Shown here one piece after another: positions 1 to 64,000 of a DNA stretch of 64,000 nt; position 1 is the first letter of the stretch, and each line of letters starts with the position of its first letter. The position numbers were made by a program, and so were the translations under genes. The stretch is from Glycera tridactyla. Its lineage: Eukaryota. The notes under the pieces were generated by a model. It had not been told where the DNA came from, searched no databases, and was given only the letters and a program-made list of their open reading frames with translations. Location: contig OZ286471.1 in the NCBI GenBank assembly GCA_965644265.1, forward strand, positions 49,414,001-49,478,000. The letters are read 5' to 3'.

Positions 1-68
1 ATGTAATACCTATGTAAGTCCTATTCTGAAGCCATTCATTTTATGGCTGCATCGATTACAAACTTTAC

Positions 69-196
69 NNNNNNNNNNNNNNNNNNNNNNNNNNNNNNNN
101 NNNNNNNNNNNNNNNNNNNNNNNNNNNNNNNNNNNNNNNNNNNNNNNNNNNNNNNNNNNNNNNNNNNNNNNNNNNNNNNNNNNNNNNNNNNNNNNN
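69..196. other. Assembly gap (N)
   Basis: Run of N. Confidence 0.99.
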
Positions 197-341
197 GATG
201 AGGGATACACTGTCTTTGACAGCTTCTTGATCATAACAAAGTTTTGCTGTGTGCAGATTAGCCTCCCAATTATACTAACAACTTCTATGGTCTGGTCCTA
301 TGAGCTCTCAATCTGATGGGATGTCTAATTATTGGTTGTAG

Positions 342-483
342 GCTCTTCCAGCAGGTGCCAGAGATGAGAATGGAAGACTTACGATACCCCGTGCAGCAAT
401 GGGTGATACCGGGGAGTACCAGTGTACAGCCATTGGTGTTGCAGGAAGCTATTACGCTACTGCAAGACTGACTGTGAGGCCAG
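342..483 (+). CDS. HSPG2: Exon: Ig domain C-terminal half
   Basis: tag|...|gtgagc; [47 protein letters not shown] (D-x-G-x-Y-x-C motif). Confidence 0.85.
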
Positions 484-3400
484 GTGAGCCATGTATCTAT
501 ATTGAATATACATGCAACTGGAAATATTTCATGTATGGCTATCATGGTTATTGATGTTCGTACTCTATGTATATGTTTTGGTTTCTATTGTTCAACTTAC
601 TTCCAATACATTATCGTTGCATTAACATGAGAGGTGGAAGAAAGTTCATCTGAATTGCATATTTAATATTTGCTTTATTCAAATATGGATAAAGCTTTCA
701 TGCTAAACAGCTCTCCCCTCTATTCATACTCTCTGCATTATCACATCTTTATTGATGATATTTTATGGCCAAGAATTATTTTCCACTGATTTTCTGCACA
801 TCTCACATTAGGCTTACACGTAATGGTGTTTATTGATTTTACTCTGTTGGAAATGCGATATGAGTTATGTGTGACTGAAGGTAATTGCTGTCAGTAAATT
901 CACTGCTTTTGGTAGTTGGTGTTTTGTGAGCTTTTGCATCATGTGCTCATCATGCTTTTGTTGCAGCTGGTCCGGATTCTGGCAGTCAGTTAGGTTGCAG
1001 CCGGAATGAGGCAACATGCCAAAATGGTCAGTGCATACCACGTGACTTTGTTTGTGATGGAGATTTTGACTGTACAGATCGATCTGATGAAGCCAACTGT
1101 GGTGAGTGAGAGGAATGGTCAATTCAATTATCTCTGACAAACATGTATTTGATTTCTTGAGATATCATCTATTTTAGTTGTTCTTTCTTGTTGGTTGACT
1201 ACCAAAGTATCCATTTGAAATGTTAGATACATTCTGTGTCTTCCGAGTATGTCTCAGTAATTTCAGCAACTCTTTGTTGTATATAACATGTACTCTACTT
1301 GTTACCTGGAACAGCAATTCATTGGATGTTTGGAAATGAAGAATGATACCATGATTTCTCATCCCTGCATATTTCAATCATTAATTTGAGGCACTACAAT
1401 TGATTTTTGTTGAGATTCCATTCTATATGTTAATGGACACTATAAATTGGTCTTAATCCATTTTCTGTTTGCATCAGCACAGACAAACACGGACAAATAT
1501 ATTCAGCTAACTACTTCATTCTCTCTTTGTAGTCAATCCACTGCCTTGTGAACCAAATGAATTCCAGTGTGATAATGGAAAGTGTGCACAAAAGATCTGG
1601 CGATGTGATGGTGATAATGACTGTGGTGATAATTCGGATGAAATCAACTGTCGTAAGTAGTGTTTGTACCATTCATTCATGGATTATGGTCCTGTCTAAA
1701 TCTATATTAGGTTAATGAATACCATCATCCATCAGTCAAGAATTTTCATGAGACTTGAGACTAATTGGAATCCCTGTGACAAACCTATCATGAGGTATCC
1801 TATAAGTAATCAATAGTCCATTCACAAAGATACTTGAGAAATTTTGATAATGTTTCTGAATAAATTGATGGAAATCCTAGCAACAGCACATACTCTGGAA
1901 AAGTGCAAATAAGAGGCTGATGTGATGTGTGATGTCCCATTGTCCTTTCTTGTGTTGATCCTGCATTTTGCGATGAATTATTGTGCATTTTGAGCTGAGA
2001 TAAAGATGCCTCACCCATCATGGTAGCGGGGGTTCTCATAACCTATTCAACATGCTACAACTGATTTTGCATGGATCCTTCCACCCTAGTGAGATTTGAA
2101 ATCAAAACAAGTATTAAGCCCTGTGTATCGTATCAGAGACTATTAGTTTCTTGTAATGATGTAGAAATCAAAGTTGTTTCTTTGGTTGATTTCAGCAACA
2201 TCGGATCCCAATGCTCCTTGTCGTGCCAATGAGTATCAGTGCCTGGCTGGGGACCAGTGTGTGCCAGCAAGCTACCAGTGTGATGGAGAGATTGATTGTC
2301 AAGATCGCTCAGATGAAGTTGGATGCAGTAAGTCATGGAATCCTGATAGAAACAATGCAAATGACAGTGAGAGGATCTTCCACAAAGATAATAAAGTTAG
2401 GAATTGCGATAGAAAGCATAACATCCTGAAATGATCCCACATTCACTGGCAGAAATTTCTTTTGTCATTTGTGAGTTGCTTTCAAGGGTGTCTATCCATT
2501 TACTGCATATGTTGGTGTATAACATGCTGGCAGATCTTAGTTATCCACAGGGTGCAAGAAAACCACAGTCAAGTGTTGATAAATTGTGATGAATATCAGC
2601 TGTTGGGACCGGCTCTTGATTGTATTCGGAGGTGATCTTGACATATTGACTAATGTGAAAAATTGAGCGCCACTCGACTGGAAGCTTCCTGAGATTCTAT
2701 AGTTTCAGAGTTGTACCTTTATTTTAATATTCGAATTATTAATGACAGCTATCTTTGTTTTCAGTCGCACCAACAGTCATTCGGCCACCAGAACAGTTCA
2801 TGACAGTTGAACAAGGGTCAACAGTGGTGATCACATGTGAGGCTATTGGGGTACCTATACCAATCATCACATGGCGTCTTAACTGGGGACACGTTGGTAA
2901 ACCACCACGAGTCACCAGCACCTCAGAAAGTAAGTAAATGTTCTTATAGTCCATGCATCTCATCTTCTGCATAAATGGAAACTACTAGACCAGTGAAACA
3001 CTTCATTGAATCACATTACATGTGATATCCATATCATCTCATTGTCCGACACCAGTAATGTTAACCACAGACATGAAATCAGACACATGCAGCTTCCTTT
3101 ATCAGGAATCTGCCATCAATCCTGCCCACAAAGGCCACCTCTAGTTGCTTTGAAATGTGGCCTTGGTAGATGGATGGCCTCTTTATATAGGTGATTTGTG
3201 ATATGGAATATTTGTTGTATTGTCATGCTGCCTTAGCAGGCAGGTAGCCTCAATACAGAACTGGCCCTAGGACTGGTCAGACTGTAATTCAGAGAGTAAG
3301 AGGAAGAAACATTGACACCACAGTTTCAGGTATCAGATATCAGCAGCCTGATTCCATCTCGCATTAGAACTGCTCAAAAGATACATATTCTCATTTGGAA

Positions 3401-5618
3401 TCTGATGTCTGCTACATGATTCATTGCTACATGCAGTCTCCACAAAGATTTACATTTACTGTTCTTTGACGATACTTCTTGTCACGGTCATACTAAATAT
3501 CTGTCCTTTCTCTAGCAATTGTATATCTTGTATCATTCCGAGATAAACGAATTTTAGTTTCGATTTCAAACTCAAAATGACATTGATGGTATTGTGAAAT
3601 TCAAACTTCACTGTGAGTACTGTGGATAATTCTTCATTTTATTTTCATCTCATTTTGCAGATGGTCGAGGTACACTGACAATTCGTGACACACGTGGAGA
3701 AGATGAAGGAGCATACACATGTGAAGCCATGAACAACAAGGGCAATGTTCTTGGGATACCAGATTTGATTCTGACTGTCACACGTAAGTTTGCCATCAGT
3801 GATTATCTACCAGCAGCTCACCTCTGATTTTGTCAGTATATTTAGACACACTTTGTAGGAGCTGTAGGGGTAGCCTGACATCTGGCTAATTGAATCGAAA
3901 GGTCATATGTGAGTTGGAAACCCCACTTCGACCAGTGCCCTGTCAATGTTAAAACATCAGTTTAAATGACCAAGTATAAATTGATGTTATTATGATTACT
4001 TCAGTGATAACCATATTGCTGGGATCATTGTAAAAATGATGGCCAAAATCAATAAAAACAAATGGAGAGCCAAACATTGATCAGGCCCAATTTGCAGACT
4101 TTTAGTTTGTGAATATTTCACTTTGATCTCATCCGTTGATCATAATGAAGATGAATATTCCTTTTATTTTCAGCTCCTGCTGGTATCTGCAAATCACCTA
4201 TGTACAATTCTGAAGCTGAAGATCCATCACAGTGCAAGAGGTGTTTCTGTTTCGGGATTGCATCAGACTGTGTATCATCCAGTATGTACAAATCAGAGGT
4301 AAGTCTGTCATAACGATTTTCATGTCTCAAAAGTGATAATATTGACTCTCGTTGAGATGATCATATTGATTGCCATGACAAGGACATCCCTAATGGGCTC
4401 CCTTTTGATGATACAAGGATACATGTAGGCTGTTTTTCAATGCCTTAGGCAAATTGAACTGGCGGTGAATAGTTCAGAGATGTGGTACCGTGTCAAACAA
4501 TTCTAGAACTATTCACCAGCATCTCTGATGACAATAAATTCCGTGAAAGGTTTCAGCAATGAATAAAGGATTCTTCTCCTTGGACAGATTACAGATAGCA
4601 CTTTTATATTCCAATGGCACATAGAACTCGCTGAGGTGTGCCTGATGCGTACATGAAAAATTTCACTTGGATTTTCTGCTGATGTAAAAAATAAAGGATA
4701 TATATATATTCATCATGAAGATGACTTCCTCTTGGTCACCAGTTTTTACAATAGAGGTGAAAACTATTGTTCATATCCATGTTTTGCTGATGCTGACAGT
4801 GCTGGCCAAGGTAGCCGCATATTTGTACTTCATTGTGTGTCAGTTTCGATAAAGTCTGGAGCTGGCTGAAATCTCTATTTTGTGTAACTTTCTTGTGTGT
4901 TTGCAGATCATCATTGGTGATGAGATAGAAATTGTAACACGAGACGACCAACAACCTCTTCGAGGCTCACAGAATCTAGTCAGCTACTCGCCTCGTGAGA
5001 GAGAATTCAGCATCAGGAATTTTGATCGAAATGTACGCGGAAGCAACAACTATTTCAGTCTCCCAAGTTTATTCAAAGGAAATCGGGTAAGTTAGGTGAC
5101 TGTATATTCTAAAATTGAATGAATCATGTCTGTGGTCTTATTAGATACTTATCTTTTTATCCCCCCCCCCCCCCCCCCCCCCAATCGAAGGTAGGGGGGC
5201 ATACTGGATGCAGTCTGTCTGTCCGTCTGTCCGTAAACAATATTTGCAGTGCACACTGTGTCCACTGTATTAATGCTACACTTTTTTTGGTATGTGGACT
5301 ACCCATGGGGGGTAGGTGTGCATAGGCATATTTGTTTGACCCTGTGACTTTTGATTTTCTGTCATTTGATTGTTTTTACCTGCAGTTTTTGACATTTTTT
5401 GAGACAGCCAAATTTCACCTGGCTCATATGCACTGTATTGTCCTCCTTGTAATGTACACTCTTCTCCTGGCTTTGCCCTCATTGTTATGTGAGATTCTCA
5501 GTAACTGACACGGGTCCTGTTGTTCTTCCCTGTATTATGTAACACCTGGTCAATTTCATCATGGAGCAATAGCTCACTTCTAATTCAATAACCAGCAGTG
5601 AAAGGGCTGAATCAAACA

Positions 5619-5693
<75 letters not shown>

Positions 5694-8600
5694 ATGCATG
5701 TTTGCACTCTACATTGCTACCTGTGGGTTCACTATGGGTACAGTACCCAAACCTGTGGCTGTACATTGAATTTACCTCTTTCTGGCTGGATTGATGTGTG
5801 CAGAAAATTATTTCAATTGCATTGTTTGCCATTGCAGGTGAAGAGCTTTGGCTCAGAGCTGGGCTACACAATTCACTTCGAAGGAACAGGATCACCAACC
5901 AGGGAAACTGATGTCATCATCAGTGTAAGTGTTATCATTCATTATGTAGAAAAATGAAGTAGGCTTCGAATTATCATTGAATTTTGGCAATAATGAAACT
6001 ACAGTCGGTTCGCCTTTTTCTGTGGCACCTGTCTTTTGCAGATAATTCTCTCAAATAAGCACATAAGGGTAAAATATGAATGTCCCTACTCACGATGAAC
6101 ATTGTCGTTCATATATCTCCACAAATTCCACCCATTCTGCCAATTTTTATCGGTGAATTCGTGTATAATTGAAGCAAATCTGGGCTTGTTTATTGCCGTG
6201 ACATGACAGTTGAATGTACAGCGCTGTCAATTGACCTGTGACCTCAATTATGACGTCATATTGCAATTCCTCAAGTCAGAACTGTCACGTACGCATCATA
6301 TAAACATACGGCAATGCCCTGATAGAGAATTCGCGCCAAGTTCGTAGGTTTCTTTTTTTGTCTCCAGATATTTCTGTTGAGTGCTGATTAGGTCATTGAC
6401 TTCTCCAAACGTTGCTTCTTGGACAAATATTGGCATCGTATCTTTTGGAGAATGATCGGGGAAAAACGGATGCCACAAAAAACGGCGAGCGACTGTAGAG
6501 CAGAAATTCCCTGCCTCAGTCCGAATATTCGGAAGACAATCACAGCTATCCCATGTATATTTTCCTTGCTATCTATTGCAATGTTGACGGTAATAGGAAA
6601 GAGAAATGTCTGATGAAGATTCAGCAGCTATGAAAGTATAAGCTGACTGCTGCAATCTCGCGTAAGTCATTTTGGGGAGAAAAAATGATGAAATATGGCA
6701 CCATGAAGTCTGTTGAACTCAAAATGATGTGCAGGTCCATTGTTTTTCCCCATTTATCAAGTATTGAGTTGCATTTAGAAGTCTAGTTATGAAAAGTGTT
6801 TGCAGTAAAGTCAGATGAGTTCATGATCTGTAAGATAATTGTCAGAAGAATTCAATTATCAATTGAATTTTGACTTGCAGGGTAATGGAGTCTCCATCTG
6901 TCACTCACTTGTGGTGCAGCCAGCTTCAGGAATCACTGAGTATGTTGAGATACCCCTTATTGAGGTAAGTATAGCAGTACTTTTAACAGTGTTGCCATAC
7001 ACAGAGAAGGGGTGGGACAGCTAGATTCTATCATCATATCATGGATTCTGTCTTATCAAACAATTGTTGCAATCCCTGCTTTTCAACAGAATCTTGAAAA
7101 TTGCTGGAATCACAAGTCATATTATTGGCCATTGAGAGGTTTTCACCATATTCGTGAATTCCATGATTTCTTATACAGTACTCAATTCATCCTCACAAAG
7201 CATACATTTTCTGAATCTGTGGGCTAAATGGTTAAGGCAGAAGCCAATTCATGTTTTACCCAGGCAATTGTTAAGCCATTCATGCTTAGATACTTGAATG
7301 ATCATGGAGCTCAGTCCATAATGGAACATTCCCCACCACTGAGAACACTTTTTTGAGCCAAACTATCTTGAGCTACTGTGATGAAGACCAGAAGCTGGAA
7401 TTTTCAGTTTCAGTTTCGAATCAGTAATTTTGATGTGTTCTGACATCACTCATAAGTTGATCTTGCATGTACATTGACCCCTCAGTGTTTTAGCCAAATA
7501 ATTCACTCACATATGAATATGAATATATTTATGAGAATGTATTTCATCTCACTATTATCTGATATCGAATTAAATAGTGAGAAGATGATTAAAAGGGGAT
7601 AGATAGATTTCCTACTGTTTGTAGAATGAGAACATATTACATTGTATGCTGTGTCACTTTTGCAGTCATCGTGGGTGAACTGTGAGGGAAGTCGAGGAGA
7701 TATTGGTGGCCATGTATCACGTACAGACATGATGATGGCACTTGCCAATGTTGACTACATCCTTGTTCGAGCCAAATATGTCAGCCGCCAGGAACTTGTC
7801 AAGTTAGTCTTTCATTTTAAGATATTTCTTATCTGTTCCAGTATTGCCGTAGATAGGGCTGATTATGTGTGCCTGTACAAGTATTGTTAATATCATTTGA
7901 CAGCTGTGATAGCTTCGCCCATTTTGTCAGCAGCATAGACAGTTTGATGGTATTACTGATAGTTGTAGCCTTGCAATATATTGATTTAATTGAATCAAAT
8001 GATCAGATAAGAAATACAGAGATTCGTCAGTCCTGTGACATATAGTTAGTGTTGAATCTGAATGGTGAACTACTTCCATTTATCATTTTTAACAAATCAT
8101 CATCATTTTTCATCCAGGAGTGTGAGAGTGATGCATTTCGTACATATCATGTCATAGGTCTGGAATATGGGGCATAGATACACCTTCAGTTCATACATGC
8201 TATTCAATCTTCACCAACCAACCAACCAACCAACCAACCAACCAACCAACCTGCAGACAGATGCTAATGTTCACCAAAACACATTCATTGTTCATGTTTA
8301 GGTTCTTGAGAATGATCTCGATGCTCAGATCCTGTTATGTGGTAGGAACACTGCAATATATTTTGTGAGAAATAACATGCTGCAGGATGAGATGGTAATA
8401 TACTCCCTATGTATTCTTCAGGATTGGTAATATTCGCATTGGGACAGCAGTCATCGGTGATTCAGGCCAGGGTCATGCTGTGCTGGTTGAGAACTGCCAG
8501 TGTCCTCCAGGTTACAGAGGAACATCATGTGAGGTGAGTGCTGTGGTGATTGATGAAAATCTTGTTAATTATCAGTTTGTTCAGCCACCAATTTACCTAT

Positions 8601-11600
8601 GATACTGTTCCCCGGTCCACATTTACCTGTTTGTTGTATATGCGAGTGCAGTTATGATTTACAGTGTTGCATCTAGAAGGGGAACTTGGCCAATTCAAAC
8701 ACAAATGAAAGTGTCCCTGAGTCAATTGAAACACTTTTGTTATCTTTGGCCCCTTACCAAAATAATATTGGGCCGAATCCTCTTATATTTTCCAAGTATG
8801 TCCCTATTACTAATACATTGGCGAACTGATATTTCATATTGGCTGAAGTTGCTTCAATCTGAAAGGACAATTGCTTATGTGATATTTTTATATGCATCCT
8901 TGGGCTCCGTCATTTATGGGCTTTGTAGGGTCAAATTTCTATGGAAAAACATGTATGTCAATGGAATATAGTGATTCATGGACACTTTTATTTGTGTTCG
9001 ACTTTGCCATAAAGGTATGTGTCTGATAGTAACAGAAAATTTACCCTAGAAACATTTTGCCTTTTGACCCTGACTTTTAGGGAGTCTTTCTATTATTTTG
9101 GGATGGCCACAACTGGCATTCATTACCACTGATATTTTATATATCATATGTTTCAGCAATGTGCAGTTGGTTACAGCCGACAACCTGGAGGGCCTTACCT
9201 CGGCCAGTGTGTTGCCTGCTCATGCAATAACCATGCCACAGAATGTGATGCCAGAACTGGAGCTTGTGTTGTAAGTTTTCTTCATTCACATTTATATTTA
9301 AAGCTGAATATTTCATGTCATGTACTGGCTCTCTGTGTACTCTCCATCACGAATATTCATCATTTTATTTGTTGGAGATGTATTTTCATCATATTTATCG
9401 ATTTTCAATGTTTTTGGCCTAAGTTGACATATCAGGTCATAAGCAGTGAGATGCATGTTTGATATGCTCATGTAGACAGGTAGACTGACAGCTACTGGAC
9501 AAACTGCACGGGGGAATAGAATCTAGGTTTTATTTATCAGGAGCTTATGGCATACATAATTATCATGGCCAAAATGCATTTACTTTTCTTACAAGTTCTC
9601 CTCTTTGTCTTCAGTGATATATTTCGATGTATTGCTGCTGATAGGTGCAACATGTTCCCAAATATAAGTAGTATTGCAGTGTCTCGGAGATCGGCAGAGA
9701 TACACTACCCATGATCCTCTGGTCACTCACTCATTGGGCCCATTCGACTGGGCGGTTTCGTGCTTCACGAAAAATCGTGAACTAACTTTTGCATTCGACT
9801 GGAAGCGTTACTCCACGGCCGATTTTCTCCGTGAAGTAACTATTTTTCGTGAAGTACCAGTCGAATGGGCCCAATATTGGGGGCTATTAGTATATTAATT
9901 GCCGTACAAGTTTCCATCTATGTTGGCAAGATGGCCAGTCTTTTGAATGAAGGGATACGAGTTATTTGATTGCATTTATTTTTATAATTGCAGAACTGCC
10001 TTCACAACACCATGGGTGATCGCTGTGACCAGTGCGCAGAGGGTTACTATGGAGATGCACGTCGAGGTTCCTCTAATGACTGTCAGCCATGCCCATGTCC
10101 TCTGACCACTCCTGGAAACCAGTAAGTCTAGACTAAATACTTTAGTAAATCTCATGTACTCCAAACAGTCTATATCTGTCCTGATTGAACCTGAATCTTC
10201 ATCACACGGTACTGTATTCTGTTGATAGAGACTCTTTATGCCGACGTAGTAAATCTGGTTTGATGTTAATTCTGTGGAATGGATCTATTCTGGCTGTGGG
10301 TAAATTGTTGTAGTTTGATTCATTGAGATAACCGAACACTTTCTGGGAAATTTGTGACAAAAATGAGTACATTGTAGTCCGTTCCCTCACAATTATTGCT
10401 GCATTCACTCTGGAAAGCACTGGCATAACTGAAAGCAGCATTACTCATTTACGTCCTGTTAGCTTAATTTCTTTTTGCAACCATCATAGTTATGTAGGTG
10501 ATCATCTGACAGGCGTGATCTGAATGTGTTTATTCGTGAGATACATATCTTGATACAGTTGTCATGAAAATTGGATCTGGATGTTATGTCAGTACAGGAA
10601 ATCATATCCAAATTTGTGAGAAATTGATAATCTGTGTTATTTTTGACTTTTAGTGTATATTGTGACAGCAACAGCAAAATTATAATTAGGCTACCTTTCA
10701 CAGAAATCTCAGATCAATCCCGAAATATTGCGGAGGTCAATGCCTATTTGTACAATTTCAAATAATATACTCACTGATGTTCTCATGGTGTTTGTAATGT
10801 TCAGATGCATTTATTTATGGTTGGATAACATATAAAGTTTCCAGTATTCATCAGTGCATGTATGATGAAGATAATATGAGGGCTGTTCATGTTTTCGTCA
10901 GGTTCTCCAAACAGTGCTCCTTTCTAGTACAGTGAACCTGTCTATGAAGGCTTTGTAGGCAGGTGTCCTTTATGGAGAGGTTATTTAGTGTTGAAAATAC
11001 TATCACGGTTGCAGCCCATTGTGGCAGGTGGTCTCTATAGAGAAGTGGTCCCTTGAGCAGATTCGACTTTACAAACTATTGCATTTATATCGTAGTTAAT
11101 ATGCAAATTTTTCAATTTTGTTAGATTCTCCAAACAGTGCTACCTGTCACCTCAAGATAACCAGGTGACCTGCTCAGCTTGTCCACCTGGATATACAGGA
11201 CGGCGATGTGAGAGATGTGCTCCTGGTTACACCGGCAATCCTGAGATACCTGGAGACTACTGCAGAGAAAGTGAGTCAACCCTAGTGCTCGGACTATGAT
11301 CGATTAATTGAACTCGCCAGCTATTGGGTTAAGACTCACCTGGCTGACCATAAAGTGCTGAGGATTCGCTATGAAATCACAACTTTGTAATCATATCAAA
11401 GAGTAATAACCTTTCTGACAAATCATCAAACTTTCATCAAATGATGTCCCTGTACTGACCAATACATTTCTACATTCATTATTTTTTGGTACCCTGTGAG
11501 TTTGGTGAAATTTCTGCATGAAATTTGGACGTTCCCACGATGATGCATATATGCTGATGTTAATGAGATCATCTAAAGTTATTCCATAAAAGTACAACAA

Positions 11601-13915
11601 AATCATGCGTATTTTGATCAATTATCAATTCTCATAATCGATCAATTGAATCGGGCCTCTCAGCGATGCAGTAATCGATATAATCAGGTAATCGTCGGAG
11701 CACTAGTCAACACCACTATCATGTACATCAGTATCTGAGAAGACTGTGCATTCAGCTGGCTATGGAGCTGCTTGGACAGGCAGGTGATTGAATGTATTGA
11801 ACTCCAAATTCCTATATGACCGTTTGAGAGATTTGTACAAGGACTAGATGAACACAATCCAGCGGGCTCCTCTGTCTCATGCATCACCTAAAATTGATGA
11901 TTCATCTATGATTTGTAGTTTCAACATCTAGTGAGTCATATAGTACTGATATGGTAGTAGATGTGAGTCGCATCTGATGGGAACAATCCTCCACTCTTTG
12001 AAGAACAGAAGCAAATCTTTTGCATTGCATAATAGGCTTGAACATATATCTAGGCCAACATCCTACTTTTGATGTATGTACTACAACAGATATGAGAAAT
12101 AATTTTATCTTGGTCTTATATGATATGATTTAATCAGTACTAATTGTGTTGCTAAATGTATTGCAAACCTATGAAACGTATCTAACCTGTTGGTAGCATT
12201 TCATCATCTGTCAGGGGATGGCAACTATCCAACCACCAAATAGTATGCATGGTCCCCATTCTTTCAAGAGGAATATCATTGCTTTGATTTGGAGGAGCAT
12301 TGGTTTCATAGATGCAATGAGAGAGAATTAATAAGTCTGGGGTAACAATCAGTGGTAGCTGGGAATTTGAGTTTGATCATTGTTTCTAGGTACTGGTCCT
12401 GGGCCACAGCCAGGAACATGTGATGCCAGGGGCAGTTTGAGCACGCAGCCAGATCCCAGCACAGGCCGCTGTCAGTGTAAGGTGAGTGACTTTCTGGAAC
12501 GTACCCTTCTTTGAGGTGTTCCATCTGCCTGTCCATCATTCTGTTTGGAATCGACCATAAAAGATGGTACATGATCATGGATATTGGTTTTAAAGCTATG
12601 ATATAAGGAATACAAAAATGGCCTGGCTTTGCACCATTGAAAAATGTCTGACAGCATTTGATGAAAATTTTAGATTGAGATGTTGCTGCGATCTTGTTTG
12701 GAGTATACGAAAACATAATTTTGAGGATATGTGGTGATATTTTCAGAATACTTGACAAATTTTCCAATTTTACTTCATTGACATCACTTTCTCCTTCCGC
12801 GAGTGTCATTGCTGTTCATGTCACTCTGATCAGTGCTTCTAACTATAATATTATGTTATATTGTGCCTATGTTGTATTGGACCTATGTTATATCAGGCCT
12901 ATGTTATAATAGGCCAAGGTTAATCACTGGGCTGCAGGCACTTCATCAGAATTTCTGGTTTCCATCTATCTCAGGTGGCTTCATCCTCTTTTGTTTGATT
13001 GAGTTTTTTCTGTCAATCCCTGAATTCCAATATATTCATCATACATGCAGTAGTAAATACTAGAAAGTTCATATGTTATCCAACCACATCTTAATGCATC
13101 TGAACATAACTTGTGGATACAATGAGAGGATGTGGAGAAATTCGAAGAAATTTGGCTCAACGCAAGACAACAATGCAGCTATGATTGATCCACACAATAA
13201 CCATTATGATGACAGTTATCGATGTATGAAGCACTTTACCATGATCATGATTCTGTATCCATCTGTCCCAACAGAGCTCAGTCCAGGGACCTTCATGTAC
13301 TGACTGCAAGCCTAACACCTTCTACCTGTCGGATGAGAATGCCTATGGTTGTATACCTTGCTTCTGTATGGGTGTATCAACATCATGTACCTCAAGCTCC
13401 CTCTACCGTAACCAGGTTAGTATTTCAGAAATGATGAGCAGCAGCTGACACCTATTAAAATGATGAAAATGACATTGTTTTATCCTTGGTGAAGAGAAGG
13501 GAGGGTCAAATATGTTTTGTTGCAATGATAATGACATTGATGAATGGTGATGATGATGATACAGTGAAACCTGTAATGAGGGACCCCAGCCAGAGACCAC
13601 ATTCAATGATATACCAGCCTTGCAGGGCAATTGTCCTATTCAATTAGATATACCTCTGATAAGAGGCCACCTCATGTAAGACATTATTTTTTGATGATAT
13701 ATAGGGTAGTCCTTCGCTATAGATTTCATTGTACTAGAAATGTAATTAGGAAATAATAATGATGATAATACAATAATGATGACAATGTGAATAGAAATAA
13801 TAATAATGATGATTCGAAAAATGATGTAGTGATAGTAATAGTGATAATAATATCGACAATAATCATAGTAGTATGATTTATAAGTCACTGGTTTGTTGCT
13901 GTATTACAAAGATTG

Positions 13916-13992
<77 letters not shown>

Positions 13993-16900
13993 GCTGGTGA
14001 GACCCAACCTGAATATTTGTGTCTATGTGTGTGCAGACCTCAGTAATATTTTTCTTCTCTCTTACAGATTGGTGCCGTCTTCACAACTACTCAAGGCTTC
14101 ACACTGACAGACAGTAACCGTATTGATACCTACAATTCGGGACTTGTTGCAAATCCTAGACAGCGAAGTCTCGACTACCGTGACTTCCGATCCATTCCAT
14201 CAGGAGTCTACTACTGGTCGATGCCAGACAAATTCTTGGGTAACAAAGTAAGATGTATCCATCAATTCTCATAGGTAACATCAAGGTCAGACTATATACT
14301 CCATATTACAAGATTTATTCCACTGATCTTCTTCATTTGGTACATATTCACTTAGAAGAACCTTGCTCTGCTCTAAGTACATTTGGAACTGCGTCAATGG
14401 TCACCTCATTGGTTTGGTAATAATCATGAGAGTTCAATTTGTACATTCTTACGATGTATTGTTGAATTTAGTTTCTTTCTGACTGACAGTGGTATATCTT
14501 GTAGATTAATTCTAATGTGAGAGCACCTGTCTACAATGTACCCTTTCCATGCAACTGTGGGTGGTCTTCATAGATGAGTCTGTCTTTACCTCAATTGGAA
14601 TACCATCAGGGCTCTATATTGGCCAGAATTTTCATCAGCCAGAATGACCCCTTATCAGTCAAATGCTATCTAAATTTATGTAGCCATTCATTGGTGAGTT
14701 AAATCAAAAATTCTTGAATTCTGGGTAGGTGGGTTTATAATTTGGTAGCTTCTGGCTACCCATAGGCAGCAACATGGAGCCCTGGCCATCTTAAATGAGA
14801 GACAATCAGAGTACAAGAGATAACCATCTTAAATGAGAGGCAATCAGAGTATGAGAGATAAAAAGTTCTATGGTCATATATATTGGACCTTTGGTATTAG
14901 TGAGGTCAGTGATGATCAACAGTTTCATTGTGTCCTCTCTAGAAAAAGGAAGTCCCACTTATGCATCAAGTTTATCTGAGAATCATCCAATGGTGGCCAA
15001 TTTGAATTTGGATGTTCATTGGTCATATACCATTGCCATAACCTCAGTATGTGTTTCAGGGGTCATCAATGCTGATCTATATTTTCTGTTGCAGCTGTCA
15101 AGTTATGGCGGTGAGCTGAGCTTTACCATCAATTATGTACCTGGATTTGATTCCACGCCGAATAATGCTGCTGTCATTGAGATCTTTGTGAGTACATCCA
15201 TTTGAAATAATAAAGCCTGAGTCTATTCTTGATTTACATCGTGCATTTAGTTGTTTGTTTTGTTTGTTTGAGAAAATCTTAGTTCATGATAAGGAGATAA
15301 ATGTTTTACAGACTCTGATTTCCACCAGATCGACATCTCCATACAATTTCCCAATTTGAGAGTTTGGAGATGGATACAGAACCATAGTTTATACAAATGG
15401 AGAAACAAATCAATCTGGGGCACTGCTCCACTCAGCCAGTGCTTCGAATCTCTGCTGATTATCAGGAGTTATGTTGTCACATGAAGTATCACCTCTGATC
15501 CAGAGCAGCGACAAGTGGGTTTCATTATTGTGGATGTGACAATTGATACAGGGATGCAATGGAAAATGATGACATGAATAAGTGAGATATATTAAGATTC
15601 ATGATAGAAGTATTGATTCTTCACCATTCTCATCTGATTTATTTTTGGATTCAGGGTCATGATACCAAGCTGCAGTACCAGCATAGTGAGAGGACACTTC
15701 CTAACAGACCCAACACCATCTCTGTGACTTTGACTGAGGTATGTATAGTTTCACTATCTACTCCAGTAAAGTGTGCCTGTCTAATTAGATTCACCTCACT
15801 CATTGGAAGCGAAAAAGGGAACAAATTCGAAAAGATCCATCCTATTTTCCTAGGAATACCTTGGTGTATGATCACATTTTCTTCACAAATATATGGTAAT
15901 TGTTACTTTTTCATGTGAAGGGTCATTTAAAATGGATAGTTGGGGAAGCATTTCAAGATTCATATTGATCTAGAGTCCGATTTTGGACAACCATGTATAC
16001 ATGGTGACCTGACCTGTCTGTCGATATTCCATCATTTGTATGATAGTAATCATGGCATTCGAATATATGACTGTGCTGTCTCTCAGAAGAGGTTTCACCA
16101 CTGGAAATGTTTCCTAGGTGGTCAGGAGTAGGCACATAAGAGCAAAAGTTGGTCGATTTTCATGGATAGATGATTTCACAATGTACTCTTGCAGCAATAT
16201 TGGTCGCGTGAGGACGGTCGTCCAGCTACAAGAGAACACATGTTGATGGCCCTGGCCAATCTGGAGTACATCCTCATCAAGGCAACATATACAGGTTCCA
16301 CATCACAGACAAGGTATCCTCACTAGCTTTCATGAAATTTCTTATATCCAATATCGGGTCTGGCTTGTATGTAATCATCATCAACCATGCTAGTATGGAA
16401 GTGGGGTATAACCCAAGAAGTTATTTGATGCATGGTATAACCTCGCCCGGACACGTGCATGCTGATTTGTCATATAACAATCAAGGTCATTGGTTTGATT
16501 GATTGGTCACGGCGATAAACAAATCCAACTTACGTTGAATACTTGTGATTTCAGTCGCAAATTTGAGCATAATGGGTGAGAAATTGGTATATTGAATAAT
16601 GTATACAAAATGCCCTTCTGACGGGGCACTCGGGGCATTCTGTATGAATACCCAAACATTTCTCATGGTGATTTTCAAGATCTTGGAGGATCAGGATGAT
16701 AATTTGAATAATTTAAGGGCTCGAAACTCTGCAAAGCTGGCAAGATTATTGATTTTCATGCACTCATCTTGAATTTCAAATCATTAAATGCCAAAAGGTA
16801 CCGGGATTGTTAATATTTCCCACTTTTCTCATTCACACTACTTGTGGAAAGCATCCACTCTGCGGGGCATTCACAGCCACTGAGTGCATTTAGTTTGTAT

Positions 16901-19900
16901 GTGATAGTGGTGGTTGGTCTTAGTGATTTTGCTTCACAAGTATGATCAGAATTCAAGAGGTAAATCTGCAGTAGGATGGTTGGGAGATGTATTTCAATCA
17001 TTAGTCCTTCTAATTTCCTGATAGAATCACACTCACTTTTCTGTATGTTTTTTTCTAGTCTGAGTGAAGTTTCAATGGATGTAGCTTCTACTTCAAATAC
17101 TGGGCAAGATCAAGCTCTGGCTGTTGAACAGTGTACATGCCCTTATGGCTATGAAGGCACTTCTTGTGAGGTAAGTACGACTGGAATATGACTCGAAGTC
17201 TAAAATGTGCATTCAATTCAATTCAATTAATGGATGTGCCAGTGAGAGGTGTTGATAATCTCGACATTTTTGATAAATGATGGATATCTGCAATGTGCTC
17301 ATTCCTGCTACCATAAACAATATTTGCCTTTGTGAATACTTGATAGGGATTCGCACTGCAAACCAGATTTTTGGAGATATTATCTTCATTTGCACCAATT
17401 AACACATCTAAGTTTTCTTCTGCTTTTGGATAAAGAATAAAACCCATTCATCATTCTGGTGTATAATTTATGAAGTTGTATTATTTCAAGTTTTTCTTGA
17501 GTGTATGTATCAGTATGGAGTGAACTTCATCAATATGGTGACATCTACAGTAAAACCTGTCTATAGTGGAAAGTCACGGGCCAGATTTTTCTTTTCACTG
17601 TAGACAGGATTTCACTATATACAGGTCAATTATAGTGAAAAAAAAAACGTTCGGGCCAGATTTTTCTTTTCACTGTAGACAGGATTTCACTTTGGACAGG
17701 TTTACACTATAGCAGGTTTTACTGTATTTCTTCAGAGATGATCATCTTTTGTGCAGGGAGGTTCTTTGGATATTTTTTGTGGTGTATAGACAATGTAAGT
17801 TTTTTCAGAATATATTCAACGCCATAAAACAATATTGAAGAATGATAGTTACACTTTCTCATATCTTTGATGTTCCAGGAATGTGCAGAGGGATTCCGTC
17901 GATCAGGAGGTGGTCTCTATCTGGGCACCTGTGAGCCATGTAGGTGCAACGGACATTCGGGAGAATGTGACTCTGAGACCGGAGCCTGCTTCGTAAGTTT
18001 TTAATTTATTGCATAATTCAGTAATGTTTCGATGTCTTCAGCCCAGGTTGGATTAGATGAGACAAAAAGAATTGGTGAATTTTCACAAATATTGTTTATA
18101 TACTGCTTTTACTGCAAAAAATATAGTGGTGTATTTGCATGCATACTTCTTTACTTTGGGAAAAATACATGTATTGGCTGGACAATAGAGTACCCATGCT
18201 GGAGAATTTTTTTAAATGTTTGCAAAGTTCAGCGTGAATCTTTTACATGTACATAGAAACTGAAACACATGGATGTCTTTGGTCTTGATTTGTTCCACAA
18301 TCCATTCATAAAACCTGGTTAGCCTCTTTTTTGTCATGAGGTGAGGTCCCCTGAGGGACCCCCATTAACATCTCTCATTGGGGATAAATTGTCTTATGTT
18401 CTCAATGCAGGGGGCTTCTTAGATGCAATCTCTCAAAAGTCAGTGGTTTCTCAGCAGGGCAGCTCATTGCAGGTTTCAATGTAGTTGCAAATATATGTTG
18501 AATGAAGATGCAAGAAACAGGCCTGTTGTCTATACTGTACATGATACCTATTGCATGTGTGTTTCATGATATATATTGACATGCTTTCTTGATCTGTGCA
18601 GCTCTGCCAGCACAATACAATGGGTGATAACTGTGAACAGTGTGCTGCGGGTTATTTTGGTGATGCTACACGAGGGACACCCAATGACTGCCAACCTTGC
18701 ACCTGCCCACTTTCGATACCTTCCAATCAGTAAGTGTTTCTTTCAAAGTATTTGAATTGGTTAGTATCATCTTGAAATTATGAGGCCCAATGACTATGGA
18801 CTTTGAACAAATTTGATGGTTTCAGACATTGGTTCACTAACTGATGCATGGATCACTAGTTGGTGCCCACTTTATTGATGCACAGTGCATCTGATGAAGC
18901 AGATTGATGGAGGGCTTAGCTAAAATCTATACAATCACAGCTAAAATCTGGAAGGCCCATCACATTAGCTCTTTCAAAAGAATTTCAACTATCCCATCCA
19001 TGTGAATGACAGTATTGTCAGGTTTCATTGAAGAAACTGTGTTTTTCTATCCAAATTTGAAATTAGGCAGGGTAGAAATACCTAATCTCACACATGTGCA
19101 GCCTTGATGAGAATGTCATAGGCATCAAGGAATAATCATAATGAAAATGATTGAGCTCCATCGTTGATGATGTTTGGTATGTAATGCAGCAGATATTTTG
19201 TGGAGGATTTTTGCTGTTCAGTGTTTGTTCTGATATTTGTTTCCAGATTCAGCCAGACATGTTATCTGTCTCGGGATGGACAGGCGTACTGTGATGCCTG
19301 TCAGGAAGGTTACACAGGGAGGCAGTGTGAGAGGTATATAGAACAATATCCAATATATGTTGCCAAAGACCATCATCTTTGGCAGCATTTTCTCCCCTGA
19401 ATGGTAATCTCTAGTCTAGGCATATCCTGTGCCAGACTCCAACAGGTACCACAAAGAGAAGTTTATCTGAACAGAGCTCTTGTCACATATGCATGGGTTC
19501 TCGATGAGATCAAATCCTGTCATTGAATATGCTGATGCTTGTCAAGGTACAGAATTCAAGCAAATAGTATAAATACCACTGTTATGTACTTTCATCAGTT
19601 GATATACATTTCATCCATCAGTGACTTTCATGAAACTCAAATTTTGGTTGAACTGAACTGCTGATGAAGAAATGTCAATCATAGTCTGAAAGACCATATT
19701 CATGAATCTCCAATCACTTTGGTAGGCACAGCATGATAGATCTGATTTTTGTATTTGCTCATTCTTAGATGTGCCCCAGGCTATGAAGGAGATCCTACTC
19801 AACCTGGAGACTACTGTCGTCGTACCTCAGGAGGTGGTGTCACAACTGAGAGACCTGGTCAGTATACATGGCAACATTATCCTATCAATTGTGAGCCCCA

Positions 19901-22900
19901 AAAGACTCACATAGAAATGTTGACACTCATTGTGATAATGATCAGATCTGAGGTGTTTATTCCCATATTTTACTTTTTGAAGTATATCGAAGACTCATTC
20001 AAACCTACCAGCAGCAGTCAAGTAAAATTTTCCATCTATTTCCACAGCACCATCTCAATGAAACAAAGCAACATTTTGACTTATGGATTCTGAAAATGCA
20101 ATGGTAGTGTGAGCATAGTGATTGTAATGAAATTATGCTTCAAGCATGGCAACCTACATCATCGATTTGATAATGACTCACTAAGCATCTGTCTCTGCAA
20201 GTCTTTAATCAGCCACAATACAGTCAAACCTGTCTTGGGAGACTGCCCCAGATGCCAAAGAAAAGCGGTCTTTCAAGACAGGTGGTCTCTCATTTGAGGT
20301 ATATTTGACTATGTCAATAGAGAAGAGCCGATAAAGAGCGGTCTCCCATTAGAGGGTGGTCTCCCAAAAGAGGGGTCGCTCGAGACAGGTTTCACTTATC
20401 TAAAAAAAAAAAAGTGCTGAACTTATCTGGTTCAAATTTTGATGTACATCTCAATTTAATGGTCATGTCAATAGAGAAGAGCCGATAAAGAGCGGTCTCC
20501 CTTTAGAGGGTGGTCTCCCAAAAGAGGGGTCTCTCAAGATAGGTTTCACTTATCTAAAAAAAAACTGCTGAACTCACTGGCTCAAATTTCGATGTACATC
20601 TCAATTTGATGGTCATGCTAGGACTTGATGGAAATCTAAAACTTTCAGTTATCAAATTTATGAACATGCATCAAAAGTCTTCCCAATATCACATGTTTCA
20701 TGCGTCTTTTTCTTGACAGGTCCAAGTGATATCTGTGGCTGTGATGGCCGAGGTGTTATTGAGAACTTCAGGTGTGATCCTTTCTCCAGAAACTGTGTTT
20801 GCAAGGTGAGTGAAGGTCATGTATCTAGCCATCACACCCGATTAGGAGAGCTTCAACTGAACAGAATTTATGTCTATTCATTTCATCATATTGAAATCCC
20901 TCAAAATCCTGATATTAGCTATGTTTATATGAGAATTTATTATTTGGAATTCTGTCAGTGTGATTTAGCTCATTGATTGAGTGATTCTGATATGATACTT
21001 GATAGATTCTGGTCAATCAATTATAAACCCTAAGTCAATCATATGTGAAAATAAAGATGGTATCACACTCATCCAGTACAATAACGTCGCCCGCCCAGTC
21101 AAAGTTGAACTGGCCATCAGTGGAATACCTGACCGGGATATTGGGCACTTTGAATCTCAGATCCCTGAAGGATGGAGACCTGGGGGCCCAGCCAAGTTTG
21201 AAAGAATCTTGACCTCTGTTCAACTACATTCATAGCCCTAGGGAAACAGCTAGTGGATCCAAAATTGAATACATGACCTTCCTATGAATAAGTGTGAACT
21301 TTTTAGAGAAAAGAGAGAGGTGAACCACGCAAATGAGTTTGATTTGCTGGAAATCATTAGCTGTGAAATTCAGGATGGTAGTGTTCAGATGATAATCAGG
21401 CTGGTGGATTTGGCTGAAAATGCATTGCACATGTGTTGTGAACGTTCATGCTACAATTTCAGACAAATGTTGGAGGTTTGACCTGTGAGAATTGCAATCC
21501 AGGATACTTCAACTTGGCTCATAGCAATCCAGATGGCTGCTCTCCCTGCTACTGCAGTGGCCGTTCCACTGACTGCGCATCATCTGGATATTACAGAGAT
21601 CAGGTAGGTTCTGCTTTTACTGCATATACTGTTATATCCTGGGTCTATCTGGGTGTGTTTATCACATGCTATTTCTTGATAGAAATACATTCTGAAGATG
21701 ATCTTTTGAAGACTAGTATATACCCAAAGTAGCCTGGCAGGATTGTTCGTTTTGGCTGCCATCTTGTCATCTACATGGCCAACACATGTTAGGGCTCACT
21801 CATTCAGGTCGTAGCTGCTGCGTGATTGGGGCCAGACTACCGAGAATTTGTGAGAAAATACAAAGGCGGGGATACTGGGCAAACTCGTTAATATTGTTCA
21901 TGATATCCCATAGTTTGAGACAGGTCCGCGAGTAACAGATACATGGTCATAGCATGTGATTAATAGCAGCTGACACCACAGAGGCCCTCATTATTAATCA
22001 TTTCTTCTCTTGCTACTTTAGCTGTAATTTTTGAGTCTTGCAAAGCATCATTCAGTATGAATCACTCATACCATATCGGGCCAACAAGTGAATAAATTGT
22101 GCCCATCACCACGCAATCACATTAATTGTATTTGTAAAGCAACTATTTTGACGTGAGAATGAGGAAGTGTTGATCAGTATTATTTATCTTCGATATATGA
22201 CGTGAAAGTTACTCATGATTATAGATCACTCCCTCAATGACCAGAGATCATGGATTCCATCTGACATCAAGGACATTGTATGAGAAGATTGTCGATGGCT
22301 TCGAGGTCGATCCATCCAGAAATGAGGTCCGATTCAACCGATTCAGTGATATTCAGCAGGATAGATCCAGCTTATTCTTCAGGCTTCCTGAAGAGTTCCA
22401 AGGAAATCAGGTAAAGTGCATTCTTTAACCCTTTACTGCATATGACGCCGTTTGACGCATACACTCGTGTGCATGGAACGCTGATTCACGCATACCCTCA
22501 TGTGCATGAAACGCCGATTCACGCATGTCCCCTGGTGCATGAAACGCCGTATGACGCATCTTGGCGGAAATATCGCGAAAAAATGAGTTGACATACTTCA
22601 GAAAATAATCAATTTGCAGAGCTTTCACTGCGAGTATCGATATGAACGAAACACAATCGTGAAGAGGAGAGCCTGGCCTTCCCCATCGTATATGTTCTAA
22701 AAATAGAACGTTTAGGTCATGTGACTCAGAACCACGGATGTAGGAATTTCCCGGCAAACTAAAGCCAACAAGGAGGCTAGATCCAAGATGGCGGCACACA
22801 GGGATGAAACTTCTGCTTGACATCTCGACCGTTTCTGGCGAATATTTGACGGATTTTCAGGATTCAAACATGGAATATATACAATGGGATATCTGCGGAT

Positions 22901-25900
22901 TCAATCGTGTAATCGTTTTCACTGTGAGTTCAATATTTCAATGGTATTTTTGCTGCTAAAGGTGATGTGTGCAATTCGCGGAAGCCACATTTTTGAGACG
23001 CTGATAGCATTATAGTTGTCAAAGCCAGCCGGCAACTTGTGCCCCAGTTTGTGAAGAAACTATTTGAAATATCGACATGCCGTCTCCACAAACGTGTGAA
23101 GGAAGTTCTTTTGAACATTTCAGTATATGAATTATGCAGTTTGGATCAGAATTCTTGGCGAGATGGCAGATATTCCATATGAAAGTCTTCAGAGAAAATT
23201 CAAGATTCACACGTCAGAATGAGGCTGGATGGTTATACACAGTTGATTCAGACTTCACTCTTTATTCGGCTCTCATTTGGCAAATATCCGTCATATTTTC
23301 ACACTTCATCCTTACCCCCCACACAAAGAGAACCCAAGGAATACATCTATTGCATGTTCTTTCACGGATTTTGGTTATTTCTTGGATTATTTCGCAGTCA
23401 AGATGAAGTGATCCTCCGCGGAAAATTGCGCAGTTAGCTATGATCAGCTGTCTAGTTGTCAAAGCCGCCCGGCAACTTCCAACTCCATTTATGAAGTAAC
23501 AGTTCTGAACAGTATTCATGAAGTGATGGCAGATCTTCCTCGCAAAGTCATTGATGAAAACTCGCGATTCGCTTGTCAAAGCGAGTGAGAGTGGTTATAC
23601 AGACGCCACTCTTCATCCCGCCTCCATTCAGCCAATATTCGTCGTATTTTCACAGTTTTTTCTCCCATAACACACAAATAGAATACAACCAACACGTTTA
23701 TCAAATGATTTTTCAATGACGGACAATATTTCTTGTGTTTTCATCGCTGTTTTGGTTGAGAAAATATCCGGCAATCATTCGTCAGTATTTGGTAATTTTT
23801 CTCCCCCCAAAAGTTGTGCGTAAATCTGTACTCAACTTGCATTTGTGAAGAAACTATTCGGCATGCCATTTTCACACACGTGTTTGTTCGTTTCTTGTGG
23901 AGCTAAAAATGATTTTTTCATGGAGATCGGCTCTGTATTTCTTGCATGAAAAATATTTTTCCGTGAGGGAGGTCTGGTTTGTTGACATGGTGTCTGACAT
24001 GTATTCAGTGTGTACCGCCGGGATCATCGCGTCTGTCGTATCTGCTCTTTTGATCATCTGTGATAAAATGCCAATTCCAATCGAAAATCCATACTTACCA
24101 TCGTTTTCTGCGTGTTCTGTTTGCCTTATACAAATTTTTTGATGGTTATTGGTAGACTATTATGGATGCAGGGCTTCACATTAGCCCCTATGCATTCTAG
24201 TTTGGTGGTGACAAAATCATGTCATGACGTGAGTTTTTCATGCACACGGTGTTGTTAAGGTATGCGCTGAGAAGCACGTCATGGCAATCTGGTGAATATG
24301 CATAGATGCACATCACGACGCAGCGGTGTATGCAGTAAAGGGTTAAGCGGCTTACTTAGTGTACCATTTCTCTCATGTACTTCTAGAGGTAACTTGTCAA
24401 TGAAACGCTTATCATAAGTGAAATTTAGGATATGCATATGATCAAGCCGAATTTTGTGAAAAGCTTTGATTGCACACAGCTCAACATTCACAGAGAGTGA
24501 CCCCAAGTAGTATATATCCGATTTGATTCTATGTAAGCTTCTTATGTTTAATTTTTTTGCGATGAAAGTGGGTCCCCATTCTTTTTTGTCACATTCATGA
24601 TTGGAATATTTGGCGGGGAATCAGCAACTATTTCCTTTGTTCACTAAATTAAAAACCCTTCAGAGAAACTGACATGTCTCCGTTTCCTATTTCGCCTTTC
24701 CTTTTGGTCTTGTGACAGGTAGAGTACTCTTGGATGACATTGCATATTTTGTGTTTACTATTCTGCACAGATTGCTTCCTATGGAGGAGATCTCAAGTTT
24801 ACGCTTGAATACAACCATGCTTATGACAGTGGCGAAACCTTCAGAGACATTGACCTGGAGATTGCAGTGAGTATTATGACCTGAGGCTATGAACTGTGAC
24901 AAAAAATAGTATTGAATTTGATTGAATGACCATGGAGAGTAGGCCTAACCTCATTGTAAACAGTTCAGCATATGCCGATGTAACCATGTGTAATAATTTT
25001 CACATGATATCTGAAAAATGCTCATCAGCGAGCGAGCCCATATACATGTTTATTGAACTAATCATTGCAGTGTATTGGTACACATGTACATATCTTCTTT
25101 ATTAAATGAATACAGACAAAAGCATTTCCAGAGATACGCTTTAACTCAGCTCACACAAATAGGATGTTTAAGCAAATGACCCTTACACTGTTTCAATTCA
25201 GGAGAAATGAGATGGATCATCACATTCATCTTGAAAATGGCAGTATTTCTGTGTAATCAACTGTCTTCCATTGTTGACAATCTGCTACAATCGTCACTCA
25301 GTGGAACTTGTCCCAACCTTTTGTATGCTGGAATGAAGTCTGTAGGAATGACTTATCCAATGTACCTATGAATTATTTTGACAGGCCGGCAGCCAGCGTT
25401 TCTATGTCCTATTCAACCCAGCTCCACAAGCCACCAGCTCCAACATTTACTCTATTTCCATGGTTGAGGTGAGTGAATATGGCTGCTTTGATCCATTACA
25501 AGTCTCTCTTCACTTCTGATATGATTCCTCAGACTCAGATGTAGGCTGCTCCTGAAATAATGTGCCACCATTCATGAAGACTCTCATGGGCTCCTCATTC
25601 ATAGGCAAATGCACAAGCTATGCCGTTGATGCCCCTCTGGAATTCTTGCTCCTACCTGCACTAGTTACCAGATAGTGTTGAGAATACAAATTGTCCCATG
25701 ATGGGTCTTTGGAAGGCAGGCTGTGAAATAGTATTCTTCTGTTCATAATCCCATTCATGTATTGGTGCATGCATGTGTGCATCTGTTGATCCCAAATTTA
25801 TGTAATACACATTTCCAGAATGGTGTACTGATCCCCTGCAAACAAATCAATGTCGATTCATAATAAATCTTATCTATCATTAGGGCATGTGATTGACTGC

Positions 25901-28900
25901 CCATGAGCAAGTTAAATGCTGATGTACTCACTGTGATAGGTGTCACATTGGTTGATGTTCGTTAACCATGAGATTTAACTTTGTTCCAAAGCCTATTGTA
26001 TTCAAATCCTTGCCACTACAGTATCCATCATGTAACAGAAGTTTTCAGAACTTATGCCAAGCAGAGATATCGAGTCCTCAGCTGATGCCATGAGCAGGAT
26101 ATTTAAAAAAACAAAACATGCATTAATCGTAAAAATACTAAGATACCTATTGCTTAGGGCAAGTTTCTGCTCAGTAAATCTTTTCATTTGTGTCTGTCCT
26201 AATTTTGCTCTTTTGTTCATGTTATTTCTGACAGAGCTCATTCAGCAAGACAGATGGGACCAGACCAAGTCATGAAGAATTCATGGAGGCATTATCTAAA
26301 CTTGATGCCATCCTGATTCGTGCAACATACCACACCCTCATGGCTGATGCCATGCTGCGAGATGTATCATTGGACACCGCCATAGAGCGTAATACTGGAC
26401 AACCACAGGCCAACATGGTTGAGAAGTGTACCTGCCCTACCGGATATTCAGGTCTCTCTTGTGAGGTATGCACTATGTTGATCTATTTGAAGATATTTGT
26501 ACTAGCCTTTCTGTCAAGACTCTCCTTGGTCATGTGAGAAAAATGTGGGGAGGTGATATACACATGTACTGTAAAACTACCATGGAAATCAATACAGGTA
26601 AGCACTTTGAAGCCATCATGATTTAATCTCTTGAGATAGTTAGTCATGGGTTGCATGTATATTTGCAAAGGTAGGATTGCTAATCAGTAATGTGCAATGT
26701 TGGCTTTCTGATGGTAATCACTTCATAATGTTTGTTTGCCCAGACTCTAATGCATAATCCCAGAAAATGTATGCAATGAGAGACACCTTAAATGTCACCT
26801 AAAAGTGGTCTCAAAAGAGGTGGTCTCTTGTTGGGCGTATATTTGACTATGTTGAACAGAAGAGCTACCCTGCAGAAGCTGTCTCCCATCAAATGTGGTC
26901 TCCCATGGGGGGGTGTCTCTCATAACTGAATTCTCTGAAATTGATCTGAATACTCAAATGATGAAATGAGAGCAACCTTCATTGCCAATACATTTTGTCT
27001 GGAACATCTTTTCGTTTGATCAGCAGTAGTAATAGAATCGATGGTGATATCTACCGATTTCAAGCTGTTGAATCTCTTTCCTTTCCTCAGATCATATTGA
27101 TGTGTGTAGTAATATGAATCGATTTGTTGTAGGAGTGTGCCCCTGGTTACACCCTCAGTTCAAGTGGCACCTGCACACAAGGAGGTAAGTGATGGCCTTA
27201 AATTCTATACATTCAGCTCCCAGTTCTCTATTTTACACTCTATTGCTCACTTTGTATTTGTAAGTGTGTATGCACATGTCTTTGTGTGTTTTTAGAAGTA
27301 ATAATATGGGAGCTCCTGATTCTGCACTTTCTTTTTCAGAAAAAAGGTGGGACAAATCTTCTAGGCCCATGCAAACTCACTTTCCTGATCCAATTACAAC
27401 AATAAGTATAAATATAAGTAAGACCTCTATTTGCACATCGGGAGAAGATTATAGTAATGCCTAAGCATATGCAGATAAGATTTTATCTGTGTGATGCATA
27501 CCACTTTGTTTCAATTAGTGGTTGAATCACATGCTTTTTCTTCTTTCAAGAACTATCGGGTAAAGTAACCTATTCATTTACTTTAAGTATCACAAGTATT
27601 AACATCTGCGGGTTGTGACATCTTTCAGTTAGAATATCTTCATATACTATAGATGAAGCTCTTCTGAATTTCTAACATCTCATAGATATCAAGCATGATG
27701 TTTCAAGCTCGGACATACAGCCTGCTTACAAATTGGAAACTGAAAGCCATCATAGAGATTGGCCTCTCCTTATGGCTATATGCTGTGGAGTGTTTTGATC
27801 AGAGGTTAAATGAGCTCTTTTGATAATCTCGTGTTCATAGACTGAAAACAAGCATTCACATCTCTTTACTATTTAAGACATAAAATGTATCTTGTCGTTG
27901 ATATCTGGACAAAATGTCATGATTGGTAGATCAGAGTGAATGTGATATTTGAATGATAGCTGGTACCGTTGACTCTATTCAGATGGTACTGGCTCACCAT
28001 CCTCTACTGAAATTCCTTCAACAACTGTGGAACTACCAACACCGTGTGCACCTCATGAGTATGAGTGTCAAAATAGTTTATGCATTCCTGCTGAACTTGT
28101 ATGTGACCTCCATGATCACTGTGGTGACAATTCTGATGAGCTAGATTGCGAGGAGCAAGAGGAGGAGGAGGGTGAGCGATCTATTTAAGGATCGCTTTGC
28201 TGTAGGAATTCCCCCAGGATATACATAAATATACATCTGTATTGTCTCCTGTCCTTCCGCTCTTGCCTGTCCCATAACTACCATTCCAATCTCATTAGTA
28301 TGAAGTTGGCATTTATCCTGGCATATAAGTCAACCTGTTGAATAAGTCAACCCCCTGATTTCACCTTGCAAAGTATGGATTCTGCTAAATTCTTGCATTT
28401 AAGATGACCCTGATATTCTTGTAAGATTTGGCATGGCAAGTCATGATCAGCAATAAGATCCATCAAATCCCTTTTGCCTGCATACTCCGATAAAACTTGT
28501 CACGAGTGACCCCCTGACTAGCTACCATCTCTGGCATTTTCCTGTGTCTTGCAGACTAGGGCAATGCCATCAACATTTGTGACATTGGCTTTTCTCAGGG
28601 TTTGATGAAGCTCAGGATGGTGACCTACCCAAGGATGTTTGTGTCTACTAGATAATTTCATGATGTTCTTGGAGAAAATGTCTTGATTCTCTCAAAGATG
28701 ATTATGAACCATTCAAGTGAAATTGATACATTTGTTTGCATTGGCACTATTCATCAATCCTCGTTTGTATTTTGACATTTGGAGGTATATGATGATTGGT
28801 GGATTTCATTGATAGTCAATCTCACATTTATGTCCAGCCTTTCATTTTTGGCTCATATTCTGGTCTGAGATATACAATAAGATAAACCATCTGTATGGTA

Positions 28901-31900
28901 TTCTATTCATTGACAGTTAAAAAAACGTATCCCGGCAGTAATCAAACGTCTTGTCCTAGGTGTTCATGTGCCCTTTGTAGATTGTCATATGACTTATTTA
29001 ATAAGACTTCATGCTTTTTGACATGTACACAAGGAGCTCCTTCCTATTTTCACCTTTCCATGGCCTCATTGCAATGTATCTCAGTTGAAACTCCATTTCA
29101 TGCCAATATTTAAGGTTTGGCCCATGCCTACACCTCATATTAAATCTCAATCCATGATTTATTTTTTCATCTTGCATATTATTACCTCACATAAATTTCC
29201 TCTTGAGTAGATTCCAACTATTGCTTCTCAAATCCAGTATGTTGAACTGCTTTGTTTCTCTCCCTCAACTTATTTTGAATCTTTTCCACCACTGGATGAT
29301 TGCTGATTGTCCATTGTGTGAAGATGTTCTCCAGGTCCTTGTTTTGTATGCATTCAGTGTATTGATATCTCAGGCTCCCTCATGTTTGTTACAAAATCCC
29401 AATCATTTGAGAGACTTAATAATGATGAGACATTTTCAGAATTTGGCTGATGAGTTTTATTGCAGGCATAGCACTGTTAGCTTTGGGAATTTGATGCCAG
29501 GGTCTGAGTGATTTGAATAATTTGGAAGTGAGACATCATTGATAAACTGGCTTACAACAAGAAACAAGCTGTCCTGTAAGAAAAATGTTCCTTGCACAGT
29601 ATTTTTCTGTTATATATGCCTTTCTAGTAAGTTTAATACCAAAAACAGAATAAAGTCTAATGACGTAAGAAGTTCACATATAAGAATTAAGTCTGTTCCT
29701 CCCATGTTCATGGCTGACAAGATTGTTCAGGATATGAAATGGATCCAGAACACTCCATGTATACTCACAAGTTATTGAACCTCCACAGTTTTACTCATGT
29801 ATTGATGACTCACATTGCTTTTTTTCATTCTACTGTTTTTATAGTGAGTAAGCACAGCATCCCATCAAGGATGATTTTATTTGTTCCTTGAATATACTTT
29901 CACCACAACACATGACTGAGAAAAACAGATCTTTCCATTGAAACAATGAATACATATACTTTCCTCTCTGAAAATCCTAGCCAGTTGACTAGAGCTATAT
30001 ATGTAATATAAAATTTGATGCCTGTTTGATTATTCCAATTTCCGACTATGTCAATGGAGTAATTTCTTATATTGGATTTTTTTAAGAGTAATTAGTGGAT
30101 TGCTGTGTCTTCTTTTTCTATATAGTCATTTCATTCACCATTCATTTCATTTGTTGAGACAAAGAATTGCCTCTCTCAAGAATGTGAAAATATCCTCATT
30201 TCATGTATTTACCACCCATATGTCTGATGTTGCCTATATTGAGTTCGATAAATGTTGCCTATCATTTGGTATAATAATTGATTCTGAATGAGGTCATGCT
30301 GTCATTGGGTAATCTTGTTTGTTGTATATCCTTCCCTTTTCTAGGACCAACAGAACCACCAGCACAGTGTCTGTATTACCAGTATCGATGTGATAATGGG
30401 CTCTGTATTGACGCCCGTGTGGTTTGTAATTCATACGATGATTGCGGAGATGGCTCAGATGAAAAACGATGCGGTGAGCATCCTAGTCAAGGCTGCACAC
30501 TTTGCATCCAGAATATAAACTCTATGTCAGCTGGAACTGTGATGAGAAGAAAAGACCACCCTAATTTCTCCAATATGTGACAACTCGTAACAAGTATGAG
30601 TTCATGGTATTATATTTCTCTCCTAAATTGGATTCACTAGCTTGTGTATCCATCCATTTCCGGTTGAACACCAATCCTGCAATTTCAGCTAAATTTTTAC
30701 TACCACTCTACTCACATGGATGCCATTCCTGGAGATGTAGCAATGCTCACGCATCCTATGTAGAATATGGTTTTCTCTGAACCGCAGGCACATGCCGAAA
30801 GCATCTCACAACTGCTTTCACCAACAAGTAGTCCCTAAGTAAAACCAGTGACTTCTGTGAATTGTCGTAATTTGGCTAACTCTCATTTCTTTTGACAGCC
30901 ATGTTGCTCTCCATGACTTTGTATTCAATCTGATCCTAACTTATTTGATGTATCACATTGATGAAAACATGGATAAAAACCAAGATGAGTAATTGGCATC
31001 TATGAGCTGCAAGAATTCTCGATATCTATCTTTGACTGAAGTAGATAATCACGCCGAGTTGAAGTGCCTGCACTAGATCCAGATGTCCCAATTTCACAGC
31101 ACTCAAATTCACTATTCTGGTAGAAATGACTGCCCTGCATTCTCTGCCATTTATCTCCAGTTTGTCAGTCACATTGGGCTAATTAGGTGGGTCTTTGACA
31201 TGATCACAATCTTTGCTGACAGAAGTTAGCTCTAACCTAGTCAAGTTCTCACTACCATTGATTTCTTTCTTTTCCATGATCTCCTTAATCAAGGCTCACA
31301 CTCAGGCATCAACAGATTTCTCTGTATCTATGATGATGATTTTCCATTTGAGATTGTTATATGGTTGCATCTTCCTCTCTGAAGGCTAATGCAGGTGCTG
31401 GAACTGTAACTACACTCACCACATCCTCAATATCTTCATTGGTATTGCTGAACAATAATATTGTCAAATGTCAGAAAGACATTGTATTTTCATGTTGGAG
31501 CATTTTCCTATCTGAATTGGAAGTCAATGGTCGACATGTCGCTCATATTGACTGTTTTTAGCAGTGATCAATGATCTTAAAGAAGAATGGAATTTCCATC
31601 CAAATTCATGTGCTCTCTTTGCTCATGCACCGGCACATCTATTCAGCTGTATGCAACCTACATACTCATGTCAGCTACATGTATGTGGTTTAAATCTTTC
31701 CAACACGATGATCAACATCAGCACTTGTAAAAAGAGGGAGGTGAACTATATATTATCTTGGTAGTGATTTATTCTCACTTATTGACTGATACCCGTCTCT
31801 TATTCTCTTCTGACTGCTCAAGAATTTTTCATTATCTGATTTTTTCATCTGTATTGAAGATTCAAACCGGCATTTCAAATTCATCATCCCTTTTATTCTT

Positions 31901-34900
31901 TCAAGTTTGAATTTCATTCATCTCAACCAAACACATCATCTATATTTCCTGTCACTCACTATTCTACAATCATTTACCTTCAGTTCATATCTCATAGATG
32001 TGTTTCCACTGCTGTTCACTTTTACACACCTTAGATGCTATCTTGATAATTAAGTACTGTTGCACTTTCAATTGAGTTTCTCTAGTATTTTTTGCATCAG
32101 ATCAACATTTGTACCAGTATTGCCTTCTTCGAGATTACTTTCTGTGATGCATGGCCAGGGATTGCATCATCCTGTTTGTTCTGATATTTCACAAGGAATC
32201 ACCAGCTTTGTTCATCCCACAAGATTCCTCACTGAATGCTCATAGTTAAGGATGTTCCTGCTTGGTCATCAGTCATTTTATGGCATTCGGTTACAAGTTC
32301 TTTCATTATGATGTAGAGTGAATGCATTCATATAGCTGATAAGATGCATGGTCACAATTCTCTTTTATGTCATGGTATAAGCTCTCATTTTTCTATTTCT
32401 ATTTTTATATCGTCCTTTGCTAAGATGTCTCAATTTTATCAGCTGCATACTGAAATTCTGTTGTGTACCTGAAAATCACTCTCATTATTCCATATCCAGG
32501 ATACAAGTACACTGATTGCAAATTGAGAGTTGAAGTTATCAACTATTGATTGATTACGGTCGTCAGGATCAGATTGTGCCATCAAAATGAGGATCTTCTG
32601 TTTATTTTCTTTCCTACTTTTGTCAAAGGTGGATTACGTAAGATTAGATATTGGGTGTCTGATCTTCTGATAATGGGTGTGAATGTGAAAGGTATACTCT
32701 AGAATATTCTCAGTTCGAGCCATCTGCGAAATCCAGCAGTTTCATGTGATGTCAGTGCTGTTGAGGATTAATTTGATTTGATTTGAAAAAAATTATTTTA
32801 ATTTGTCACCAAGAATTACCCCTATGACAGAGGCTTTTCTGCTGCAGTTAAGTTCACAAAATTCAATGAACATTTGATCTAGTTACTATCGAAAATCCTC
32901 TCAATCATTGAGTAGATTTGTATGTACTGAGATGAAAATGGCAACTCATTCAGTTAAAGTTGTTCTGTAGTATAAGCTAATATACAGTTTTGCAAAGAGG
33001 GGATTCCATGTTTGTGGACAAGCTGGGACACCAAGTCTGGTAAGCTGGTGCTCCATGTACTTCTTTGGTGGTCCACCCATGTATTCTTATGTCAAATTAC
33101 TGGAATCTGGTGGTTGGGCTGGGTCTGTGCTGTTTGTATATGAGGTCCACACAAAAAGATGTCGCCCACCAAACCACTGCCGAGTATACCTGCCATAGGC
33201 GATTGTGCGACATAGAAAAGGGACTCCTTGGAATATTTAGGTGGCTCTGCATACAAAATCTGGTGGAGCATAAAGTTGGAACCTTTGGATTTGAAGTATA
33301 TCATTGAACCTATCAGCAAGATGATTTGAAGTGATCTGTTTATCCATTTCAATACATGATCCACTATTGTCTCCTTCATTACCACAGATGAAACATCAGG
33401 TACCAAATCACCGAGAACTGAACCACCCCTCACTGCACCATCAACTGAACTCCCTGACATTGGACCAACCCCAACTCTGTGTGGGGAGGCCATGTTTCGG
33501 TGTGGTAATGGGGTGTGCATTGACATACAGTATGTATGCGATGACTATGATGACTGCGGTGATTTGAGCGATGAAAACGATTGCGATACTGAAGATGGTG
33601 AGCGATCGCAGTGCTGTCGATCACTTAAGATTATGCATTTACATCCCTTTCATCAGGATATGACTTGATGCTAACTATCATTGCTGTTATATATTATCTG
33701 ATGAGAGAGATGTGGATGAAGTGTAGAGTAAGGCCAAACAAAATATCCAACCACATGTATCCCATTGAGTTAGTTAATGCAAGTGCCAATGATGCTCGGT
33801 GGTGGGTTGGACAGGAAACTGACCCATCATGTGTCCATCATTGATGACTTTGCAGAATGTGTAGCAGAGAGAATGTTCATCAAATTCCATTATGATATAG
33901 TGTACCCTGTAACAAGCAAGTACCTCAAATTGATGTGAATTAGGTACCTTGAGACCCAAATCCCCAAAATACCAACCATTATGATTCTGGAGTAATGATC
34001 ACTCTTTGTAGGCTGAAATTTTGCCATTTTACGCACATTACCTCAAGAAATTCCTTCTCTTATTTGATCATTGCAAATACTGCTTTAATTACTCCTAAAA
34101 ATTGGCATCATTACTCTTTCTGCTCATCAATGGTTGGCATCTCTGAAATCCCCGTACTCCAGTTCCCACAAATTTGTCCTGCTAAAATAGTGTTAATGTA
34201 TATTGCAATACATATATACATTATCAGATGCTGATACTATCAGAATCTTAACCATCCCTACCCTCATTGAAATCCTTCTGGTACAATCAATCAATATACT
34301 GTAAGTCACTTGGACGTACAGTTTGATACATAGGAGAATAGGTGAATATGTAGAGAAAGGCTGGTGAGAATTCCAAATCCCAATCAGTAAAACACCTGAC
34401 TGGAGTCAAAGAGGTGGGCAACATCAGAAGTATTCTTTGGCTCATCATTGTATGTTGAGGTACAATACTGAGTCTTCAGATGTCCTCAAGGCAATGCACA
34501 TTGTGGGAGACTGAATATTTCGATAGTCAAGTGTGAGACACCTTCATTCATTTTCCATCAGTCCTTGCTTATGCTGATATCAACATTCTTCATCCTGTCC
34601 TCACCATTCATGATTTGATCGATATCATGAGTGAATCAGTATGACAGATTATATCCCCGTTATTCATAACATGATCAATATGGATGAATATATTACGTAT
34701 TGTCAGTCCTGTCAGTCAATTCTACATCATCGATTGGTTGAAGGTGGTCAACTTGTGGCTGATAATTCATTTCAGCCGATTTTTTTTCAGATGTTTCCAT
34801 ATCATTTGAGTGCTGATTTTCGTCCCAGCTTTCTCTGTTGTATACATTGAAAGCCAGATTCGAGTATTCCCTTATTCAAGGCCGTCATAATCATGACAGA

Positions 34901-37900
34901 GATAGTTTGTCTTGCATTTGCATGATTTCATTGTCGTTTTGGTCTATTTTGCCAATAGAAACCACCCCTAGCCCCACCCCACCAGGGCCTGCCTGCGAAT
35001 GGTATGAAATGAAATGCGACAACGGGAATTGTGTTGATACTCGTCGAGAGTGTGATGGCTATGACGACTGTGGCGACGCCTCCGATGAGAGGGAGTGTGG
35101 TAAGCAGTCGTAGATAGGAACACTTTCATGCACAATCTACTTAAGACTGCACCACATGAATATAGCCTGAAAGTTTGTCTTAAATTGTTCATATATATAT
35201 CTAGACAATGATTACACATCCATGGGTCCGCCCATATCTATTAGATGTCCTAGGAATAACCTATGGATGTTGTGATTAGGACTGTGTGTGTCTCAGAAGT
35301 CATAGAACTTATATCATTTGGTTTGTATTGACCATGTGTATTCTGATTTTGGATATGAAGTGGATCAAAAAATATATTCTTCAGATAGATGATGAAATGC
35401 TGCATGCTTTTCTCCGGCACTCATTTGATTTTTATATTTGACCTATTCAATTTCACCAGGCCTGATTCTGGAATGAATCTATAATCTGTAATTTGTTTTT
35501 TTATTTTTATAGTGTGAAGGCTGTGGTGTCAGGGTTGCTGTTCAATGCTAGCATATCAGCAGGTTTTAATGTTTTCATAGGTGGTACTGTCCATTTCAAT
35601 CATTATGGATGGTGATTAGGGTTCAATTATGGAAATAATGGTTTCAGTGCCCAAAATAGTAAGATCACCTTCTCATTATAATGCACCAGCACAAGATCCC
35701 ATCCTTGTATTATATACAGTAATTCGATAATGACAGTGAATGATTGCCGATAAAAGGTCGCTGAAAAGCCCTTACACATATCTGTAGGTGACAAATCTAG
35801 ATGCGAAACAAAGATGACAGAACTGTTTTGAAACAATCTAGTATTGTAGGATGTTATACTTATCAGTATCATGATAATCAATATGGATTTATTCATGATT
35901 CCAAATTTGCAGACTGTCAGTTAGGGATATTTTGCAGCATCAATCTCGAGTTTGTTTGGCTGCTTTATTGACGTTGTCCATATTCAAGTGTAATATCCAT
36001 TCCTGAATCCTTAGTTATTTCTGAATGTAAGTGTAGTACCAGTATATATAAGAAACTAGACTAATAAGTGATTATATGCTAAGTGTATATTCATAACAAT
36101 AATAATTCAAATAATTTGACATGATAGCATCATCATTATTATTTTCATTATCATTGTTATTGTTGGTACTCCTTGAAGTTTTTGTAGGACTTGAATGATT
36201 AATTTATCATCCCATATTGTTGAAGATTTTCATCTGGCTAGCGATTTTATGCTATGATGCCCATTCTAAGAATATAAATGATAACCAGTTTATCTAGGTG
36301 GAAGATTGATGACTGGTGGCCAACTGTTCCAGAGGTGATTGCCACTAGGTGGCGGTATGACAGCATAATCATACTTCAACCTAGTCATCATCAGTTTTGA
36401 AAAAGGGGGCAACCTGTCATCAAAACTGTCAATCCATAAATAATTTACATATATGATTTGACAGTTGTCATCATTTAAAACAAGTGCTTTGATTTTCCAT
36501 TGCTCTGTGTGTGTTGCATGCAGAAGCCACCCCAGGTCCATCTTGTGAGTGGTATCATCTGGTCTGTGACAATGGCCAGTGTGTAGATATCCAACTTGAA
36601 TGTGACGGATACGATGACTGTGGGGATGGCTCAGATGAGAGGGACTGTGGTAAGCTGGTAGTCATAGGTCGTGTCCCCGGCACTTAGTTGTTCACAGGAG
36701 TCACTTTATATCATCCATTCACTTAGACAACACTTGTGCATGAATACCCTCACTCACATGCCACCTTCCTTGAGAAAGTATGTTGTTACGGACTGAAGTG
36801 TCATTTTTTTCTTCTCATGCAATTCGGGACATCATATGCTGCCTTTGCTCATGATGCAGTATATCATCCATTAGCGGCTGATGGGTTGTGGCTTAGAGCT
36901 GGTCAGGAGTCAAGATTCCTTCAATCTTGGCTGGGCCGCCAGGTCTCCCTCCTTCTCGGGTATGGAATTCAAAGGCCCGAAACCCCAGCCTGGTATTTCA
37001 CTGATGACCTGTCTGACTCTGTCTCAGCTGTTCATGGTGTTGCTGAGTCAGTTTTCTGTGGGACATGTTTGAGACATTTTTCTTCATTGGTATCTCTATC
37101 AAATGACATGATGATCAAAAGGATGGTGATCCCACTTCCAGGGATAGATATTAAGACCTTGTAATGGCCTGGACAATAGGATATGCAGATTCTTCTAATG
37201 TCTCCACCATATTGCATTGTATTTTGAAGATGTTTTTGATAGTTAATATCAACCAATCTACATTTTCTCCTTCCATCAAGATTTGCCAAAATGTATACTC
37301 TGACTCGTTGATGTGGTATTATATATACAGTGATATATGATATAACCGAGGCACATGCATCTCAGCATATTTCGAAATAATTCTGTCATTTGGGGCACAT
37401 CCAAATTTGAATTGTCACATCAGTTCTGCATCTATGTGCCGTATATGCCCATAGACAGTTACAGTTATGATGTATTCCAATGCTCAAGGTTGTTCTGATA
37501 TAAGTTGAACATCATTGATGCGAGGTAAGAATGAGTGAACTACAGTTGGTTCACCTTTTTTGTGGCAGCTTTTTTCCATGGATGATTCTCTGGAGTATAC
37601 TTCTAAATGATGAATAATGATGTCGCTACTGACTATTGTCATTGTCGCTCAGATAGCTCTATGAATTTCACCCATCTCGACAGTGTTGATGAGTGAAATA
37701 GTATGTAATGAAAGCGGGCCCGGGTTTGTTTATTGCCGTGACGCAAAAGTTGAATGTGCAACGCTGTCAGTTGACATGTGACCTCGATTATTATGCCATA
37801 AGGCAATTCCCTGTGTCAGAACCGTCACGTATGCATTATATAAGCATACGACAATGCACTGATCAACTATTGGCGCTGAAATCATATGTTTGTCTTTGCA

Positions 37901-40900
37901 ATTTCTGGTGTTTCTGTTGAATTCTCATTAGGTTATTGACAACTTCAATTGATGTTTATTGAACAAATACAGGCATCGTAACTCATAGAGGGTGATCTGC
38001 AAAAAACAGATGCCACAAAATAAGATGAACCGACTTTAGCTTTGATTTGATGAAGAATTTTGACATTAAATCTATTATGACTTGTTCTAGCGAGGGTTGG
38101 TTTGCATTCTGGTTCCCTCCACCATTCTGGAGTCTATATCTCAGAAATGGCTGAATTGACATTGCACATATTCTCGCAACCACATTTCAAATACATGTTG
38201 CACCTCCTGCATGAATTACCTTTCTTCATTTTCATGACCAGTGATTTCAAATTTCCCATTTTTGATCCAAGATGAATTCGTAACTCAGGAATTCATGCCC
38301 GAGAAATATTCAATTCCTATTAGAGATTGAAATTGAATGCCATGGCAAAACTGACCTATTGTGAATATTTCTCAATTCGCTCAAAAATAGTCAACAATCT
38401 TCACAATTCCATGGAGATGTAAACACGATCACATTTTATACACCCTATGCCAGTACTGCTGGTAAGAATACGATTTCTTGTGAAATTTCCCCACAAACAT
38501 CAGCATCATGGTGAAAATATGTGTCAGACCTGCTGCTGACTCCATCAAGACGTGACCATTTCCCGTGGATGGAGGAGAATTGGAGGAAAGCCATTTATGT
38601 GGTGAAAAGTGTTTGAACTGTACCAAGGTAGATGGTCCATATACACTGTACAGTCAAAGTGGCGTTGAAAGTTTTTGAAGCTTTCTGGGTAGACCCCCAA
38701 GACCCTGCCTTCAGCTTATGGCAAATTTGCTTGAGTAGGGTCATCACATGATCCCATTGTTGGGATCGTATCATGTGACTGGCGGATGACTTCCTGATTT
38801 ATTGGTAGTCTGGACTGTGTTATCATTTCCACTAACAAATATCCTACCCATATTTGAAGATTACCCACTACCATGGTTCAAATTTTGAATCCAATATTTT
38901 GACCTGCATGAAACCTGCTTTTCTGCAATATCGCTTATGAATAAATCCACATTTTGTTGAATGAGTAGATCCTGGATAGGTGCATATGAAATATTTATTA
39001 TGAAATAGAGAGATGTGGTTCGATCTCATGCTTTAGGAGCTTTGAAGTTGTATTCATGGGAGAAGTTGCGATGGTAACATAATATGAGGAAATTTCACGG
39101 TTAAGACCCTTGTCAATATAATAATCCTGTGAACTGTTGCCTCAAAGCTTGTCTGTTTATGTTAGATTGTTCATCCTGTGTGTGTAGTGGTGGTAGTAGT
39201 CAGTGAACTTAAGAGAGGGAACTTGACCTGTATTGCATACATGTTGCAGTAGACCAAATGATTTAAGTCACCATATCTTCAGTTGAAAACAGAAGAAAAT
39301 TTGAATGTCTCTCTCATGGAGAATCATGTAGTACCTATCGACTTTGATCTCAAATTATTTCCCATGATATTTTGCATTCAGTCTCAATTCTCATTTTGGA
39401 TGTAACATCAAATATCAGATGTAATATGTATAGTTTCATGTTGAAATAAGATAGTGTAAAGACAATTGGATCACTACCATAAAGTATTTTGACTTGATTT
39501 ACCATACTAGTTGGATGTTTTTTTGAGTGGTGCCAATTATTTTCAATATCAATGCATCCTCATCTGCTCATATATCGAATCTATATCAGGTGACGCAGGA
39601 GAATCACGTTAGTAGGAGTTGTCTCATTCAACTAAATTCAGGCATTTGAGAATTATTGAAACGATAACTCTTTCACTGATAAGAATTTATATTTCTTTGT
39701 ACCCAGTGACGCGATTTTATGTTGCTTTCAAAACCTGCATTGCATGATCCTGAAGTGAAGCTTTGCTGTCTTTTATGTGAAAGCCACCTCTATTCCCACA
39801 CCTGTGCCTGACTGCGAATGGTATGAAATGGTTTGTGACAACGGGAATTGTGTTGACAATCGACGAAGATGTGACTCTTACGATGACTGTGGAGATCGTT
39901 CTGATGAACGGAATTGTGGTAAGCCTGTCATGAATAGGAGTGTCTCATGCACAAATCAATACTCCTCTGTACAGTAATGGCAGAATTCTCAGCAAATATT
40001 GATCACAATGAAGCTTTTGTCAAGCGATTGACCCCTGATTGGGCACTCCTTTCTCAAAGCAGCCTTTCTAATCAATATGGTCATATATGCCTCTGATGTG
40101 AGCCCATTACATTTGTAGAACTTTGTTGACATTTTAGCTGGTTGCTTGTCATGGCTTCTATGTTATGGTCATGAATTCACTGAAAGGATACCAAAGACAT
40201 TTATGTGTCTTTAGCTTACTTCATGAGGCAAGGGAATGGGAACCTGTTGATAAGAATCTGTTCAGTCAGAGAAAATCTGCTCCCCATGGCATGCCAAGCA
40301 GTGGAGAGCAAGGCTTTCTCTCAGTGAATCAACTGTTATCAGTGATGTTCTAAAGAGTTTCAATGCTATGTACCCAAACGGAATGACATTGCTCTGTTTG
40401 ATTAAGGGCTGGCATCACATGTTTGCTGGGTGGTATTTGCATGCGATGAGATGCAGAGCTGAGTCAGTGATTACATGAGCAACACTTGTGAAGATGAGGT
40501 ATCTTCCAATGAAAATGTGCCTTTCACCAGATCATGACCAAATGATGATCAGATTCGTGTTTAAGGATGCAGCTAGTCACAAAATTACAGACACCGCTAG
40601 ATCTTTCTGATAAAATAACAACCTGGTGGGTTAATTTGCAATGGTTTAACCATTTTAAAATGACAATTTAGCTGATTTGTACTAAGCAGGCATGGATGGT
40701 TTGTGGTCATGAATAGCGAGTAATTGATGATCACATGTCTGGTGAAGGGGTTATATGCCAGTCGACTACAGAAAAAGTAGCTCTCCTCTGCGAATGGTTT
40801 GTTAGAGCTTCAAATTAATCTGTGATTCAGCATATGAGGTGTTGCTCACTTGTTGCTAGTACACTGCTAACATCTCATCCCTTGCATCTGCCATTTTATT

Positions 40901-43900
40901 CTTGCCCTCCCACAGAGAAGTATTGGTTCTATGCACAATTTATGCAAGACAGCACCACAAATGGAAATGTTCAGTTTTTCATGCACAGTGTAATCGAGAC
41001 TGCACCAGAGAATGAAAGTATTTCAGGTAAATTCATCATGTTTGATGTCTGCCTCATCCTATATATCTGCACCTGCATGAAGGCACCAGCATGGTATCCT
41101 GAGCATGGTTGACCGAGAATTGAATTCCTCGCAAAGATGCCTGATGAGGGGACGAGGCTCCTGGAACTGAGATTCTTGGCAACTGGAAGACCACCTACTG
41201 GTACTGAATCAAGTCATTGCTCAATCCACCAGCCTCCAACTAACAGTTATACTAAATGTGCACCTAGAAGGAATGTGGAAGAGGGAACAAACTAGGCTTG
41301 AATAGGAAGCCACTGGGTCGAGTGTCAGTAGTGGATGCATGAACCAGATTGAAGGAAGTAGCCTCATAAAAGTTCTGTTTCAACTTCTTATACCAGAAAC
41401 TGGCTACCAGAAAGTTTCTATGGAAATATTTCTGAAGTCTTTCCTGGTTGTACACATTACTTCCATGCCACCTGCATGTTCATTGTATTCAATCTCACAT
41501 CAGGAGAGCATGCTTGGAATGGCCAAACCCCATAGATATATTGTGCATGCCTTTGACATTTTCTGCTCCCTACCGGATAGTGTGAGAGTGATCTTTGGGT
41601 GATCTGCCTTGATCTTTCTTCCAGATTTGTGCCCAGCAAGGAACACAGAACACCCTCAAGCTACCAACCTACCTGCTGTCAAATGACAGGCCATGCTCAA
41701 TCACTTGATGCACTGGCACTTGATGTATGGTTCATAATGACCAGTGATATTCTACTCATGACATATTTCTAGCATATTTTATTTTCCCAGCATGTTGAAT
41801 CCTAGTTGAGGGTAAGAATTATGAATATGCGCTGTTATCGTCAGTGAACAATCAGCATGTGTATTATGAATGAATTAGGGCCTGACAAAGATATTTCACT
41901 GCATGTGGTGAGAGTTCCTCAGCATGAATATCTAAACCTATTTTTTTCCTTGACACTCCCTGAGAGAGCTGTGTAATCGAAGGGGTTATTGTCATACAGT
42001 GATTTATGTGTTGTCCAGCATTGAGATATTGCAGTATCTGAAAAACTTGGGCATTGCAGTTGTAGACCATGTATCAGGAAGGAAGAGCAATGCCTTGGAA
42101 CGCCAACCACTGCATATATGTTAATCCTGAACAGAGGTGATGAATTATTTTGTATTTGTCATATTAGGTGTTGAGCCATCATGCACACCTGAGGAGCTGG
42201 CGTGCGACAGTGGGGAGTGTATTCCACTTGAAAGTCAGTGTGATGGTTATGATGATTGCGGGGATGGCACAGATGAGAGGGACTGTGGTAAGATATCGTA
42301 GGCGATATACTAATTAAGGGATAGTTAAGTGATGAAATATACAATCTCTGAGATGATTTGAAAGCATGACAAAAACACTAGTTACGCATGAATGCTTCTC
42401 AGAGGATTCACAGTATGGAGCCCCAAGATAATGTGGAGCGGTTGGGTCCACCAAAGTACTAAGGATGCAAAAATGATGTGAACAGTCACAATCAAGTTCA
42501 TTGAAGAATGAGAGGCATTTCAGAGCATGCCAAAGCCTCTGGATAAGGCATGGAAGCTTTTTAGGGAATTGGACCATAGGATCTGGTCAGACTGGTCAAT
42601 TCACTGTGAGCATGATAAAGAAACAATGGCACCTGGAAATCAGTGTGATTGATGCAGTGGCATCATAAATATATCCATTCGGATGGCAAAATTGTCAATT
42701 TCTCTCACCCAAGAAATGACCCATGGAGGTGATGACTTACTTTTCTATAATTTTTTGTGTCCATTATGAGCGGTGCCAGTGCATCAAGTGCAGGTAATTA
42801 TTTGTTCACTGTGAGCTGTACTAGTGCATCAAGTGAAGGTATATTAGTGGTGCAGATAGTCAGTTGTCCACTGTGAGCTGTGCTTAGTGCATCAAGTGAA
42901 GGAATATTGGTGGTGCAGATAGTCATTTGTCTCCTGTGAGCTGTGCCAGTGCATCAAGTGAAGGAATATTGTTGGTGCATCGAGTGCAGATAATTAATTG
43001 TCCACTGTGAGCTGTACTAGTGCATCAAGTGAAGGTATATTGGTGGTGCAGATAGTTATTTTTCCACTGAGCTGTGCTGGTTCATCAAGTGAAGGAATAT
43101 TGGTGGTTCAGGTCATCATTTGTCCACTGTGAGCTGTGCCAGTGCATCATTTGTAGGAATGTTGGTGGTGCAGATAGTCATTTGTCCAGTGTTCTAGTGT
43201 TTACATGTGCCTATTATGAGTGGCAGTGCATGAGTGGCATGAGTATTAATTCCCGTTGTTTTTGTGATAGCTACTCTAGCTGTTAATGCAAGTCAGAACT
43301 AGACAGCCATATATCCCAACAATACGAATTTAATTCAAGATTGTAGTTTCTCCTGAGCATCAAATTGAATAATAACTGATACATTCATATGGCCAAGTGG
43401 CGCAGCTTCATTTTGCATGGTTTTATAGTTTGTTTACTTCATTCCTGGTTGCCATGGCAACCATGGAAACAGCAAATTTGCACCTGAAATGATATATTTG
43501 TCAATGGCGTGAGCTTTTCATGCTATATGGATTCAAAATTTTCACCCAGGGATATTCAGTGACCTAGTCTGAGCAATACATCTTGAGGGGGATTTGCATA
43601 TCACATCAGTTCTAGATATCATAGATATCATATCAGTTCTAGATATATCCCACTTGAAATAGGTAAATTCGGGCAAATTTGGGATAATTTCAACATTTCA
43701 GGTTGAATATCTCCCACAGGAGAGCACAAATCAAAATCCCCCTGATTGTGGAGAGTCGATGTATGTCTATTTCAATGATTACAAATAATTGACCTAATAT
43801 CTATAGTTAGGTGGCGCCAGAGTCAAATGTCCCATTCTGGTTGAAAAATCCTTGTTTCCATGGTTACCATGGCAACCAGGGTCATGGTAACCATGACATT

Positions 43901-46900
43901 TTGATATCTCTTACTTATACGAAAAATGTCAAGATATGGTGCAAATGCCAATTGTGTTAAATGGTTCACAAGTTATCTAAAGGATCGAATGTGTACTGTC
44001 AAGGTTAATGGAGTAACATCAGGTGAAAGGGGTATAGCATGTGGCGTTCCGCAAGGGTCCATATTGGGTCCCCTTTTGTTCTCAATATATGTTAATGATT
44101 TTACACACTACATGAGAGGACCCAGTGTGAACCTATTTGCGGACGACACTGCAATCCTAGTCTCAGACAGGACCCCTGAACGACTACAAGGAAAATTAGA
44201 AAATGCACTTTCAATAGCTAGCAAATGGTTAAATAGAAACAAACTTAGTCTCAATATCAAAAAGACACAAGTTATGGTATTTGGATCAAGACAGCAAGTT
44301 CGTCGTTGCAAGCTTAATGTTACTCTAAATGATGTAAATATCAATCAAACAAAAACCTTTAAGTATTTGGGAATAATATTAGATGAAACTCTCAGCTTTG
44401 CTGATCATGCAGAATATATCAGAGCAAAAACTGCAGGAAGGGTGAGTGTGCTGGGCAGGCTCAGGGGTGTTCTCAGTAAAGAAACATCCCTGATGCTGTA
44501 CAGGACACTCATCCTGCCAGTATTTGATTACTGTGATATTGTTTATGACAGTCTGGGAATGGTAGCTGCAAGTAAATTACAAAAAGTTCAAAATAAAGCG
44601 TTCAGGATAGTCACTAAATCTGAAAGATATACTCGAACATCTCAGATTCATAGTGAACTACATATGCCATTCCTGGACTGTCGTAGACAATATCACACAC
44701 TGATACATGTTAATAAAATTTTGAATGGTTCACTACCTGTACAATATACTCCATTATGTACTTACATAGAACCTATACACTCCTACAGTACACGACTAAA
44801 TGAAAAACCATATGTTAATGCTGTACGACCCATGCTCAGGATTGCTGAGGGATCCTTTGCATATAGAGGTGGAAAACTTTGGAATGAGTATGTAAGTCAG
44901 CCTGATGGTTTCGAAAGTACTGTCCCAAAATTATTTAAAGAAAAACTGAAATCATTTATACACTTTAGTAACATGTAAGAACAAGTCTCCATCTAATAAA
45001 ATGAAGCCCTGTTGAACTCTCGAATATATTTCCGGAGCTTTGAATATTGTTTGATTCACTTGTAGAATCTGAATTTATTCTCATCTGGAGTTCACAAATT
45101 CACATAAGCATGGGCTAAAATTTTTAGTCGGTGCAAACATAACAAACTTTCTTTGAGGGCATGATCATTTTTTTTTTTTTTTTATTATTATTTACTTTAT
45201 TAGCAAATCATTTACATCATTGTAATCATCAATACATCATACATATTTACATTGACTTGAATCACTCATTGCATTGACTCATGAACAGTAACTGTTTCGA
45301 ATTGTTTATTTACATATATCGTTGACGCAGCATGAACATGATTTATTTTTGCACCGAAATTCGTCAATATGGGAACGCTATTACTTTGATGGCATAATAT
45401 TACACTGTATACTGTATATTATACGTTGTAAGCCTGACGAATCAAAATAAAGAAATAAATCAAATCAAATCTCTTGAAAGTCAAACATCCAACCAGTAAA
45501 GCTATCACATTCATCATTTTGTACTAGAAGCAGAAATTTGGTGAGATCAAATATCAGACTAGCAAGTTCATGCAACTTTTGAGTTCTCTCCAAACTGCAT
45601 TAAGTGCTTGAGTATGTAGACTGCAAGAAGTCCCTACTGACATCTTTTCCCACTCTTATCATTGTGAATGTATTTGAGGGAAGGCATGTACCAAACGCTG
45701 ACACTGTGATGCGTTTCATGAAGCTTATTTTAATGAAGAAAATGACTTCATTTATGTATGATACCTCATCCTGCATGATCAGAAATGAGTTATATTTTGT
45801 CACTATTCTGTTTAATACTGCAAGAGTTGATAATTGATGATCTACTTGCGACTGAGTGCCAAAGTACATGTTTGCTTAAAACGTTCAATTGGCTGTATTG
45901 AAATGAGCATCCACCAAAATACAATGATGATGAGAAAAAGGAAAATAATGGTCATTACCGCTAGTGAGAAAAATTGAGGTACTTTGATTTAGACGTTTGC
46001 TATTTGATATGCAAAATGATGACTGTTTTGCTGTCAGGATTTCTGTCTCATTTTATGACATAAGATGAAGAGTACATGCAATGGTGATTCCTATCTGAAG
46101 TATAATCGTCATCCCAATGTTGGTGTGTCATCAGTGTGTCCTTGATTCAATATATTTGATCTAATGGCAACCAACATACATGTACCTCATGAAAATGTTT
46201 CTCTAGGATCATACACCCCTATGTGTAGCAACAATATCAGATGATCCACTCTTGTGAATTAATCCATCCTTTCCTCCGATTTTGCCTAGTTCAATACCTA
46301 GTCTATGGGAGTGCTTATTTAAACCTAGCCCCTGCTCAGCATAGGCATGACCTGTGACTATGGGTAAGCTGCACACAGCTCATCATGACCTGGATATGTA
46401 CACAGGAGCTGATAACATTTTTGTATCTGTCCCACTAGTGGTGAACAACTGCAGTTGCATCATCAGTGGCTTCACAGTAAATGATAATTGCACAAGGCTA
46501 AAAAACGATGAATCAAATGATTCCCTTCACAACGTACATAGAATCATGGTTTGGATAGAAATACTTGACAGTCTTTCATTCCTCTCTGTCTTTTCACTGG
46601 TGATAGAACCTACACCAATATTGAGAGTGAATTAAAACTAATTTGGCAAAATCTATTTCCTTGTTATATCAGAGGTGGAGCCTCCAGTTACAGCCACACC
46701 AAAGCCATCCAGGTGTCAGTATTATGAGATGCAGTGTGACAATGGGAACTGTGTTGATGAACGACGGAAGTGTGATGGACAGGATGACTGTGGGGACGGC
46801 AGTGATGAGAGGGACTGTGGTGAGCAACACTAGTTAAGTTGTTGGTCTCAGCAAGATTTCATCATAAATAGTAATGCATGATTGATCTCCTATTTTTGTG

Positions 46901-49900
46901 TGGTATCATCATTCTGAAGATGCAATCTTATGAAATCAGATCCCTTCTGAATGACCCGAAAGTTGGTACAATTTTTATCTATCCAAAATAATATTTGAGA
47001 GATGTGGATGATGCTGCATATATTGTTACATGCACAGATAGATCTACCTTTCTGCTGTTAATGTACAACAGACCAACAATTGTGGACAATCTGAAGCAAG
47101 ACTGGCTGTCAGCATATCATCTACAATCTGTGGATATACCCCAAGCTTGTCATTTGCTCGTAGAGGTTTTCATCTACAACCAGTGGACATACCCCAAGCT
47201 GGTCCTCTGCTTGTTTAGGATTTCACACTTATCACTTAGACTGGCAAAAGTATGATGCACCATCTTGATCAGATATCCAGTGATCTTACATGAATCCATT
47301 CTGCTGGTGTTTCTATATATAATATGCATAAGATTGACAGATTGCTGACGATTTTGTGGCAGCCAAACTTTGTTCTGATGTGCCCATTGACTATATAAGA
47401 AGATATGGAAATTAGTTTTTGATATGGACCACTTTTTCTCAAACAATCCTTTTCCTGGTAATCATATGTTAGGCCTAGATAAGCATCACATGCCAAGCCA
47501 GACCTCCAGGCTTGACAGTAATGCATGAAGGATATTCATGGTGGCCACAGCCTCATCTTGAGGTGATACCTCTTGTTATCTGACATAGGTATAGAACCGA
47601 CAGAAGGACCACAGTGTCAGTATTATGAGATGAGATGTGATAACGGCAACTGTGTTGATGAACGGCAGAAATGTGATGGACAGGACAACTGCGGGGATGG
47701 CAGTGATGAGAGGGACTGTGGTGAGGCTCGTTAGTTAAGATGTATTATCTGATAAAGATGACATCTTTGGGGTTAATGCATGGTTCAATTGAATCAATCA
47801 GCACCCATCGTCAATTCGACCAAACTTTTTGATTTGAGAGCTAATGCATGCCAATGTTTTGTAGTCATGCAGATGAATATAGAAGTTGGCGTTAATGGAT
47901 TTTGTTTCTATTCCAATTGATCATAATGCATTGGCTATATGCCAAAGTGTTGAGTAGTAGCTTAACAGTAACTTCATTTTTGGTAATTTTGACTAACTCA
48001 AGACAAGAGATACGTAATTTGGTTTGTTCACTAAGATCCACTTACAGCTGGTTTCATCACAAGTGATTAATCTTCACTTCTTGAGGTTCCTGGGAGACAT
48101 ATAGACATCCAATGTGTACATTTTTTTTTCAAATTCTGTTATTTGATTTCATAGCAGTTGAAGTCTATTAGAATCTGGTGAATGTTTCATGGATTTGTCT
48201 CTCTCAAAACCCTCTATCACTATGCCAATCATGACCATTCTGGACATTCAATGGTATTTTGAATAGCTTCCAGTGTTTCTGTTGTGTTCAGATAAGTGAT
48301 ATGTTCTGCTATTTCATTAGGAGTGGAACCCCCAGTTACACCAACACCCAAGCCATCTAGGTGTCAGTATTATGAAATGCAGTGTGACAATGGCAACTGT
48401 GTTGATGAACGACGGAAATGTGATGGACAAGACGACTGTGGGGATGGCAGTGATGAGAGGGACTGTGGTGAGCAACACTATTTAACAATAATATTCAAGT
48501 CAAGCTTCTCATGATTGTTTCCTGGTTGTCTGAAGCAGTCTGGCATGTTATGATTTACAATCCAACAGACTCTCATCAAGACAGATCCATGCTCACATGC
48601 AGATACTTGGACACACACATTTGCATTCATCAGTGTGAAGCTCCTCTGCTGCATTTGTGACTCCTGAAAACATGGGAGCATACACAACCACAATATGCAA
48701 TGTCTGCTTCTGAAGAAGATCGCTCATGTGACATATTCGATGTTGTTTATATATATATAAGACTGTGCATGCTTCATAGACAAATCGGTGCAAGGTTGTG
48801 ACAATAGCTGCAGTCGATAACTGAATATTTTGATTGAGCGATCTTCAGACTTGATGCATTTCAGCAAGCTTGAGTGTCAGCTTTTTATACAGTTACTCTG
48901 TTAGATATGCCATCACTAGCTTTATTCAGATTCAGGCCAGGTATATAAAGGTTTGTTGTTCCTGATTTGTGAGAGTGATGCCTAGAGGGGACAGAACATT
49001 CAATTTTCATCGAACAAGATCATGCAGCATAAAAAGTCCTTTCACATGGCACTGATCCCCCAAACAAACAAACAAATCCTATGGCCAATTATACCCTGCC
49101 CTCCTCATCAATCAGTGTTCTGTATACACCATTTCATATATTTGTTGAAATTGCTTTATACAAAAAATACACACTGAAAGACTGTGAATTTACTGAGCAA
49201 CCAACAATCCTGATTTAATGCTCAATTAACTAAATGTTGACAACAAATTAGAACTAATTTGGCAAAATCTATTTCCTTATTATGCTAGAAGTGGAGCCTC
49301 CTGTTACACCTACACCAGAGCCATCCAGGTGTCAGTACTATGAGATGCAGTGTGACAATGGTAACTGTGTTGATGAACGGAGGAAATGTGATGGACAGGA
49401 TGACTGTGGAGATGGCAGTGATGAGAGGAACTGTGGTGAGCAACACTAGTTAAGGTTGATTTGTTAGTTGAGCATTATACTATGATTTAAAGTCTCTCCC
49501 CAGCAACATACTTCCTATTCATATATTCCTATTCTATACTCAGTTATCTGTGGTGTGTCAGAACACTATCATTTTCACATGATTATCTTGGTTTTCACCA
49601 TCATCTTGTTTTCTAGGTTTGTGCAAGTGACACTTGTAGGGAGCATAGCATCCAGGTATCATAGATCCTGAACTCTATGGGATGCGGGATGCTCGCGATT
49701 TCTCCATCATCGCCCGCGCTCCATTGGTATCACTGTGGGAACGAAAACGCGAAATCCCGCGATCGAATTTAGCGAGTGCGCGAAGAGAAATCGAGAAATA
49801 TGCGGAAAACGTATAGTTATTTCGTCAAATTCGAGCGATATTCGGCCATCTTGATTGAGATGCGCAGTTTTCTGCTGGGTGACTCATGAATACGTCTTCT

Positions 49901-52900
49901 GCGCATGTTGTTTTCGCGTAAGTTCCCGATAATTCCGTGGTGTGGCGCTGTTCGTGTCTTGGACGAGCTGATCGCAGCGCCACTTGGCACCTGGTGTTAT
50001 TAATGCGAACTGTCGGCAGCTTCGTTTTGGCGCGAAAATTTGAATGCTAGTATGGTGAACATGTCAGATTGACTAAGTACCCAGTCAGTGAGCGGGGTTA
50101 TTCGAATGATAGTCAAACCTGCTCAAACCACCTTCCCTAAAAGACAACCTTCCTACTAAAACCACTTTTTTTACCCAAGATTCAACATATTTTTTCTAAT
50201 CAAATTTTATTTGATTTCTATTTGAATTGGCTTTAGTGTTGTACAATTTATTGTCATAATACCACTTCTAGATATTGAAAAATGTTCCTGAAAATTGGAA
50301 ATGAAGATCCCCCCATAAGTCAGTTCCCCCTCATCTCAGAAGTCTGGGGGGGAATTCCCCCTCCGGGAAAAAATCCTGGAAGCATCTCTGCATAGTTCAC
50401 ATCCCTGCAATTTGCCGTGATGAAATATTGTGATGAGGATGACCTCAAGCATCAGGATGTAGCATGATCACGACATATTATGATGAGACTGTTTGCCGAA
50501 TGAAGCTGGAACTGAGACTCCGAGCATGAACAGATTTGGATCAAAGATTCAGCAGGTCATAGAAATATTCCTTGATGGAAGATGAGACTGAATGGTGTCA
50601 GGAGAATGGGTGTATTATGTCCTTGCTTTCAGAAGCAACCAATTGTTCATTTCTGCTTGTCATGAGGCCCAATTTCTCTATCTGAATGATCTTCTACAGA
50701 CTTTAAAAAACTTTTTTAGCATGATAAGTTGATGACAATAATTTTTCTACTACTATATCAGGAGTGGTGCCAACAGCCCCGCCAACTCCAAAGCCATCTG
50801 AGTGTCAGTACTATGAAATGCAGTGTGACAATGGGAACTGTGTTGATGAACGACGGAAATGTGATGGACAAGATGACTGTGGGGACGGCAGTGATGAGAG
50901 GGACTGTGGTGAGCAAAATTAGTTAAGGGTCATCAGTTAGTTAAGCATCATGTTGTTTGTCTAAAGCAATAATGCACACTTGAATCGAATCAGACATCCA
51001 GTTGATGACATGATTCACATGTAAAGGCAATATGTGTGCATATNNNNNNNNNNNNNNNNNNNNNNNNNNNNNNNNNNNNNNNNNNNNNNNNNNNNNNNNN
51101 NNNNNNNNNNNNNNNNNNNNNNNNNNNNNNNNNNNNNNNNNNNNNNNNNNNNNNNNNNNNNNNNNNNNNNNNNNNNNAAGTCAAACCTACTCTAGTGGTC
51201 ACCGCCATACACTTGCTTACAGAAAGCACCCGGCCATGAGTTATTCTGTGTGGTGGCTAATTGAATGGCAAAGTTGACTATGTAGGGGTTGGGTACATTT
51301 ATTCAGTAGATGATGTTGTAATCATCCCCTCCATATAGTGTCTGACATGTATTCAAATTTCAAGGAAGACTGTATGCACATTAGACAAATAATGATAGCA
51401 TACCATTGCTCTTAATTACTTCATTTACATGTGCATTACCATGCGCTCTGATCATGCACACCAGTGATGCCTGCAAGCAACAGAATATCCAACCTTCATA
51501 GATCAGGTTTACTTACTCATGCAGATATTTGGACAATCAAATTTGCTCATCATATCCAGTTCAAGAAGTGAGAACATTTTTGTGTAGATTGAAAAACAGT
51601 TGATTATTGGACCTACCGAATCAGTTTCCAAGTGTGATGTTCAGTTCTCGATGAAAGAGAACATGTTTTTGTTGGTATGTCAGAAGTGGGACCAACTATT
51701 CCACCAACTCCAGAGCCATCCAGGTGTCAGTATTATGAAATGCAGTGTGACAATGGGAACTGTGTTGATGAACGGCGGAAATGTGATGGACAGGACAACT
51801 GTGGGGACGGCAGTGATGAGAGGAACTGTGGTGAGCAACACTCGTTAAGGTCACATGATTTACTAGAAAAATCATCATCCTGTGCCTAATCGATTTTGAT
51901 TGTGACGATAAGACACCCAGCACCCCATGAGCATCCTCTTCACCCACATAGCTATTGCTACCATCACCACCACAATCTGCCATAATCATGATCTACTGCA
52001 TGGCGAAAATACCTAGCACTATGATGCCAACACCATGAAAGAAAACCAACTATTTACTTGAACCTAAGTATCTACATTTTATCCTCACTATTGCCATAAA
52101 CCCTCTAGGGGGGTTAGAGATGACACCTTAAATGTCTTTGAATTTAGAAAAATGTCCCCTTCTGTTGGGGACCCAGACAGATTAGCCTTGTATAATCTCA
52201 CCCCTGCCCATTTTATGGGTGTCTCAATATGGCTCAGATGACACTCATGAGATATAGAAAATGAACAACCAACCAACCATGGCTTACCCTAACCCTGCAC
52301 CTAACCACCATTCTTCATCCAGCATCGGACTCAGACATCACAAATTAGTCATCATTCACCTACCTCCATTCCATGACCAACCATACCATACATATCTGTT
52401 ACCACCACAAGCACAATTCACCACCCCTACCACCACCCACATACCATATGGGCAAATTTCATCCTACCCTGTCTCTCACTCACCACTTCACCATTCATCT
52501 CAATTGATAGAGATCTGCTCAAAGAAACACCTGCCTTATTCTCTGCACCAAAACATGACATATCTCATGAAATTTCACTCATATGTATGCCTGATACTGA
52601 TGCATATATATCTATCAAAACTATCAGTATTTGTACATATGATACAAGCATTCCACATGCTGCGAATTTTATTCTTCCCTGGCGCAGAGGTGGAACCTAC
52701 ACCCTCACCAACACCAGCCCCAACGCCACCACCAGGCCCAACAGAATGTCAGTATTATGAGATGCAGTGTGACAATGGGAACTGTGTTGATGAACGGCGG
52801 AAATGTGATGGACAGGATGACTGTGGAGACGGCAGTGATGAAAGGAACTGTGGTGAGCAATTCTAGTTAAGATCTTGTCTAGTCAAGATTGCTTCAAGGT

Positions 52901-53229
52901 TGTGGAAAATCCATTTGTGGGATTATATTCCCAACGTCATCGCAATATAGTGATACAAAATCACATCACTGATACAAGTGCACTCTACAAATACCTGTCT
53001 ATCCTATTTATCACTTGTTATACTCCTGCCCAAACAAAGTTTGGAAGGGGGTTCAGAAAAAAAGAGGTTTTTGGATCTGTGTGTTTGGTTGTATGTAACT
53101 TTGTAATTCTTTGAGACGTCCAAAATGGACAACAATCGGTAAGGTGTAAGGACTCTCACACCCCCTTGGCTTTCTTTCAATGTTATGTGAGATTCTTTGG
53201 TAATAGACAATGCCTTCCCATTGCACACA

Positions 53230-53266
<37 letters not shown>

Positions 53267-56200
53267 CCCCCTCACTCACACGCATGCACACACATAGTCA
53301 AACCTGCCAGAGAGACTGCCTCTCTATGAAGGTCACCCTGAGCTGCGACTGTGATAGTATTTTCACCGGTGAATGCCACCTGTCTATGAAGGCCACTTTT
53401 TGGTGTGACCAAAGGTAGTCTTATCACAGATTGGTCTGCACCTTGGCCATATTGCGTACATTCCTAGTGTCAATATGGCGACAGGCATATTTTCAGTCAC
53501 ATCTGACAAAGCTGTAGTTTCCTCAGCAAATACATGCAGGCATGGCATGGGTACACAAATCCTTTGAAAAGATGGCAAATCAGAAGCCCTACACTGAATG
53601 GGACTGCATTTAAACAGACTGGAATCATCAGTTGTATCACACTCCAGTCTACATAATGTAAACAAATGGAATGAATAGGGTATACAAGATGAGTGCAACA
53701 TTCAATGAAATTCATCCATTTCTGCTGAATGTATGAACATCCTCACTAGTGAATTGGATGATAATACTCGGTGGAGAGATTGGTCAAATGTGTATCATCA
53801 ATGGTAGCATAAGTCTGAGCTCCATCTTTTAAGTCGCATCCTACTCTTGTGACAGGAGAGCCACCTATTGAACCATCAACACCAGCACCAAGTTGTCAGT
53901 ACTATGAGATGCAGTGTGACAATGGGAACTGTGTTGATGAACGTCGAGCATGTGATGGGCAGGATGACTGTGGAGATGGCAGTGATGAGAGGGGCTGTGG
54001 TGAGCAATGCTTTCCAGGTTCTAGCACCACCAGCAAATATGTTTCATTCACACCCTTGAAAATCGAAAAAATATGATCNNNNNNNNNNNNNNNNNNNNNN
54101 NNNNNNNNNNNNNNNNNNNNNNNNNNNNNNNNNNNNNNNNNNNNNNNNNNNNNNNNNNNNNNNNNNNNNNNNNNNNNNNNNNNNNNNNNNNNNNNNNNNN
54201 NNNNNNNNNNNNNNNNNNNNNNNNNNNNNNNNNNNNNNNNNNNNNNNNNNNNNNNNNNNNNNNNNNNNNNNNNNNNNNNNNNNNNNNNNNNNNNNNNNNN
54301 NNNNNNNNNNNNNNNNTATACGTGCTCTACACATGATGGAATGCTATTAGACTTATCTGTAAACCAAAGTCATTCAATTCACTAACTCATGAAGAACTAA
54401 ATTTCTCAATCAATAGTCCTCAGCGATATCCCAGATTTGCAGAATCTGGTATTTAAATGAAATATCATATTTTGCCTTCATGAAACAATGGTGAAAATTT
54501 ATATTGTATCAGATGGAGAGCCAACAGAAGGGCCACAATGTCAGTACTATGAGATGAGATGTGATAATGGATTTTGTATCGATGAGCGTCGAAAATGTGA
54601 TGGAAGTGATGACTGTGGTGATGGCAGCGATGAACAGGACTGCCGTAAGCAATACTAGTTAAGACTGATGTATCTGAATCTGGAATCTTTTGTTTAGATG
54701 ATTGGTGTAAGCAACATTCAGAGAAAGTTAGTATTTGCGAACAAGAAATTCGAATACGCAATAGATCAGTCTACTCTGTGTGAAATATATGTTAGCCAGT
54801 AGATTCCTCTTCTTACTAAACAGGCAAGCTGATTTCCATGAAATATGAATAAATTACTATATTTTGGCTTTTTTTTTCATTCATACTGTTTCCTCAAAGA
54901 AATTTTATTTTTGATGAAGCATTCAAAGCAGATCATAATTGTTCAATATCCACCCATTATTTCACCTATCTGGTGGTACGGGGGCAGACGAATCACTGCG
55001 TAAGGGTTCTAATCATGGTTTTCGCTAAGTAGGTGTCCTTGATATGGGACAAGTGATGACCACAAAAACCCAACAGTCACAAAAGCTGATTGCAACTTGA
55101 GGCATGGGCTCAATTCTGACATGAGATAGAGAGAAAGCCCATATCCTTTTCGTGCAAACCCAGAATAAGACACACAAAATGGGATTATGAATTGAGTTTG
55201 TCAAAGTTGATGTCAGGAGAGACAAGGTTTGGCCAGGATTGACCATTTTGCTATGCACAGTGTCAGGGTTTTCATGCTCCTTGCTTGTTCCGCATTAGAA
55301 CCCATATGTATTGATTCACCTGCCAATGGACAGATGGGAATGATGGGTAGGAATTAAGCTAGTAGAAACTATTCAGTGCTATTGTGAGAACTGCAAGGCT
55401 TTCCACTACTAAGAGCTGAATCAAAACATGCTACATGTGAATTTAAATCCTGATGAGAACAATTATCACACCGCATAATGCTCATATCATGATGTGGATG
55501 TACTATACATACCAGCTGGACGAACCACTCCAACACCAACAGTTGAATGTGAATGGTATGAGGTACCATGTAACAATGGGAAATGCATCGACAGCCGACA
55601 AGAATGTGATGGAAACGATGATTGTGGTGATGGCACAGATGAGAGCAACTGTGGTGAGCAGCAATCAATTGTTACTATCAGTCAAGTAAAAATGCAAACA
55701 CTCATTACCTTTCTTAAACTGAGCTGCTTCATGCTGCCTTGAATCTCTTGAGAGACTCAGGTATGTAAATGACTATCAATAGCAGTTATTGCTGAAAAAT
55801 GTCTACGAACTTTCTATTTGGAGATAAAAAAAATGCATACAACATACCATAAAAGCACTATGACTATCAATGATTGTATTTATGAGTGATGGAAGTGCTG
55901 ACAAGGTATAGTGGTGAAAACATACTCTGATTGGCTGTCAGGTCATGGGCATCATTTTTGGGAGATGCCAAACTTTGTAATGGTCTCACATTGCATCACT
56001 ATTATGAAGAAAACCACTATGAATTTGCCAGAAGTTCACTCCATCATTATAATCAATACATTTTTTTAAAACAAAACAGACTCATTTTATACACCCATGA
56101 GATATCAAATCTCTGCTGATGTCGATCCTCATGATTGATGCCAATCCTCGTATCATCGTTCTGCTCCAAAATGATATATGTCAATTATGGATATTTCTGA

Positions 56201-59200
56201 CTGATATCCCTTTACTTTGAGATTTCATATGGCATGGTGATTCATCATAAGATTCATATAAACCACATGAAATACCAATTATTTCTATGATACGTCAGCA
56301 CTTCAGAGCTTTAGATTTTCTGAGAGTTGGGTGGACCCATGTGGCCCATGAACTGGAAATACGGGTCATAACTAAAGATTGATGAGCCAACCATTGTTAA
56401 TCATTGGTTAATGGAGACAAAATTGCTGGGCCAGTGGACCCATAGTAGGAGATATTGATGGGTTGAAAGGGCAAAAACGTGCTGACCAACAATCTGAAGC
56501 TCTTCTCATTTATTAAGATGCAAGACACTTTTTTGGCCTATACAGCTCAATCCCATATTTGCTTCATCTCAGATGGCACTCCAACAGAACCAACAACAGA
56601 AAAACCACACATTCACACTTGTGCAAGTGACGAGTTCACCTGCAGCAATGGACGGTGTGTGAATGAACAGCACAGGTGTGACTCGTTTGATGATTGTGGA
56701 GACAATTCTGATGAGCAAGGGTGTGGTAAGCAATCTTATGCTTAACATCAATCGAATAATTGCCCAGCAATTAAGGATCCCTCTCCTGCATGCTGTGTGA
56801 GCATATGGAATAGAATAAGAAAAAGCCACATTCACATTCATGATCTTGGACTTGAACTTGAATAACTTCTTGAATCTGACATTAGTACTTATGGAGAAGT
56901 TTCAGAATCCTTCCTGGCTCCTGAAGCATAGATGATATTTTTTAGTGGAACATTACTGCAGAGACTTACTCAAACCTGCCATGCTGATCGGAGATATACA
57001 ATGTTTTACAGAAAGTCAAAAGATATGCAGAAAGTAATATGATGCGATCTCCTGCAGTAGACCATTGATGTTCAAGCTGAGAGCCTTTTGTCTACTGGCG
57101 AATTCTATCGTTGCTGTCTGTCTTGACTCAACCATCTGATTGAATGCCTAAAGGCATCCATTGTCCAACCATCAAATTGTTTAAGTGAGACCTCTATCAT
57201 GTAATATGCCCAACAGCATTCAGCCATGGCCATATGCATTTGGTAGTGCAATCATCAAGATTTTTGAGAATTACTTCAGAATTGATGGTTTGCTCTGGAA
57301 TGAACATGGAAGAATCAATCTATCCTATAAAAGCAAAAAGTTTGATAAGCCATTGGATTTTGTGACATTGGAAATTGAAGTATTCTTTTGAGCCACAGTA
57401 TTCTGTTATACCTCAACTCTTCAAATGTGTCTGAAATTTCCATTACAGAGTGGAGATACTTTTATTGCTTTCTTAGATAAGAATTTATGTGTGATACTAG
57501 CATGCCTTACAGACATTAATTTTGCTGGATGAAGGAGATATGATATGTTAATTGATCCATTACATTCACTTGCATGGTTATTTACATTGGTACACCTATC
57601 TCTGGTAAAGGTAATACCATTATCCCATCTATGTACGATGGAGTGATGGACCATAATATAAGCCAAGAAATATTGGATTTCTTATATGGATCCTTAATAG
57701 TTAAGCACACATTGAAGTTAGAACACATATTATATTTAAGACACAGATCTGCCACCAACTTCACTGCTAAATCTTATCTATAGTTACTTGTGTGTGACCA
57801 GTAGGATATTCTAGGATGATTATTGTATACCAATTGTTTGCTGGACACTTTGTACTTGTCAGGGCATGCCAAGTCTAAGTATGGAAGTCACCTATTTCAT
57901 CCTGCCACAGATACTTTCTGTACTGATTTTTTTGACATCTGTGTTGACGAGGATACTGTGCAAGTTCAATGCAGCACCACCATTCATAGTTGCATGTTTT
58001 CAATTGAGCTCCTATCAAGTCGGTTCACATCATATCTACAGGCTCGAATAGTTGGTTTGTGATCACAGTGATGTATTCATGAACAATATATTTGTGAAAC
58101 ATTGTGTAGTGTCATATAGGTTGAATTTCTGTGAGATAGGAATCGGTGACATGCATTTCCTTCTTTCTTACTAGTAGGTGAGCCTACAACGTCAGTGCAT
58201 CCAAGTAGCCACTGTCCTTTCTACCAGTTTCGGTGTAACAGTGGCGTATGTGTAGATGAGCATCTAAGATGTAACAATCATATAGACTGCCCGGATGGTT
58301 CAGATGAAAAAGATTGTGGTGAGCTGGATGTTTTCAGCATCCCTCTGCCAAATGCTGCTCAATTCATGCATGATGTTGCATGTTCAAGCTATCTCACTGC
58401 TTGACAGCATATCTTTCCAAATGACTAAATCATCACAGTCTTGTTGTGTTATCAGTGCAGCTGAACCTCCAGTCCATGTCCCCCTGCCCTTCTAATTTGG
58501 ATATGATACTAGTTAGAGGTTCGATGTTGATAATATGATGGAATCTCTGTTTATCAAATTTACAAAGACAAGACCAGTTAAACATAATCCATCAATTCTA
58601 TTGCAAAATCAACGGACAATATGGCATGCACCAGCTCTAATTAGCTGAATAAGGCTGTATGTTGGCTAAAATATATAGGAACCATCAGGACCCATGGTGT
58701 ATATTTTTGGTAGCAAGTGCCAAATGTTGGTAGCCTATAAGAAATTGTCAATTACAGCTCTCATAATTTATGGGGCCACTGGCTACTAAAGTAGCAATTT
58801 AGAGCCCCGCTGAATGCAGATCATCTCCCCCATATTTTGCATATGGTTTCTTTTGAAGAATACCAGTGATGTACGAATGTTCCTGCAGACCTATTCGGTT
58901 TCTTGATCACTGATCCCACTACCTGAATCGATCACGTACCCGTGCTATGTATCTGAATGTTCAGATTCTCATTGTCAGCATCTCACCGATCTGCGTCAAC
59001 CTGACTGCCATCTCATCGTTACCCTCCCATCTCAAAGCTGCTGTCAGAATTTTGCCAGATTTTTTTGCTTCTAGCAATAAGTCAAGCCAAGCAATTCAAG
59101 TTATATATGTCATGGCGTGGTTGGATGAGGTCGTCAGTGATGATACATAGAATGGTTGCTTTCATGTGAACTTATTCACTTTGTGTTCAATCTAAGTAGG

Positions 59201-61501
59201 TTTTCTGTATGATTGACTTTTTGAGTGTGAATGAATGTGATTTGAGAGAGACAGATGAGTGTGTGTGTGTACGCATGTGTGTGCCTGCATGCGAGCATCC
59301 ATGCGTGTGTTGTGTATGATGGATATGATGAGTATTTTGAGATGCCAATTGTTTTCCATGGTATTCCATTGCTGAAGTTTAACACAGAGTCAAACATGCT
59401 CATGAGACCACCTCTCTAAGAAGAGCAACCTGAGCCGGAATGTGATGATGTTTGCAACAGTAAATTACCTCTCCATAAAAGCCACTTGCCTACAATGACT
59501 GCTTTTTATGCAACTGAAAGTGGCCTTTATGGACAGGTTTGACTGTAATGCCAAACTTAGGTATTTAAGCTTAACCTGACAGTACAGGATCCTTCTTGAC
59601 ATAGGAATTGAAACATTGTCATGGTGTTCAGTGATTTATCTACAAATCAAACAGATATAATGAGTCCCACAATAAAATCAATGAGTCCCGGTGTTACGCA
59701 AACAAAATCCTGACATTGACAGGTATGTCTGTATGCTTTAGTTACAGATGTACTGAGGTAGTAGTTATTGACAGAATGCAGTGACAGTTTTAAGGCCAAT
59801 CATAACAGAGAAAATTATATTGAGAACTAGGCCTGTGATGTGGGGGGATATTTGGCAGCTGGTGTAGTGGTCAGATTCGGATGCATCCACTATCAAAATA
59901 AACGCTTCCAGTGGGATGCAGGTGCTATGAGAGCAATGAGTCCAGGCAGGCTGAGATGAGTCTGAGACTCGGGATGCAGGTGTAGATAAATCACTGCGGT
60001 GTTACTATATAGCAAGAAACCATGGGTTGTTGGCCTGACAAGTTATACACCATTAGTTATGGTGTATAAGTGGGATAATCAATAGAAACATAACAGGTAG
60101 AGTATAACTGTTATGTCAATACCTCATGTTTCTCGCCTGTATACCATGAATTTTCATCTAAATAATGATGAAATTGCTGGGAAAAGGACAATCGTGCATA
60201 TCGTCCATGCCACATCACCAGGGGCCATCTCACTGGTTTTCATTTTTCAGGATGATCTACACTCACATATCACTGTATGTGAATGACATTTCCATGCTTG
60301 TTTTTCATGCAAATGATTCAGGCTGAGTCATGTCAAGAGAAGATGATATATCTTAATTTTTCATCTCATTTAAGCATCTATATTAGAGTCCTAAGAAAGA
60401 TAAACCTGACAAAAGCAGTGAAATTATGTGACTTTTTTGCATATTGGGAGTTGTCCGTCAGGCATGTAAATGAAATGCCACCAGTGACAACGCGGAGAGA
60501 ACTGGGATAGTCACGCTATTCTACATGCGATTCACGCTCCCCCTCTGAATATTCATGGGAATAGTGGCATCTGCCTCCTGACTGCTCAAATACAGGAGGA
60601 AGTGAGAGCTGGGTGGCGCCAAGATTGACGTCGGTAGTAGAAAAGACAAGGGCGAGTCTTGTGACTGTGCATTATGATGTAGACATGTGCTAATGGTCAC
60701 TTATATTCCACACCCGTATATTCAAGGCATACTAGCACTGATTGTGGTTTATTAGTTTATTTGGATCATTGTTTGGTGGAATCTTTTCATCAAAGTGATC
60801 ATGAGATTGTGATATGGAATTGAATTGATATTCTGTTGCAGCGTAGCAGAAATGCTTTCCCCATAATTTTTTCACACATCATGGAGGTGTTTGGCGAATG
60901 TTTTCTCGGTCTGTTGAACTGAACACCCTGCTGGTCTCAAATGACCCATCATATCTCAAGGTGCCATGAAGATATTTGTGGATGACCAGGGGTGTTAGGG
61001 GTCCGCATGATGATGGACAGTTGTAGAAGTGCCTGCCAGCACGGATTTAATGCCATCCTCATAAGTGAGCATGTGAAACACCAGAATTCATACAAATGTC
61101 AGACAAAGTTTACCTCATTTATCAGCTACCAAAATAGTCTTTGTAACCTTTGCAAAGGAAAAATTGATGTTTCTCGATGAAATGTTGAAATCAAGGACGA
61201 TGCATGAATGCCCTTTTTGCCAGTTTTAATACTCTTCATGGGTACATATTGACTGTGTACGAGGTGAGATATGAGATGAGATCAGATGATTATGTCTATT
61301 GAGGTGTAGTCTCATTTGATGACCTGTCAGTTTGTGCTTCATTTGCAGTAACTGAAACCCCTGGCGGAGTGACAGATGCACCATCACATGCGACATGTCA
61401 GAGTGATGAGTTCACTTGTGATAATGGCATATGCATAGATAAGTCACTTTACTGTGATGGCAAGGTACATTGTGGGGATGGTTCTGATGAGCGAGACTGT
61501 G
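342..61501 (+). CDS. HSPG2: Perlecan / basement-membrane heparan sulfate proteoglycan core protein, partial multi-exon gene (5' and 3' ends outside window)
   Basis: Manually spliced domain order Ig-LDLa x3-Ig-(LE/L4) x3, the perlecan domain II-III architecture. It is followed in compatible phase by an LDLa cassette array. Membership of the array in the same gene is inferred from phase continuity; no terminal exon was recognised in between. Confidence 0.88.
967..1101 (+). CDS. HSPG2: Exon: LDLa (domain II)
   Basis: cag|...|gtgagt, 135 nt; [44 protein letters not shown]. Confidence 0.92.
1533..1652 (+). CDS. HSPG2: Exon: LDLa (domain II)
   Basis: 120 nt; [39 protein letters not shown]. Confidence 0.93.
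2196..2327 (+). CDS. HSPG2: Exon: LDLa (domain II)
   Basis: 132 nt; [43 protein letters not shown]. Confidence 0.93.
2765..2929 (+). CDS. HSPG2: Exon: Ig domain N-terminal half
   Basis: 165 nt; [54 protein letters not shown]. Confidence 0.93.
3661..3783 (+). CDS. HSPG2: Exon: Ig domain C-terminal half
   Basis: 123 nt; [40 protein letters not shown]. Confidence 0.92.
4174..4298 (+). CDS. HSPG2: Exon: laminin-EGF first part (domain III-1)
   Basis: [41 protein letters not shown]. Confidence 0.9.
4907..5086 (+). CDS. HSPG2: Exon: laminin IV (L4-1)
   Basis: 180 nt; [16 protein letters not shown]...[14 protein letters not shown]. Confidence 0.88.
5153..5525 (+). mobile_element. Helentron/DINE-like non-autonomous element
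   Basis: TTTTTAT-polyC...GGGGGGCATACTGG followed by a (CTGTCCGT) microsatellite and a short 3' palindrome, a layout typical of HINE/DINE-1 elements; boundaries approximate. Confidence 0.5.
5621..5691. repeat. (TG)n microsatellite
   Basis: Direct read. Confidence 0.97.
5838..5924 (+). CDS. HSPG2: Exon: L4-1
   Basis: 87 nt; [29 protein letters not shown]. Confidence 0.88.
6002..6495. mobile_element. Tc1/mariner-type MITE family A, copy 1 (494 bp)
   Basis: TA TSD, about 30-bp imperfect TIR CAGTCG..CGCC..TTTTT.TGTGGCA; homologous to 37543-38036. Confidence 0.82.
6881..6964 (+). CDS. HSPG2: Exon: L4-1
   Basis: 84 nt; [28 protein letters not shown]. Confidence 0.86.
7666..7802 (+). CDS. HSPG2: Exon: L4-1 (contains RGD)
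   Basis: 137 nt; [45 protein letters not shown]. Confidence 0.9.
8213..8251. repeat. (ACCA)n microsatellite
   Basis: Direct read. Confidence 0.93.
8422..8533 (+). CDS. HSPG2: Exon: L4-1 end / LE
   Basis: 112 nt; [37 protein letters not shown]. Confidence 0.92.
9157..9270 (+). CDS. HSPG2: Exon: laminin-EGF
   Basis: 114 nt; [38 protein letters not shown]. Confidence 0.93.
9733..9875. mobile_element. 143-bp foldback MITE
   Basis: Perfect 19-bp IR ATTGGGCCCATTCGACTGG/CCAGTCGAATGGGCCCAAT plus internal 13-bp IR CTTCACGAAAAAT/ATTTTTCGTGAAG; superfamily unclear. Confidence 0.75.
9994..10121 (+). CDS. HSPG2: Exon: laminin-EGF
   Basis: 128 nt; [42 protein letters not shown]. Confidence 0.93.
10930..11069. 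mobile_element. MITE family B-like copy
   Basis: TA|CAGTGAACCTGTC ... GGTGGTCTC ... GCAGATTCGACTT|TA (degenerate). Confidence 0.6.
11125..11270 (+). CDS. HSPG2: Exon: laminin-EGF
   Basis: 146 nt; [48 protein letters not shown]. Confidence 0.93.
12390..12481 (+). CDS. HSPG2: Exon: laminin-EGF
   Basis: 92 nt; [30 protein letters not shown]. Confidence 0.9.
13275..13415 (+). CDS. HSPG2: Exon: laminin-EGF
   Basis: 141 nt; [47 protein letters not shown]. Confidence 0.92.
13562..13731. mobile_element. MITE family B-like copy
   Basis: TA|CAGTGAAACCTG ... AGATTTCATTG|TA. Confidence 0.62.
13918..13990. repeat. (GT)n microsatellite
   Basis: Direct read. Confidence 0.97.
14068..14247 (+). CDS. HSPG2: Exon: L4-2
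   Basis: 180 nt; [15 protein letters not shown]...[15 protein letters not shown]. Confidence 0.92.
15095..15187 (+). CDS. HSPG2: Exon: L4-2
   Basis: 93 nt; [31 protein letters not shown]. Confidence 0.92.
15655..15738 (+). CDS. HSPG2: Exon: L4-2
   Basis: 84 nt; [28 protein letters not shown]. Confidence 0.88.
16195..16313 (+). CDS. HSPG2: Exon: L4-2
   Basis: 119 nt; [39 protein letters not shown]. Confidence 0.93.
17059..17170 (+). CDS. HSPG2: Exon: L4-2 end / LE
   Basis: 112 nt; [37 protein letters not shown]. Confidence 0.93.
17548..17724. mobile_element. Short MITE family B (CAGT.AAACCTGT TIR, TA TSD)
   Basis: TA|CAGTAAAACCTGTCTATAGTG ... CACTATAGCAGGTTTTACTG|TA. Confidence 0.8.
17879..17992 (+). 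CDS. HSPG2: Exon: laminin-EGF
   Basis: 114 nt; [38 protein letters not shown]. Confidence 0.94.
18602..18729 (+). CDS. HSPG2: Exon: laminin-EGF
   Basis: 128 nt; [42 protein letters not shown]. Confidence 0.93.
19247..19333 (+). CDS. HSPG2: Exon: laminin-EGF
   Basis: 87 nt; [28 protein letters not shown]. Confidence 0.92.
19769..19857 (+). CDS. HSPG2: Exon: laminin-EGF plus linker
   Basis: 89 nt; [29 protein letters not shown], donor gtcagt. Confidence 0.88.
20221..20396. mobile_element. MITE family B-like copy; 3' part tandemly duplicated
   Basis: TA|CAGTCAAACCTGTC ... GACAGGTTTCACT. Confidence 0.7.
20311..20617. repeat. Two-copy 154-bp tandem duplication
   Basis: ATGTCAATAGAGAAGAGCCG...GATGTACATCTCAATTT.ATGGTCATG repeated from 20311 and 20465. 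Confidence 0.88.
20720..20805 (+). CDS. HSPG2: Exon: laminin-EGF
   Basis: 86 nt; [28 protein letters not shown]. Confidence 0.9.
21098..21213 (-). repeat. Dispersed repeat, inverted relative to the copy near 36909-37005
   Basis: Shared GTCAAGATTC.TTCAA.CTTGGCTGGGC..CCAGGTCTCC.TCCTTC core; boundaries approximate. Confidence 0.65.
21463..21603 (+). CDS. HSPG2: Exon: laminin-EGF
   Basis: 141 nt; [47 protein letters not shown]. Confidence 0.93.
22225..22410 (+). CDS. HSPG2: Exon: L4-3
   Basis: 186 nt; [15 protein letters not shown]...[13 protein letters not shown]. Confidence 0.9.
22429..24342. mobile_element. Non-autonomous piggyBac-like element, 1914 bp
   Basis: TTAA TSD (22425-22428, 24343-24346); perfect 14-bp TIR CCCTTTACTGCATA; subterminal GTGCATGAAA repeats at both ends; no transposase ORF. 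Confidence 0.85.
24771..24866 (+). CDS. HSPG2: Exon: L4-3
   Basis: 96 nt; [32 protein letters not shown]. Confidence 0.92.
25385..25468 (+). CDS. HSPG2: Exon: L4-3
   Basis: 84 nt; [28 protein letters not shown] (same size and phase as paralogous exons in repeats 1 and 2). Confidence 0.82.
26235..26465 (+). CDS. HSPG2: Exon: L4-3 end / LE
   Basis: 231 nt; [32 protein letters not shown]...[16 protein letters not shown]. Confidence 0.93.
27133..27184 (+). CDS. HSPG2: Exon: short LE-closing exon, ends in phase 1
   Basis: tag|...|gtaagt, 52 nt; [17 protein letters not shown]. Confidence 0.85.
27983..28171 (+). CDS. HSPG2: Array cassette A1: T/P linker + LDLa + acidic tail
   Basis: 189 nt, phase 1-1; [62 protein letters not shown]. 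Confidence 0.87.
28172..28196 (+). promoter_or_regulatory. Putative 5' splice-site stem-loop of A1
   Basis: gtg AGCGATC tatttaag GATCGCT. Confidence 0.5.
30345..30473 (+). CDS. HSPG2: Array cassette A2: LDLa
   Basis: 129 nt; [42 protein letters not shown]. Confidence 0.87.
30474..30500 (+). promoter_or_regulatory. Putative 5' splice-site stem-loop of A2
   Basis: GTG a GCA t CCT agtca AGG c TGC a CAC. Confidence 0.5.
33388..33597 (+). CDS. HSPG2: Array cassette A3: long linker + LDLa
   Basis: 210 nt; [69 protein letters not shown]. Confidence 0.87.
34959..35099 (+). CDS. HSPG2: Array cassette A4: LDLa
   Basis: 141 nt; [46 protein letters not shown]. Confidence 0.88.
36524..36649 (+). CDS. 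HSPG2: Array cassette A5: LDLa
   Basis: 126 nt; [41 protein letters not shown]. Confidence 0.88.
36909..37005 (+). repeat. Dispersed repeat, partner of 21098-21213
   Basis: Same core in the opposite orientation. Confidence 0.65.
37543..38036. mobile_element. MITE family A, copy 2 (494 bp)
   Basis: Same TIRs, TA flanks and internal sequence (TTGTTTATTGCCGTGAC...GTCAGAAC.GTCACGTA) as 6002-6495. Confidence 0.8.
39784..39918 (+). CDS. HSPG2: Array cassette A6: LDLa (AAG acceptor)
   Basis: 135 nt; [44 protein letters not shown]; 5' boundary less certain. Confidence 0.82.
42168..42287 (+). CDS. HSPG2: Array cassette A7: LDLa
   Basis: 120 nt; [39 protein letters not shown]. Confidence 0.87.
42768..43193. 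repeat. Minisatellite, about 62-bp unit, about 7 copies
   Basis: Unit TGAGCTGT.C.AGTGCATCAAGTGAAGG.ATATTGGTGGTGCAGATAGTCATTTGTCCACTG. Confidence 0.9.
43198..43286 (+). pseudogene. Dead LDLa cassette (pseudo-exon) cut by a TTAA element
   Basis: ctag|tg ttt aca tgt...: [28 protein letters not shown]. Aligns to CxYYExxC..C..D..DC with Cys3 replaced by Ser (agt); stop TAA lies in the TTAA insertion site; possible remnant (EYVDC) after 45603. Confidence 0.68.
43910..45471 (+). mobile_element. 5'-truncated non-LTR retrotransposon (CR1/L2-like LINE)
   Basis: Stop-free RT frame ([10 protein letters not shown]...[19 protein letters not shown]...LFADDT...KYLGIILD), a 3' UTR with AATAAA and an (AAATC)n tail; ATCTCTT at both junctions. 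Confidence 0.9.
43926..44978 (+). CDS. LINE reverse transcriptase, C-terminal fragment
   Basis: 350-aa ORF with RT motifs PQG and FADD; the ATG is internal to a truncated frame. Confidence 0.88.
   Translation: MSRYGANANCVKWFTSYLKDRMCTVKVNGVTSGERGIACGVPQGSILGPLLFSIYVNDFTHYMRGPSVNLFADDTAILVSDRTPERLQGKLENALSIASKWLNRNKLSLNIKKTQVMVFGSRQQVRRCKLNVTLNDVNINQTKTFKYLGIILDETLSFADHAEYIRAKTAGRVSVLGRLRGVLSKETSLMLYRTLILPVFDYCDIVYDSLGMVAASKLQKVQNKAFRIVTKSERYTRTSQIHSELHMPFLDCRRQYHTLIHVNKILNGSLPVQYTPLCTYIEPIHSYSTRLNEKPYVNAVRPMLRIAEGSFAYRGGKLWNEYVSQPDGFESTVPKLFKEKLKSFIHFSNM
46673..46819 (+). CDS. HSPG2: Array cassette A8: LDLa (core type)
   Basis: 147 nt; [48 protein letters not shown]. Confidence 0.89.
46820..46850 (+). 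promoter_or_regulatory. Putative 5' splice-site stem-loop of A8
   Basis: g TGAG CAAC ACT agtta AGT t GTTG gt CTCA. Confidence 0.55.
47589..47720 (+). CDS. HSPG2: Array cassette A9: LDLa
   Basis: 132 nt; [43 protein letters not shown]. Confidence 0.89.
48321..48467 (+). CDS. HSPG2: Array cassette A10: LDLa
   Basis: 147 nt; [48 protein letters not shown]. Confidence 0.89.
49289..49435 (+). CDS. HSPG2: Array cassette A11: LDLa
   Basis: 147 nt; [48 protein letters not shown]. Confidence 0.89.
50762..50908 (+). CDS. HSPG2: Array cassette A12: LDLa
   Basis: 147 nt; [48 protein letters not shown]. Confidence 0.89.
51044..51177. other. Assembly gap (N) inside the array
   Basis: Run of N. Confidence 0.99.
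51684..51830 (+). CDS. HSPG2: Array cassette A13: LDLa
   Basis: 147 nt; [48 protein letters not shown]. Confidence 0.89.
52688..52852 (+). CDS. HSPG2: Array cassette A14: LDLa
   Basis: 165 nt; [54 protein letters not shown]. Confidence 0.89.
53224..53263. repeat. (CA)n microsatellite
   Basis: Direct read. Confidence 0.93.
53856..53999 (+). CDS. HSPG2: Array cassette A15: LDLa
   Basis: 144 nt; [47 protein letters not shown]. Confidence 0.89.
54079..54316. other. Assembly gap (N) inside the array
   Basis: Run of N. Confidence 0.99.
54513..54644 (+). CDS. HSPG2: Array cassette A16: LDLa
   Basis: 132 nt; [43 protein letters not shown]. Confidence 0.89.
55516..55653 (+). CDS. HSPG2: Array cassette A17: LDLa
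   Basis: 138 nt; [45 protein letters not shown]. Confidence 0.88.
56573..56725 (+). CDS. HSPG2: Array cassette A18: LDLa
   Basis: 153 nt; [50 protein letters not shown]. Confidence 0.88.
58175..58318 (+). CDS. HSPG2: Array cassette A19: LDLa (TAGTAG tandem acceptor; alternative start 58178)
   Basis: 144/141 nt; [47 protein letters not shown]. Confidence 0.87.
59387..59545. mobile_element. MITE family B-like copy
   Basis: Degenerate GAGTCAAACATG ... GACAGGTTTGACTG|TA. Confidence 0.6.
61349..61501 (+). CDS. HSPG2: Array cassette A20: LDLa
   Basis: 153 nt; [50 protein letters not shown]. Confidence 0.88.
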
Positions 61502-61525
61502 GTAAGCGATCTTAGTTAAGATCGC
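61502..61525 (+). promoter_or_regulatory. Putative 5' splice-site stem-loop of A20
   Basis: gtaaGCGATCTT agtt AAGATCGC: perfect 8-bp stem containing TAGTTAAG. Function is inferred. Confidence 0.6.
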
Positions 61526-62300
61526 ACCCAACATGATTCCACAACCTAGTTAAGAATAAATGATTCCTAGATAAGATTCTTCAGGGATCATCAGTGAACA
61601 GATGAATGATAGTATAATTTCTCTGTCTTAGTATTTCCCCATCTGACTGATGGTATCATGACCCTACCACTTGATTATATTCTGTATTCATTCCTCTCAT
61701 ACACCCATTCATCAGTAATTTATTTAATCAAAATCTTATATGTGAATACTATAGCTCAGAGAAAATTTGCTCTCACCTTAACTCTATAAGAATTATAGCT
61801 CATGGGGCACAATATATATCCTTCCCACCCAGCTTTCATATCTAGATCAATGTAAGTTCTTGGATCTGGACACGATGTTTACTCAAAATGTAGTGTTATT
61901 TCTCTTCTGTGATATTACAATCATTATCTTAGTCACAGTATCTAAGATGGTCAATCTCTATCATACATTGAGATTGATACATGAGAAAAATGTATTCTGG
62001 TATCATGCCCAGTCCAGTCACATGGAGCCTCGAAGCCTGCCCAGAGACATGAGAAATGAATCACATGAAAAATGAAAAATGTTGGAATACATTGACCCTG
62101 TAATATTTGGTATTCTCATCAGAATCAAGACATGTTGTTCATCATAGATGCCATCAGTGGCCTGCTTGTATCCCTGTTTTGAAGGGAATTCTTCCTGTGT
62201 GATTCAATAATAACATTCTTCAGTGGCTATAAGCAACCCCACTAAAATTACCTCAGCATTGATGAGGATTCACTTCATGAATAATTGAAATTTCACACAG

Positions 62301-62421
62301 GGATTCCTGAAACTGATGTGCCACCGGTGGATACAGATAAACCACCTATTGTCACCAATGTTCCTCCCACCATCACTCATGAACCATCACTCCGGTGTGG
62401 GCCGTTGGAGTTCCAGTGTCA
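62301..62421 (+). pseudogene. Array cassette A21, 5' part only, interrupted after LDLa Cys2
   Basis: cag|gg att cct...: IPETDVPPVDTDKPPIVTNVPPTITHEPSLRCGPLEFQC, then foreign sequence starting TGTAAC; in-frame stop at 62438-62440. Confidence 0.72.
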
Positions 62422-64000
62422 TGTAACGCCACGTTTTTGAACATGTGACGTTTGTTAGAATAACATGAACAATATAGGGATTTCTGGTAGCGGAATTCGC
62501 GGAATTCCTCTTTTGAGGCCCGCGGCACTATTTTTACGCTACTAGATTGATAATTATTTCTTCCTACTCCTGAAGCATGAGATAGTTTCACTTCTATTAG
62601 TTGAGAAACAGTGGCAATCCTGTTAGTTTTCTAATATTTGTTGTTTCACCTATCTGGTTGTTGGTGTGGCAACTAGAGCTCGAGTTACACGCAGTGGAAT
62701 CGCCGTTCGCGGTGGGTGCCCAGCTTGCAGTGTTTCTAGGGTGAAACAGTAGAAATGCGATATCTTCATGAATAATGGACGTAGGGAGACCATATTTTTA
62801 CACGATACGTATCTGTATTAGGGCTAAAGATATCCCGAAGATGGGGATTGTATCTTTTGAGGCAAATTTGTTAGTCCGTGGGATAGGCCGTTTATCGGAC
62901 GGTTTTTTGCCAACATAGTTGATCACACAGTATAGTGAACGACTCCCTGAGCAGGAGGAGCTCGGAGTCGCGCAGGAGGAAAGTGATCTGCAATGTACAT
63001 GCAATGTACATGTTTTCTCAGAAAATCTTCTGTAATTGATCTAGAAAAGTCTCGAGCGAATACTTTCGAGGTAGCTGACTCGAGGAGCTTGACATCGCTT
63101 CTCCCGCTCTTTTTTTCCCGCTCTTTGCTGGCTCTTCAGGACGGATACATAAAAGTATTCCAGACAGGAGTTCTGGCACTTGGAAATTCTGTCCTGAAGA
63201 GTACGCACCGGAGCTGAGGGAGTCGGGAGCAGAGAACATCTTGCTTCTCCAGTATCGCTGCACTGGAATAGAAACAATGGACTCCACTACATCATCCTGA
63301 GCTCTACTACATCCAGTAAGTGTTTATGAGATTTAGAAATGTTTTAGGATCCTTTTAGGAGGCTTTATTAGGAGTCATTTTCCCCATTTGCCCAAATGGC
63401 CATTTTTAGTATCATGCCATTTCATGTCATCGGATCTTCCGTGTTTTGTATTGAATGTACCATCTTTCGAGCATACGTGGTCAAAATCTAGAATTTGCAT
63501 GTTTTTGGATGATTTTGGATCATTTTGGATGATAGGATTTTGTTCCATAAATGCTGTCCTGATCCAAACAACTAGCTGATAATTCTCGCGGATATTGGTA
63601 GTTCTATCTGTTTCTGTTAATTCCCTGTGCTGTTCCGGTGATTTTGGAACAAGTGGAACTGCGTGGAACTATGCCGTGTTCCTCCTGCGTTGTTCCCGGT
63701 GCAGTACGCCTGTTCGGGTGGAACAGGGCTATGCAGGAATTTGTAATATAGTATTTAACGCTTGGACTCACTGAATCCTCCGGGTGAGAGAAGCTGTGTG
63801 AATAAACTGCTAACACGTCTCAATATAGCTCCTACCGATCAGATTCTGATCATTTGTGTAATATTTCGGGTTTCTGTGTGAATTAGATGATTGAATCATT
63901 CAAAATTCAATTATATTCACGAGATTTCCCTATAGGAATAAAATAGTGAAAGGAATGTTTCTTTAAGATCATTTTCAGTTGAAATATCAGCAGAGACGAC
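62422..64000. mobile_element. Probable LTR retrotransposon LTR inserted in cassette A21, running off the window
   Basis: Begins TGTAACG exactly at the exon break, with an abrupt shift to CpG-rich non-coding sequence. No matching terminus, TSD, PBS or coding domain seen. Confidence 0.5.

What the first reader, a model, noticed from the sequence alone, without database searches (positions are those of the whole stretch)
28172..61525. Conserved intronic TAGTTAAG motif and covarying stem-loop on the 5' splice sites of the cassettes
Seen: exact TAGTTAAG at intron +12..+19 after A8, A9, A11, A12, A14, A16 and A20. Variants occur after A1 (TATTTAAG), A2 (TAGTCAAG), A10 (TATTTAAC), A13 (TCGTTAAG) and A5 (TAGTCA). 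A20 is highly diverged in protein sequence from A8-A16 yet has the exact motif, so recent duplication alone does not explain it. The motif often sits in a loop closed by different complementary bases: ACT/AGT (A8), CCT/AGG (A2), TCT/AGA (A14), GCGATCTT/AAGATCGC (A20), AGCGATC/GATCGCT (A1). Copies without the motif still form donor-proximal stems: ATATCG/CGATAT (A7), TAAGCA/TGCTTA (A18), GCTGGA/TTCAGC (A19), CCTGT/ATAGG (A6), AGCAA/TTGTT (A17), GATCG/CGATC (A3). About 12/20 have a clear stem by eye; A4, A5, A9, A10, A12, A13, A15 and A16 are weak. Inference: a shared RNA-structure or RNA-binding-protein switch that masks U1 pairing and controls cassette inclusion.
Basis: partly seen in the sequence, partly recalled or inferred. 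Interest (0 to 1): 0.92.

Follow-up and report, generated by a model that had tools for sequence, protein, structure and literature searches.

The report
Conserved intron motif after LDLa exons
Twenty tandem LDL-receptor-type exons of a perlecan-like gene each end in an unusually weak splice donor, most followed within 60 bases by a conserved TAGTTAAG-like element that looks like a protein-binding splicing control site, while the proposed shared covarying stem-loop is not there.

Summary
The motif is real. TAGTTAAG occurs 12 times, all on the + strand, against 1.2 expected. It sits exactly at intron +12 after A8, A9, A11, A12, A14, A16 and A20, with the listed variants after A1, A2, A5, A10 and A13.

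It is more than recent duplication:
- In A20 and A16 the 8-mer is a conserved island between diverged flanks.
- Six of the 11 introns without a +11/+12 site carry a copy at +24 to +43.
- No copy lies at +61 to +200, after 20 upstream donors of the same gene, or after 20 LDLa donors of a snail perlecan.
- A separate metagenome contig holds the same exon type, donor and motif.
- 18 of 20 donors read GTRAGC, with C at +6, which is a weak donor.

The covarying stem-loop is not supported. RNAalifold finds no pairs. Only A1 and A20 form significant hairpins, and they use the same GCGATC stem. No docking complement exists.

My best reading (about 0.5) is a single-stranded intronic splicing regulator paired with deliberately weak donors. 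The closest analogue is the hnRNP A1 silencer CUAGUUAG downstream of the +6C donor of human IKBKAP exon 20. Whether these exons are cassettes is untested. Both assembly gaps lie inside introns.

The parts
28045..61501 (+). Array of 20 single-exon LDL-receptor class A modules (A1-A20), all phase 1-1, lying after the laminin-type domain III of a perlecan-like gene. Donors at 28172, 30474, 33598, 35100, 36650, 39919, 42288, 46820, 47721, 48468, 49436, 50909, 51831, 52853, 54000, 54645, 55654, 56726, 58319 and 61502.
   Evidence: Six-Cys pattern scan; donors and phases; perlecan identity from homologues.
46714..54018 (+). Homogenised core A8-A15. Exons are 83-96% identical. Similarity runs from the acceptor region to intron +19 and stops there. 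The introns are otherwise not alignable.
   Evidence: third codon positions 0.82 identical, +7..+19 0.69, +20..+32 0.29 (random level).
28182..28189 (+). A1 motif variant TATTTAAG at +11, in the loop of a 7-bp hairpin (arms 28175-28181 and 28190-28196). It supplies an in-frame TAA at +15.
   Evidence: z -3.05.
30484..30491 (+). A2 variant TAGTCAAG at +11.
33622..33629 (+). A3 displaced copy CACTTAAG at +25.
35138..35145 (+). A4 displaced copy TACTTAAG at +39. A4 also keeps an in-frame TAG at +12.
42311..42329 (+). A7 pair: TAATTAAG at +24 and exact TAGTTAAG at +35.
46831..46838 (+). A8 exact motif at +12.
47732..47739 (+). A9 exact motif at +12.
48479..48499 (+). A10 degenerate TATTTAAC at +12 and TATTCAAG at +25.
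49447..49472 (+). A11 exact motif at +12 and TAGTTGAG at +30.
50920..50945 (+). A12 two exact copies, at +12 and +30. By eye they look like a local 18-nt tandem duplication.
51842..51849 (+). A13 variant TCGTTAAG at +12.
52864..52887 (+). A14 exact motif at +12 and TAGTCAAG at +28. By eye they look like a 16-nt tandem duplication.
54656..54663 (+). A16 exact motif at +12. Its exon is only 76-77% identical to the core, but +7..+19 is 80% identical on average (92% against A8).
55679..55686 (+). A17 displaced copy CAGTCAAG at +26.
56768..56775 (+). A18 displaced copy CAATTAAG at +43.
61506..61525 (+). A20 hairpin (8 bp, arms GCGATCTT / AAGATCGC) with the exact motif at +12 (61513-61520) forming its loop and upper stem.
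   Evidence: z -4.19.
61547..61554 (+). A20 second exact copy at +46.

Best explanation
TAGTTAAG (more loosely YANTYAAG) is an intronic splicing regulatory element that works as a single-stranded binding site for a sequence-specific RNA-binding protein. It lies 10-45 nt downstream of each LDLa exon's donor. The donor itself is kept weak: GTRAGC with C at +6, after the exon end TGT-G.

The exon, weak donor and element were duplicated together as the array grew. They have since been maintained by selection, and in the A8-A15 core also by gene conversion.

Inferred mechanism: the bound factor tunes U1 snRNP use of the weak donor, so each in-frame (phase 1-1) LDLa module can be included or skipped on its own. 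The most likely factor is an hnRNP A/B-type protein that reads UAG. A STAR/KH protein that reads UUAA is an alternative.

What is shown and what is not:
- Shown: the conservation, the enrichment, the positional restriction and the weak donors.
- Inferred: that a protein binds, which protein it is, and the direction of the effect.
- Untested: that the exons are alternatively spliced.
For: 1) ENRICHMENT AND STRAND. 12 exact copies, all on the + strand, against 1.2 expected. Copies with at most 1 mismatch at +20..+100 number 9 against 0.5 expected. YANTYAAG gives 9 sites at +7..+19, 10 at +20..+60 and 0 at +61..+200, against a background of 0.00036 per nt.

2) SPECIFICITY. 0 of 20 upstream donors of the same gene and 0 of 20 LDLa donors of Bulinus perlecan carry it.

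3) CONSERVED ISLAND. A20 against A8 or A16: exon thirds 0.60-0.74 identical, the spacer +7..+11 differs, the motif is 8/8, and +20..+30 is 0.18. A16 against the core: third codon positions 0.58 but +7..+19 0.80.

4) APPARENT TURNOVER. Six of the 11 introns without a +11/+12 site have one at +24..+43. An unbiased Gibbs search on 13 semi-independent introns recovers the same motif. The best seed hits 7 of 13 introns, against typically 4 and at most 6 in 40 shuffles.

5) INDEPENDENT COPY. Contig L002 carries a CQYYEM-type exon, a GTAAGC donor and TAGTTAAG at +11 behind a different spacer. Its homology to the window again ends at +19, and it has no hairpin.

6) WEAK DONORS. +6 is C in 18 of 20 array donors, against 3 of 20 upstream donors and 0 of 20 in Bulinus.

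7) ACCESSIBILITY. The motif is predicted to be less paired than the same positions in control donors (0.51 vs 0.61, p 0.03).

8) PRECEDENT. In human IKBKAP intron 20 (+11..+36), CUAGUUAG binds hnRNP A1 and represses exon 20 only when the donor is weakened by +6T>C. RBM24 acts through +13..+29 (PMC6125618, PMC5558909).

9) LDLa MODULES AS CASSETTES ELSEWHERE. Annotated spider perlecan isoforms differ by single LDLa modules of 37-40 residues.
Against: - There are no expression or isoform data for this gene. Its own protein was not found in the databases, so cassette use is not shown.
- No orthologous locus from a sister species could be fetched, so conservation rests on paralogues and on one contig of unknown origin.
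- The copies share ancestry. The nominal p-values overstate independence, and YANTYAAG was defined from these same sequences.
- The best-conserved core in old copies is TTAAG rather than UAG, which fits hnRNP A1 imperfectly.
- By eye, the second copies after A12 and A14 (and perhaps A11) look like local tandem duplications, which a mutational bias could also produce. Other notes on this genome report donor-end tandem arrays.
- A5, A6, A15 and A19 lack the element.
Confidence: 0.5

Rival explanations
1. Passenger of concerted evolution. The 19 intron bases simply lie inside the block that gene conversion homogenises between the LDLa exons. The motif has no function of its own, and the extra copies come from slippage-type local duplication.
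For: In A8-A15 the exons are 83-96% identical, with third positions at 0.82, while the introns are unalignable. Homology stops at +19 in every copy and in L002. The second copies after A12 and A14 look, by eye, like 16-18 nt tandem duplications. Other notes on this genome describe tandem arrays of exon ends with their donors.
Against: In A20 and A16 the 8-mer is an island. The spacer just upstream and synonymous sites a few bases into the exon have diverged, so no recent conversion tract spans it. Displaced copies at +24..+43 sit in non-homologous context in A3, A4, A7, A17 and A18. A block edge at +19 rather than +6 itself suggests constraint. L002 keeps the motif behind a different spacer.
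Confidence: 0.2
2. Intron-retention safeguard. The element is kept because it places a stop codon in frame right after a phase-1 exon (TAG when it sits at +12, TAA when it sits at +11), so unspliced transcripts end early or are degraded by nonsense-mediated decay.
For: The first in-frame stop is TAG at +12 in 9 of 20 introns (A4, A7, A8, A9, A11, A12, A14, A16, A20), TAA at +15 in A1 and TAA at +18 in A18. In L002 the motif at +11 also gives an in-frame TAA at +15 (worked out from the sequence). A4 and A7 keep TAG at +12 without TTAAG.
Against: Any stop would serve, and AT-rich introns supply one within tens of codons anyway, so this does not explain an 8-mer. It also does not explain the TTAAG half, the second and displaced copies that follow an earlier stop, or the +6C donors. 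A2 and A13 carry the motif variant but no early stop (first stops at +105 and +57).
Confidence: 0.12
3. Structure switch. Donor-proximal hairpins present the motif in a loop and mask the 5' splice site, as in MAPT exon 10 or SMN2 TSL2.
For: A1 and A20, the first and last modules, form strong hairpins overlapping +4/+5 to +25 (z -3.05 and -4.19). The raw MFE of the 20 donors is lower than that of upstream donors (-7.6 vs -4.1 kcal/mol, p 0.0006).
Against: RNAalifold finds no pairs. z-scores are only marginally below controls (p about 0.05), so the MFE gap is largely compositional. The A1 and A20 stems are the same sequence, so there is no compensatory change. The 5' splice site pairing probability equals that of controls. 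L002 has the motif without any hairpin (z +1.0).
Confidence: 0.1
4. Dscam-type competing base-pairing. The motif is a selector that pairs with a docking site elsewhere in the pre-mRNA.
For: Tandem homologous exons each carry a shared intronic sequence, which is the general layout of docking/selector systems.
Against: The complement CTTAACTA does not occur on the transcribed strand of the 64-kb window. GU-tolerant complements number 47 against 60 +/- 12.5 for shuffled motifs. The exons differ in linker length and nothing suggests mutual exclusivity.
Confidence: 0.03

Closest known systems
hnRNP A1-dependent intronic splicing silencer of human IKBKAP/ELP1 exon 20 (intron 20 +11..+36, core CUAGUUAG), which also overlaps the RBM24-responsive element at +13..+29 (PMC6125618, PMC5558909)
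   Same: A UAG-containing element a dozen or so bases downstream of a 5' splice site whose +6 is C (GTAAGC). The core differs from CUAGUUAAG by one base. The element matters because the donor is weak.
   Different: There it is a single site in one human exon, exposed by a disease mutation. Here it is a native, repeated feature of 15-16 of 20 tandem exons in an invertebrate gene. The best-conserved part here is TTAAG, not UAG. No binding or splicing data exist for this locus.
SMN2 ISS-N1 and other hnRNP A/B silencers just downstream of 5' splice sites
   Same: Position (+10 to about +25), single-stranded AG-containing motifs, and often two motifs side by side.
   Different: Different sequence, and not propagated through an exon array.
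Dscam1 / 14-3-3xi / Mhc docking-selector systems for tandem duplicated exons
   Same: Tandem duplicated exons each flanked by a shared intronic sequence.
   Different: No docking complement. The element lies downstream of the donor and is 8 nt long. No evidence of mutual exclusivity.
5' splice-site stem-loops (MAPT exon 10, SMN2 TSL2)
   Same: A1 and A20 have a stable hairpin that overlaps the end of the donor.
   Different: Only 2 of 20 copies have one. There is no covariation, and the motif persists without a hairpin.
Alternatively spliced LDLa modules of invertebrate perlecan (Drosophila trol; spider, tick and bee isoform sets)
   Same: Same protein family. Single LDLa modules are skipped in annotated spider isoforms.
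   Different: In those genes the LDLa array lies N-terminal to domain III. Here it lies after domain III. The snail gene's LDLa donors have neither +6C nor the motif.

Membership tests
Intronic splicing silencer/enhancer next to a weak 5' splice site (hnRNP A/B-type, IKBKAP ISS-like) | Short single-stranded motif within about 10-60 nt downstream of the donor, enriched over background and confined to that zone | tested here: met
   19 YANTYAAG sites at +7..+60 and 0 at +61..+200; 0 in 40 control donors. Lower pairing probability than controls.
Intronic splicing silencer/enhancer next to a weak 5' splice site (hnRNP A/B-type, IKBKAP ISS-like) | Sub-optimal donor that makes the exon dependent on the element | tested here: met
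   +6 is C in 18 of 20 donors, against 3 of 20 upstream and 0 of 20 in Bulinus. Exon positions -3..-1 read GTG in 17 of 20 (AGG, ATG and GCC in A1, A3 and A16) rather than CAG.
Intronic splicing silencer/enhancer next to a weak 5' splice site (hnRNP A/B-type, IKBKAP ISS-like) | UAG (YAG) core recognised by hnRNP A1-type RRMs | tested here: inconclusive
   UAG is present in the exact copies and in A2, A4, A5 and A7. It is replaced (UAU, UAC, UAA, CAC, CAA) in A1, A3, A4, A7 and A18 copies that keep TTAAG.
Intronic splicing silencer/enhancer next to a weak 5' splice site (hnRNP A/B-type, IKBKAP ISS-like) | Binding of the protein, and a change in exon inclusion when the motif is mutated | not testable with these tools
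   Needs pull-down or CLIP and minigenes. No transcript data for this gene were reachable.
Dscam-type docking/selector competing RNA pairing | A docking sequence complementary to every selector | tested here: not met
   CTTAACTA is absent on the + strand. GU-tolerant complements number 47 against 60 +/- 12.5 for shuffled motifs.
Dscam-type docking/selector competing RNA pairing | Mutually exclusive use of the tandem exons | not testable with these tools
   No transcripts available.
5' splice-site masking stem-loop | Stable stem including the donor, above shuffled and control donors | tested here: not met
   Only A1 and A20 have z below -2. Mean z is about -0.6 against -0.01 and -0.11 in controls, p about 0.05-0.06. 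5' splice site pairing probability 0.69 vs 0.62, p 0.32.
5' splice-site masking stem-loop | Compensatory (covarying) base changes across copies | tested here: not met
   RNAalifold finds 0 pairs. The A1 and A20 stems share the same GCGATC arms.
Gene-conversion-homogenised exon block | Synonymous-site identity far above that of flanking intron, with shared sharp boundaries | tested here: met
   Third positions 0.82 against +20..+32 at 0.29 within A8-A15. BLAST finds no intron homology apart from the ends and a few short internal matches.
Known structured RNA family (Rfam) | Match to a curated covariance model | tested here: not met
   No match at gathering threshold in the whole window.

The most novel reading that the evidence does not exclude
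A self-propagating splice-control module, made of the LDLa exon, a deliberately weak GTRAGC donor and the UAGUUAAG element, has been copied about 20 times. It is kept by selection, with sites replaced when lost. One trans-acting factor could then dial the number of LDLa modules in perlecan up or down. That would be a module-count control working by per-exon silencing rather than by Dscam-style RNA pairing. The A1 and A20 hairpins at the two ends of the array could act as specially gated boundary exons.
Probability: 0.3. Interest if true: 0.6.

Novelty: new member of a known kind. Interest (0 to 1): 0.45.

Why it matters
If the element controls inclusion, this locus would be a natural, 20-fold replicated example of the pairing of a weak +6C donor with a downstream UAG-type element. 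That pairing is otherwise known mainly from a human disease allele (IKBKAP/ELP1). The locus would also show how a regulatory unit travels with its exon during tandem duplication and survives through replacement of lost sites.

It gives a simple, testable route to variable numbers of ligand-binding LDLa modules in a basement-membrane proteoglycan.

If it does not control inclusion, the locus is still a clean case of a conversion-homogenised exon block whose edge lies 19 nt into the intron.

Tried and rejected
- DOCKING SITE. The exact complement is absent, and GU-tolerant complements are not enriched. Rejected.
- CONSENSUS STRUCTURE. RNAalifold on -5..+40 of all 20 donors gave 0 pairs. Rfam gave no family.
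- FOLDING ENERGY AGAINST CONTROLS. Marginal. Pairing-probability profiles showed no masking of the donor.
- ORTHOLOGUES.
  - A laminin-B exon search found perlecans at only about 50-60% identity: amphioxus, molluscs, spiders.
  - P0001 is not on record.
  - The scallop gene is too long for DNA retrieval.
  - A protein search with the A20 open reading frame was blank.
  - A donor-plus-motif DNA pattern in metagenomes was blank.
  - The window's own protein and its isoforms were not seen in the top 120 hits.
- SNAIL LOCUS L001. It has neither the motif nor +6C. Its LDLa array is not orthologous, since it lies before domain III, so it serves as a control rather than a conservation test.
- PSEUDO-EXON AT 43206-43283. 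Its 3' end and donor could not be found beyond the inserted element, so it gave no neutral comparison.
- LITERATURE STRING SEARCH for the 8-mer. Only primers and unrelated oligonucleotides came up.
- A FIRST GIBBS SIGNIFICANCE RUN timed out. It was replaced by a seed-count test.
- SEQUENCE JUST AFTER 288 LDLa-PATTERN STRETCHES IN 80 METAGENOME LOCI (many of them still coding). Only L002 is related. Three AT-rich annelid-like loci with TTAAG strings are at chance level (chance level estimated from the background density).

Full report
WHAT THE LOCUS IS

The + strand of the window carries a perlecan-like gene. Its order is an Ig exon, three LDLa modules (996-2326), an Ig domain, a laminin-B/laminin-EGF domain III up to about 26.5 kb, and then 20 LDLa modules, each on its own exon (first Cys at 28045 to 61396).

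The nearest proteins are basement-membrane heparan sulfate proteoglycan (perlecan/trol) from amphioxus, molluscs and spiders, at about 50-65% identity per exon. All 20 exons end in phase 1, usually TGT-G|GT. In the other invertebrate perlecans I inspected, the long LDLa array lies before the three conserved LDLa modules (snail locus L001). The array here, after domain III, therefore looks lineage-specific.

THE ASSEMBLY GAPS

Gap 51044-51177 begins 136 nt into the intron after A12. Gap 54079-54316 begins 80 nt into the intron after A15. Both are intronic and far from any donor, motif or exon, so frame is not at issue. What they hide is unknown, and further modules are possible. I did not try to fill them.

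THE MOTIF IS REAL

- TAGTTAAG occurs 12 times, always on the + strand. Shuffles give 1.21 on average and at most 4.
- Seven copies sit exactly at intron +12..+19: A8, A9, A11, A12, A14, A16 and A20.
- Second exact copies lie at A7 +35, A12 +30 and A20 +46.

IS IT ONLY SHARED ANCESTRY?

A8-A15 are 83-96% identical, and their proteins are nearly the same. Their introns are not alignable except at the very ends and for a few short internal matches.

In these copies similarity stops abruptly at +19. Third codon positions are 0.82 identical, +7..+19 is 0.69, and +20..+32 is 0.29, which is random level. That pattern needs concerted evolution of a block running from the acceptor region to +19. Taken alone, it would allow the motif to be a passenger.

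Four things argue against a pure passenger:

1. In A16 and A20 the motif is an island. A20 against A8 or A16 has exon thirds 0.60-0.74 identical, a different spacer at +7..+11, an 8/8 motif, and 0.18 identity at +20..+30. A16 against the core has third positions at 0.58 but +7..+19 at 0.80.
2. Copies occur in non-homologous context further into the intron. With at most 1 mismatch there are 9 at +20..+100 against 0.5 expected. With the looser YANTYAAG there are 10 at +20..+60 and none at +61..+200. Six of the 11 introns that lack the +11/+12 site have such a displaced copy (A3, A4, A7, A10, A17, A18). That is what replacement of a selected binding site over time looks like. YANTYAAG was derived from these sequences, so its p-values are inflated. 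The mismatch-based count is the conservative one. A motif search blind to the pattern, run on 13 semi-independent introns, recovered the same element and beat shuffles modestly (7 of 13 against at most 6 in 40 shuffles).
3. Controls are clean. The site is absent after 20 upstream donors of the same gene and after 20 LDLa donors of the snail perlecan gene.
4. A metagenome contig (L002) carries another CQYYEM-type LDLa exon with a GTAAGC donor and TAGTTAAG at +11 behind a different spacer, one like A2's. Its similarity to the window again ends at +19, and it also shares a repeat with the window at 80% identity. Whether it is a sister-species orthologue or an unassembled paralogue is unknown.

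THE DONORS ARE UNUSUAL TOO

Position +6 is C in 18 of 20 array donors (GTRAGC). It is C in 3 of 20 upstream donors, which are mostly GTRAGT, and in 0 of 20 in the snail. With a non-consensus exon end (mostly GTG at -3..-1), these are weak U1 sites.

THE STEM-LOOP CLAIM

- A1 and A20 do form strong hairpins (z -3.05 and -4.19). Their arms are the same GCGATC sequence, and A3 shares the 5' arm. This is conservation, not covariation.
- The remaining stems are 3-6 bp and no better than shuffles. The mean z is about -0.6, against -0.01 for upstream donors and -0.11 for pseudo-donors, p about 0.05-0.06.
- The raw MFE is lower than for upstream donors (-7.6 vs -4.1 kcal/mol). Since the z-scores barely differ, that gap largely reflects composition.
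- RNAalifold predicts no pair at all, and Rfam finds nothing.
- In partition-function folds of exon plus 75 nt of intron, the donor is not more paired than in controls (0.69 vs 0.62, p 0.32). The motif is less paired (0.51 vs 0.61, p 0.03).
- L002 has the motif and no hairpin (z +1.0).
- The docking complement CTTAACTA is absent, and GU-tolerant complements are not enriched.

The shared-structure and Dscam-like readings are therefore not supported. A special role for the hairpins of the first and last modules remains possible.

IN-FRAME STOPS

Because the exons end in phase 1, TAG at +12 is in frame in 9 of 20 introns. The motif at +11 puts TAA in frame in A1 and in L002 (worked out from the sequence). 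This may be a side benefit against intron retention. It does not explain the TTAAG half, the displaced copies or the weak donors.

MOST LIKELY MECHANISM (INFERENCE)

The element is a single-stranded intronic regulatory site, read by a protein, that modulates use of a weak donor.

The closest documented case is human IKBKAP/ELP1 exon 20. An hnRNP A1-binding silencer with core CUAGUUAG at +11..+36 represses the exon only when the donor carries +6T>C, giving GTAAGC. RBM24 promotes U1 recruitment through +13..+29 (PMC6125618, PMC5558909). The sequence, position and donor context match closely.

The fit is not perfect. Old copies here conserve TTAAG better than UAG, so a UUAA-reading STAR/KH protein or another factor is equally open.

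That single LDLa modules can be cassettes in perlecan is shown only by analogy: annotated spider isoforms differ by single modules of 37-40 residues.

VERDICT

- The covarying stem-loop is not confirmed.
- The RNA-binding-protein switch reading is plausible but untested.
- This is a new, lineage-specific member of a known kind of element, not a new kind of system.

Noticed in passing
window donors 28172-61502: 18 of 20 LDLa-array donors read GTRAGC (C at +6). Upstream donors of the same gene are mostly GTRAGT, and snail perlecan LDLa donors never have +6C.
   Followed up: yes
L002 (metagenome contig JAAUYI010107072.1), 700-875: A further CQYYEM-type LDLa exon with a GTAAGC donor and TAGTTAAG at +11. 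It is 80-90% identical to the core exons, and the homology ends at +19. It also shares an 80%-identical repeat with window 20218-20303. The host organism is unknown.
   Followed up: partly
window +20..+120 of the 20 LDLa introns: ATGATT is over-represented (11 against 1.8 expected, in 9 introns; nominal p 3.7e-6, borderline after correction for 4096 hexamers). It often reads CATGATT or TGCATGATTG. A20 shows the order [TAGTTAAG ... ATGATTCC] twice.
   Followed up: partly
window 49447-49472, 50920-50945, 52864-52887: The motif pairs after A12 and A14 (and perhaps A11) look, by eye, like local tandem duplications of a 16-18 nt unit. Other notes on this genome report tandem arrays of exon ends with their donors, which hints at a mutational bias near donors.
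   Followed up: partly
window 28045-61501 against 996-2326: The long LDLa array lies after laminin domain III. In the scallop, snail, spider, tick and bee perlecans I inspected, the array lies N-terminal to the three conserved LDLa modules.
   Followed up: partly
window 43206-43283: Degenerate LDLa pseudo-exon in the 4.4-kb intron between A7 and A8, cut off at a TTAA. Its 3' part and donor were not found on the far side of the insert.
   Followed up: partly
window 62301-62421: A further exon encodes a Pro/Thr-rich linker and only the start of an LDLa module (CGPLEFQCH). It ends in a GTAACG donor, so it is a split module with a different exon structure from A1-A20.
   Followed up: no
window 35100-35120, 36650-36670, 39919-39941: A4, A5 and A6 share a different short element ending in ATAGG at about +13 to +21 (TAGATAGG, TAGTCATAGG, GAATAGG). 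This is a UAGG-type string typical of hnRNP A1 sites.
   Followed up: no
P0005, P0151-P0158 (spider perlecan isoforms): Annotated isoforms differ by the absence of single or paired LDLa modules (37-40 or 76 residues).
   Followed up: yes
L031, L037, L041 (metagenome contigs, AT-rich host DNA): In another animal, an LDLa exon is followed by GTAATTAAT... with TACTTAAG or TATTTAAG and TAATTAAG between +23 and +32. Judged to be at chance level in AT-rich sequence.
   Followed up: partly

What the first reader, a model, noticed from the sequence alone, without database searches (positions are those of the whole stretch)
27983..62421. 35-kb array of 20 intact plus 2 disrupted symmetric LDLa cassette exons placed after perlecan domain III
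Seen: each exon encodes a T/P-rich linker and one LDLa, is phase 1-1, and is 120-210 nt with a length divisible by 3, so any subset can be skipped in frame. Established: vertebrate perlecan and C. elegans UNC-52 have few LDLa modules, in domain II before the L4/LE region, and the expanded LDLa set of Drosophila Trol is also N-terminal to domain III. Domain III is normally followed by Ig repeats. Inference: this is a lineage-specific insert that could generate combinatorial, length-variable perlecan isoforms. I do not recall it being described, but I could not search.
Basis: partly seen in the sequence, partly recalled or inferred. Interest (0 to 1): 0.88.

Follow-up and report, generated by a model that had tools for sequence, protein, structure and literature searches.

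The report
Extra LDLa exon array in perlecan
A probably annelid perlecan gene carries 20 one-module LDLa exons straight after its laminin-like domain III; the array is real and under selection, but it is an unusual placement of a design already seen in related perlecan genes, not a new kind of system.

Summary
On the + strand, 27983-61501 carries 20 intact exons. Each encodes a T/P/S-rich linker plus one LDLa module (Pfam PF00057, 20 of 20). Each has AG/GT sites, phase 1-1 and a length of 120-210 nt divisible by 3. There are also two broken copies (43203-43283 and 62301-62421). Both N gaps lie in introns.

Upstream lies the canonical Ig-LDLa x3-Ig-L4 x3 part of a perlecan orthologue that groups with annelids. 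Its last exon (27133-27184) ends in phase 1, as does the last domain III exon of the oyster gene. Splicing it through all 20 exons gives 998 codons without a stop. Paralogous modules show dN/dS of about 0.07.

The placement is unusual: none of 36 mollusc and annelid perlecans has LDLa after the last L4. The design is not new. In the oyster gene every LDLa is one phase 1-1 exon, and RefSeq isoforms of Pomacea, Haliotis, Magallana and a spider differ by whole LDLa modules. Secondary LDLa arrays also exist elsewhere: seven modules inside domain IV in the nemertean Lineus, and modules inside or after domain III in three arthropod models.

No RNA run was listed, so joining to domain III and exon skipping remain inferred. 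The scan had already noted the homogenised core and the fossil cassette on this same window.

The parts
342..551 (+). Second half of the Ig module that precedes the three domain II LDLa modules (open frame; exon lies within it)
   Evidence: Pfam I-set. Colinear with Owenia residues 907-957 and Ridgeia residues 1915-1958.
967..2327 (+). Three canonical domain II LDLa exons (967-1101, 1533-1652, 2196-2327), each phase 1-1
   Evidence: Motif scan and splice sites. They are one-to-one orthologues of the last three LDLa modules of annelid and mollusc perlecans, at 77-89% identity.
2746..3824 (+). Ig module of domain II, in two exons that lie within the open frames 2746-2934 and 3630-3824
   Evidence: Pfam I-set/Ig_3. 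Colinear tblastn matches.
4161..26465 (+). Domain III: three laminin B (L4) modules interleaved with laminin EGF exons. The last exon of this stretch ends '...[13 protein letters not shown]' in phase 0.
   Evidence: Colinear with Owenia residues 1184-2234. Pfam Laminin_B and EGF_laminin. ORF listing.
27133..27184 (+). Last domain III exon, '[17 protein letters not shown]', phase 0 in and phase 1 out. It completes the LE module that hosts L4-3 and is the presumed donor for the array.
   Evidence: Sequence read. Oyster exon 59 ends '...GGSCTQG' in phase 1 before the first Ig exon. Orthologue comparison.
27983..42287 (+). Array exons A01-A07 (27983-28171, 30345-30473, 33388-33597, 34959-35099, 36524-36649, 39784-39918, 42168-42287): diverged modules separated by long introns
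43203..43283 (+). Decayed LDLa pseudo-exon ('CAYYEWQC...CDSYSSC' followed by a stop). A 62-nt minisatellite lies upstream (42750-43190) and a truncated reverse-transcriptase ORF lies downstream (43926-44975).
   Evidence: Profile hit with E 1e-5 over positions 10-36 only. Translation. Repeats. Pfam RVT_1.
46673..54644 (+). Core exons A08-A16 (46673-46819, 47589-47720, 48321-48467, 49289-49435, 50762-50908, 51684-51830, 52688-52852, 53856-53999, 54513-54644): near-identical modules separated by 0.5-1.3 kb introns that share no similarity
   Evidence: Alignment. Self-blastn similarity is limited to the exons plus about 20-40 nt of flank. For seven of these modules (A08, A10-A15): dN 0.034, dS 0.49, ratio 0.07.
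55516..61501 (+). Array exons A17-A20 (55516-55653, 56573-56725, 58178-58318 with an alternative acceptor at 58175, 61349-61501)
62301..62421 (+). Partial 21st unit: phase-1 acceptor, 33-aa P/T/V linker and the first two Cys of an LDLa ('CGPLEFQCH'), then GTAACG and a stop five codons later. It is either truncated or a split module whose second half lies beyond the window.
   Evidence: No Pfam hit.

Best explanation
The window holds the middle of a perlecan (HSPG2/Trol/UNC-52) orthologue of a probable annelid. After the canonical Ig-LDLa x3-Ig-L4 x3 block, the phase-1 intron that in relatives separates domain III from the Ig repeats is occupied by a tandem array of at least 20 LDLa exons.

Origin (inferred): LDLa exons of perlecan are symmetric phase 1-1 units. 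A copy of such exons could therefore land in any phase-1 intron of the gene without breaking the frame. Here they did so after domain III. They were then amplified locally (the core A08-A16) and turned over by birth and death (pseudo-exon with a LINE fragment at 43-45 kb).

Product (inferred from sequence): if all exons are included, 981 residues are added. They form 20 calcium-binding, acidic LDLa beads joined by short T/P/S linkers that are likely O-glycosylated, lying between the laminin-like domain and whatever follows.

Selection (shown): the modules are kept under strong purifying selection.

Splicing (inferred by homology, not shown): some of the exons are skipped as cassettes, as annotated for the N-terminal LDLa arrays of mollusc and spider perlecans. 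That would tune the number of beads.
For: - 20 intact modules with consensus splice sites and uniform phase 1-1.
- Uninterrupted 998-codon conceptual splice from exon 27133-27184.
- That exon ends 'CTQG' in phase 1, as oyster exon 59 does before the first Ig exon.
- No N between domain III and the array.
- The 798-nt interval holds no start exon. The only ATG-led ORF there has a phase-2 donor (my reading).
- The upstream part is colinear with annelid perlecans, and the domain II LDLa modules are one-to-one orthologues.
- The tree places the window with Owenia, Ridgeia and ENA213, with support 90/89.
- Array modules best match N-terminal array modules of Ridgeia and Owenia, at 57-68% identity.
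- dN/dS is 0.07 with dS 0.49. A08 and A10 are identical over the 36 codons compared, despite 6 synonymous differences.
- Introns between units share no similarity.
- The oyster gene has every LDLa as one phase 1-1 exon of 105-150 nt.
- RefSeq isoforms of four species differ by whole LDLa modules, singly and in blocks.
Against: - No transcript data: no RNA run was listed, and no near-identical protein or fragment of this species is in the protein collection. The splice from 27184 to 27983, the inclusion of each exon and the downstream partner are all unobserved.
- None of 36 lophotrochozoan perlecans has LDLa at this place, so a rearrangement or a second gene copy must be considered.
- Domain III here lacks the two LE modules that all compared orthologues have before domain IV, which could mark a breakpoint.
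- The window ends 1.6 kb after a truncated unit, so continuation into Ig exons is not shown.
- RefSeq isoforms are model predictions, not proof of regulated splicing.
Confidence: 0.7

Rival explanations
1. Partial tandem duplication or a second gene. The array would be the ordinary N-terminal LDLa array of a downstream perlecan copy. The upstream Ig-LDLa x3-Ig-L4 x3 block would be a truncated first copy, either fused in frame to the second copy or ending at 27.2 kb as a separate, shortened gene.
For: - The canonical position of such arrays is before Ig-LDLa x3-Ig-L4 x3 in all 36 relatives.
- Array modules resemble N-terminal modules of annelid perlecans.
- Domain III stops early, without its last two LE modules.
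- If the donor at 27184 is not used, the frame stops two codons later (GGT AAG TGA).
Against: - No signal-peptide, SEA or other first exon lies between 27184 and 27983.
- The first array exon has a phase-1 acceptor, so it needs an upstream phase-1 donor, and the nearest one is 27184.
- The upstream block shows no frameshift or stop across about 25 exons and is 50-80% identical to orthologues, which argues against a decaying copy.
- If the two copies are fused in frame, the array still lies after a domain III within one transcript.
Confidence: 0.17
2. Assembly artefact. A contig-level misjoin or scaffolding error placed the gene's N-terminal LDLa array after domain III.
For: The placement is unique among the relatives compared. 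There are three N gaps in the window, two of them inside the array.
Against: - The junction region 26465-28171 and the first 12 array exons lie in one gap-free stretch, 197-51043.
- Strand and splice phase are coherent across the junction.
- No repeat shared between the junction interval and other parts of the window was found.
Confidence: 0.05
3. The exons belong to perlecan, as in the best explanation, but all of them are always included. The array would then be a fixed 981-residue spacer with no isoform diversity.
For: - Near-identical modules kept under strong purifying selection fit a structure whose length matters.
- Splice sites are consensus-like in all 20 exons.
- In relatives only some LDLa exons differ between annotated isoforms.
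Against: Whole-module differences between isoforms are annotated in all four species examined. A conserved intronic element just after most donors hints at regulation.
Confidence: 0.3

Closest known systems
N-terminal LDLa arrays of protostome perlecan/Trol (e.g. Magallana gigas XP_034337830.2, Pomacea canaliculata XP_025082601.1, Haliotis XP_048238836.1, Ridgeia piscesae, Owenia fusiformis)
   Same: - One LDLa per exon, phase 1-1, 105-150 nt in the oyster gene.
- 10-42 modules with short linkers.
- Module sequences 57-68% identical to those of the window.
- Annotated isoforms differ by whole modules.
   Different: These arrays lie before the Ig-LDLa x3-Ig-L4 x3 block; the window's array lies after it. 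The window's linkers are longer and richer in T/P. Its introns carry a GTRAGC-N5-TAGTTAAG element that is absent from the oyster gene.
Lineus longissimus (nemertean) perlecan-like isoform X7, 5592 aa (P0334)
   Same: A spiralian perlecan with a second array of near-identical LDLa modules (7) downstream of domain III, in addition to the N-terminal array.
   Different: That array lies in the middle of the Ig repeats of domain IV, after about 8 Ig modules, and has almost no linkers. It is a gene-model prediction, and the protein is only about 50% identical to the window in domains II-III.
Arthropod perlecan/Trol models with LDLa inside or after domain III: XP_047486482.1 (6021 aa, 10 LDLa between L4-1 and L4-2), Rhipicephalus microplus Trol isoform X25 XP_075744885.1 (2 LDLa at the same place), Ladona fulva KAG8224763.1 (1 LDLa after L4-3)
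   Same: LDLa modules sit directly after an LE module ending '...GY.GNP..PG..C', at the homologue of a phase-1 intron of the oyster gene. The dragonfly module sits after the third L4 block, as here.
   Different: They are from another phylum and have fewer modules. Two of the three sit after the first L4 block, not the third. Their exon structure was not examined here.
C. elegans unc-52 alternative Ig cassette exons (regulated by MEC-8, SMU-1/2, HRP-2, CCAR-1; reviewed in PMC6266596)
   Same: An experimentally established case in which perlecan isoforms arise by regulated splicing of unc-52. That the alternative exons are symmetric module-encoding Ig exons is from my own knowledge; the review text read names the regulators only.
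   Different: The modules are Ig modules of domain IV, few in number, and not LDLa. Regulation there is shown by genetics; here nothing is shown.

Membership tests
Perlecan / HSPG2 / Trol / UNC-52 orthologue | Domain II: LDLa modules followed by an Ig module immediately before domain III | tested here: met
   Three LDLa exons at 967-2327 are one-to-one orthologues of the last three LDLa modules of annelid and mollusc perlecans, at 77-89% identity. Ig exons lie at 2746-3824.
Perlecan / HSPG2 / Trol / UNC-52 orthologue | Domain III: three laminin B (L4) modules interleaved with laminin EGF modules | tested here: met
   Colinear with Owenia residues 1184-2234. Pfam Laminin_B and EGF_laminin. However, the two LE modules after L4-3 are absent.
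Perlecan / HSPG2 / Trol / UNC-52 orthologue | Domain IV Ig repeats and domain V LamG/EGF at the C-terminus | not testable with these tools
   No Ig or LamG exon occurs after 27184 in the window.
Perlecan / HSPG2 / Trol / UNC-52 orthologue | Groups with perlecans of related phyla in a tree of domains II-III | tested here: met
   In an IQ-TREE analysis of 31 rows, the window falls inside the lophotrochozoan perlecans with the annelid rows. Support is 90/89 and 91/93, and the end branch is long at 0.76.
LDL-receptor class A module (PF00057) | Six conserved Cys and the acidic calcium cage (D..D.D.SDE) | tested here: met
   20 of 20 exons hit PF00057, best E 1.6e-12. Six Cys, two Asp and the Glu are invariant, and four further positions of the motif are conserved in at least 90% of modules.
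Protostome perlecan LDLa cassette array | One module per exon with symmetric phase 1-1 | tested here: met
   Window. Oyster reference gene.
Protostome perlecan LDLa cassette array | Position N-terminal to the Ig-LDLa x3-Ig-L4 x3 block | tested here: not met
   The array starts 798 nt after the last domain III exon. None of the 36 relatives has LDLa after the last L4.
Protostome perlecan LDLa cassette array | Individual modules skipped in some transcripts | not testable with these tools
   No RNA run was listed. In relatives, annotated isoforms differ by whole modules.
Dscam-type arrays controlled by docking and selector RNA pairing | A conserved intronic element in each unit that is complementary to a single docking site | tested here: not met
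   A conserved element exists (TAGTTAAG after 8 donors exactly, variants in others), but its reverse complement does not occur anywhere on the + strand of the window. The exons are also not of equal length, as alternatives would be.

The most novel reading that the evidence does not exclude
The array could be a regulated combinatorial cassette system specific to this lineage. In that reading, the conserved element just after the donor (GTRAGC-N5-TAGTTAAG, in places folded into a hairpin that covers the 5' splice site) sets the inclusion of each LDLa exon. One perlecan gene would then yield a graded series of proteins with 0 to 20 extra calcium-binding beads between domain III and the Ig rod.
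Probability: 0.1. Interest if true: 0.6.

Novelty: new variant of a known kind. Interest (0 to 1): 0.35.

Why it matters
Perlecan is a core basement-membrane proteoglycan whose domain order is treated as fixed from placozoans to mammals.

This window, taken with gene models from a nemertean and several arthropods, suggests that symmetric LDLa exons have entered different phase-1 introns of the gene more than once. That makes perlecan a clear natural example of exon shuffling by phase-compatible modules.

For the biology of this animal, up to 20 extra LDLa beads would lengthen the protein and add many calcium-dependent, acidic binding sites. If the exons are skipped in various combinations, the tissue could tune both properties.

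None of this changes what is known about how such arrays work. The value is comparative rather than mechanistic.

Tried and rejected
In hindsight an exon-dense stretch or kind 'any' might have done better.
- Same-species proteins or fragments: searching the L4 exon among proteins of similar length gave only two hits at 58-59% identity. The best identity in the representative library was 64%. The fragments that end after 'SCE' run into introns and say nothing about the junction.
- Owenia and Ridgeia gene structures: not on record or too long. The oyster isoform X5 was not on record either; the longest isoform worked.
- My first reading of exon 27133-27184 as a truncated LE at a rearrangement breakpoint: weakened once the oyster gene showed that domain III normally ends '...CTQG' in phase 1. 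The exon holds exactly the five Cys that complete the LE hosting L4-3.
- Start exon between 27184 and 27983: the only ATG-led ORF (27686-27820) has a phase-2 donor and no signal-peptide character (my reading).
- Gene conversion as the cause of the near-identical core: dS of about 0.5 and unrelated introns fit old duplicates under purifying selection better. Conversion limited to exons is not excluded.
- 5' splice-site hairpins as a general feature: strong in about five exons only. The mean z is -0.8 with p about 0.06, so this is not established.
- Transposon at 62.4-64 kb as the cause of the truncated last unit: no internal repeat and no Pfam hit, so this is left open.


Full report
**The observation**

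The window is 64 kb at 39% G+C, with three N runs: 69-196, 51044-51177 and 54079-54316. A six-frame scan for the LDLa core motif finds 23 modules, all on the + strand. Three lie at 1.0-2.3 kb and 20 lie between 28.1 and 61.5 kb.

Each of the 20 sits in a short open frame. Each is bounded by an AG acceptor with a pyrimidine tract and two leading bases, and by a GTGAG or GTAAG donor with one trailing base. That is phase 1 on both sides.

The exon lengths are 189, 129, 210, 141, 126, 135, 120, 147, 132, 147, 147, 147, 147, 165, 144, 132, 138, 153, 141 and 153 nt. All 20 translations hit Pfam PF00057. The alignment shows six invariant Cys and the acidic calcium cage.

A profile built from them finds only two further pieces. 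One is a decayed copy at 43203-43283 that ends in a stop. The other is a half module at 62366-62422.

Both N gaps inside the finding fall in introns: between exons 12 and 13, and between exons 15 and 16. The exons on either side have their own splice sites and symmetric phase. The frame therefore does not depend on the gaps, though a hidden exon cannot be excluded. I did not try to fill them.

**What lies upstream**

Positions 342-26465 carry, in order: the end of an Ig module, three LDLa exons, an Ig module in two exons, and three laminin B (L4) modules interleaved with laminin EGF exons.

A search of 1.84 billion representative proteins with the last L4 exon returns perlecans. A word-index search names them as basement-membrane heparan sulfate proteoglycan core proteins of molluscs, annelids and others.

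The window is colinear with Owenia residues 907-2234 and with the matching part of Ridgeia. The three LDLa modules at the start are one-to-one orthologues of the last three LDLa of those proteins, at 77-89% identity.

In a tree of domains II-III the window falls among lophotrochozoan perlecans. It sits beside Owenia, Ridgeia and an unnamed ENA transcript, with support 90/89 and a long end branch. The animal is probably an annelid. No protein of the species itself is in the collections.

**The junction**

The L4-3 exon ends '...[13 protein letters not shown]' in phase 0 at 26465. The next exon, 27133-27184, reads '[17 protein letters not shown]' and ends with one extra base before GTAAGT. The first array exon begins 798 nt later with two bases that complete that codon.

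I mapped all 91 exons of the Magallana gigas perlecan gene from its locus. There the last domain III exon ends '...GGSCTQG' in phase 1, and the first Ig exon of domain IV follows in phase 1-1.

So the window's array occupies the intron that normally separates domain III from domain IV, or its equivalent. Splicing 27133-27184 to all 20 exons gives 998 codons without a stop.

One difference remains. All eight orthologues compared have about 125 residues (two LE modules) between 'SCE' and the end of domain III, and the window has none. The 17-residue exon, together with the end of the L4-3 exon, supplies exactly the five Cys that complete the LE module hosting L4-3. The boundary is therefore structurally clean. 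It may still mark an old deletion or breakpoint.

**Is the array functional?**

Self-comparison shows that the units share similarity only over the exons and 20-40 nt of flank. The introns are unrelated.

Among the seven most similar modules, mean dN is 0.034 and mean dS is 0.49, a ratio of 0.07. A08 and A10 are identical over the 36 codons compared, despite six synonymous differences. These are old duplicates held by purifying selection on the protein.

Birth and death is visible as well. The pseudo-exon at 43.2 kb sits next to a 62-nt minisatellite and a truncated reverse-transcriptase ORF.

**How unusual is it?**

I mapped LDLa, L4 and Ig positions on 36 mollusc and annelid perlecans. Nearly all read as an N-terminal LDLa array of 10-42 modules, then Ig, three LDLa, Ig, three L4, then Ig repeats; a few models lack the Ig between the array and the last three LDLa. 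None has an LDLa after the last L4. The window's placement is therefore not the norm of the clade as far as it is sampled; only three annelid sequences were available.

The design, however, is ordinary for perlecan:
- In the oyster gene every LDLa is one phase 1-1 exon of 105-150 nt.
- RefSeq isoforms of Pomacea, Haliotis, Magallana and a spider differ from one another by whole LDLa modules of 37-42 residues, singly and in blocks.
- The window's array modules are most like N-terminal array modules of Ridgeia and Owenia, at 57-68% identity, without one-to-one partners.

Secondary LDLa arrays elsewhere in the protein also exist:
- The nemertean Lineus longissimus isoform X7 has seven near-identical LDLa in the middle of domain IV.
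- A 6021-residue arthropod model has ten between L4-1 and L4-2.
- A tick Trol isoform has two at the same place.
- A dragonfly model has one after L4-3.

The arthropod modules between L4-1 and L4-2 sit directly after an LE module ending '...GY.GNP..PG..C'. In the oyster gene that position is a phase-1 intron.

My reading is that phase-compatible LDLa exons have entered different phase-1 introns of perlecan several times. This window is the largest case found directly after domain III.

The perlecan evolution paper I read (PMC4398486) and a review (PMC6266596) do not describe such arrays. The review does cover regulated splicing of unc-52.

**Explanations**

The best explanation is one perlecan gene with a lineage-specific LDLa array between domain III and what follows. 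It would add up to 981 residues of calcium-binding beads on T/P/S linkers (54% T+P+S). Some exons are probably skipped, as in relatives. I put this at 0.7 for gene membership. For skipping given membership I put it lower, at about 0.6-0.7.

The main rival is a partial tandem duplication or a second copy whose N-terminal array this is (0.17). Arguing for it are the canonical position of such arrays, the missing LE modules and the stop two codons past the donor. Arguing against it are the absence of any start exon in 798 nt, the need of the first array exon for a phase-1 donor, and the intact state of the upstream block.

A misjoin is unlikely (0.05), because 197-51043 is free of N and coherent in strand and phase.

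Constitutive inclusion of all exons remains quite possible (0.3 given membership).

**What I could not do**

No read evidence exists in this report. The flanking windows could not be seen. What follows the array, and whether an N-terminal array also exists, are unknown.

**Verdict**

The feature is real and functional, and its placement is unusual. It belongs to a known kind: symmetric LDLa cassette exons of protostome perlecan. Both points are weakened by public gene models. Interest is 0.35, and the class is a new variant of a known kind.

Noticed in passing
window, first 45 nt of the introns after array exons (e.g. 46820-46840, 49436-49456, 61502-61525): A conserved element GTRAGC-N5-TAGTTAAG follows the donor. 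T[TC]AAG occurs within +45 in 14 of 20 array introns, 11 of them at +14/+15, against about 9% expected by chance per exon. It occurs in 0 of 19 LDLa introns of the oyster perlecan gene and in 0 of 4 other donors of the window. In 9 exons the first in-frame stop of a retained intron falls at intron nt 12; in most of these it is the TAG of the motif. It may be a splicing regulatory element or just a conserved duplication flank.
   Followed up: partly
window 28172-28200, 61502-61530, 56726-56750, 46820-46850: In some units (A01, A20, A18, A08, A03) the intron start folds into a hairpin that begins at +3 to +5 and so covers the 5' splice site. The stem sequences differ between units (GCGATC/GATCGC, CAACA/TGTTG). 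Over all 20 units the signal is weak: mean z -0.8, p about 0.06, although MFE is lower than for oyster donors (p 0.001).
   Followed up: partly
window 26465-27184: Domain III lacks the two laminin EGF modules (about 125 residues) that all eight compared perlecans have between the L4-3 block and domain IV. A single 52-nt exon closes the LE that hosts L4-3.
   Followed up: partly
P0334 (Lineus longissimus perlecan-like isoform X7), residues 3658-3917: Seven near-identical LDLa modules with almost no linkers sit in the middle of the Ig repeats of domain IV. This is a second LDLa array in another spiralian perlecan model.
   Followed up: partly
window 42750-43190 and 43926-44975: A 62-nt minisatellite of about 7 copies directly abuts the LDLa pseudo-exon. 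A truncated reverse-transcriptase ORF (Pfam RVT_1, E 7.5e-19) lies 650 nt downstream in the same 4.4-kb intron.
   Followed up: partly
window 58172-58180: Tandem NAGNAG acceptor (TAGTAG) at exon A19. Both sites keep the frame and differ by one residue.
   Followed up: no
window 5997-6480 and 37538-38020: A 485-nt interspersed repeat at 74% identity is shared by a domain III intron and an array intron.
   Followed up: no
window 5640-5700 and 13900-13990: Long (CA)n/(GT)n microsatellites lie in domain III introns.
   Followed up: no

What the first reader, a model, noticed from the sequence alone, without database searches (positions are those of the whole stretch)
28172..61507. Array donors systematically lack +6T (GTRAGC)
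Seen by manual count: 18/20 cassette donors are GTRAGC, A7 is GTAAGA, A9 is GTGAGG, and none has T at +6. Among the 33 upstream donors, 28 have +6T. The bias includes the deeply diverged cassettes A1, A3, A18, A19 and A20. Established: +6U pairs with U1 snRNA, and weaker donors are typical of regulated exons. Inference: selection keeps these donors weak, or keeps the C that starts the stem.
Basis: partly seen in the sequence, partly recalled or inferred. Interest (0 to 1): 0.72.

Follow-up and report, generated by a model that had tools for sequence, protein, structure and literature searches.

The report
Conserved +6C splice donors, LDLa array
In a giant perlecan-like gene of a non-human animal, the splice donors of a run of LDL-receptor-type repeat exons carry a C where this genome's donors normally carry a T; this C is kept by selection and comes with a short hairpin or a fixed motif just downstream, which suggests built-in control of which repeats enter the protein.

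Summary
The count is correct. Of the 20 single-exon LDLa cassettes, 18 have GTRAGC donors, A7 has GTAAGA, A9 has GTGAGG, and none has +6T. LDLa exons of other genes give 16 T, 4 A and 1 C of 21.

Shared ancestry alone does not explain this. Third codon positions among the old cassettes are saturated, yet +6 evolves at about 0.2 times the exon rate. In simulations, the chance that 18 of 20 tips keep C is 0.007 to 0.0004. Two metagenome contigs, most simply from a related species, keep both GTGAGC and the downstream motif.

"Kept weak" is not supported: U1 duplex energy and PWM score match the gene's other donors. "C in a stem" holds for about a third. A perfect stem of at least 6 bp covers +6 in 10 of 32 +6C donors (1.9 expected) and in 0 of 24 +6T donors. 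A TAGTYAAG motif near +12 follows 19 donors, none with +6T.

The gene extends beyond the window, about 220 kb with at least 70 LDLa cassettes.

Most likely this is a control module abutting the 5' splice site that tunes cassette inclusion. Splicing itself is untested. The scan holds notes on this same stretch, none on other DNA.

The parts
27983..28197 (+). A1: LDLa cassette exon 27983-28171 (acceptor inferred), donor GTGAGC at 28172, 7-bp hairpin pairing +4..+10 with +20..+26, motif variant TATTTAAG at +11
   Evidence: fold z -2.35; stem test
30345..30500 (+). A2: exon 30345-30473, donor GTGAGC at 30474, TAGTCAAG at +11, imperfect stem that includes +6
   Evidence: +6 pairing beats 97% of shuffles
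33388..33630 (+). A3: exon 33388-33597, donor GTGAGC at 33598, bulged stem over the donor
34959..35150 (+). A4: exon 34959-35099, donor GTAAGC at 35100, 6-bp stem from +5 pairing with +46
36524..36655 (+). A5: exon 36524-36649, donor GTAAGC at 36650, no motif or clear stem
39784..39924 (+). A6: exon 39784-39918, donor GTAAGC at 39919, no motif or clear stem
42168..42330 (+). A7: exon 42168-42287, donor GTAAGA at 42288. The +6A opens a 6-bp stem (ATATCG/CGATAT), so +6 pairs with T. Motif copies at +24 and +35
46673..46845 (+). A8: exon 46673-46819, donor GTGAGC at 46820, TAGTTAAG at +12 flanked by a CAACA/TGTTG stem
47589..47740 (+). A9: exon 47589-47720, donor GTGAGG at 47721, TAGTTAAG at +12
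48321..48487 (+). A10: exon 48321-48467, donor GTGAGC at 48468, decayed motif
49289..49455 (+). A11: exon 49289-49435, donor GTGAGC at 49436, TAGTTAAG at +12
50762..50946 (+). A12: exon 50762-50908, donor GTGAGC at 50909, TAGTTAAG at +12 and +30. The assembly gap starts 135 nt further on
51684..51850 (+). A13: exon 51684-51830, donor GTGAGC at 51831, motif with one mismatch (TCGTTAAG)
52688..52898 (+). A14: exon 52688-52852, donor GTGAGC at 52853, TAGTTAAG at +12, TAGTCAAG at +28, 6-bp stem AGCAAT/ATTGCT
53856..54005 (+). A15: exon 53856-53999, donor GTGAGC at 54000, no motif. The assembly gap starts 79 nt further on
54513..54664 (+). A16: exon 54513-54644, donor GTAAGC at 54645 (-1 is C), TAGTTAAG at +12
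55516..55659 (+). A17: exon 55516-55653, donor GTGAGC at 55654
56573..56746 (+). A18: exon 56573-56725, donor GTAAGC at 56726, 6-bp stem TAAGCA/TGCTTA over +2..+7
58175..58355 (+). A19: exon 58175-58318, donor GTGAGC at 58319. The donor is paired in a composite stem, but +6 itself is bulged
61349..61555 (+). A20: exon 61349-61501, donor GTAAGC at 61502, perfect 9+9 palindrome from +5 to +24 with the motif at its apex, second TAGTTAAG at +46. The 24-mer is unique in the genome
   Evidence: fold z -3.38
51044..51177 (.). assembly gap inside the A12-A13 intron; not filled
54079..54316 (.). assembly gap inside the A15-A16 intron; not filled

Best explanation
The +6C is a selectively maintained base, not a leftover of duplication. 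It is the first and most conserved position of a short intronic module that abuts the 5' splice site of a subset of LDLa cassette exons in a very large perlecan-like gene.

The module has two overlapping forms:
- A local hairpin whose 5' arm covers +6 (C6 pairs with G) and buries part or all of the donor.
- A TAGTYAAGR motif starting at about +10 to +13.

In A1 and A20 the two forms coincide in one palindrome.

Inferred mechanism: the C removes the +6 pair with U1 (and with U6), and the hairpin or a motif-binding factor further limits or gates snRNP access. Inclusion of each in-frame (phase 1-1) cassette then becomes tunable rather than automatic.

Shown: the bias, the constraint on +6, the association of +6C with stems and with the motif, and the conservation of both in contigs most simply from a related species.

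Inferred: that the module acts on splicing, and that the cassettes are optional.
For: Bias against controls:
- Array C18, A1, G1, T0. Upstream donors T27 of 33. LDLa exons in other genes T16, A4, C1.

Constraint beyond ancestry:
- Third-codon identity among A1-A7 and A16-A20 is 26-55%, which is saturated.
- The ML rate at +6 is 0.17-0.21 times the exon or third-position rate (2dlnL 7.3-10.4), while +7..+12 evolve at 1x or faster.
- In simulations starting from root C, the chance of at least 18 of 20 C tips is 0.0068 or 0.0004, depending on the tree.
- Among the old cassettes, pairwise identity at +6 is 0.82, against about 0.27 for +7..+30 and 0.51 for the exon.

Not a property of the exon family:
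- Close relatives of the array cassettes elsewhere in the gene have GTGAGT or GTAGGT and no motif (L068, L069, L070, L094).
- C versus non-C needs 17 changes on the tree, and well-supported branches force at least 3.

Cross-species:
- L062 and L063 match the genome at no more than 90%, and only over the exon plus about 20 nt. Both have GTGAGC followed by an exact TAGTTAAG.

Link to the module:
- The motif follows 19 of 70 LDLa donors of the gene: C14, A3, G2, T0 (p = 1.1e-4).
- All 12 exact copies in the window lie on the + strand inside the array, 7 of them at exactly +12.
- A perfect stem of at least 6 bp covers +6 in 10 of 32 +6C donors (1.92 expected), 0 of 24 +6T donors and 3 of 30 non-LDLa donors.
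- In A7 the exceptional +6A pairs with T.
- The L079 and L081 stems bury -3..+10 (z -3.9 and -4.4). A20 has z -3.4 and A1 z -2.35.

Human precedent:
- A +6T>C change makes ELP1 exon 20 variably skipped between tissues (PMC6030917).
Against: - No expression data, so cassette (alternative) status is unproven.
- About a third of +6C donors have neither a stem nor the motif (A5, A6, A10, A15, A17, L065, L067, L091).
- There is no common structural register: RNAalifold finds 0 pairs.
- Mean predicted pairing of +6 across the array is not significantly above shuffles (0.68 against 0.56, p = 0.19).
- Class-level MFE z-scores for +6C and +6T donors do not differ significantly (p = 0.22).
- The donors are not weak by PWM or U1 duplex energy.
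- The 105-nt exon tree is poorly resolved, and the independent-contrast test had only 2 usable pairs.
- The core cassettes A8-A16 are homogenised and count as one lineage.
- It is not proven that the metagenome contigs come from another species.
Confidence: 0.55

Rival explanations
1. Shared ancestry plus gene conversion only. The ancestral cassette happened to carry GTRAGC and its flank, and duplication and homogenisation copied it. On this view +6C has no function.
For: A8-A16 are homogenised: exon identity is 0.88 and the +1..+19 flank is 0.6-1.0 identical, dropping to background at +20. They count as one event. A1 and A20 share much of their flank. The +6 label is clustered on the tree (0 of 500 shuffles as low), which near-copies alone can produce.
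Against: - The old cassettes are saturated at third codon positions and at +7..+30, yet 10 of 11 keep C.
- The rate test and the simulations reject neutrality at +6.
- Close relatives outside the array carry T, so +6 can change.
- In this genome the favoured base at +6 is T, so drift together with ordinary donor selection should have produced T.
Confidence: 0.12
2. Selection acts only against a donor that is too strong or constitutive. Any non-T at +6 would do, and C dominates only because T>C is a transition.
For: With T at +6 these donors would be the strongest class (10.97 bits against 9.34 for the gene's other donors). Across the whole gene, non-T donors include A10 and G4 as well as C32, and the motif also follows A and G donors.
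Against: At saturation, a rule of 'any base but T' predicts a mixture weighted towards A. Instead 12 of 13 independent array lineages hold C. Stems covering +6 are enriched only in the C class. The donors are not weaker than the gene's other donors.
Confidence: 0.13
3. The elements next to the donors are selector sequences of a long-range competing-RNA-structure system of the Dscam type. They would pair with a docking site, or with each other because they are palindromic, to choose among cassettes.
For: A conserved element lies directly downstream of many variable exons of one tandem array. The A1 and A20 elements at the two ends of the window's array are near-identical palindromes that could pair with each other.
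Against: The reverse complement of the motif does not occur anywhere in the window. The element sequences differ too much between cassettes to share one docking partner. Phase 1-1 symmetry allows free combinations and does not require mutual exclusion. Sequence outside the window could not be scanned for a docking site.
Confidence: 0.07

Closest known systems
ELP1/IKBKAP exon 20, IVS20+6T>C (familial dysautonomia)
   Same: A T-to-C change at intron position +6 removes one U1 base pair and, together with regulatory factors, turns an exon into a variably skipped one (PMC6030917, PMC8302731).
   Different: That case is a single pathogenic mutation in an already weak exon. Here the C is the conserved state across dozens of exons, and the donors are otherwise perfect (GTRAG with G at -1) and not weak overall. 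Skipping has not been shown here.
5' splice-site hairpins that regulate cassette exons (tau exon 10 stem-loop; SMN2 exon 7 terminal stem-loop 2)
   Same: A short local stem includes donor nucleotides and would compete with U1 binding (tau: PMC2483273; SMN2: from my own knowledge). A1, A20, A18 and L079-L081 show this anatomy.
   Different: Those are single exons with one conserved structure. Here the stems differ in sequence, register and length between cassettes, and only about a third of +6C donors have one.
Intronic UWAA-rich STAR-protein (T-STAR/Sam68) response elements just downstream of neurexin AS4 exons
   Same: A short A/U-rich motif containing UUAA, sometimes in two copies, lies directly downstream of the donor of an exon that may be optional (PMC3636136, PMC5397175).
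   Different: The resemblance is recalled from memory and rests on the UUAA core only. No binding protein was tested, and many copies here read UCAAG, which lacks UUAA.
Dscam-type docking/selector arrays
   Same: A tandem array of variable exons, each with a conserved intronic element.
   Different: No docking site was found in the window, the elements sit at the donor itself, and the exons are symmetric and need not be mutually exclusive.
Perlecan (HSPG2 / trol / UNC-52)
   Same: Domain order in the window is Ig, LDLa x3, Ig, then three laminin B / laminin EGF units. The best full-length relative carries SEA, LDLa, Ig, Laminin_B and EGF_laminin domains.
   Different: There are large LDLa expansions both before and after the laminin-like region (at least 70 cassettes over about 220 kb). 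From my own knowledge, vertebrate perlecan does not have this.

Membership tests
Perlecan-like basement-membrane proteoglycan gene | LDLa modules, Ig modules and laminin B / laminin-type EGF units in perlecan order on one strand, with consistent phases | tested here: met
   Pfam hits to Ldl_recept_a, Laminin_B and EGF_laminin on single exons. Collinear tblastn HSPs to perlecan-like proteins P0002, P0003 and P0056. P0056 carries SEA, LDLa, I-set, Laminin_B and EGF_laminin. Phases are continuous from exon 33 into A1.
Perlecan-like basement-membrane proteoglycan gene | N-terminal SEA domain and C-terminal LG/EGF domain V | not tested
Cassette exon regulated by a 5' splice-site hairpin (tau exon 10 type) | A local stem includes donor nucleotides | tested here: inconclusive
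   Met in a subset: 10 of 32 +6C donors have a perfect stem of at least 6 bp covering +6, against 1.92 expected and 0 of 24 +6T donors. z is -3.4 to -4.4 for A20, L079 and L081. Not met as a class property.
Cassette exon regulated by a 5' splice-site hairpin (tau exon 10 type) | The exon is alternatively spliced, and inclusion changes when the stem is weakened or restored | not testable with these tools
   No transcript data and no assay are available.
Weak-donor regulated exon (FD +6T>C type) | A mismatch to U1 at +6 | tested here: met
   All 214 U1 5' ends found have A at position 3 and none has another base there. No array donor has +6T.
Weak-donor regulated exon (FD +6T>C type) | The donor is weak overall compared with constitutive donors | tested here: not met
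   U1 duplex dG is -7.97 against -8.25 kcal/mol (p = 0.5). PWM score is 8.87 against 9.34 bits (p = 0.11).
Dscam-type docking/selector system | One docking site complementary to the selector consensus | tested here: not met
   The reverse complement of the motif occurs 0 times in the window. The rest of the gene was not scanned.
Dscam-type docking/selector system | Mutually exclusive use of the array exons | not testable with these tools
   No transcript data are available.
3'-tailed mirtron | A hairpin starting at the donor with arms of about 22 nt | tested here: not met
   Stems are 6-13 bp long.
Transposon-derived or repeat-derived palindrome | Many copies across the genome | tested here: not met
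   The A20 24-mer is unique in the 2.04-Gb genome with up to 3 mismatches allowed.

The most novel reading that the evidence does not exclude
The +6C, hairpin and TAGTYAAGR module could be a dedicated per-exon gate repeated across 30 or more tandem LDLa cassettes. It would let the cell set the number and identity of LDLa modules in a perlecan-like matrix protein combinatorially. That would be an array-scale splicing code placed at the donor itself, distinct from Dscam-type docking and selector pairing.
Probability: 0.2. Interest if true: 0.8.

Novelty: new variant of a known kind. Interest (0 to 1): 0.56.

Why it matters
If the module gates inclusion, this locus would be a natural, many-times-replicated experiment on how a single donor position together with a splice-site-adjacent hairpin or motif sets exon usage. 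The same exon family supplies matched internal controls that carry +6T and lack the module.

It would also show how an extracellular matrix protein can vary its number of ligand-binding LDLa modules.

The practical payoff is that the hypothesis is directly testable. Thirty-odd +6C cassettes and twenty-odd +6T cassettes lie in one transcript, so one long-read RNA data set would settle it.

Tried and rejected
- **Compensating U1 variant (G at position 3).** I found 214 canonical U1 5' ends and none with another base at position 3. Rejected.
- **Palindrome as a repeat or transposon end.** The A20 24-mer is unique in the genome. Rejected.
- **A common conserved hairpin.** In the fixed register i+j=29, +6 pairs in only 4 of 20 cassettes (read from the columns). 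RNAalifold on 14 flanks gave 0 pairs. There is no shared register.
- **Class-wide structure.**
  - Array MFE z is -0.58, against -0.03 for upstream donors and +0.16 for other-gene LDLa donors; this is borderline (p = 0.054 and 0.017).
  - The 13-lineage t-test gives p = 0.077.
  - Excess pairing of +6 gives p = 0.19.
  - +6C against +6T z-scores give p = 0.22.
- **Phylogenetically independent contrasts** of array position or motif against +6. Only 2 pairs lie on supported branches, so the test is underpowered.
- **Rbfox-type GCATG enrichment near the cassettes.** None: 70 on the sense strand against 61 reverse-complement copies.
- **GTRAGC clusters at 42606-43509.** These belong to a 62-71-bp satellite, not to exons.
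- **Fossil cassettes at about 43200 and 62285-62437.** Neither has a readable donor.
- **Orthologue DNA.**
  - P0003 and P0016 are not on record, the P0056 gene is too long to be returned, and P0001 is over the size limit.
  - The A20 exon search found nothing.
  - The profile search gave only generic LDLa fragments apart from P0151 and P0152.
Small requests passed.
- **U12-type intron at donor 16314 (GTATCC).** The branch-like site is about 37 nt from the acceptor, which is too far from what I know of such introns. Not pursued.
- **How searches were run.** All protein searches used single exons by reference. I built and searched no joined (spliced) model. I took no contig for human.


Full report
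**What the locus is**

The + strand of the window carries part of a perlecan-like gene. In order it holds an Ig exon, three LDLa exons (996-2326), two Ig exons, three laminin B / laminin-EGF units reaching to about 27.2 kb, and then 20 single-exon LDLa cassettes. All 20 cassettes are in phase 1-1 and are multiples of three in length. Each one could therefore be skipped without breaking the reading frame. All protein searches used single exons by reference. I made and searched no joined exon model. Nothing here was taken for human: the gene architecture and the U1 sequence are not those of human, from my own knowledge.

**The gaps**

Both N runs (51044-51177 and 54079-54316) lie inside introns, 135 nt and 79 nt beyond the A12 and A15 donors. 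They touch no exon, donor or flank that I analysed. Because their lengths are only estimates, they may hide collapsed repeat units, so 20 cassettes is a lower bound. I did not fill them.

**The observation**

I annotated the 33 upstream donors from homology and phase, without using +6 as a criterion, and got T27, C4, A1, G1. As a second control, LDLa exons of other genes with the same phase-1 GTRAG donor give T16, A4, C1. The genomic background is therefore about 80% T and about 9% C. The array differs from it with p of about 1e-8 to 1e-9.

**Is it only shared ancestry?**

- A8-A15 are near-copies, with third-position identity of 69-89%, and count as one lineage.
- A1-A7 and A16-A20 are saturated at third positions (26-55% identity). 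That leaves about 13 independent lineages, and 12 of them carry C.
- On the exon tree, +6 evolves at 0.17-0.21 times the exon or third-position rate (2dlnL 7.3-10.4). Positions +7 to +12 evolve at least as fast as the exon.
- In simulations that start from C at the root, at least 18 of 20 tips keep C with probability 0.0068 (all-site branch lengths, the conservative case) or 0.0004 (third-position branch lengths).
- Among the 11 old cassettes, pairwise identity at +6 is 0.82. It is about 0.27 for +7..+30 and 0.51 for the exon itself.

**Evidence from outside the window**

- *Metagenome contigs.* L062 and L063 come from an ENA metagenome. Each carries a core-type cassette that matches this genome at no more than 90%, and only over the exon plus about 20 nt. 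Both have GTGAGC followed by an exact TAGTTAAG at +11 or +12. They group together, apart from the window's core cassettes. The simplest reading is that they come from a related animal.
- *Size of the gene.* A profile of the cassettes finds LDLa exons on the same strand from 78 kb upstream of the window to 78 kb downstream of it.
- *Donors outside the window.* I read the donor of 47 of these exons. They give C14, G3, A9 and T21.
- *Relatives with T.* Close relatives of the array cassettes carry canonical GTGAGT or GTAGGT (L068, L069, L070, L094). So +6C is not a fixed trait of the exon family.
- *Changes on the tree.* On a 72-cassette tree, C versus non-C needs 17 changes, and well-supported branches alone force at least 3.
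- *A positional pattern.* The 27 consecutive detected LDLa donors from A1 to L092 contain no T. A formal independent-contrast test of position against +6 had too few supported pairs to say anything.

**What travels with +6C**

*The motif.*
- A TAGTYAAG-like motif follows 19 of the gene's 70 LDLa donors. Their +6 bases are C14, A3, G2 and T0 (p = 1.1e-4).
- All 12 exact copies in the window lie on the + strand inside the array, 7 of them at exactly +12, and the reverse complement never occurs.
- In the homogenised core, similarity holds from the exon through +19 and falls to background at +20, which is the 3' edge of the motif.

*Hairpins.*
- A perfect Watson-Crick stem of at least 6 bp, with a 5' arm that covers +6, occurs in 10 of 32 +6C donors. 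Shuffles predict 1.92.
- The same kind of stem occurs in 0 of 24 +6T donors (1.77 expected), 2 of 14 +6A/G donors and 3 of 30 non-LDLa donors.
- Counting L079-L081 as one lineage leaves 8 independent cases. By my arithmetic the Poisson p is about 6e-4, and a one-sided Fisher test of C against T gives about 0.002.
- In A7, the one +6A donor of the array, the A opens a stem and pairs with T.
- A20 carries a 9+9 palindrome (z -3.4) and A1 a 7-bp stem (z -2.35). The L079 and L081 stems bury -3 to +10 (z -3.9 and -4.4).

*Limits.* The stems share no register. About a third of +6C donors have neither a stem nor the motif. Class-wide folding statistics are only borderline or null.

**What is not supported**

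The donors are not weak. U1 duplex energy is -7.97 against -8.25 kcal/mol. A PWM built from the gene's own donors scores 8.87 against 9.34 bits. Neither difference is significant. The C costs 1.9 bits, but the rest of each donor is perfect. There is no U1 variant that would pair with +6C: of 214 U1 5' ends found, none has a base other than A at position 3. The A20 palindrome is not a repeat.

**Reading**

+6 is constrained specifically to C. Mere avoidance of T would let A and G accumulate at saturation, and that is not seen. The best-supported account is that C6 is the anchor of a control module abutting the donor, made of a hairpin, the motif, or both. The palindromic A1 and A20 form may be the ancestral state, but this is an inference.

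By analogy with the human +6T>C change that makes ELP1 exon 20 variably skipped (PMC6030917), and with stem-loops at the donors of tau exon 10 (PMC2483273), the module most likely tunes U1/U6 access and so cassette inclusion. UUAA-rich STAR-protein sites just downstream of neurexin AS4 exons (PMC3636136) are a lead for the motif, recalled from memory and untested.

Whether the cassettes are optional at all remains untested. That is the main weakness of the case, and transcript data would settle it.

Noticed in passing
G000:C32:49335418-49556333 (the window is 49414001-49478000): The gene is far larger than the window. At least 70 LDLa cassette exons lie on the + strand over about 220 kb, with LDLa blocks both before and after the laminin-like region. 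One cassette 34 kb upstream of the window (L064) encodes exactly the core-cassette peptide and also has GTGAGC plus TAGTCAAG.
   Followed up: partly
L079, L080, L081 (G000:C32:49353546-49365740): Three related upstream cassettes have GTAAGC donors fully buried (-3..+10) in a 13-bp stem, with MFE -19 to -22 kcal/mol and z about -4. Their closest relatives L078 and L084 have +6T and no such stem.
   Followed up: partly
window 46673-54664: In the homogenised core A8-A16, the exon plus exactly +1..+19 of the intron, and about 10 nt before the acceptor, stay similar (0.88 and about 0.75 identity). The rest of each intron is at background identity (0.28). This looks like conversion or selection with a sharp common edge at +20.
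   Followed up: partly
window 16314: This donor reads GTATCC after AAG, which resembles a U12-type 5' splice site. The only branch-like TTCCTGAT is about 37 nt before the acceptor at 17059, so it is probably an odd U2-type donor.
   Followed up: no
window 42778-43192: A satellite with a 62-71-bp period (about 4 copies, 75-80% matches) lies in the A7-A8 intron. Each unit contains GTGAGC, which inflates naive GTRAGC counts. The region has a strong GC skew (0.18).
   Followed up: partly
window 43905-44975: A 357-codon open frame with a reverse-transcriptase domain (PF00078, E = 1.6e-19), i.e. a LINE-like insertion, lies next to a truncated pseudo-cassette at about 43200-43290.
   Followed up: no
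window 62285-62437: A truncated cassette has a Pro/Thr-rich linker and the first two Cys of an LDLa module, then a stop. No donor follows.
   Followed up: no
window 32243 and 57698: Two exact TAGTTAAG copies lie on the + strand away from any recognisable exon. They may be remains of lost cassettes.
   Followed up: no
G000:C4:77045576-77192541, also C71, C29 and C32:1587289-1603985: U1 snRNA genes lie in long tandem arrays with a period of about 2.1 kb. There are 214 identical 5' ends in the genome.
   Followed up: no
window 58175-58185: Exon A19 begins with TAGGTGAGCC, a donor-like GTGAGC three bases inside the exon. Several core cassettes begin with AGGTGGAGCC, which is also donor-like.
   Followed up: no
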